A DNA stretch of 35,510 bases from positions 1 through 35,510 of the forward strand of contig JBLWGC010000200.1 of the NCBI GenBank assembly GCA_048772705.1, given 5' to 3'. A program made the position numbers and the translations under genes. The notes beneath the pieces are model-generated. The model worked only from the letters and a program-made list of their open reading frames with translations, had not been told where the DNA came from and made no database searches. Positions 1-35,510 of the stretch are shown here, one piece after another; position 1 is the stretch's first letter, and each line of letters starts with the position of its first letter. The DNA is from Leidyana gryllorum EB-2025a (taxonomy: Eukaryota; Protista; Apicomplexa).

Positions 1-89
1 CGGCATGTTGTTAGCTCGCCGCTCCACGCGTTTGCTTGACATCTCAAATGGAGGGACTTTTGGGGTTGGAGGGCGGCGTGTTCAGAACG

Positions 90-161
90 TCCGAGATAGT
101 ATAGTAGTTAGTATTTCCGCCTGTCACGCGGAAGATCCGGGTTCGATTCCCGGTCTTGGAG
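90..161 (+). tRNA. tRNA-Asp(GTC)
   Basis: TCCGAGA...TCTTGGA-G acceptor stem, CT-GTC-AC loop, GTTCGATTC T-loop. Confidence 0.85.
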
Positions 162-275
162 CAGTTCCAGCCCCTCACAACTGCTGCAACTCAGATTTTG
201 TCTCAGCTGGTCTGGACTTCATCCGCGATCATACGACCTTGGAGAGACGTGGCATTTAGTCAACAACTATAAGAC

Positions 276-347
276 GGGCTCTTCTGGGAGTCGAACACAG
301 GCCTTCTTCCACCCGAAGGGAGAATCATACCACTAGACCAACCAGCC
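276..347 (-). pseudogene. tRNA-Pro(CGG), degenerate
   Basis: Homologous to 4640-4711 with stem mismatches. Confidence 0.7.
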
Positions 348-435
348 GCCTGTCGGTCGTGAAACCCGCTGAATACAGTCGAGAGAGTGGTCATACGATG
401 TTGAGAACAAAAAAATGCGATGGAGTCTGCACAAT

Positions 436-508
436 GGGCGACTAGCTCAAATGGTAGAGCGCTCGCTTAGCATGCGAGAGGTACTGGGATCGATGCCCAG
501 GTCGTCCA
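436..508 (+). tRNA. tRNA-Ala(AGC)
   Basis: Intact cloverleaf, TT-AGC-AT loop, eukaryotic GATCGAT T-loop. Confidence 0.92.
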
Positions 509-607
509 AACTTCGCAGTTTTCAACTGCCGGTATTTTTACGACCTTGGAAGGGTCCAAGAGCACAAGTGCCTGAGGGGGTCTAGAAGAGTACGGTGCCG
601 CAGAACC

Positions 608-680
608 CGGTCCTGGTAGGTTTCGAACCTGCGATTTTGTGGTTAACAGCCACACGCTCTGCCGACTGAGCTACCCGACC
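608..680 (-). tRNA. tRNA-Asn(GTT), some mismatches
   Basis: CT-GTT-AA loop, GTTCGAAAC; acceptor and T stems imperfect. Confidence 0.7.
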
Positions 681-805
681 CAGTGGGACATTCTTTCAGA
701 GGTTAGTAGAGAGATCCTTCATCTTCCACCGAGAAATTTCGAGCAGCCCTCTCAGGTCGTTATCGAGACCTGAGAGACCAGCCAGAAAAGCTTGAGCTGT
801 GAGCA

Positions 806-878
806 AGCCTTCTGCCGGAATCGAACTCGGCGACCTTTCGCTTACTAAGCGAATGCTCTGCCTCTAAGCTAAGAAGGC
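806..878 (-). tRNA. tRNA-Thr(AGT)
   Basis: GCCTTCT/AGAAGGC stem; 1-nt insertion in T stem. Confidence 0.75.
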
Positions 879-948
879 AATACAAGCCGAAGATCACGAA
901 TCAGATTTACTATTGACGGGGATTACTGGAGCACTTTGCTCGAGTAAC

Positions 949-1034
949 TTCCACTATTTTGGCCGGGGACTTGAACACCGGTATTCGTGCGGGTGAAAGC
1001 CGCATCATTCCTTAGCCACTTAGACTACAGTGGA
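949..1034 (-). pseudogene. tRNA-Glu(TTC), many indels
   Basis: Homologous to 14739-14811 but expanded by insertions. Confidence 0.65.
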
Positions 1035-1067
1035 CGAGCTTCCCGAGATGACCGAAGGCTTGTCTAT

Positions 1068-1141
1068 GGTGCGGTGGCCTAATGGATATGGCATCGGTCT
1101 TCGGAACCGGGTAGTTGTGGGTTCGAGTCCCATCCGCATCA
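1068..1141 (+). tRNA. tRNA-Arg(TCG)
   Basis: GGTGCGG/CCGCATC stem, CT-TCG-GA loop, GTTCGAGTC. Confidence 0.85.
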
Positions 1142-1378
1142 TAGCCTCGCACGCGGAAGACGTTCCGTTTCGACCGAGGCCAAGGCTTGCTAGCTGTATG
1201 GGGGCCACTTGGGCTGCGGATGTCGAGTTGAAGTGCTCGTGATTATAATTTTCCCTTCCACTTGGAGGAAGTGCTCAATTCGATTCTCCGAACAGTTTCC
1301 GTTTTTTAGTAGGGGTGCAGACAAGCTCGACGCAGAAATCGCCCAAGTCTCTCGGGGTGCTGCGGCTCTTTCGCAATT

Positions 1379-1449
1379 GCACTTGTGGTCTAAGGGTAAG
1401 ATGCGACCCTTCCAAGGTCGTAACCCGCGTTCGAGTCCCGGCAGGTGCA
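1379..1449 (+). tRNA. tRNA-Gly(TCC)
   Basis: CT-TCC-AA loop; one T-stem mismatch vs 11816 copy. Confidence 0.8.
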
Positions 1450-1519
1450 GGCGTATGTAGCTCGAACGACTGTCTATCAGTGAAGTGAGGGGACCGAGTG
1501 CCAATACAATACAACCGGC

Positions 1520-1599
1520 GGACAAGAGTCGGATTCGAACCCACGGCCTTTCGAACTCCAGCCGTAACACAGCGCCCTAGACCACTCGGCCATCTTGCC
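1520..1599 (-). pseudogene. tRNA-Leu(CAG)-derived, anticodon arm decayed
   Basis: Homologous to 4212-4291. Confidence 0.7.
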
Positions 1600-1693
1600 G
1601 CCGTGTTCTTGGCTCGCCACATTGCACGTTTTGTGTCCGTGAAGTCTCGAGAAGGAAGACTTTTGGGGTTGAAGTCCGCCGCGTTGACGAGCG

Positions 1694-1765
1694 TCCGAGA
1701 TGAAGTAGTGGTCAGTATTTCCGCCTGTCACGCGGAAGACTCGGATTCGATGCCCGGTTTCGGAG
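1694..1765 (+). pseudogene. tRNA-Asp(GTC), degenerate
   Basis: Anticodon arm intact, D and T arms mutated. Confidence 0.7.
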
Positions 1766-1820
1766 CACAGTTGATTCCGCTTAAGATTGTTTGTTTTGGT
1801 TGTCGCTGAAAGTTGCGAGC

Positions 1821-1893
1821 TTCAGCCACCGACGATCGAACTCGGGACCTTCTGCGTGGTAAGCAGACGTCGTGACCACTACACCATGTCTGC
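1821..1893 (-). pseudogene. tRNA-Val-derived (anticodon reads ACC)
   Basis: Homologous to 24540-24612 with several substitutions. Confidence 0.7.
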
Positions 1894-1956
1894 GGCGAAG
1901 GTCCCGCAGACCAAGAGAAGTGGTGAGGTTTCACCAAAAAGTGAGGACTAGTTTCG

Positions 1957-2028
1957 GGGTTGCGCCGGGAATCGAACCTAGGTCAGGAGATTTATAAGTC
2001 TCAGTGCTAACCACTACACCAAGTAACC
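1957..2028 (-). pseudogene. tRNA-Gln-derived, anticodon loop decayed
   Basis: Homologous to 24676-24747. Confidence 0.65.
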
Positions 2029-2314
2029 GATCAGTCCTTCCCAAAAAAAAAGGTTTGTAGAGCCGTCCGGACTAGCGCTCCCTCAACTGGACACATGCAA
2101 CACGCGTCTCTCTACTGACTTTTGAAAGATTGTAACTGGCTCTTGTATCTTGAGTCGGCAGAGTGTGTGATTGTAAAATGCAAACTCGGAAATCCGGGCT
2201 CTGAAGCAACCTTCACACATACTGCGGTGCCCAGGTCTGTCCAAGGGCTGCACAGCACAATTAAAAGCTCTCAACTCGGTAAATAAATAGCGGCAGGTGC
2301 AGCCGTACGAAGTT

Positions 2315-2387
2315 TGGACGACCTGGGCATCGATCCCAGTACCTCTCGCATGCTAAGCGAGCGCTCTACCATTTGAGCTAGTCGCCC
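2315..2387 (-). tRNA. tRNA-Ala(AGC)
   Basis: Appears identical to 436-508 (reverse complement). Confidence 0.92.
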
Positions 2388-2476
2388 GTTGTGCAGACCC
2401 CATCGCATGTGTTGGTTCTCAACATAGTATGACCACTCTCTCAACTGTACTCAGCGGTTTGCACCACCAAGCGGTC

Positions 2477-2548
2477 GACTGTTTGGTCTAGTGGTATGAT
2501 TCTTCCTTAGGGTGGAAGGAGTCCTGGGTTCGATTCCCAGAACAGCCC
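2477..2548 (+). tRNA. tRNA-Pro(AGG)
   Basis: TT-AGG-GT loop, GTTCGATTC; one acceptor mismatch. Confidence 0.82.
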
Positions 2549-2662
2549 GTCCGATAGTTGTTGACGCAGCAAGGCACTCGACCCATCCCGAGACAATGTC
2601 CCTGACAGCTAAGACAGGATCTGAGTTGTTGACTGAACAGGCTACAACCCGACCATTCGCCC

Positions 2663-2735
2663 AGACCCTACTGAGACTCGAACCCAAAATCCCCGGTTCC
2701 GTAGACCGATGCCATATCCATTAGGCCATAGCGCC
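2663..2735 (-). tRNA. tRNA-Arg(ACG)
   Basis: CT-ACG-GA loop; homolog of 18655-18727 with a few mismatches. Confidence 0.75.
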
Positions 2736-3199
2736 GACTAACGGAGCCGTCAAATGGAAGTGTGTAGCGATCCAGAGAGGACATGGGCAGCTACGCCCGA
2801 TCGTGGGTTTGGACAAGCTTCACCTACATGTCCCATTCGAGACATCGGTGGACATACTATCCAAGCCAGGATTCGGGCCTGGGTATGCACGGCCACAACT
2901 TGCTGTTGTAAGCACTAGACGACCCGGACGATCTTCAAGTGAGGCTGGTATGTAGGCGTGACCAAGTGAGTGGATCTCTGATACAAATTCGGACTTAGTA
3001 ACCAATTCCATTTGTATTGATCGTGGAATCCTGTGCCTTCCTCGGGTACGGGGCGAGCTTCCTTGCCGCCCCAACTCCGTCGGTAGAGCGCAAGACTTTT
3101 TGAAGGGAGAACCGCGCGTTCGGGCGGCGCGAGCAGTCCTAGTAAAGCTCGCTGAATCGTATGTGAAGCCACTGGCCGCAAAATGCCACGTTCGAGGGC

Positions 3200-3281
3200 G
3201 GCAACTTGCCCGAGTGGTTAAGGGGGTAGACTAGAAATCTACTGGGCCTGGCCCGCGCTGGTTCACATCCAGCAGTTGTCG
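3200..3281 (+). tRNA. tRNA-Ser(AGA)
   Basis: Long variable arm, CT-AGA-AA loop; T-loop variant TTCACAT. Confidence 0.8.
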
Positions 3282-3400
3282 TGTGCTGCGATCATCGGAG
3301 TAGGCGGCTGGGCTCAAAACACCAGCAGTACATGCTAAGGATTGCAGTGGCGACGCAGAGGCATCAAGTAAGTGAATCGGTGCCATCTGTGGTCGGAGGC

Positions 3401-3474
3401 GGTCGCGTAGCTCAGTCGGTTAGAGCGTGAGCCTAATAAGCTCAAGGTCCCCGGTTCGAGCCCGGGCGTGACCA
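3401..3474 (+). tRNA. tRNA-Ile(AAT)
   Basis: GGTCGCG/CGTGACC stem, CT-AAT-AA loop. Confidence 0.9.
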
Positions 3475-3571
3475 AGGGAGTGGATCTGTGATACAGAGTT
3501 GCCCTCGACCCGAAGAAGCCAGAACATTCTACGACGAATACGGATGGAATCTGTTACTAAGTTCGACAGTT

Positions 3572-3654
3572 GCCAACTTGCCCGAGTGGGGAAGGGGAGA
3601 AGATTTGATCTCTACAGGGCCTTGGCCGGGCTGGCGCAGATCCAGCAATTGTCG
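3572..3654 (+). pseudogene. tRNA-Ser pseudogene
   Basis: Decayed copy of 3200/11281. Confidence 0.65.
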
Positions 3655-3730
3655 TGCGATGTGATCGGAGGGGTCAGACACCAACTCAAGCGTGAATCCC
3701 TGGAATGGTGGGAAAACGAACTGTGTCTTC

Positions 3731-3801
3731 TGCATCTGCCGGGAATCGAACCCGGGTCGCCTCGATGGAAACGAGACATTCTACCACTAGACCACAGATG
3801 C
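3731..3801 (-). tRNA. tRNA-Gly (GCC-type body, anticodon TCC)
   Basis: Body matches 11427-11497; loop TT-TCC-AT. Confidence 0.8.
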
Positions 3802-3920
3802 ATAATATCTTGTTGAGCTAGTCGCCCGCTGTGCAGACCTCATAGCATTCCGTGGTTTTCGCCCTCATCAGATACCTGTTTCCAGAGACACACGCCCCGT
3901 TCACAGTCCGAAAGCTCCGC

Positions 3921-3993
3921 ACAGCCATGGTCTAGTGGTTACGACGTCTGCTTCACACGCAGAAGGTCCCGAGTTCGATCCTCGGTGGCTGTA
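3921..3993 (+). tRNA. tRNA-Val(CAC)
   Basis: TT-CAC-AC loop, intact stems. Confidence 0.88.
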
Positions 3994-4046
3994 GCTCGCA
4001 ACTTTACCTGAGCACCACGAAATCTGAAGCGGAAAAACGAACTGTG

Positions 4047-4117
4047 CTCCGAGACCGGGAATCGACCCTGGTCTTCCGCGTGATAGGCGGAAATCCTAAC
4101 CGCTATACTATCTCGGA
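4047..4117 (-). pseudogene. tRNA-Asp-derived (anticodon ATC, T-loop damaged)
   Basis: Homologous to 90-161. Confidence 0.7.
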
Positions 4118-4211
4118 CGCTCTGGATACGTCGGCCTCCAACCCCAGAAGTTCTTCCATTTTGAGATTCCACGGATAGAAAACGCGTGGGGCGGCGAGCC
4201 AACAACATTTC

Positions 4212-4291
4212 GGCAAGATGGCCGAGTGGTCCAAGGCGCTGTGTTCAGGCCGCAGTCCGAAAGGGCGTGGGTTCGAATCCCACTCTTGTCA
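4212..4291 (+). tRNA. tRNA-Leu(CAG)
   Basis: Intact, TT-CAG-GC loop, variable arm, GTTCGAATC. Confidence 0.92.
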
Positions 4292-4423
4292 GCCGTTGTA
4301 GTCAGGACAACCTGCGACTTCATCCCAGCACGCCCCCACGATGCGCGCGGAACAGCCCGCCGTGCACGTGGCACGCGGCTAACTTTTGTCGATACAACTG
4401 CCACATGATTCTCCTGCTGAGTT

Positions 4424-4495
4424 GCCTTCTTAGCTTAGGGGCAGAGCGTTCGCTTCGTAAGCGAGAAGTCGCCGGTTCGATTCCGGCAGAAGGCT
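4424..4495 (+). tRNA. tRNA-Thr(CGT)
   Basis: Intact, TT-CGT-AA loop. Confidence 0.9.
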
Positions 4496-4639
4496 CGACT
4501 GCATCGACTAGGCACCTGCAAGCTTATCGCAAACTCCGATCATCGTTGCTGAGCCTCGTAGCTCAGCCAGCAGAGCGTAAGTCTCTCAGCCACAGTGTCG
4601 CAGGTTTGGAACCTGCCAGTACCTGAGGCACCCACTGGG

Positions 4640-4711
4640 GGCTGTTTGGTCTAGTGGTATGATTCTTCCTTCGGGTGGAAGAAGTCCTGGGTTCGATTCC
4701 CAGAACAGCCC
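4640..4711 (+). tRNA. tRNA-Pro(CGG)
   Basis: Intact, TT-CGG-GT loop. Confidence 0.9.
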
Positions 4712-4787
4712 GCTTTGTTGTATCTTGACCCAGCCTGCCTGGCAGCATGGTTCTGGGTTCGGGTGATTCCTCGGAGAAAGTCGGAGG

Positions 4788-4860
4788 GGGAGTGTAGCGC
4801 AGTCGGTAGCGCGTAGGTCTCATAATCCTGAAGTCGAGAGTTCAATCCTCTCCACTCCCA
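4788..4860 (+). tRNA. tRNA-Met(CAT), elongator type
   Basis: GGGAGTG/CACTCCC stem, CT-CAT-AA loop, GTTCAATCC. Confidence 0.88.
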
Positions 4861-4902
4861 CGGTCGGCATCGAAACCGCCGACAAATTCATCATGCTATC
4901 AT

Positions 4903-5208
4903 TGATGCGTCATTTTGAACCTGATCTGCGTTCTTTCAGTTAAGCCCCAGAGTCAATAACGGCCTATGGCCTTTAAGCTAAGCTAGATCTACATACCGGC
5001 CTGGTGAAGGGAGACGCGAACACAACACACACGTTTTTATTGTTTATTTTTCATTACGTTCCAATACAACCAATTCAATTACGAGCACTTACCAGACCAA
5101 AACCCAATTTCAGGATACCCAGATTAGCCGTCAGTATAGATCATGGACCCAATGCATCCAACTAGGGACGGAACCAGCGATTCGGCGGACGTTCCGCCTA
5201 TCAAACCA
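4903..5208 (+). repeat. E1 5' LTR
   Basis: Matches 9624-9929; one substitution seen (C5190 vs G9911). Confidence 0.96.
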
Positions 5209-6837
5209 TTTGGGGGCTGTTCTGGGAACGACCGTATGCTTCAGTTAGTGGCGGTCGGGACCATTCCAAGCCGGTTCCCTCCTGTACCTGATACGGCTAT
5301 CACATTGCGTGCAGAAGAAGATTGGGCCAAAGCCATGCGCCGATTGGACTTCCCAAGCTTTCAACCCAAGAACGAAAGCGAATTCGAAGACCGGGTCGAC
5401 CGAGTGGCCAGGGTGATCATGGCGGCCCCCATTTCACTGAATTTATTTCGCGAAAAATGGCTGACAGTAACGGAAGAGAGCATGTGGCAATCGAGTATTT
5501 TAGACACCATGACAGCTAGTGACTATGAAGACCTGGTCACGCAGGTGGCGAAATCTAGATACAATGGACGCAACTACCTGATGCAGTTAGAGAAAGAGCT
5601 ATATCAGAGTAGCGAGAAGCCCACTGTGGGAAGCGCCTTCCAGCACGTGCTCGTTCATGCAACACGGGCGGTGAGAGCAGCTAAACGCAGGGGTTATGAA
5701 GGAGTGGATCTGTGTCTAGGAGAACGAAGGATAGTCGATGCCTTCCGGTGTGCTCTACCCCGGCCAATTGCTGTCAAGCTGATGAGTAGTACGGAACTGA
5801 AACTAGCGAACCACTTAGTGCAGACTGCCTTGATGGCGGAGAGTCTTAGCGAGGAAATGCTGCCATACCCAGTGCACGCCTATATGGCTGACGTGAACAA
5901 TCGAGACCCTGCAAGCGGCAGGAAGGCAGCGGAGAACATTCCCCCTGCGAGGAAGCCGGGTCAGTGTCATGGGTGCCTTGGAATCCACTTCCGGAAGGAC
6001 TGCCCTTATTTAACGGCGACCTGTACGAGGTGTGGACGGAAGGGTCATGCGGGAGAGGCTTGTCGAAGCCGATTTACTACTGATTGCTTAGGTGGAAAGC
6101 AGATTGAAATTCAAGAGAAGTGGCGTGGCGGCGCTAAAATAAATGTCGAAGGAGATGGAACAAAAGTCCAAAGTTTAGAGAAAGCCCAGCGACTGATAGC
6201 CCGGAACCTCCCACCCGGCAAGAGGTCAGTGCCAGAGGTCGTGGGCGCCGAAGTCCCAGGTGGTAGCGACGACGTGGCCGAGGTGCATTGTCCCCAGCTA
6301 GCAGAGGAGATAGAGTCAGATGAGGACTATCTGGGTAGGTGCGAAGCTCGCAGGACCTATTATAGTACGGCGCTACAGAGTCGCTCGACATTCTATGTCA
6401 AAGGGGTTACGGAGAGAGGAACGATCCGTCTGCTCATGGATACAGGAGCAGTTAGATCCATGTGTGGTTTGCAAGTGGCTAGGATGTTGGACCTGAAAGA
6501 CACCGGAAGGCAGTGGAGCTTTGTAGGACTGGGAAAGCGAGTAGCTAGGCAGCAAGAGCCGGTTAGAGTGCAGATTGGAACGAAGGACATTGAAGTGGAA
6601 TTCTACGTAGTACAAGAGGAGGTATTCCCGGCTCTGTTGGGATATGTGGAGTTAAAGAAGCTGAAGGCGATGATTGACACCGTCAATTTTCAGGTGCGAG
6701 ATGCGGAGACGATGGAGGTGATTGTCGAGGAGGACAAGGAGTGCGAAGGGGTGCTAGCCGCCCGGGAGATTCCTGAACTGGTGAATGAAGAAGAGTTGAA
6801 GATGAGATTAGCACAGCTCAGTGGGCACCTAGAATAG
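5143..6837 (+). CDS. gag: E1 Gag (two zinc knuckles) - aspartic protease
   Basis: CHGCLGIHFRKDC and CTRCGRKGHAGEAC; LLMDTGA; ends at a TAG in frame with the RT ORF. Confidence 0.9.
   Translation: MDPMHPTRDGTSDSADVPPIKPFGGCSGNDRMLQLVAVGTIPSRFPPVPDTAITLRAEEDWAKAMRRLDFPSFQPKNESEFEDRVDRVARVIMAAPISLNLFREKWLTVTEESMWQSSILDTMTASDYEDLVTQVAKSRYNGRNYLMQLEKELYQSSEKPTVGSAFQHVLVHATRAVRAAKRRGYEGVDLCLGERRIVDAFRCALPRPIAVKLMSSTELKLANHLVQTALMAESLSEEMLPYPVHAYMADVNNRDPASGRKAAENIPPARKPGQCHGCLGIHFRKDCPYLTATCTRCGRKGHAGEACRSRFTTDCLGGKQIEIQEKWRGGAKINVEGDGTKVQSLEKAQRLIARNLPPGKRSVPEVVGAEVPGGSDDVAEVHCPQLAEEIESDEDYLGRCEARRTYYSTALQSRSTFYVKGVTERGTIRLLMDTGAVRSMCGLQVARMLDLKDTGRQWSFVGLGKRVARQQEPVRVQIGTKDIEVEFYVVQEEVFPALLGYVELKKLKAMIDTVNFQVRDAETMEVIVEEDKECEGVLAAREIPELVNEEELKMRLAQLSGHLE
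5211..5228 (+). promoter_or_regulatory. E1 primer-binding site, tRNA-Pro
   Basis: TGGGGGCTGTTCTGGGAA is the exact complement of the tRNA-Pro 3' end (4640-4711) plus CCA. Confidence 0.93.
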
Positions 6838-6867
6838 CCGAGAAGGGAGCAGCTAGAGAACCTACTG

Positions 6868-7653
6868 TTGAAGTTCATGGATTGTTGGGCAACTCCTCGC
6901 TTAGGAGGCATTAAGGGACAGGCCGCTACGTTGGAAGTTAGTGGCAGGCCGGTGAAGGTCCCCATTCGCCGACTGGCACCGGAGCTGAAGGAAATATTGG
7001 AACAGGAGGTGACGAGGCTACTGAAGGAAGGAGCAATACGGCCGAGCAAGTCCCCGTGGGGCAGCGCTCCTGTGTTTGTCAAGAAGAAAGATGGGAAGTG
7101 GCGAATGTGCATCGACTACCGCCCGTTGAATAAAGTTACGAAGGCGGACGCCTATCCGTTGCCTCTAATATGGGAACAGCTGCAGTCTGTCGCCGGAAAG
7201 AATCACTCCACCAGTATGGATTGTCACTCAGGATTTTGGCAGCTCCCGCTAGACGAGGCCAGCAAGGAATTCACTGCGTTTGTGACTCACATGGGAACCT
7301 TTGAATTCAACGTATTGCCATTTGGAATGAGGAATAGTGCATCGGAATATCAGAGAGTCATGGATCAGACCTTTGGGGATCTATACCTGAAGGGAGTCGT
7401 ATGTTATGTTGACGATATTGTCATAAGCGCTAATGAACTGCAGGAACATGACGAATTGCTGGAAGAGGTACTACGCAGAGCTGTGAGAGCAGGGATCTCG
7501 TTCAGATTAGAAAAGACCGAGTTAGACAAGGAGAGGATATTTGTACTAGGGCATAGTGTGGGTCGCGAAGGGATAGCGCCCTCCCCTGACAAAGTTCAAG
7601 GGATCATGCAGGCAGGCCCCCTCGGGATAAGGCAGTGCTCAGGTCATTCCTAG
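6868..7653 (+). CDS. pol: E1 reverse transcriptase (segment of interrupted pol)
   Basis: SPWGSAP, WRMCIDYR, LPFG, YVDD. Confidence 0.93.
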   Translation: MKFMDCWATPRLGGIKGQAATLEVSGRPVKVPIRRLAPELKEILEQEVTRLLKEGAIRPSKSPWGSAPVFVKKKDGKWRMCIDYRPLNKVTKADAYPLPLIWEQLQSVAGKNHSTSMDCHSGFWQLPLDEASKEFTAFVTHMGTFEFNVLPFGMRNSASEYQRVMDQTFGDLYLKGVVCYVDDIVISANELQEHDELLEEVLRRAVRAGISFRLEKTELDKERIFVLGHSVGREGIAPSPDKVQGIMQAGPLGIRQCSGHS

Positions 7654-9626
7654 GGGCGGTGAGTTATTTGCGACGGTTCATCCCAAATTTGGCGTCAATT
7701 GTGGAACCGCTAACTAGGTTGATGAAGAAGAATGCGGCGTGGGCATGGGAACAGGAGCAGGAGTTAGCGTTCAGGATGCTACAACAGGAGCTAGCAGAAA
7801 CAGTGATATTACAGGCACCAAAGGGCAAGGGAAGTTTTAGAATGATGACAGATGCATCGGACAAGGGCATTGGGGCAGTGCTATTTCAGGAACAGTCAGG
7901 CGAGTGGGTGCCCTTGGAGTTCGCGAGCCGAACCTTGAGCGAGAGGGAGAGAAGATGGGACACGAGAGAGAGAGAGGCGTTCGCGATTAAATGGGCTGTG
8001 GACCATTTCCGCGACTATATCAGGTGTGGGAGGACAGTGGTAGAGACAGACCGTGAGAGTTTGCGGTGGATGGCGAACGCACAGTCAGGGAAAGTTCAAC
8101 GGTGGTCTATGTTTCTGCAGCAATTCGATTTAGAGATTAGGCATGTGTCAGGGGAGTCCAATTCCATTGCAGACTGGCTGTCCCGGACAGCCGATGTGGA
8201 GACCGTAGACGAAGAGATTGAGACTATTGCAATCCCGGTGTTGATGGCTCAGGCGGGTATCTATCCCCCACGCATCCCTACCATTGCAGAACTGACGAAG
8301 TCTTACACTACCATGACGGATGAAGAGAGAGCAGAGTGTTACAAAACTAAAGAGGATTACTACATAGCCAAACGAACCAACACTCTCTACATTCCAGCAG
8401 TTTTGAGAGAGGGAGTGATGTTTTGGTTTCACTCATCAAAATTTGGTGGCCATTTAGGTGTGACACGCACACTGCGCAGAATGAGAAAGTGGGTTTATTG
8501 GAAAGGAATGGCCCAGGATGTAGCGAGGTATGTGGGACAGTGCCTCATATGCGCTAGGAAGGCCCCCTTAGCATCAAACCGCTCATGGAGGGGTACCTTA
8601 CAGCGCCCCCGACCGATGGAGTTAGTCAGCGTAGACTTCGTGGGGCCACGGAAATGGGGTGGACAGATAGTGCACTACTTAGTCGTGATTGACCACCACA
8701 CTAGGTTCATGATGACCCTCCCCACAAGGAAGAACCCGGATGCGAAGACCGCTGCGATGGGGCTGCAGAGATGGGTGGGAGTATTCGGTGCTCCTACCGT
8801 GGTGTTGACTGACAATGGGAGCCATTTTCAGGCAGAATTCAAGGAATATGTCCTTAGGACTCTCACATCTTACCACGCACGTTCTAGCCCTTACTACCCG
8901 CAGGGGAACGGCCTGAACGAAGCTAGTCACAAGGGAATCGAGGCCTATTTAGAGTGCACAGAAGGCGATGCCGCCTTCACCTTCGAGGAAGCGTTAGCTG
9001 CAGCGACTCAGGTACATAACGCTACACCACACTTCGGAGTTGGAGAAAGCCCATTCTATGCTTTAATGGGATTCGACATGGTTTTGCCAGGCTTGCAGAT
9101 GTGGAGATTAGACACTGCTGAATCTAGCCGAGCAGCGAAGTTAGCAGGTGCGACGCTTAGGATGGTGGAAGCGGGAATTCGAGATGCAGATAGGAGGGAG
9201 TTGGGAGAACATGAGTTCAAGGTGGGAGACCTAGTGATTACGCAGCTACCGGAGGTGAAACGTGGGGCTGGTTATGATCGGACAGGAATAGGAAGGGCAT
9301 ATACTAGCAATTGGAGCTTGCCAGCTAGAGTCCAGAAAGTGAAACAAGGCCAGTTAGAAGTCTATTATTATGGAACCAAGGATGTGGCCCTGGTGCCGGT
9401 GCGGCTGTGCAGAAAACTGGGGAAGGAAGTGCCAGCTAGTCTGTCTGAAGAGACTATTCGAATGTTAGAGAGGGAGTTACCTCATTACCCTAGGCGAAAG
9501 GGATATGAACTGCTGCCGACGTTAAGTTGGAAGGCCATTCTAGGCGACACGGAGGCGGTGAATGCCATGGGACCAATACCCGTGAAGAGGAGGAAGCAAG
9601 ACTCTGTGGCTGGAGGGGGTGGCTGA
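7635..9626 (+). CDS. pol: E1 RT connection - RNase H - integrase (after frameshift)
   Basis: LRSFLG, TDAS, IADWLSR, H..HLG..CLIC, VDFVGP, TDNG, PQGNGLNE; no chromodomain seen. Confidence 0.93.
   Translation: MLRSFLGAVSYLRRFIPNLASIVEPLTRLMKKNAAWAWEQEQELAFRMLQQELAETVILQAPKGKGSFRMMTDASDKGIGAVLFQEQSGEWVPLEFASRTLSERERRWDTREREAFAIKWAVDHFRDYIRCGRTVVETDRESLRWMANAQSGKVQRWSMFLQQFDLEIRHVSGESNSIADWLSRTADVETVDEEIETIAIPVLMAQAGIYPPRIPTIAELTKSYTTMTDEERAECYKTKEDYYIAKRTNTLYIPAVLREGVMFWFHSSKFGGHLGVTRTLRRMRKWVYWKGMAQDVARYVGQCLICARKAPLASNRSWRGTLQRPRPMELVSVDFVGPRKWGGQIVHYLVVIDHHTRFMMTLPTRKNPDAKTAAMGLQRWVGVFGAPTVVLTDNGSHFQAEFKEYVLRTLTSYHARSSPYYPQGNGLNEASHKGIEAYLECTEGDAAFTFEEALAAATQVHNATPHFGVGESPFYALMGFDMVLPGLQMWRLDTAESSRAAKLAGATLRMVEAGIRDADRRELGEHEFKVGDLVITQLPEVKRGAGYDRTGIGRAYTSNWSLPARVQKVKQGQLEVYYYGTKDVALVPVRLCRKLGKEVPASLSEETIRMLERELPHYPRRKGYELLPTLSWKAILGDTEAVNAMGPIPVKRRKQDSVAGGGG
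9612..9623 (+). promoter_or_regulatory. E1 polypurine tract
   Basis: GGAGGGGGTGGC directly before the 3' LTR. Confidence 0.8.
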
Positions 9627-9929
9627 TGCGTCATTTTGAACCTGATCTGCGTTCTTTCAGTTAAGCCCCAGAGTCAATAACGGCCTATGGCCTTTAAGCT
9701 AAGCTAGATCTACATACCGGCCTGGTGAAGGGAGACGCGAACACAACACACACGTTTTTATTGTTTATTTTTCATTACGTTCCAATACAACCAATTCAAT
9801 TACGAGCACTTACCAGACCAAAACCCAATTTCAGGATACCCAGATTAGCCGTCAGTATAGATCATGGACCCAATGCATCCAACTAGGGACGGAACCAGCG
9901 ATTCGGCGGAGGTTCCGCCTATCAAACCA
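9624..9929 (+). repeat. E1 3' LTR
   Basis: Direct repeat of 4903-5208. Confidence 0.96.
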
Positions 9930-9936
9930 ATCATTT

Positions 9937-10001
9937 TGCATCTGTCGGGAATCGGGTTATCTCGGTGCCAGCGAGAGAGTTTTCCATTGGACCACAGATG
10001 C
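9937..10001 (-). pseudogene. tRNA-Gly remnant
   Basis: GCATCTG acceptor ends kept, interior decayed. Confidence 0.55.
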
Positions 10002-10169
10002 CGAACACCATCCTGTTCAATCTTGTACGTGATGACAGCCATTTCTTATAAGCCTATCGATTCATCATGCCAGCGAGAGAGTTTTCCATTGGACCACAGA
10101 TGCCGAACACCATCCTGTTCAATCTTGTACGTGATGACAGCCATTTCTTATAAGCCTATCGATGCATCA
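9966..10169. repeat. 102-bp tandem duplication
   Basis: 9966-10067 repeated at 10068-10169 almost exactly. Confidence 0.92.
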
Positions 10170-10170
10170 A

Positions 10171-10243
10171 AGCCTTCTGCCGGAATCGAACCGGCGAATT
10201 CTCGCTTACGAAGCGAACGCTCTGCCCCCTAAGCTAAGAAGGC
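10171..10243 (-). tRNA. tRNA-Thr(CGT)
   Basis: Near-identical to 4424-4495. Confidence 0.82.
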
Positions 10244-10318
10244 GATGTAAGCCGGGTATAACGAAAAATCGCTATCGACGGAGATCAGTGGAGCACTTTG
10301 CTCGAGTAGTTAAATGAC

Positions 10319-10391
10319 TTCCACTGTCGGGACTTGAACCCGGAGCGTGCGGGTGAGAGCCGCATATCCTAGCTACTTAGACTACAGTGGA
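10319..10391 (-). tRNA. tRNA-Glu(CTC)
   Basis: TCCACTG/CAGTGGA stem, CT-CTC-AC loop. Confidence 0.8.
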
Positions 10392-10536
10392 CGACTCACT
10401 CAGCTGCAGCTTGAGCCGAGAGCCGTACCCTCTTAACAAGACCTGGTCTGTCGGGTCAACCTACAACAAAGGGATTGCAGAATCCTGCAGTAGAAAGTGG
10501 AGGGTCTCTCTACTGACCTCTGAAACATTGTGAGCG

Positions 10537-10609
10537 AGTCTTGTAGCTTAGTCGCCAGAGCGTGTGGCTGTTAACCACGAAGTCGCAGGTTCAAAACCTG
10601 CCAGGACCG
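10537..10609 (+). tRNA. tRNA-Asn(GTT), variant
   Basis: CT-GTT-AA loop; D-arm and acceptor substitutions. Confidence 0.7.
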
Positions 10610-10742
10610 GCTTCAGAGGTACCCTAGACATAGACTGCGGTACTGGGAACTCCGCGCCTGCTCTGAAGATGACCTAAAACGCTCGAAGATGTTGTTCTCC
10701 GTCCTGAGCACAATGCATGAGTGTGGAGCGCGGCATAATTTT

Positions 10743-10816
10743 GAGCCTATGGCGGAACGTACGCGCCTGACTCCAGCTTAGCAAATTGGGTCTTCGAATC
10801 CCTCTATCAGACCTCA
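10743..10816 (+). pseudogene. tRNA-Trp(CCA) remnant
   Basis: CT-CCA-G loop; similar to 16844-16913. Confidence 0.5.
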
Positions 10817-10983
10817 TGTTCTTCCCGTATGCGGCGCAATTTGACAAGAGTGGAAGTCGGGTCGACGCCCTTCCAGCGCTGCGCCGTCTACAGCTGTCCG
10901 CCAGTGTCTAAATGGCTCTGATTTTTTATTCCAGCTCTGGGGGATCCAGCATCCGCGTCGATGCCACCTGTCGTCGCAGAAGG

Positions 10984-11057
10984 GGTCGCGTAGCTCAGTT
11001 GGTTAGAGCGTGAGCCTAATAAGCTGAAGGCCCCAGGTTCGAGCCCGGGCGTGACCA
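10984..11057 (+). tRNA. tRNA-Ile(AAT)
   Basis: Homolog of 3401-3474, a few mismatches. Confidence 0.8.
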
Positions 11058-11280
11058 AGTGAGTGGATATCTGATAAAGATTCGCCCTGGACTCGAGGAA
11101 GCCCCAATATTCTGCGACCAATACGGAAGGGATTTGTTACCAGGTCCGAGCTTCCCTGCCGCGCCAGCTCCGTCGGCAGAGCGCAAGAGTTGCAATGGAG
11201 GGTTCGGGGCGAGCGGTCCGAGTCAAGCTTGCTGAACCGTATGTGAAGCCACTGTCTGCGGCATGCCGAGTTCGACCGTT

Positions 11281-11362
11281 GGCAACTTGCCCGAGTGGTT
11301 AAGGGGGTAGACTCGAAATCTACTGGGCCTGACCCGCGCTGGTTCGAATCCAGCAGTTGTCG
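11281..11362 (+). tRNA. tRNA-Ser(CGA)
   Basis: Intact, CT-CGA-AA loop, GTTCGAATC. Confidence 0.9.
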
Positions 11363-11426
11363 TGCGATGTGATCGGAGGGTCAAACACCAACTCACGCAT
11401 AAAACTCAACCATGTGCTATCTCCTC

Positions 11427-11497
11427 TGCATCTGCCGGGAATCGAACCCGGGTCGTCTCGATGGCAACGAGACATTCTACCACTAGACCACAGATGC
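11427..11497 (-). tRNA. tRNA-Gly(GCC)
   Basis: Intact, TT-GCC-AT loop. Confidence 0.92.
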
Positions 11498-11593
11498 ATG
11501 ACTCGTTGTTGTTCAAGCTCGTGCACAATAACGGCCGTTTTGCTTCAAACGAGAAGACAGAATCTAGCTGAGCGAGTATGACGGGTGTTTTGT

Positions 11594-11665
11594 GGGTACG
11601 TAGCTCAGTGGTAGAGCAGCTGACTGCAGATCAGCAAGTCCGTGGTTCAACTCCGCGCGTGCCCT
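11594..11665 (+). tRNA. tRNA-Cys(GCA)
   Basis: Intact, CT-GCA-GA loop. Confidence 0.88.
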
Positions 11666-11815
11666 AAAGATGACCTGAAGGTTGAAGATGTTGGAAATAC
11701 ATCCCTGACCACATGCCAATGAGTCTGAAGTCGGTGGACAATTTTGGGTGTGTGGCGGACGGTGGGGTGCAGAAATCGCCCGAGTGTCTCGGGGTGCTGC
11801 AACTCTTTCGGAATT

Positions 11816-11886
11816 GCACTTGTGGTCTAAGGGTAAGATGCGACCCTTCCAAGGTCGTAACCCGGGTTCGAGTCCCGGCAGGTGCA
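11816..11886 (+). tRNA. tRNA-Gly(TCC)
   Basis: Intact. Confidence 0.9.
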
Positions 11887-11956
11887 GCCGTATGTAGCTC
11901 GAACCACCTGTCTATCAGTGAAGAGAGGGGACTACCTACCAAAACAATACAACGGC

Positions 11957-12036
11957 TGACAAGAGTGGGATTCGAACCCACGCCCTTTCGGACTGCGGCC
12001 TGAACACAGCGCCTTAGACCACTCGGCCATCTTGCC
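11957..12036 (-). tRNA. tRNA-Leu(CAG)
   Basis: Intact. Confidence 0.92.
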
Positions 12037-12196
12037 GGAGCGTTCTTGGCTCGCCACTTTACACGTTTTCTGTCCGTGAAGTTCTCGAGAAGGAAGACTT
12101 CTAGGGTTGAAGACGCGGAAGACGCGGGTTCGATGCCCTGTCTCGAAGACAGCACGTTTCCTCGCTTTGGGTGGAGCTCACTTCACATGTTCGAGC

Positions 12197-12269
12197 TACA
12201 GCCACCGAGGATCGAACTCGGGACCTTCGGCGTGTTAAGCAGAAGTCGTAACCACTAGACCATGGCTGC
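12197..12269 (-). tRNA. tRNA-Val(AAC)
   Basis: TT-AAC-AC loop, one anticodon-stem mismatch. Confidence 0.8.
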
Positions 12270-12409
12270 ACGGACCTTCCGGGCTGTGAAAGGGGCGTGT
12301 GTCTTTGGACACACGTATCCGATGAGCCCGTTCGTCGTCGCTTGACCCGACGCTCCACCTGATCTCAATTCGGTACGGCTCTCGTCCAAAGCCTCAACTC
12401 GGGCACTTG

Positions 12410-12475
12410 TCCACTAAGTGGTTAGGATATGCGGCTCTCACCCGCACGATCCGGCTTCAAGTCCCGACAGTGGAA
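12410..12475 (+). pseudogene. tRNA-Glu(CTC) with 5' deletion
   Basis: About 7 nt missing after TCCACT. Confidence 0.7.
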
Positions 12476-12543
12476 GCTACTGGAGCAAAGTGCTCCAGCA
12501 ATCTCCGTCAATAGTGTCTGATTCGTGATCTTCGGCTTGCATT

Positions 12544-12615
12544 GCCTTCTTAGCTTAGGGGCAGAGCATTCGCTTAGTAAGCGAAAGGTCGCCGGTTCGA
12601 TTCCGGCAGAAGGCT
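12544..12615 (+). tRNA. tRNA-Thr(AGT)
   Basis: Intact. Confidence 0.9.
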
Positions 12616-12854
12616 TTACTGCATGACTGGGCACCTGCAAAGCTTAAGTCTCTCAAGCTCCATTCATCTTAGCCGAACCTCGTAGCTCAGCCACCAGAGG
12701 GTAAGTCTCTTAGCCACGAAGTCGCAGACTGGCTCCTGCCAGTACCTGAGGCACCCACTAGCCCAACGCACTTCGGTAGGGCAGTCAGGGCAACTAAGAT
12801 CTCGAGAATCGCATTTCGGCTACTTCTTACATGTTGCAGACTGAGCAGTGACTG

Positions 12855-12926
12855 AGCAGTGTTGCTCAGTGGAAGAGTGTTGGGCTTCTAACTCAAAGGT
12901 CCGTCGATCGAAAGGACGCACTGCTA
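12855..12926 (+). pseudogene. initiator tRNA-Met-derived (anticodon reads TCT)
   Basis: Body matches 15007-15078; several substitutions. Confidence 0.7.
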
Positions 12927-12975
12927 GATGTGCGCAAAAGGGAGACAGCTTCAGAATAGATCGGCTTGTGTGCAA

Positions 12976-13047
12976 AGCCTTCTGCCGGAATCGAACCGGC
13001 GACCTTTCGCTCACTGAGCGAATGCTCTGCCCTTAAGCTATGAAGGC
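12976..13047 (-). pseudogene. tRNA-Thr(AGT), degenerate
   Basis: Anticodon loop, D and acceptor substitutions. Confidence 0.7.
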
Positions 13048-13135
13048 AATGTTAGCTGGAGATCACGCATCAGTCACTATTGACTGACTGAAGTTACTGG
13101 AGCACATTGCACGGGTTCAATGACTTACATACAGC

Positions 13136-13204
13136 TGCACCTGCCGGGACTCGAACCCGGGTTGCGAAATTTGAAGGGGCATCTTACCCAAAGACCACAA
13201 GTGC
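13136..13204 (-). pseudogene. tRNA-Gly(TCC)-derived
   Basis: Acceptor and T arm kept, anticodon arm decayed. Confidence 0.65.
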
Positions 13205-13413
13205 AATTGCGCTGCAGCACCCCGAGAGACTCGGGCAATTTCTGCGACGAGCACCTACTCAAAGACACTGTTCCGGAATCGAGTCAAGCACTTTCTCCAG
13301 GCGAAGGAAACTCATACCACGAGCACTTCAGCCCCGCATGCGGGGCAGTGGATCCCCATACAGCTAGCAAGCTTGCCTCGGTCGAAACGAAACGTCTCCC
13401 GAGTGAGAGGCTA

Positions 13414-13486
13414 TGATGCGGACGGGACTCGAACCCACAACTCCCGGTTCCGAAGACCGATGCCCTCTCCATTAGGCCACCGCACC
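13414..13486 (-). tRNA. tRNA-Arg(TCG)
   Basis: Homolog of 1068-1141. Confidence 0.82.
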
Positions 13487-13586
13487 ATGGATAGGCTTCG
13501 GTCATCTCGCTACTGGTTGGGTGAAAGAGGAGACACCTCGGGGCAGCCCGCTTTCGTCCCACTCAAAAGTCGGATGCGTCCCGAAT

Positions 13587-13659
13587 GCGGTTGTGGCGGA
13601 ATGGATAGCGCGTTGCCGTCCTAAGGCAAAGGTTGAGGGTTCGAGTCCCTCCAGCCGTT
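13587..13659 (+). tRNA. tRNA-Arg(CCT)
   Basis: TTGCC-GT-CCT-AA-GGCAA arm, GTTCGAGTC. Confidence 0.78.
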
Positions 13660-13774
13660 TCCTGCGTGCCTTCGTTTGTGCAAAGTGGAGCACAAACTGG
13701 TGAAAGTGATCGATGGAGTTAGGAGATTGGTCATACCATGTAAAAAGAACTGGATGTACTGGGGGTTGCTGAAT

Positions 13775-13842
13775 GGGCGATCAAATGGTAGAGCGCTCGC
13801 TTAGCATGCGAGAGGTACTGGGATCGATGCCCAGGTCGTCCA
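13775..13842 (+). pseudogene. tRNA-Ala(AGC) with 5-nt deletion
   Basis: About 5 nt missing after GGGCGA. Confidence 0.75.
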
Positions 13843-13957
13843 AAGTACGTACGGCTGCACGTGGCGGGATCCAAACCACCTTACATCTTTGAAGGGTCGC
13901 AGACCACAAGTGCCATTGGGAGAGCAGCGCAGTCAATGTTTAGGGTGCCTCTGAAAG

Positions 13958-14030
13958 CGGACCTGGCAGGTTTCGAACCTGCGACTTTGTGGTTAACAGC
14001 CACACGCTCTGCCGACTGAGCTACAAGACC
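13958..14030 (-). tRNA. tRNA-Asn(GTT)
   Basis: Near-intact cloverleaf. Confidence 0.82.
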
Positions 14031-14159
14031 CAGCTACAATGTTTCAGAGGTTAATATAGGAACCCTCCTCTTGCTGGCGAAGGATTCTGCAACCCCTTAT
14101 GGTCAGGAATGTTGGTTTAACATCTTCCAGCGTTTCATCTCAACTTCAGGGCGCCTCGT

Positions 14160-14231
14160 GGGTACGTAACTCAGTGGTAGAGCATTTGACTGCAGATCAG
14201 CAAGTCGGTGGTTCAACTTCGCGCGTGCCTC
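14160..14231 (+). pseudogene. tRNA-Cys(GCA), degenerate
   Basis: Homolog of 11594-11665 with stem mismatches. Confidence 0.7.
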
Positions 14232-14314
14232 TCATACTCGCCAACTTCACCCTGTATTCTCATTCGAAGCAAAACGGCCGTTATTGTGTACGAGCTCCAA
14301 CAACAAGGTGTTAC

Positions 14315-14385
14315 GCATCTGTGGTCTAGTGGTAGAATGTTTCGTTGCCATCGAGACGACCCGGGTTCGATTCCCGGCAGATGCA
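14315..14385 (+). tRNA. tRNA-Gly(GCC)
   Basis: Intact. Confidence 0.9.
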
Positions 14386-14450
14386 GAGGAGATAGCACAT
14401 GGTTGAGTTTTATGCGTGAGTTGGTGTTTGACCCCTCCCATGACATAGCA

Positions 14451-14532
14451 CGACAACTGCTGGATTTGAACCAGCCCGGGTCAGGCTCAGTAGATTTCTA
14501 GTCTACCCCCTTAAACACTCGGGCAAGTTGCC
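14451..14532 (-). tRNA. tRNA-Ser(AGA)
   Basis: Homolog of 16560-16641, a few substitutions. Confidence 0.78.
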
Positions 14533-14738
14533 TACTGTCGAATTCGACATGCCACGAGGAGTGACCAAATGCCCCCATGTTCAGCCTGTCCTGCGGCATT
14601 GATAGGTGTCTCGCCTGCCAAGTCACCGCTCTACCACTTGAGATAGCCGCCCACCCGCCAAACCTAGGTGAACTTCCCATCTGAGACCGACTCACAGTTC
14701 TCTGGCGCCTCATTCGTCAGTGCAACTGTTGTGACTCG

Positions 14739-14811
14739 TCCCCTGTAGTCTAAGTGGCTAGGATATGCGGCTTTCACCCGCACGATCCGGGTTCAAATCC
14801 CGGCAGTGGAA
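14739..14811 (+). tRNA. tRNA-Glu(TTC)
   Basis: CT-TTC-AC loop; one acceptor mismatch. Confidence 0.82.
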
Positions 14812-14887
14812 GTCATTAGAGTACTCGATCAAAGTGCTCTGATAACTTGCGTAAATAGGGACTGATGCGTGATTCCCGGCTTGCATT

Positions 14888-14959
14888 GCCTTCTTAGCTT
14901 AGGGGCAGAGCATTCGCTTAGTAAGCGAAAGGTCGCCGGTTCGATTCCGGCAGAAGGCT
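14888..14959 (+). tRNA. tRNA-Thr(AGT)
   Basis: Intact. Confidence 0.9.
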
Positions 14960-15006
14960 TGCTCACGAGCCAATCTATCCTACAACTGTTCCCTTCTGCG
15001 CACACT

Positions 15007-15078
15007 TAGCAGTGCGTCGTTTCGATCGACGGACCTTTGGGTTATGAGCCCAACACTCTTCCACTGAGCTACACTGCT
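15007..15078 (-). tRNA. initiator tRNA-Met(CAT)
   Basis: A1:U72 pair, GGG/CCC anticodon stem, GATCGAAAC T-loop. Confidence 0.92.
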
Positions 15079-15204
15079 TATTCTGCAACATGTCAGAGGT
15101 AGCCGAAATGCGATTCTCGAGAGATTAGTTGCGCTGACTGCCCTACCGAAGTGGGCTGTGTTGGTTCTGAGGGCAACATGTCCGGTCAAGTCAAACGACC
15201 AATA

Positions 15205-15274
15205 GGGCTGTTCTGGAATCGAACCCAGGACTCCTTCCACTCTGAGGAAAGATTATACCAGCAGAGCAACAGCC
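15205..15274 (-). pseudogene. tRNA-Pro remnant
   Basis: Homologous to Pro(AGG) copies, decayed. Confidence 0.6.
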
Positions 15275-15360
15275 GAATACTTGGGTGCATGCAACCGCAT
15301 ATACAAATGGGGATTCGAAACTACTGTGGCCCTTGCAGCTTTTTTGGGGATGATCGCCGT

Positions 15361-15444
15361 TGCACAGAATGGGATTCGAACCCGTGCAGACTTGCGCATA
15401 CCAGAACTTGAGTCTGGCCCCTCAGACCACTCGGGCATCTGTGC
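15361..15444 (-). tRNA. tRNA-Leu(CAA)
   Basis: GCACAGA/TCTGTGC stem, CT-CAA-GT loop, long variable arm. Confidence 0.8.
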
Positions 15445-15720
15445 ATTACTTTCCTTCTGAGTTCCAAAGTGTTAATGGCTTCCGTTGCGACCGCCGATGT
15501 CGTTCTGGCTGCGGTGTGCCGCCCCGAAGTACTCTTACGGCCCGGGGTGCTTAGATGGTAACGTATCTGACTGTAGTGGTGGCATCAGATATTCCACGAG
15601 TAAATTCCGTCCCACCCGAAGTTGAGGAGTGGACTTCTTGCAACGCAGCTCGTCTGACGCTCCTGTTCCATCCTATCCTGATCGATGCTTCGCTACCTCT
15701 ACAGCCTCGCTCAAAGATTT

Positions 15721-15780
15721 GTCCGAGTCGTCTAGTGGTTAGGACAGCACGTTGTGGCCGTGGAAACCCAGGCTCGGACA
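15721..15780 (+). pseudogene. tRNA-His(GTG), T arm partly deleted
   Basis: GTCCGAG/CTCGGAC stem, TT-GTG-GC loop, no TTCG loop. Confidence 0.65.
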
Positions 15781-15873
15781 ACCAGTCTAAAGTGCATTGC
15801 AATTCCCCTCCAAACCTCTCAGATCCTTATCGAGACTGAGAGACCAGTCAGAAAAGCTTAAGTGCGTGAGCAA

Positions 15874-15944
15874 AGCCTTCTGCCGGAATCGAACCGGCGA
15901 CCTTTCGCTTACTAAGCGAATGCTCTGCCCCAAGCTAAGAAAGC
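15874..15944 (-). tRNA. tRNA-Thr(AGT)
   Basis: Near-identical to 14888 copy, 1-nt deletion. Confidence 0.78.
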
Positions 15945-16072
15945 AATGTTAACTGGACATCACGAATGAGTCCCTATTGACGGAAGTTACTGAAGCACAT
16001 TGTTCCACCACTCAATACTTCCACTGCTCCACCCAACGGTAAATAGGGTATAGCTCAGTTTAGAGCTTCGTT

Positions 16073-16145
16073 GCCGCCCTAGCTCAGTCTCTAGAGCCCA
16101 AGACTTTCAATCTTGCAGTCGCGGGTTCGAGCCCCGCGGGCGGTG
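16073..16145 (+). pseudogene. tRNA-Lys body with TTC anticodon
   Basis: Body matches 18350-18422; D-loop GG lost. Confidence 0.68.
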
Positions 16146-16194
16146 CAAATCAATGTCTCTGGAAGCCGTTACCTACAACCACACTCTGCTGGAT

Positions 16195-16267
16195 TTCCAC
16201 TCCCGGGACTTGAACCCGGATCGTGCGGGTGAAAGCCCCATATCCTAGCCACTTAGACTACAGTGGA
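16195..16267 (-). tRNA. tRNA-Glu(TTC), variant
   Basis: Homolog of 14739 with stem mismatches. Confidence 0.72.
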
Positions 16268-16559
16268 CGCGTGGTTGAGTTGGGGCTTCGGCCGAGAGCC
16301 GTACCGTCTTGGAAAAAATGGTATGTCGGGGTGATCAAGTGAGTGGATCTCTGATACAGATTCGGACTTAGTAACCAACTCTATTTGTATTGATCATGGA
16401 ATCTTGGGCCTTCCCCGGGTACAGGGCGAGCTTCCTTGCCGCCCCAACTCCGTCGGTGGAGCGCAAGACTTTTGATGGGAGAACCGCGGGTTCGGGGGGG
16501 CGCGAGCAGTGCTGAAGCGTATGCGAAGCCACTGGCTGCAAAATGCCAAGTTCGACAGC

Positions 16560-16641
16560 GGCAACTTGCCCGAGTGGTTAAGGGGGTAGACTAGAAATCT
16601 ACTGGGCCTGGCCCGCGCTGGTTCAAATCCAGCAGTTGTTG
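16560..16641 (+). tRNA. tRNA-Ser(AGA)
   Basis: Near intact. Confidence 0.88.
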
Positions 16642-16717
16642 TGCGATGTGGTTGGAGGGGTAAACACCAACTGAGGCATGAATTTCTGGAATGATGGAAA
16701 AACAACAGTGTGTCCTC

Positions 16718-16788
16718 TGCATATGCCGGGAATCGAACCCGGGTCGTCTCGATGGCAACGAGACATTCTACCACTAGACCACAGATGC
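16718..16788 (-). tRNA. tRNA-Gly(GCC)
   Basis: One acceptor mismatch. Confidence 0.85.
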
Positions 16789-16843
16789 GTGACACCTCCA
16801 TTCCTGACCACCAAGTGATGAGTCTGGAGCGGGGGATGGTTTT

Positions 16844-16913
16844 GGGCCTATGGCCAACGTACCGCGTCTGACTCCAGATCAGAAGGTTGGGTTTTCGAAT
16901 CACTATGGGCTCA
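16844..16913 (+). pseudogene. tRNA-Trp(CCA), degenerate
   Basis: TCTGA-CT-CCA-GA-TCAGA arm; D and T arms damaged. Confidence 0.65.
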
Positions 16914-16948
16914 ATCAGACTCTTTTTTTTCCCGTATGAGGCTCAACC

Positions 16949-17028
16949 TGAAAAGAGTGGGATTTGGACCCACGCCCTTTCAAACTGCGACTTGAATACA
17001 GCGCCTTGGACCCCTCAGCCATCTTATC
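16949..17028 (-). pseudogene. tRNA-Leu remnant
   Basis: Decayed homolog of Leu(CAG) copies. Confidence 0.55.
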
Positions 17029-17230
17029 AGCTCGGTTCCTGTCCCGCTACTCCAAGCGTTCCCTGTCTGTTGAAGCTAGAGAATGGAAAAGCTGGGCTCT
17101 GAGGTTGGGGCGTGCCTCCGACATGGTATCAAAGTTATATTTCCGCCTGCCACGCCAACGATCGGGTGGGTACCAGCTCTGAACGCATTCATTTCCAATC
17201 CCAATGGCTTCATACACTCTTATAATTCTT

Positions 17231-17296
17231 GGTCGTGAATGGTTAACACTGGAGACTTTGAATCTCCCGACCTGGGTTCGATTCCCGGCGCGACCT
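17231..17296 (+). pseudogene. tRNA-Gln(TTG), 5' deletion
   Basis: GGAGA-CT-TTG-AA-TCTCC arm, GTTCGATTC. Confidence 0.68.
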
Positions 17297-17356
17297 CGCA
17301 ACTAGTTCTACTTCTTGAAACTTCGCAACTTCTCTTGGTCTGCGGAAAGCTTTCAT

Positions 17357-17429
17357 GCAGTCATGGTCTAGTGGTTACGACGTCTGCTTAACACGCAGAA
17401 GGTCCCGAGTTCGATCCCAGGTGGCTGTA
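17357..17429 (+). tRNA. tRNA-Val(AAC)
   Basis: TT-AAC-AC loop; T-stem mismatch. Confidence 0.8.
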
Positions 17430-17586
17430 GCTCGAATCTTTGAAGAGTGCCACCCAAAGCGAGGAAACGTGCTGTCTTCGAGACAGGGCATCGAACCCGC
17501 GTCTTCCGCGTCTTCAACCCTAGAAGCCTTCCTTCTGAGAACTTCACGGACAGAAAACGTGTAAAGTGGCGAGCCAAGAACGCTCC

Positions 17587-17666
17587 GGCAAGATGGCCGA
17601 GTGGTCTAAGGCGCTGTGTTCAGGCCGCAGTCCGAAAGGGCGTGGGTTCGAATCCCACTCTTGTCA
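17587..17666 (+). tRNA. tRNA-Leu(CAG)
   Basis: Intact. Confidence 0.92.
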
Positions 17667-17776
17667 GCCGTTGTAGTCAGGACAACCTGCGACTGGATCC
17701 CAGCACTGCCCGCCGTGCACGTAGCACCCGGCTAACTTTCGTCGTTACAACTGACACATGATTCTCCCGCTAAGTT

Positions 17777-17837
17777 GCCTTCTTAGCTTAGGGGCAGAGG
17801 GTTCGCTTAGTAAGCGAAAGGTCGCCGATTCGTTTCC
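17777..17837 (+). pseudogene. tRNA-Thr(AGT), 3' truncated
   Basis: Homology ends in the T arm. Confidence 0.7.
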
Positions 17838-17869
17838 TTCCCAGGGAAGGTGTAACCAGTTACACTCTC

Positions 17870-17951
17870 GGCAAGGTGGCCGAGCGGTTAAAACGGCGGC
17901 CTGCTAAGCCGTTGGGTTTCAACCGCGTGAGTTCGAATCTCACCCTTGTCG
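17870..17951 (+). tRNA. tRNA-Ser(GCT)
   Basis: GGCAAGG/CCTTGTC stem, CT-GCT-AA loop, variable arm. Confidence 0.75.
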
Positions 17952-18064
17952 GTAGCATTCGGGGAGAGCGCAACTGCTTCAATGATTGAAATGAGGTTTC
18001 TGCCAGACTCGAACTCGCTCCACGCTGGACGCTATACCAAGTCAATTGTACTGTCTGATGCACC

Positions 18065-18136
18065 GGCTGTTTGGTCTAGTGGTATGATTGTTTCTTCGGG
18101 TGGAAGAAGTCCTGAGTTCGATTCCCAGAACAGCCC
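18065..18136 (+). tRNA. tRNA-Pro(CGG), variant
   Basis: Homolog of 4640 with a few mismatches. Confidence 0.75.
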
Positions 18137-18216
18137 GCTTTGTTGTTGGCTGACTCGGCAAAACACGTCATCTCAAGATGGTACGGCTCTCCCCAAACCC
18201 TCAACTCGGGCACTTG

Positions 18217-18289
18217 TCCACTGTAGTCTGACTGGCTAGGATATGCGGCTCTCACCCGCACGATCCGGGTTCAAGTCTCGGCAGTGGAA
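18217..18289 (+). tRNA. tRNA-Glu(CTC)
   Basis: Near intact. Confidence 0.83.
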
Positions 18290-18349
18290 ATCCAGCTGAG
18301 TGTGCTTGTGGGCAACAGTTCCATTCTTACTTTTAGGGATATAGATCCA

Positions 18350-18422
18350 CACCGCCCGCGGGGCTTGAACCCGCGACTGCAAGATTAAGAGTCTTGCGCT
18401 CTACCGACTGAGCTAGGGCGGC
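18350..18422 (-). tRNA. tRNA-Lys(CTT)
   Basis: Intact, CT-CTT-AA loop. Confidence 0.9.
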
Positions 18423-18654
18423 AAGAAAGCAAGGACACAAAGCCCGACAGCCTGACAACTAAAGTGGCTTTGGTACCCACCAGCCTCAGCAAGTTGTGGC
18501 CGTGCATACCCAGCCCCGAATCCTGGCTTGGATAGTATGTCCCCGATGTCTCGAATGGGAGATGTGGGCGAAGTCTGTCCACACCCACCATCGGGCGTAG
18601 CTGCCCATGTCCTGTCTTGATCGCTACACACTTCCATTTGACAGCTCCGCTAGT

Positions 18655-18727
18655 GGCGCTATGGCCTAATGGATATGGCATCGGTCTACGGAACCGGGGA
18701 TTCTGGGTTCGAGTCCCAGTAGCGTCT
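18655..18727 (+). tRNA. tRNA-Arg(ACG)
   Basis: Intact. Confidence 0.9.
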
Positions 18728-18828
18728 GGACGAATGGCCGGGTTGCAGCCTGTTGAGTCAACAACTCAGATCCTGTCTTAGCTGTCCGTGATGGGTCGAG
18801 TGCCGTGTTGGGTCAACAACTATCAGAC

Positions 18829-18900
18829 GGGCTGTTCTGGGAATCGAACCCAGGACTCCTTCCACCCTAACGAAGGATCATACCACTAAACCAAACAGCC
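18829..18900 (-). tRNA. tRNA-Pro(AGG), variant
   Basis: TT-AGG-GT loop, minor mismatches. Confidence 0.78.
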
Positions 18901-18989
18901 GCCTAGCCGGTGGTTCAACCCGCTGAGTACAGTTGAGAGAGTGGTCATACTATGTTGAGAACCAACAAATGCGATGGGGTCTGCACCAC

Positions 18990-19062
18990 GGGCGACTAGC
19001 TCAAATGGTAAAGCGCTCGCTTAGCATGCGAGAGGTACTGGGATCGATGCCCAGGTCGTCCA
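18990..19062 (+). tRNA. tRNA-Ala(AGC)
   Basis: One D-stem substitution vs 436-508. Confidence 0.87.
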
Positions 19063-19179
19063 AAGTACGTACGGCTGCACGTGGCCGCAGTCAGACCCAT
19101 CGCTACCATCTTTGAAGAGTCGCGAACCACAAGTGCCATTGGGAGAGCACCGCACTCAATGTCTAGGGTGCATCTGAAG

Positions 19180-19252
19180 CCGGTTCTGTTAGGTTCCGGA
19201 CCTCCGAGTTTGTCATCAAAAGCCACACGCTCTGCCGACTGAGCTACAAGAC
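19180..19252 (-). pseudogene. tRNA-Asn remnant
   Basis: 5' half matches Asn copies; 3' half decayed. Confidence 0.55.
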
Positions 19253-19387
19253 CCCTTACAATGTTTCTGAGCTTAGTGGAGAGACCCTCCACTTTCTACT
19301 GCAACCCCTTTGTTGTAGGTTGACCCGACGGACCACCTCTTGTTAAGAGGGTACGGTTCTCATCCGAAACCTCAATTGGGGAACTTG

Positions 19388-19460
19388 CCCACTGTAGTCT
19401 AAGTGGCTAGGACAAGCGGCTCTCACTCGCACGATCCGGGTTCAAGTCCCGGCAGTGGAA
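19388..19460 (+). tRNA. tRNA-Glu(CTC), variant
   Basis: CT-CTC-AC loop, few substitutions. Confidence 0.75.
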
Positions 19461-19536
19461 GTCCTTGGACTACTCGAGCAAAGTGGTCCAGTAATCTCCG
19501 TCATTAGAGACTGTTTCGTGATCTTCGGCTTGCATT

Positions 19537-19608
19537 GCCTTCTTAGCTTAGGGGCAGAGCGTTCGCTTAGTAAGCGAAAGGTCGCCGGTTCGATTCCGGC
19601 AGAAGGCT
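19537..19608 (+). tRNA. tRNA-Thr(AGT)
   Basis: Intact. Confidence 0.9.
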
Positions 19609-19655
19609 TTGCTCACGAGACGATCTATTCTAAATGTTTCCCTTTTGCGCACACT

Positions 19656-19727
19656 TAGCAATGAGTCGTTTCGATCGAGTGACCTTTGGGTTACGAGCCC
19701 ACCACTCTTCCACTGAGCTACACTGCT
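19656..19727 (-). pseudogene. initiator tRNA-Met-derived (anticodon CGT)
   Basis: Body matches 15007-15078 with substitutions. Confidence 0.7.
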
Positions 19728-19836
19728 CGGTCTGGAACATGGAAGAGGGAGCCGAAATGCGATTCTTGAGATGCTGACGAGGTGGCTGTGTTAGTTTTAA
19801 AACTGCTTATCCCATCGGGTCAACCGACAACCAAGA

Positions 19837-19908
19837 GGGCTGTTCTGGAAATCGAACCCAGGACTCCTTCCACCCTAAGGAAGGATCATACCACTAGACC
19901 AAACTGCC
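19837..19908 (-). tRNA. tRNA-Pro(AGG), variant
   Basis: TT-AGG-GT loop, acceptor mismatch. Confidence 0.78.
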
Positions 19909-19992
19909 GCCTATCGGTCGTGCAACCCGCTAGGTACACTCGAGAGAGTGGTCATACTGTGTGAAGTACCACTAAATGCGATGGTGCACAGC

Positions 19993-20038
19993 GGGGGACT
20001 AGCTCAAGTGGTGAAGCGCTCGCTTAGGGTGCGAGAGG
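19993..20038 (+). pseudogene. tRNA-Ala 5' part, broken at inversion breakpoint
   Basis: Homology to Ala stops at GCGAGAGGT and abuts integrase sequence. Confidence 0.8.
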
Positions 20039-21633
20039 TGTTTGGTGCTGAGTAGGACTGTATCCCCAACCTCGAAGTTTCCAACCGACCTCCTTTGGTC
20101 GGCCGCCTGTTTCTGCTGAGTCTGTGCCGCCGTGATGCGGTCTTTGATCTCCTGGAGTCGCTCAAATTGAAGGAGTGGCCTTCCGTTCGTTGTGTTGGGA
20201 GGTGGTGGTACTGCTAGTGTGAGGGGGGTCCGTAGTACTTCTCCCGTTTCGGCTTCGTGGGGTGATATGCCAGTGGAGTGGTTGACGGTAGAGTTGAGTG
20301 CCATTTCTATGACTGGTAAGATGTCGATCCACTGTTCCTCCAGGCCCTGGCATGCTGCTCGGAGTAGCTGTATCATCGACCGATGTGCCCGTTCCACCAT
20401 TCCGTTGGTCTGTGGGTGGAAAGCGGTACTAGGGCGGAGCTTGGTTCCTAAACCGTCGAGCATTCCTTCCCACACCTCGAACAGCCACCGTGAGTCCCGA
20501 TCTGAGATTATGATCAGTGGGCATCCGTGAGGTCGGACCAAATGCTGAATGAGAAGCTTCGCAGTGTCTGCGGCTGATATGTCTTTCGTGCACGGGATCA
20601 ATATGACCCTTCGGGTGAGTCGATCTATGATGGTGAATATACAGTCCATTCCCGACGTCTCGTCCTTTGGGAGCGACAGCAAGTCTATGCTCACCTCTTG
20701 CCATGGGCGGTCGGGTGGGTCAATGGGGTGCAACAGGCCGAGTGGTCGTTGATTGCTGGTTTTGGTCTTTTGACAGATATCGCATTTCGAACAATACTCC
20801 CTGACGTCTGAGCTCAGTCCTGTCCATGTGAAATTGCTGACAACTCGTTTTAGGGTTCGTTCGCTTCCCATGTGCCCGCCTAGGAGTGATGCGTGGGCCT
20901 CCTCCAATATTTTCAACCCTAACTCGCGGGCCGGGGGTACCATCACTCGTCCCTCGTCGTCGTAAATCAGTCCCGCGTGCTTCACCTGTCCTTCCTGGGG
21001 TTCCATATTTGCACTGAGTCGCTTCATCAATAGTAAGAAACTGCTTGCTGAGTCCGGTATTGCTGCATGGCACCGTCGTTCGGGAGGGCGACTGAGAAGG
21101 TCCGCCAGGTGGTTGTCCTGGCCCCTGATGTAATCGATACGCGCTGGATACTGTGAGATTTTGATGAGCGTGCGAATGACCCTGTCTGATACGTTGCGAG
21201 TTCTGGCAAGTGTGGCCAAAGGCTTGCGATCGGTTAACACTTGAAACTCTCTCGTGAGCAAGAAATGCTTCCATCGGTTGACCGCCCGCTCGATCGCCAG
21301 AAGTTCTCTCTCGTGCACAGGCCATGCCTTCTGCGTGGGTGTCAGAGCTTGGCTCATAAATTCCAGAGGGAGCCTCTGGCCGTCTTGAACTTGTTCTAAG
21401 GTTGCGCCAATGACGTGATTCGAAGCATCTGTGGTCACTATGAGGGGTAGTTCCGGGTTCATCAATCCCAGTTTTGTCTCATCGTTGGAGGCTTTTGTCA
21501 GGTCGGCCCACTTCGTCCTCAGCTCCTCGTTCCAGTCCACCCTGTCTGTTGGTTTGGCGGCTTTTGCCGCTGTGTGATGGAACGGTTTGACTTTCTCGGC
21601 GAAGCCGGGTATGAATCGCGCGTAGAAGTTCAT
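19999..21633 (-). pseudogene. pol: E2 RNase H - integrase fragment
   Basis: TDASNH, LADLLSR, H..GHMG..CDIC, HPQTNG; last codons run into tRNA-Ala sequence. Confidence 0.9.
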
Positions 21634-22877
21634 GGCGCATACTTCTGCTTTGAGTCTCTTGACGATGTCTGGAGTGGTAGGTTCCTAAAGTAGGCTACCT
21701 TTGTCTCCATGGGGTAAATGCTGGTGGCTGAAATCCTGTGGCCGGTGAACGTGACTTCCGAGAGGAAAAACGCTGATTTATCCGGATTCGGGAACAGTTT
21801 GTGCTGGTCCAATCGTTCTAGTACTTTCTCCAAATGTATCCGATGGTTCTCTCGAGTGTCGCTGAATATCAGTAGGTCGTCTACGTAGGCGACCACGAAT
21901 TTGCCAATGTACCCGTCCAAAACATCCGTCATAAGTGCTATGAACGCGCATGGGGCGTTCCGAAGGCCGAAAAGCATCACTTTGTACTGATATTTTCCAA
22001 AGGGGGTAACGAATGACGTCAGTGGTCGGCTTCGAGGTTCTATCTGAATTTGGTGGAACCCTTGGCGGAGATCGATTTTGGAGAATACAGTGGCTCCGCG
22101 GAGCACGGAGAGGTTCTGTTCGGTGGTCGCAGTTGGGTAGGCATAGTTCTCAGTCGCCTCGTTCAGATCGTGGAAGTTGATTACCATTCGAAGTTCTTGC
22201 GTGCCCTGCTTGGGCACCAGAAAACAGGGGGCGGACCATGGAGATTTCGATTTTTCTATTTTTCCCGTGGATAGGAGCTCGGATACCTGTCGTCTCAATT
22301 CTGCTTCGTTCCCCCTGTTAGTGTACTGTCGTCTGGCACAGGGGGTGGCTCCCTCCTTGAGATGTATCTGGAAACTGTGGAATCCCCGGTCGGGGGGTAG
22401 GGGTAGGCTATCCCTGAAGAGATGGCCAAACCGTTCCTCGATCCACCCTTCGTCTCTACTTGTGCATTTCACTTTCCGCACGTTGGCGGGATTGGTTTGG
22501 GTGGAGAGTATCAAATTCCGATCCCTGAGCGTCATCCCCTCTGCTATCACTATGTTTCCGGCTCCGTTGGTACCTAATACCAAAGACATTCCATGGATGG
22601 CGGGGAGGCGCAGTATGACCTCATAATGTCTGTTCTGGACAATGGCAAAGTCCATCGGTCCGTACTCATTCGATGGTGTGCGTACCATCGCGGTTGCATC
22701 TCCGGTACATGTTGCCGTACCCATTCCGTGTATCATCTCGTCTTTCGGCTCACGGGTTCTCAGACGCAGTGTCGTCGCTACTTCCGGTGTCATGAGGTTC
22801 AGTTCCGCTCCCGAGTCTACTAGGACGGATACCGTTGTGAATTCTCTCGTGTCCGTGTTGCCGATCTGCCAATGCAC
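21630..22877 (-). pseudogene. pol: E2 protease - reverse transcriptase fragment
   Basis: VDSGA, SPWSAP, IDLRQGFHQI, YVDD. Confidence 0.9.
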
Positions 22878-23004
22878 GGCCGCTGTCCATCCTATCTGGC
22901 GTGCATCATGCGCTCGTAAGGCTCTGAAACATCCGTACCCCCCTCCAGCTGTCGCTGTTGTCTTTGTTCTTGAGCGGGGAGGGGGTGGGTCAAAAATCCC
23001 CGTC

Positions 23005-23668
23005 TTATCCGTCGGATTCCATCGTTGCGGTTTGTTGTGTTTCTGCGGGAAACGCCTTACGCCCCACTTGGTGTGTTCTGCCTCGAGGTTTGTTCATGGT
23101 CCGGCGTTCTGGGCATTGCGTGGACATGTGGCCGTCGGCCCCGCAAATGTAACATAATCGGTTCTTTTCGCAGTGTTCGCGAGAGTGAGGATTCTTCGGT
23201 CCCACTCCTCGTCTTCCAGCTGTGAGACAGCGGGCTCCTGGTGTCTGATCCGTGTTGTCCACGCACATGGTGAGTGCGAGGCTCACTGCCTCGGTCACCG
23301 ATCTGGGCGCGCGTCCCCTGATGGCCAATTGCTCCGCTCGGGGCAGTCTTGACAAGAACAATTCCACCAGCTCGCTCTCGGCTATGCCGCTTATTCCTCT
23401 CCTATGTTGCCTGAACATCATGGCAAATTGGCGGATTCTGCCTGGTTGCGCGTTAAGCATCGCTAGCTTCGTGAGTTGTCCTCGTTTATCCGTTTCGAAC
23501 TCCTGTTGTACGATCTGTCTGAACTGGTCCCATGCCCTGTTTTTGAGGTTTTCGTGGCACGTGTTGGCCCATGCCGAGGCTTCGCCTCGAGCGCTCTACC
23601 ATCTGAGCAAGCCGCCCATCCGCTCTACATGGAAAACCTTCTGCATCCAGTGGCTGACCGAGTGCCGA
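23005..23668 (-). pseudogene. gag: E2 Gag fragment
   Basis: CCHC knuckle in ORF 23005-23460; frame extends upstream through one stop to the junction. Confidence 0.8.
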
Positions 23669-23677
23669 TACAACGGC

Positions 23678-23756
23678 TGACAAGAGTGGGATTCGAACCC
23701 ACGCCTTTCGGACTGCGGCCTGAACACAGCGCCTTAGACCACTCGGCCATCTTGCC
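23678..23756 (-). tRNA. tRNA-Leu(CAG)
   Basis: As 11957-12036, 1-nt deletion in variable arm. Confidence 0.85.
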
Positions 23757-23851
23757 GGAGCGTTCTTGGCTCGCCACTTTACACGTTTTCTGTTCGTGAA
23801 GTCTCGAGAAGGGAGGACTTTTGGGGTTGAAGGCCGGTGTGTTTGTGAGCC

Positions 23852-23923
23852 ACCGAGATAGTATGGTGGTTAGTATATCCGCCTGTCACGCGGAAGACCC
23901 GGGTTCGATTCGCGGTCTCGGAG
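23852..23923 (+). tRNA. tRNA-Asp(GTC), variant
   Basis: CT-GTC-AC loop, several mismatches. Confidence 0.72.
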
Positions 23924-23975
23924 ATAGATCGTCTTCCGCTCTAGATTCCGTGATGCTTGCCTGAACGATGCGTGT

Positions 23976-24045
23976 TACAGCCACCGAGGATTGAACTCGG
24001 GACCTTCTACGTGTTAAGCAGACGTCGTGACCGGTAGATGGCTGC
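23976..24045 (-). pseudogene. tRNA-Val(AAC), degenerate
   Basis: D arm damaged. Confidence 0.65.
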
Positions 24046-24184
24046 ACGGAGCTTCCGGACTGCCGAAGGGGCGTATGTCTCTGGAAACGCGTATCCGATG
24101 AGCCTGGTTCATATGTACGGCCTAAGTTGGACGGCCTGGACTAGTTAAGACCCTTCGCTTTGTATTCAGGAATGGAGATGTCAC

Positions 24185-24255
24185 GCATCTGTGGTTTAGT
24201 TGTAGACTGTGTCGTTGCCACCAAAACGACCCAGGTTCGATTCCCCGCAGATGCA
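24185..24255 (+). pseudogene. tRNA-Gly(GCC), degenerate
   Basis: Homolog of 14315 with many substitutions. Confidence 0.68.
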
Positions 24256-24325
24256 GAGAATTGCTTGAGGCACCATTCTGGGGTTTCAGGAGTGAGTTGT
24301 TGTCTGCTCCTCCAATCAGATCGCA

Positions 24326-24407
24326 CGACAACTGCTGGATTTGAACCAGCGCGGGCCAGGCCCAGTAGATTTCAAGTCTACCCCCTTAACCACTCGGACA
24401 AGGTGCC
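24326..24407 (-). tRNA. tRNA-Ser(TGA)
   Basis: Same body as Ser(AGA/CGA), loop CT-TGA-AA. Confidence 0.8.
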
Positions 24408-24539
24408 AACTGTCGAATTCGACATGCCACGAGGAGTGACCAAATGCCCCCAATTCAGCCTGTCCTGCGGCATTGATAGCCTGTCTCGAAGACAGCACGT
24501 TTCCTTGCTTTGGGTGGAGCTCACTCCACATGTTCGAGC

Positions 24540-24612
24540 TACAGCCACCGAAGATCGAACTCGGGACCTTCTGCGTGTTAAGCAGACGTCGTAACCACTA
24601 GACCATGGCTGC
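24540..24612 (-). tRNA. tRNA-Val(AAC)
   Basis: Near intact. Confidence 0.88.
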
Positions 24613-24675
24613 ACGGAAGGTACCGCAAACCAAGAGGAGTATTGAGACTTCACAAAGTAGTGAGAACTAGTTGCG

Positions 24676-24747
24676 AGATCGCGCCGGGAATCGAACCCAG
24701 AGCGGGAGATTCAGAGTCTCCAGTGCTAACCACTACACCACGCAACC
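24676..24747 (-). tRNA. tRNA-Gln(CTG)
   Basis: GGAGA-CT-CTG-AA-TCTCC arm, GTTCGATTC. Confidence 0.82.
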
Positions 24748-25018
24748 CATCCACTCCTTCACAAAAAAGAGTTGGTAGAGCATCCGGACTAGCCCTCAAC
24801 ATGCAACACGCGTATCTCTACTAACCTCTGAGATATTGTAACTGGCTCTTGTACTTCAGTCGACAGAGCGTGTGGTTGTAAAATACAAACCCGGAGACCC
24901 GGTCTCTGAGGCAACCTTCACACATACTGCGGTGCCCACGTCTATCCAAGGGCTACAGGGCACCTTCAAAGCTCTCAACTCTGTAGTAAAATAGCGCCAA
25001 TTGCAGCACTACAAACTT

Positions 25019-25045
25019 TGGACGACCTGGGCATTGATCCCAGTA
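25019..25045 (-). pseudogene. tRNA-Ala 3' part, broken at inversion breakpoint
   Basis: TACTGGGATCAATGCCCAGGTCGTCCA on minus strand. Confidence 0.8.
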
Positions 25046-25477
25046 GCTCTACGAGGACTTAAGTGCACAAAACTGGGGGCTCGGAGAATCGGACCCTTCA
25101 GAGTGAAAGCAAAAATCGCGGGCGACGTGTATGAGCTTGAATTACCACCGAACCTCAAGATACACAACCGATTTCACATCAGCAAACTCACCAGGTACCA
25201 CGGAACCCCCAGCGCACAGCACGCACCGATCTACATTATGGAATCAGTCATCGGAGAGAGAACAACAGAGAGCGGACTCGAGTGGCTAGTCAAATGGGAC
25301 GGATACAGCAGAGAGCAAGCTACGTGGGAACCATGGACAGTGCCGAACGAAGGAGATGCAACGGATCTTATCCTAGCTTTCAGAGCGGACTACAATGCGC
25401 GACCGGGAACACGAACTCCGTACACCGAAGCCGAACTCCGCGGAGCCGACCTCAATTTTAGGGGGGGAGGAGTGTAA
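25046..25477 (+). pseudogene. pol: E2 integrase C-terminus (GPF motif) and chromodomain
   Basis: KLGARRIGPFRV, FHISKL, WLVKWDGYSREQATWEP. Confidence 0.9.
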
Positions 25478-25665
25478 GGTGAACATCTATCACCGGCAAC
25501 CCGGAGACCGGCCGGCACAACACCCGGAGACGGAGACACCGATAGACACACACGCGTGTTACCTTTTTACTTGCATGACCGATAAACCTATGGAGGACAC
25601 AGGCTTAGAGCTACGTAGCGGAAAGACCCTCACCTCGCCCGGACCAGCCGATCCACCTGGTTACA
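25473..25665 (+). repeat. E2 3' LTR
   Basis: TGTAA..TTACA termini; preceded by PPT AGGGGGGGAGGAG; interrupts E3 integrase. Confidence 0.85.
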
Positions 25666-27816
25666 TCCTGTGTCTAGTTCGAATGGGCTCATCCTCGTGG
25701 AGCTTTGCAGTGCGCTATTATAGGCGAGTTCGACGGTCGCCAGGTGGGAGGTCCATTGGTGTCCGATGCCTTCAAGGGTACATCGCAGTAGTTGCAAGAT
25801 GGACCGATTAGCTCGTTCCACTAGACCATTAGTCTGCGGGTGGTATGCTGTAGTCATGGCCAGTTGGGATCCTAGATTCTTGAACAGACTCCTCCAGACC
25901 TCCGATGTAAATCTGGGATCCCGGTCGCTTACTATCCGTTTCGGTATGCCATGTATTCGGACAATGTTAGCGAGGAATAACTCGGCCGTTTGTTCTGCGG
26001 TGATGGTCTTCAGACAGGGTGTCAGGCGGATCCTTCGGGTCAGACGATCCACCACTACCATGAGATAGTCTTGTAGCGTATCCGGGTCGCGTGGTAGTTC
26101 CAAGAAATCTATCCCGACTTCTTCCCACGGGAAGAGGGGGCTTCGCAGTGGGTTGAGGAGACCTACCGGCCTGTGGTTCCTTCGTTTTGCCCTTTGGCAC
26201 ACGTTGCAAAGGTGACAGAATTGAATAACATCAGCCATTAGCCCCTTCCATCTGAAGACGGCACGTATGCGGCCCGCCGTTTTGTCGGGGCCCAGGTGTC
26301 CCGCCATTCTTGAGTTGTGGTTGTCGGCTTTGATAGAGTGTATCAGTGCCGCATCCGGTGGTACGACAATAGTGCCATCGGGTGCCACCGGGAGGTCTTC
26401 TATCCATTCAATGTTCGGATAGTCGTTGATGTGTTCGCGGTGATTCTTCCACGACTCTCGTAAACCGGTCTTCCAGATGTTGGTCGTGTTCGTTATCGGT
26501 CGTTGTGACAGTAAGGACTTGCGCGGGGCGGGTGTTCGGTTCAGTAGGTCGGCTCAAAAGATCCGCGATCAGGTTGTTAACGCCCGGCATGTATTGAATT
26601 TGTAGATCGAGTTCTGACAGCGAAACCAGCCATCGGAGCTGTCTATCGGAGAGGTGTGCTTGATGTAGCAGAAATGTCAACGGCTTGTGGTCGGTTTGAA
26701 TGACGACTCGTCGGCCCAACAGGAGGTGCCGCCAGTGGCGACATGCGGCGACAATACTCAAGAGTGTCCGCTCGTGTGTCGCATAGTTTCTTTCAGGTGC
26801 GCTCAACGTTCTGGAATAGAACTCGATAGGCCTCTTTCCATGCTCCTCTTGCTGCTCGAGTACCGCTCCCGATAGCGATCGCGCTAGCATCAGTGGTCAC
26901 CCACAGTTCGGTGCATTGTGGGCCAGGAAACGCTAAGGTGGTGGCGTTAATAAGTGCGTTCTTGAGCTGAGTGACCGCGGTGTCGATGTTCGGATCCGGG
27001 GGTAATATAGCGCGTGGTCCTTTGAGTCCATGAGTAGCCTCATGGATTGGTTTGGCGATCTGGGCAAAGTCCGGGATGAATCTTCGGTAGTAATTGAATG
27101 ATCCTAAGACACTCTGTGCTTCCTGTAAGGTTTTTGGTGGGTGTATGCCCTGGAGAGCGGATACTCTGTGTGGTAGAGGAGTGATACCCTCCGGGTTGAT
27201 TCTGTGGCCGATGTAATCCACTTGAGTGTGAAAAAATGAGATTTCGGCGGTGTGCAATAAGTTGGTGTCTGCGCAATCGCTCTAAGACTTCCTTCAGGTG
27301 GGTTCTATGCTCGGCTCTTGATGCAGAGAATACTAACAGTCACCCAGATATACGAAAACTGAGATCCCGATAAGGTCACGGAAGACCATGTGCATGAGTT
27401 GCATGAATGTTGCTGGGGCATTCATGAGTCCGTTGGGCATGACCACCCATTCGAATAAGCCCCATGGCGTTGCAAATGCGGTCAGTGATCTGCTCTCCGG
27501 GGCCATTAAGACTTGGTGGTACCCGCTCTTTAGGTCTAACGTTGTAAAATACTGGGCTCCGGACAGAACTTGTAGGGCCTCTTCTATGGATGGCATCGGC
27601 GAAGCCACTCGGATTGTAGCGGCATTCAATTGCCTATAGTCACAAACTAGGCGCGGGACGGAGGTGTCCTTCTTAGGGACAAAAAGGCATGGAGCGGACC
27701 ACGAGGATGTGCTGGCTCGGATCTTTCCCGAACGTTCCAATTCGAGGATCTGTTTGCGCATTTCCTGAAGGTATCTTTGGGGTATACGATAGGGTCCCCT
27801 GACGAATGGCAGCCCA

Positions 27817-28098
27817 TGTTAGAGATGTAGGGGACGAGGGAGCACGCAGAATACCATTACTAGAACAAAATCCCCTGTTACCCTGCGATGCTTCCCATAC
27901 CATCGGCGGTAGGCTCCTACGCAACTCGCAGAAGGACAGACGTTGATGTTTGTCAGGCCTTAGGCCCACCTTTTCCCAGTGTTGCATGAAGACAGTAGAC
28001 AGAACACAGAGGGCACGAACAGACAACAATGCCATCGAAACGTACCGCCATTAAGCCTCCAGCCGCCGGCCACGGGCCTGCAGCCGACCCGGCTGACA
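27817..28098 (+). mobile_element. Solo LTR inserted in E3 pol
   Basis: TGTTAG..CTGACA; GCCCA TSD both sides; removing it restores DPNG-LPFVRGPYRIP. Confidence 0.88.
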
Positions 28099-29734
28099 GC
28101 CCATTAGGATCCTTCAGGTGAATCTTGTGGTCCACTCCTGCGCTGATAGGAGGCATTGGTAAGTGCTCTTGGAAGACGTCCGGGTATTCTAGTTCGATCC
28201 ATTGTTCCTCCGTTGGCGCATCTAACTGGTCCACTTGTATTGCATTCAAAATTGCCTTCTCCCCTCCCCTTTCTTTGGTCCATACGGTTGTTTCGTCGTG
28301 AGTAAGGAGATTCGAGCCTTCCGTCAGGCTGAGTTGTCCATGTTTATTGGGGCCGAGCAGAAGTCTGAGTTCGAGGATGGTCGTCGTGGACACGATGAGG
28401 TCGTATTGGCAGTCCGGCGTTATCAGGCACCCGAGCGTGAGTTGTTGTCCCCTCTTAGTGCGGAGAGTCAATTCCGTTTGGTGGAATACCCTGTGTCCTG
28501 GTGAGCGTAGCGATGCGGATGTGACACGGTGTTGTCACTAGATGAAGTCGACGTACAACATGTTCGGAGACGCAGTTCGTGTTGCTGCCAGTGTCTAATA
28601 GTACCTGTGCAGTCATTTCGAGGTCGGTTCGTGGGTTGCGGAGAATCCACGTCACACTCAGTGGGGGAATCGGGCCTACTGCTCGTCGGCCTGGTCTGCC
28701 GGCTCCGTTGCAGCCAGGTAGGTCAGAAAATCCTTGTCATCTTCCGCCACGGTATTGAAGGTTTGGGGTCGGGCCGTTCGACGAATTCCTTCCTTCGGAT
28801 GCGGACACGAAGCATTCTTATGGTCCGTGCTCCCACAGTTGTAACAACGTCCTTCCCGTGTACACTGGTCGTGAGTGTACTGGCATCGGCGTCCTACCGT
28901 GCGTTGTCGGTTGTCCGGTGCAAATTTCCCAGTGGTAAGGTGTACTCGAGCCGTCACTGATGGTTTAGCCTCGTCCTGGTCCACGGTCATCGCGTAGAGC
29001 ATCGCCGCTCTACATAAACCGTCGAATCCCTGATCCAGACTAGAAGCCAAAGCAACCCTCTCCGTTCTCTGGAGTCCGCGCAAAAAGAAATTTCCAGCGG
29101 ATCTATCGTTCATCCGGTCCCCACATCGACGACGTAAGACTCGGCATCGGGTGATGTACTCGGCCATCGATCCCGTCTTTCGTAGATCTGCCCATCTGGT
29201 GAGATCATCCTCCGCACCACTCTGCGTGTCGAACTCTTGCAGGAAGAGGTCTCGAAAATCTTTCCAGCTGACTAGGTCCTTATTTCGAGAGACTCGTGAG
29301 TACCACTGCCGTCCACCACAGTTCCCATGGCTCGTATCCGATCGGTGCCGTCCTGAACTCCATACGCTTGGAACTTGGCTTCGCAACCTTCTAGCCAATC
29401 TCTTGCCGCTGATTCGCCCTCGCCCTTGAAGTCGTGTTGCTTCTTCAGCGCCGCCTGTGCTGTCTTGCTAGGACCTGTATGTCCGTCGTTTCTCGTTCTA
29501 ACCCCTTTCTCCTCGTTGGTCGTTCTGCTGATGGCGAGGTGGGTCAATTGGAGGGAAGCCTCTTGTATTTGAGCGATGAGGGCTTGAGCGGCCAATATGG
29601 CAGCATTGAGTTCTTGCACTCCCGTCGTTGGTGGATCGCTCGTGGGTCTTTTGGTTTCTTCCTCCGGGTTCACGTCATGCGCCGTTGAGCTCGGGAGTGC
29701 GTCGTTGGGTATGTGCCCGTCCGTAGCACCACCC

Positions 29735-29752
29735 AACGACGCACTGCTACCA
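29735..29752 (-). promoter_or_regulatory. E3 primer-binding site, initiator tRNA-Met
   Basis: TGGTAGCAGTGCGTCGTT is the exact complement of the iMet 3' end (15007-15078) plus CCA. Confidence 0.92.
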
Positions 29753-29753
29753 A

Positions 29754-30099
29754 TATAGCCCCGACCGGGGCCACCTGCGGCCAGTAACACCTCCCGTCCG
29801 TTACGTAAGATCATTGCTGCGGTGGAGGTAAGTTCGGGAGTCGGATCGGTCATTCGAAGGTCGGTTGTTCAAAAAGGTAAGTTCAAGCACACGCGCGTGT
29901 CCGTGTCTCCGAGTGCCGGCCGGCCGGCCGGCCTCCGGAGACACAGACACCCCGAAGGTGGACTAACCGAGGTTAGGCACCGTCATTTGTCCGCCTGAGG
30001 CGTAGTAGCTCTCCCCCCCGTCGGGTGACCCATTGTCGGATCGAGAAGTGTAGGTCGGTCCAGCAGTGGGGGAAGCTCGGGTAACACTCCAGTGTTACA
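29754..30099 (-). repeat. E3 5' LTR
   Basis: Starts TGTAAC at the satellite border, ends GGCTATA (TA instead of CA) 1 nt before the PBS. Confidence 0.72.
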
Positions 30100-30530
30100 T
30101 GCCACATGTTTCACACCTGTTTGACACTCGTTTGTGATATGTTTGCGATATGTTTGCGACATCTTTGACACATGTTTGCCACTTGTTTGCTACATGTTTG
30201 CCACATGTTTCACACTTGTTAGTTACTTGTTTCCGACATCTTTGACACTTGTTTGCTACTTGTTCTCCACGTGTTACACACATGTTTCTCACTTGTTTAA
30301 CACATGTTTGCCACATGCTTGACACTTGTTTGATACATGTTTGACACTTGTTTGTGAGTTGTTTCACACTTGTTTGCGAGTTGTTTGCAACATGTTTGAG
30401 ACTTGTTGCGAACTTGTTTGACCCTTGCTTCGCGACATGTTTGACACTTGTTTGCAACATGTTCCAGCCTTGTTTGACACTGGTTTCCGAGTTGTTTGAC
30501 ACTTGTTTCACACTTCTTTGCTACTTGATA
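30100..30530. repeat. 11-bp degenerate minisatellite (consensus ~ACACTTGTTTG)
   Basis: Periodic ACACTTGTTTG / ACATGTTTG variants. Confidence 0.92.
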
Positions 30531-31364
30531 GGTACTTGAATGACACTTCTCTACAAGTCGTTTGAACTCGTACATATCGTTCCAGAGCAATTGCACGCAA
30601 GATTGATGCAATTAGTTCGTTCTGCTTATCACATTCACGATAGGTTGCTAACTATTCCATCAATAAATAAATCTCACAGAAACAATGGGTACGGGGAAGC
30701 GCCCGAGCGAAGCGACAAGGGCGCTTGAGCTGGACTTAGGCGGCCAGCCGTTATGCAGCCTAGATCGGAGAATTTTACAAAATAAAAGAATTAAGCTAGA
30801 GCAATGGTTCCAACCCCTTCACTTCCGGACTTAAGCCACCTCTATAACTCACCGCTGCCCCCCGAACGCCATGAGCTGGATGACGGCTCAGCGCTCCCCA
30901 CACCCCATCAATACTTCTTCACGCACACTATTACTCAATGTACATATGAGCCTTAACATCCCGCTCGTACACTAACAATTCGAATACTCATAACTCTTAG
31001 CATATATACACTCTCTCAATGTTTTATAGCAAACAACTGACCACCACCCTCTTACCACCTCGAACTACATCACAATTGTCAATATACTCCTATTAACCTA
31101 CCTATCATTAGCCAAATTCATATCGTCCGAATCAACACTCAAATCCTATCCATAACTTGACTCCATCCGCATATTCTTACAAATACCCATTCACTCCAAT
31201 ACATAATGTCCACGATACGCACTGGACTCATGACATTCTTCTCAACACTAACAATTCAACTTCAATCTCATTGATCCCCTTATATCTAGCATTGCAAGCT
31301 TTTATACGTCTGCAAATACTCCCTCAATCAACGAGCAAATCGCTAACTCACTCTCGACGCCTCA

Positions 31365-32868
31365 TGTAAGTATCGGGCTCTAATACTGGGTCTGTGTGAC
31401 TGTCCTGTTTAGTTCTCCTAGTGAGCTTCTTCGGTAATATCGATCTAGCTCCAGATCTAGTGTTCACAGCCATTCTGGTCGGTTTGAGTGTTCGCGTCTT
31501 TGTAGTGCCCGTGTCTCCGTGGAGACACCGGTGTTCATGCAATCAAAAAGGGGCATACGTCTAGCTGTTGCTTGTGTAAGACCTTACACCACTCCCCCTC
31601 TTTATAAGAGGTCTTCGCCGCGAAGCTCCGCCTCTGTGAACTGTGTTGCTGCTTGGTTGTAGTGGTACACCGAGTCAAGTCTAGCCCTACCTTACGTGTG
31701 ATCTGTTTTTAGTTGCATGAATAGTCCTAGTTTACACGTGATTCGTTTTTGGTTGCATGAACACACGGGTGTCTCCGCACGGAGACACCGGCAATACAGA
31801 CACGTGAACTTACCGATCTAGAAATGAACACCAGACGCACTAGGCGATCGAGTATTCTCCCTCGAGCCATGACCCACCGCTCCAAAACCAAGACAGCAGA
31901 GAGGGTAGATGACCCAGAGATGGAAACTTACATTGGTGGGTCCTGTTCCATTCGGTTCGGTAGTTGATAATGAGGTCGGAGGCATCGGCCTCTATTAGGG
32001 TAGTGCGCGGTTCCCATGTCGCCTCCTCTCGCGGGTATCCAGCCCACTTCACCAAAAAGCTGAGCCCGTTGGCATCGTGTTTTTGGGCCAAGACTGCTTC
32101 CATCTGGAAGATTTCGTCTGTTGCTTCTGTGGGGGGTTGTCCATGGTATTCCTTGAGGCGCGAGCAGTGGAACTTTCGCAGGCCTCTCCATTGGCGCGGC
32201 ATATTGAGTTCGACAACGTCTCCTTCTGAGATTCGCGTGATCTGGAAAGGCCCTATGTAAGCCTTCCGTAGTTTGCCCTTGGGCGCTCCTGTGACTCCAC
32301 CAGCCTTAAGTAGTACCCATTGTCCCTCACGCAACGTTGATCGGCTGTGGCCTTTGTCATACTGTTCCTTTTGTTTGCCTTGTGCTGAGCGGATGCGGTC
32401 TTGGATGAGGGTCAGTGTTTCGGTGTGTAGTCCTTGGCTGACTGGGTTGGCGGCAATGTCTACAGTGAGACGGATGCGCGGGATGAAGCCTCTCTCGGTT
32501 TCGAATGGAGAGATCCCAGTGGACGCGTTGGGGAGGGAGTTGTAGGCGAATTCCACTGATGCCAGCTTGCTAACCCATTTTGCTCCCACCTCCTGTTCGC
32601 ATAGGCTTCGCAATACTTGAATAATTGTTCGGTGCGCTCTCTCAATGAGGCCATTTGTTTGAGGATGTCCCCGCGTGCTGGGTTTCAGCTTAGTCCCCGC
32701 CGATTGGAGTAGCTTCTCCCACAGCTCGCTCAGCCATCGGGCATCTCGGTCGCTGATTATGGCTCTGGGGAAACCGTGTTCCCGCACCACTCGTGTCATT
32801 AGCATAGCTGCACACTCTTCTGCGTTGGCAGTATGTTTGCAAGGTTCGAGCAAGATGCGCCTTGTCAA
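31365..32868 (-). mobile_element. Chromovirus 3' fragment E4 (integrase core, chromodomain, PPT, 3' LTR 31365-31588)
   Basis: ISDRD, HPQTNG, YIGPF, FLVKWAGYPREEATWEP; PPT GAGGGGGAGTGG; TGTAA..TTACA LTR. Confidence 0.9.
31658..31932 (+). mobile_element. Solo LTR inserted just after the E4 chromodomain
   Basis: TGTAG..TTACA; TTGGT TSD; removal restores NRTHQ-AATQFTEAELRG. Confidence 0.9.
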
Positions 32869-33680
32869 TTGTGCAGGTCGGCGAAACCCGCAAGGGTGAG
32901 CCCGACCATTACCGTAGGTTTTTTGGGGGTTCTTAGGGGGTACCAGAAACGACTTTTAGTGAAATAGGAATTTGATTAGAAGCTCTAGACCAGCTCGCTC
33001 GCTTACCTTAGGAATAGTAGTGGCCTCATTAGTTGGCAGCCAGGTTTTAGGCGAAATCTCACCGCTAGAATAAGAGATAGGCGACTGTCTCGAGCTCTCT
33101 GAGACACGAGAAGGCCTGATTTTTGCAAAAATGACACTCGCCAAACTTCAATTGGCTCGTTCGCTACAGCAAACTAGCCTCCCATCGAGATGTAAGGGTC
33201 GTCAGACTCCTTAATTTAGCTCTCGTGCGGCACGCAAGCAACCGATAGCAGCCCAAACGAGCCACTTTTCCCAAGATTTGGTGTGCGAGACGTGGGACTT
33301 GGACTGTTATTTTTGTTCTCAGATCTAAAAAGCTCTCTTCTCGCTCGCGCTCGCTTTCTTCCCCCCCAGATGTTCCCAAGACGTGACCTAGTGCCACTCA
33401 GACTAGTGTGGCACGTTCCCGCACCAAGTAAGTTCCCACAACTCATCCCCACACATCCCACATAGCCGAGGAAGAGCTTCGCCACTTTGCGACCAGAGCC
33501 TCACCTCCCCGTTGTGCAGTTTTTATCCCAGCCAACTGACCCTCATTCGCTACCTGCCCCAACCAGCATCCACTGACGCCCCAGCTAACATCTCATTGAG
33601 TCATTCTCAGTCTCCCCTACCGTCTTTCTCGTCTACTGAGGTTATTGGGTGTCTCTAAGCGAAATTTATCACATTTTTTT

Positions 33681-33820
33681 GATGTCGTCACCCTCATCTC
33701 GTTACAAGTTTATCGGTGTTTTTTGATGTCGTCATCCTTATCTCGTTACAAATTCATCGGAATTTTTCATGTCGTCATAACCCGTTACTAATTCATCGGA
33801 ATGTTTCATGTCGTCATCCT
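33681..33820. repeat. ~39-44-bp tandem repeat, 3.3 copies
   Basis: ATGTCGTCA..CGTTAC..ATCGG recurs near 33681, 33725, 33768, 33807. Confidence 0.85.
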
Positions 33821-33884
33821 TAACCCCTTACCAAATTTTTCAAAAAAGCAGAGTTCGTCACCAGTGTGCAACTTGTACCAGATG

Positions 33885-35260
33885 ATACTCGTGTTACACA
33901 TCTCTTTGCAGCACCTTCAATACCCCTTTGCAACATGTTCGTGACTTGTTTGCGACATGTTTGACACTGTTTGCTACCTGTTTCACACTTGTTTCCTACT
34001 TGTTTGATACTTCTGTGAGACTTGTTCGCCACATGCTTTACACATGTTTAACACTTTTTTGCCACATGTTTAACACTTGTTTGAAACTCCGTTGAGACTT
34101 GTTCGCCACATGTTTAACACTTTTTTGCCACATGTTCCACACTTGTTTGTGAGTCGTTCAGCGAAGCTACCGCGCTAGCGAGCGAGTGATGTGAGAGGGG
34201 AGCATCGGGGGTCGGTGCGTCTGCCATTGTCTGAGAGTTTCTATCCCAATCTATTCTTTTCTAAATTACTAGCGGACACAACGTAGCCTATTTCCTAGAT
34301 CCCGACGTCCCAGGGCACGGCCCAGTTTGACACTCGTTTGACACTTGTTTGCGACATGTTTGCGACATGTTTCACACTTGTTTGACACTCGTTTGACACT
34401 TGTTTGCGATATGTTTGCCACATCTTTGACCCTTGTTTGCTACTTGTTTACCACTTGTTTCACATATGTTTGCCACTTGTTTGCCACATGTTTCACACTT
34501 GTTTGACACTCAGTTGAGACTTGCTCGCCACATGTTCAATACTTGTTTTACGCTCGTTTGACACTTGTTTGACACCCCTTTCACACTTGTTTGCGACATG
34601 TTTGCGACATGTTTGCGACATCTTTGGCACCCGTTTTGCTACTTGTTCGCCACGTGTTACACACACATTTGCCACTTGTTTCCTATATGTTTGCCACATC
34701 TTTCACACTTGTTTGACACTCGTTTGACACTTGTTTGCGATATGTTTGCCACATCTTTGACACTTGTTTGCTACTTGTTTACCACTTGTTTCACATATGT
34801 TTGCCACTTGTTTGCCACATGTTTCACACTTGTTTGACACTCAGTTGAGACTTGCTCGCCACATGTTAAACACTTGTTTTACGCTCGTTTGACACTTGTT
34901 TGACACTCGTTTGCCACTTGTTACACACATCTTTGACACTTTGTTTGCTACTTTTTTGCCACTTGTTTGCTACTTGTTTGCCACATGTTTCACACTCGTT
35001 TGTTACTTGTTTGACACTTGTTTGCTACCTGTTTCACACTTGTTTCCTACTTGCTTTGCACTTGTTACACACTTGTTTGTTACTTGTTTGCGACATGTTT
35101 GCGACATCTTTGACACTTGTTTGCCACATGCTTGACACTTGTTTGATCCATGTTTGACAGTTGTTTGCGAGTTGTTACACACTTGTTTGTTACATGTTTG
35201 CTACTCTTTTGACACTTGTTTGCGAGTTGTTTGACACATGTTTCACACTTCTTTGCTACT
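33885..35260. repeat. 11-bp degenerate minisatellite
   Basis: Same monomer as 30100-30530; interrupted at 34150-34324. Confidence 0.93.
34150..34324 (-). mobile_element. Probable solo LTR within minisatellite
   Basis: TG..CA with imperfect terminal inverted repeat (TGAGTCGT / ACGGCCCA); GTTTG on both sides (weak, as GTTTG is common in the satellite). Confidence 0.68.
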
Positions 35261-35312
35261 TGATAGGTACTTAAATGACACTTTTCTACAAGTCGTTTGA
35301 ACTCGTACATAT

Positions 35313-35510
35313 TGTAGGCTGGAGGCCACATGGGTAAGTCTGTGTCTCGGTGTCTCCAGTGCCGGCCGGCCGGCACCGGGTGAGGAGACACGGAGACACA
35401 CACACGAGCGGAGTCAGTGAACATTTTTTAGTTACGTGGAACTACGAACAATGCACTTACGAAACCGCTGCCTAGCAACAGACCCCGACGTAGATCTAAA
35501 GGAAACTTAC
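35313..35510 (+). mobile_element. LTR running to the window end
   Basis: Starts TGTAGG where homology to 30521-30577 stops; shares GGAGACAC and GCCGGCCGGC with E2/E3 LTRs; ends GAAACTTAC like 31923-31931. Confidence 0.75.

What the first reader, a model, noticed from the sequence alone, without database searches (positions are those of the whole stretch)
4903..35510. All eight distinct LTRs carry a start codon whose frame reads out through the LTR 3' end
Seen: E1 ATG5143 (22 codons, ends CCA, continues through the PBS into Gag); E3 ATG29853 (33 codons, ..LRNGR..GY, continues through the PBS into Gag); E2 ATG25575 (MTDKP..LRSGK..PGY); solo ATG28029 (MPSKRT..DPAD); E4 ATG31473 (MAVNTRSGARSILP..DTY); solo ATG31824 (MNTRRTRRSSILP..ETY, also 36 codons and similar to E4); ATG35451 (MHLRNR..ETY); solo ATG34227 on minus (MADAP..NDS). 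In six, the terminus falls in the same phase (TAC-A, TAT-A or GAC-A; the last A of 35313 lies beyond the window). Pol also ends inside the 3' LTR in E1 (TGA 9624) and E2 (TAA 25475). Known: yeast Ty1 starts Gag in U5, whereas Ty3/gypsy elements typically have an untranslated leader after the PBS. Inference: host-wide pressure for UTR-less elements across two Ty3/gypsy types, making each solo LTR a portable promoter plus start codon plus N-terminal peptide.
Basis: partly seen in the sequence, partly recalled or inferred. Interest (0 to 1): 0.78.

Follow-up and report, generated by a model that had tools for sequence, protein, structure and literature searches.

The report
Gag starts inside gregarine retrotransposon LTRs
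In a gregarine-type parasite, two unrelated kinds of jumping gene likely begin their shell protein inside the end repeat and read straight through the tRNA priming site, a layout known from yeast Ty1 that leaves a recognisable tRNA-shaped peptide in dozens of related proteins.

Summary
All eight LTRs have an ATG frame of 20-36 codons reading out of the 3' end (joint shuffle P about 9e-5, but the LTRs are not independent). E1 and E3 read through perfect 18-nt primer sites (tRNA-Pro, initiator tRNA-Met) into Gag. E3 has no in-frame Met from the primer site to residue 176, so its start must lie upstream. The E4 and solo-31.8k peptides are conserved in the reading frame only (P about 0.001). E1 belongs to an apicomplexan Ty3/gypsy clade (Gregarina, Porospora, Plasmodium gallinaceum). 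In that clade 34 of 92 Gag relatives carry a peptide matching a translated primer site, against 0 of 92 in downstream controls, with several primer tRNAs and two phases. E3 is a chromovirus, so two lineages share the layout. Weaker points: E1 has a Met after its primer site; solo 34k's orientation is circular; six LTRs probably descend from one chromovirus radiation. Pol ending in the LTR is trivial and fails in E4. No solo LTR fuses to a host gene, and host-wide pressure is untested. No RNA data. The scan noted this layout before in other genomes. A new variant of the Ty1 layout.

The parts
4903..5208 (+). E1 5' LTR (306 nt); ATG 5143 opens 22 Gag codons inside it
   Evidence: TSD ATCAT on both flanks of the element
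5211..5228 (+). E1 primer site, 18/18 to host tRNA-Pro plus CCA, 2-nt spacer, translated as (F)GGCSG(N)
   Evidence: the 15 nt match tRNA-Pro ends at 2534, 4697, 18122, 18829
5143..9626 (+). E1 gag-pol (PR-RT-RH-IN, no chromodomain found). Broken by TAG at 6835-6837 and a frameshift near 7620-7650. The stop TGA is the first three bases of the 3' LTR. No untranslated internal DNA
   Evidence: apicomplexan clade
9624..9929 (+). E1 3' LTR; its ATG 9864 frame runs 100 codons into flanking DNA
25473..25665 (+). E2 3' LTR of a truncated element with a chromodomain-like integrase end; ATG 25575, 30 codons; Pol stop TAA 25475-25477
27817..28098 (+). solo LTR inside E3's RT, TSD GCCCA; ATG 28029, 23 codons; orientation supported by a TGCATG motif and T-tract shared with other LTRs
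29754..30099 (-). E3 5' LTR; ATG 29853, 33 codons (second Met at codon 14)
29735..29752 (-). E3 primer site, 18/18 to host initiator tRNA-Met (15007-15078) plus CCA, 1-nt spacer, translated as (I)GSSAS(L)
25790..29853 (-). E3 gag-pol, a decayed chromovirus-lineage copy with its 3' end lost; Gag frame open for 193 codons from the LTR ATG with no Met between residues 14 and 176
31365..31588 (-). E4 3' LTR (chromodomain-bearing element); ATG 31473, 36 codons
31658..31932 (+). solo LTR inside E4's integrase tail, TSD TTGGT; ATG 31824, 36 codons; homologue of the E4 LTR with frame-specific conservation
34150..34324 (-). putative solo LTR in the 11-bp satellite; ATG 34227, 26 codons; orientation and limits weak
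35313..35510 (+). LTR cut by the window end, inserted after CATAT (empty-site paralogue at 30564-30577); ATG 35451, 20 codons

Best explanation
These Ty3/gypsy elements likely start translating Gag at an ATG in the 3' part of the LTR (R/U5), and the frame runs across the LTR end and the tRNA primer site into the capsid, as in yeast Ty1. Shown in the sequence: the open frames, the perfect primer sites, the absence of a usable downstream Met in E3, codon-level conservation between two LTRs, and primer-site peptides in many relatives of E1. Inferred: transcription starts upstream of the ATG with a short leader (at most 43-177 nt in the six LTRs with an upstream ATG, if the first AUG is used), and the LTR-coded 20-36 residues form a fast-evolving, probably unstructured Gag head whose last codons are dictated by the integrase end signal and the primer tRNA. 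Every 3' LTR and solo LTR carries the same ATG frame simply because both LTRs are copies of one sequence. The layout is probably old and inherited in the apicomplexan clade of E1, and is present separately in this host's chromoviruses.
For:: frames and 18/18 primer sites. E3 Mets at 1, 14 and 176 only; the out-of-frame ATGs after the LTR open short frames. PF03732 (E 1.8e-9) starts at profile position 14 just past the break near Met176; by eye the capsid-opening F-x-G...W-L-E pattern lies before Met176 (not significant; Atlas leads 0.91). E4 vs solo 31.8k score 54 in frame against -8 and -0.5 in the other sense frames, P about 0.001 in frame-blind simulations; identity by codon position 15/21/10 of 32; 25 of 76 relatives match a window-tRNA primer peptide at 4/5 or better upstream of the invariant RF, against 0 of 76 downstream and 4.3+-2.1 in shuffles; second set 9 of 16 against 0 and 1.2+-1.0; motif classes in 61 of 92, 18-35 residues before RF; 55 of these 61 are internal; 26 of the 55 have no Met from the motif to RF; 0 of 17 control Ty3/gypsy proteins (16 outside the clade plus P. 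gallinaceum) show the classes (1 of 17 a 4/5 dictionary hit); metagenome chromovirus L001 has a stop between its primer site and the Gag ATG; two lineages.
Against: No RNA, transcription start or ribosome data. E1 has an in-frame Met at residue 32, after the primer site and before RF; 20 of the 55 relatives with an internal motif also do. E2 vs E3 shows no significant frame excess (P 0.11-0.26), and the codon-position pattern alone is marginal for E4 vs solo 31.8k (P 0.03-0.09). For six LTRs continuity with Gag is inferred, not seen. Database N-termini are gene-caller choices, may be non-ATG starts, and their DNA could not be read. 31 of 92 relatives show no motif, 6 start exactly at the primer site, and the P. 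gallinaceum protein shows none. The second set holds close kin of the first. E1 and E3 are broken copies.
Confidence: 0.8

Rival explanations
1. A host-wide pressure for very short leaders in this gregarine pushed two unrelated lineages, separately, to move their start codon into the LTR.
For: Two lineages share the layout. GAGAC and T-tract motifs lie shortly before the ATG in several LTRs, and the E1 LTR resembles the 35313 LTR in that region (z 13). Earlier scan notes report the layout in compact microsporidian genomes (unchecked).
Against: The E1 clade has the layout widely, with primers unlike this host's, so it predates this host. No chromovirus relative could be found to date the second case. 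No host 5' UTR data. Earlier notes also report it in an animal genome.
Confidence: 0.25
2. Gag starts at or just after the primer site (a downstream Met, the ATG formed by the LTR's last A plus the site's TG, or a near-cognate codon there), and the LTR frames are open by chance or as unused extensions.
For: E1 Met32. 6 relatives start at the motif, 14 of 55 have Met as its first residue and 20 of 55 a Met further on. A single LTR shows such a read-out in 15-33% of shuffles.
Against: E3 has no such Met for about 140 codons. 26 relatives have none up to the invariant RF, 14 of them in the phase that gives no NTG codon at the site (my count). Frame-specific conservation of E4 vs solo 31.8k; joint chance about 9e-5.
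Confidence: 0.15
3. Solo LTRs are kept as portable promoter-plus-start modules that supply N-termini to host genes.
For: Each solo carries an ATG frame that leaves the LTR.
Against: Read-outs stop after 7, 11 and 11 codons for the three solos, 5 for E4, and 48 and 100 for the E2 and E1 3' LTRs, all in element, satellite or spacer DNA. No protein-coding host gene was seen in the window.
Confidence: 0.05

Closest known systems
Ty1 of Saccharomyces cerevisiae (Ty1/copia)
   Same: The primer site lies inside the GAG ORF (PMC4974528, passages read); the start in U5 is recalled, not read.
   Different: Here the elements are Ty3/gypsy (PR-RT-RH-IN order), with 20-36 LTR codons, a simple 18-nt primer site, and many primer tRNAs across the E1 clade rather than initiator tRNA only.
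Ty3 of S. cerevisiae and typical chromoviruses
   Same: Domain order; chromodomain in E4 (PF00385); initiator-tRNA priming in E3.
   Different: Ty3's 5' primer segment is not in GAG (PMC4974528); control chromovirus L001 has an in-frame stop between primer site and Gag ATG.
Apicomplexan Ty3/gypsy elements (Plasmodium gallinaceum PGAL8A_00410600, Ascogregarina, Gregarina niphandrodes, Porospora)
   Same: E1's RT falls in one 80-row clade with the Plasmodium, Gregarina and Porospora proteins (SH-aLRT 90, quick tree); single Gag-Pol ORF, no chromodomain (10.1101/086504, passages).
   Different: The passages read do not describe Gag starting in the LTR; the annotated P. gallinaceum N-terminus shows no primer-site peptide.
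CRM group A plant chromoviruses
   Same: [quoted passage not shown]
   Different: There the LTR encodes the CR motif; here only the stop codon falls inside the LTR, and not in E4.

Membership tests
Ty3/gypsy LTR retrotransposon | LTRs with TG...CA ends and a target-site duplication | tested here: met
   E1 306-nt LTRs with 5-nt TSD; solos with 5-nt TSDs; E3's LTR ends TA
Ty3/gypsy LTR retrotransposon | PR-RT-RNaseH-IN order | tested here: met
   Pfam, (protease by Pfam in relatives, by D-T-G motif in E1)
Ty3/gypsy LTR retrotransposon | tRNA primer site after the 5' LTR and purine tract before the 3' LTR | tested here: met
Chromovirus (E2, E3, E4) | chromodomain at the integrase C-terminus | tested here: met
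   E4 PF00385 E 1.3e-10; E2 similar by eye only; E3 has lost this end
Chromovirus (E3) | RT groups with chromoviruses | tested here: met
   5-row starred clade (100) with chromodomain-bearing proteins, quick tree, long branch for the 20-23.7 kb fragment
Apicomplexan non-chromovirus Ty3/gypsy clade (E1) | RT monophyly with Gregarina, Porospora and Plasmodium elements | tested here: inconclusive
   80-row clade at SH-aLRT 90, not starred; careful search unfinished
Ty1-type layout | primer site lies inside the gag reading frame | tested here: met
   E1 and E3 directly; relatives by peptide
Ty1-type layout | transcript starts upstream of the LTR ATG and ribosomes initiate there | not testable with these tools
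   no sequencing run was listed
Ty1/copia family | integrase upstream of RT | tested here: not met
   works like Ty1 in layout but is not a member

The most novel reading that the evidence does not exclude
Two unrelated Ty3/gypsy lineages converged on LTR-started Gag in gregarines, and in the chromoviruses the LTR-coded head carries a nucleosome-binding arginine anchor. A [LT]R[SNR][GRT] motif is in 5 of 6 heads (post hoc; shuffles average 0.2) and resembles the hydrophobic-L-R anchors of LANA and foamy-virus Gag (PMC9040877).
Probability: 0.07. Interest if true: 0.8.

Novelty: new variant of a known kind. Interest (0 to 1): 0.47.

Why it matters
It shows that the Ty1 layout is not a copia oddity: a broad, barely described apicomplexan Ty3/gypsy clade translates its primer site, and so do the chromoviruses of this host. 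The primer tRNA can then be read from the Gag protein alone (Pro, Ala, Asn, Ser and others, in two phases), which makes primer switching traceable where no DNA is at hand. It also raises a testable question: how ribosome passage and primer annealing share the same bases. For annotation, Gag N-termini in such elements must be sought inside the LTR.

Tried and rejected
No whole genome is held, so full-length copies and base 35511 could not be checked. No sequencing run was listed; this is no evidence either way. The E3 Gag head found no relatives among longer proteins, and none of 7 window proteins is in the collection by exact sequence. Chromovirus Pol relatives were only 22-41% identical. The metagenome scan gave one distant chromovirus, used as a control. 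Viral contigs gave nothing for E1's RT or E3's primer site; the genome-contig hit L002 is a chance match in a bacterial gene with no tRNA. Pfam gave no family for E1's Gag or E3's first 193 residues at E 1; the pairwise test of E3's head against a plant Gag was not significant. Of 28 LTR-peptide pairs only E4/solo31.8k, E2/E3 and solo28k/solo31.8k reached p 0.01 or below. Rejected: shared phase as independent evidence; Pol-in-LTR as a special feature; exaptation of solos. Rows dropped before the counts: of 150 listed Gag hits, 108 had the Gag core, 82 the RF anchor and 76 had RF at position 20 or later; of 103 new Pol hits, 22, 18 and 16. Literature: ten searches found no description of LTR-started Gag in apicomplexan elements. 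The library lacks most subscription journals, no supplements were read, and the original Ascogregarina and Eimeria papers were not seen.
Full report
Setting. The window is eukaryotic: 70 tRNA genes between 90 and 24747, an 11-bp satellite and nested LTR elements. An earlier scan note calls the host gregarine-type. My own support for that is the RT tree, where E1 sits with Gregarina niphandrodes, Porospora and Plasmodium gallinaceum elements.

Observation. I fixed the LTR limits and translated all frames to each end. All eight ATG frames are as described, 20-36 codons long. E1's two LTRs differ at 1 of 306 bases and have a 5-nt TSD. Solos 28k and 31.8k have clean TSDs that restore the interrupted host-element frames by eye. 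Solo 34k lies in satellite DNA and resembles no other LTR. Dinucleotide shuffles give such a read-out in 15-33% of single LTRs, and arbitrary window DNA in 28%. The joint value is about 9e-5 when either strand is allowed for the solos and 35313. This overstates significance, because E2, E3, E4, solo 31.8k and 35313 are linked by DNA similarity (z 8-21 for the best pairs). Solo 28k and 35313 have longer antisense read-outs; shared motifs fix their orientation.

Primer sites. E1 is followed after 2 nt by 18 bases complementary to host tRNA-Pro plus CCA, and E3 after 1 nt by 18 bases complementary to the host initiator tRNA. Both are translated in the Gag frame. The common phase has a simple cause: with the fixed LTR end and a 1-nt spacer, one of three phases meets TAG inside the initiator-tRNA site. 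The final Tyr or Asp is thus the integrase end signal read in frame, not a protein motif.

Is the LTR ATG needed? In E3 the only in-frame Mets are residues 1, 14 and 176. PF03732 begins at profile position 14 just beyond a frameshift near there, and by eye the capsid-opening pattern precedes Met176 (Atlas leads at 0.91). An open 140-codon stretch without Met leaves the LTR ATGs as the only AUG starts. In E1 the case is weaker: Met32 lies after the primer site and before the invariant RF at 44-45.

Coding constraint. E4 and solo 31.8k are homologous LTRs (z 20.7). Their peptides share 16 of 32 aligned residues, 8 through different codons; the score is 54 in frame against -8 and -0.5 in the other sense frames. 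Frame-blind simulations reach that excess in about 0.1% of runs; the codon-position pattern alone gives P 0.03-0.09; E2 vs E3 is not significant.

Relatives. A full HMMER search with E1's Gag-protease gave 227 hits, 150 listed. I translated the primer sites predicted from the window's own tRNAs (42 distinct) and looked for them before the RF anchor. 25 of 76 relatives match at 4/5 or better, against 0 of 76 in a downstream control and 4.3+-2.1 in shuffles. A second set from a Pol search gave 9 of 16, against 0 and 1.2+-1.0, with three perfect matches; it includes close kin of the first set. Motif classes learned on the first set cover 61 of 92 proteins, mostly 21-25 residues before RF; E1's own distance is 21. 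In 55 the ORF begins upstream (12-104 codons), 26 of those have no Met from the motif to RF, and 6 proteins start at the site itself, likely at an ATG made of the LTR's last A and the site's TG. Hits split 17 and 17 between two phases, with none in the Trp-first phase. The matches point to tRNA-Pro, -Ala, -Asn, -Ser and others. The ten VS[EK]PG cases I assign to a plant-type initiator tRNA from recall, untested. Of 17 control proteins (16 outside the clade plus P. gallinaceum) none shows a class motif; chromovirus L001 has a stop before its Gag ATG. These are predicted proteins whose DNA I could not read.

Two lineages. The quick RT tree (117 rows; the careful search did not finish) puts E1 in an 80-row apicomplexan clade (support 90) and E3 in a starred chromovirus clade. 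E4 carries a chromodomain.

Mechanism. Shown: frames, primer sites, Met positions, frame-specific conservation, primer peptides in relatives. Inferred: a promoter in U3 (GAGAC at -42 to -66 in five LTRs, T-tracts at -10 to -27 in three), a short leader bounded by upstream ATGs 43-177 nt away, and initiation at the LTR ATG. Whether the ATG is in R or U5 cannot be told without RNA ends. Solo and 3' LTRs inherit the frame passively; their read-outs end after 5-100 codons with no host gene joined. Pol's stop uses LTR bases 1-3 in E1 and 3-5 in E2, but falls 13 nt before the LTR in E4.

Comparison. Ty1's primer site is inside GAG and Ty3's is not (PMC4974528, passages; PMC11381356, passages, added nothing on starts). 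Coding overlap with the 3' LTR is known for CRM group A (PMC3059260, passages). Apicomplexan Ty3/gypsy elements are known (10.1101/086504, passages; PMC9141347, part 2 of 5 and passages, with no mention of primer sites). Passages of PMC12471100, PMC5006619 and PMC4402516 gave no precedent. Ten searches found no report of this layout in apicomplexan elements. The scan's own unchecked notes report LTR-started Gag in microsporidian, probable flatworm and other genomes, so the layout recurs; none matched E1 by sequence.

Verdict. A real feature, and a new variant of the Ty1 layout in Ty3/gypsy elements (confidence 0.8). It is inherited clade-wide on the E1 side; host-driven convergence is possible but unshown (0.25; compatible with the main reading). 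The arginine-anchor idea (PMC9040877, passages) is a post hoc lead only. Interest 0.47.

Noticed in passing
window 90-24747: Dense cluster of 70 tRNA genes on both strands, many duplicated with their spacers and several degenerate. E1 sits 41 nt after the 3' end of tRNA-Met 4788-4861, between converging tRNA 3' ends, unlike the upstream targeting of Ty3.
   Followed up: partly
window 4995-5084 and 35369-35462: The E1 LTR (apicomplexan clade) and the 35313 LTR (chromovirus type) share about 90 nt of DNA similarity (z 13). At the place of the 35451 ATG, E1 has ATT, and its own ATG lies about 70 nt further on. Shared host promoter motifs or LTR exchange between lineages.
   Followed up: partly
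window 20040-23675 (-): An LTR-less chromovirus-lineage gag-pol fragment abuts a tRNA-Leu 3' end at its 5' side and a tRNA-like half at its 3' side.
   Followed up: partly
window 30103-30520, 33927-34149, 34325-35255: An 11-bp satellite with chromovirus-type LTRs nested in and around it; possibly heterochromatic or centromere-like.
   Followed up: no
P0072-P0272 N-termini: Primer-site peptides occur in two phases only (17 and 17 hits); the Trp-first phase is absent although most primer sites have no stop in it.
   Followed up: partly
P0075, P0085, P0241, P0243: Gag-Pol ORFs fill about 95-97% of their 4.8-4.9 kb contigs, in line with elements almost free of untranslated DNA, if the contigs are whole units.
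   Followed up: no
window 9966-10169: A near-perfect tandem duplication of 102 nt just downstream of E1's 3' LTR.
   Followed up: no
window 25473-25665: The frame holding ATG 25575 is open through the entire E2 LTR (64 codons) and further upstream to ATG 25395.
   Followed up: no
window 30600-31360 and 32880-33900: Unannotated stretches with skewed composition and a 44-nt tandem repeat (33675-33820); possibly remains of other elements.
   Followed up: no
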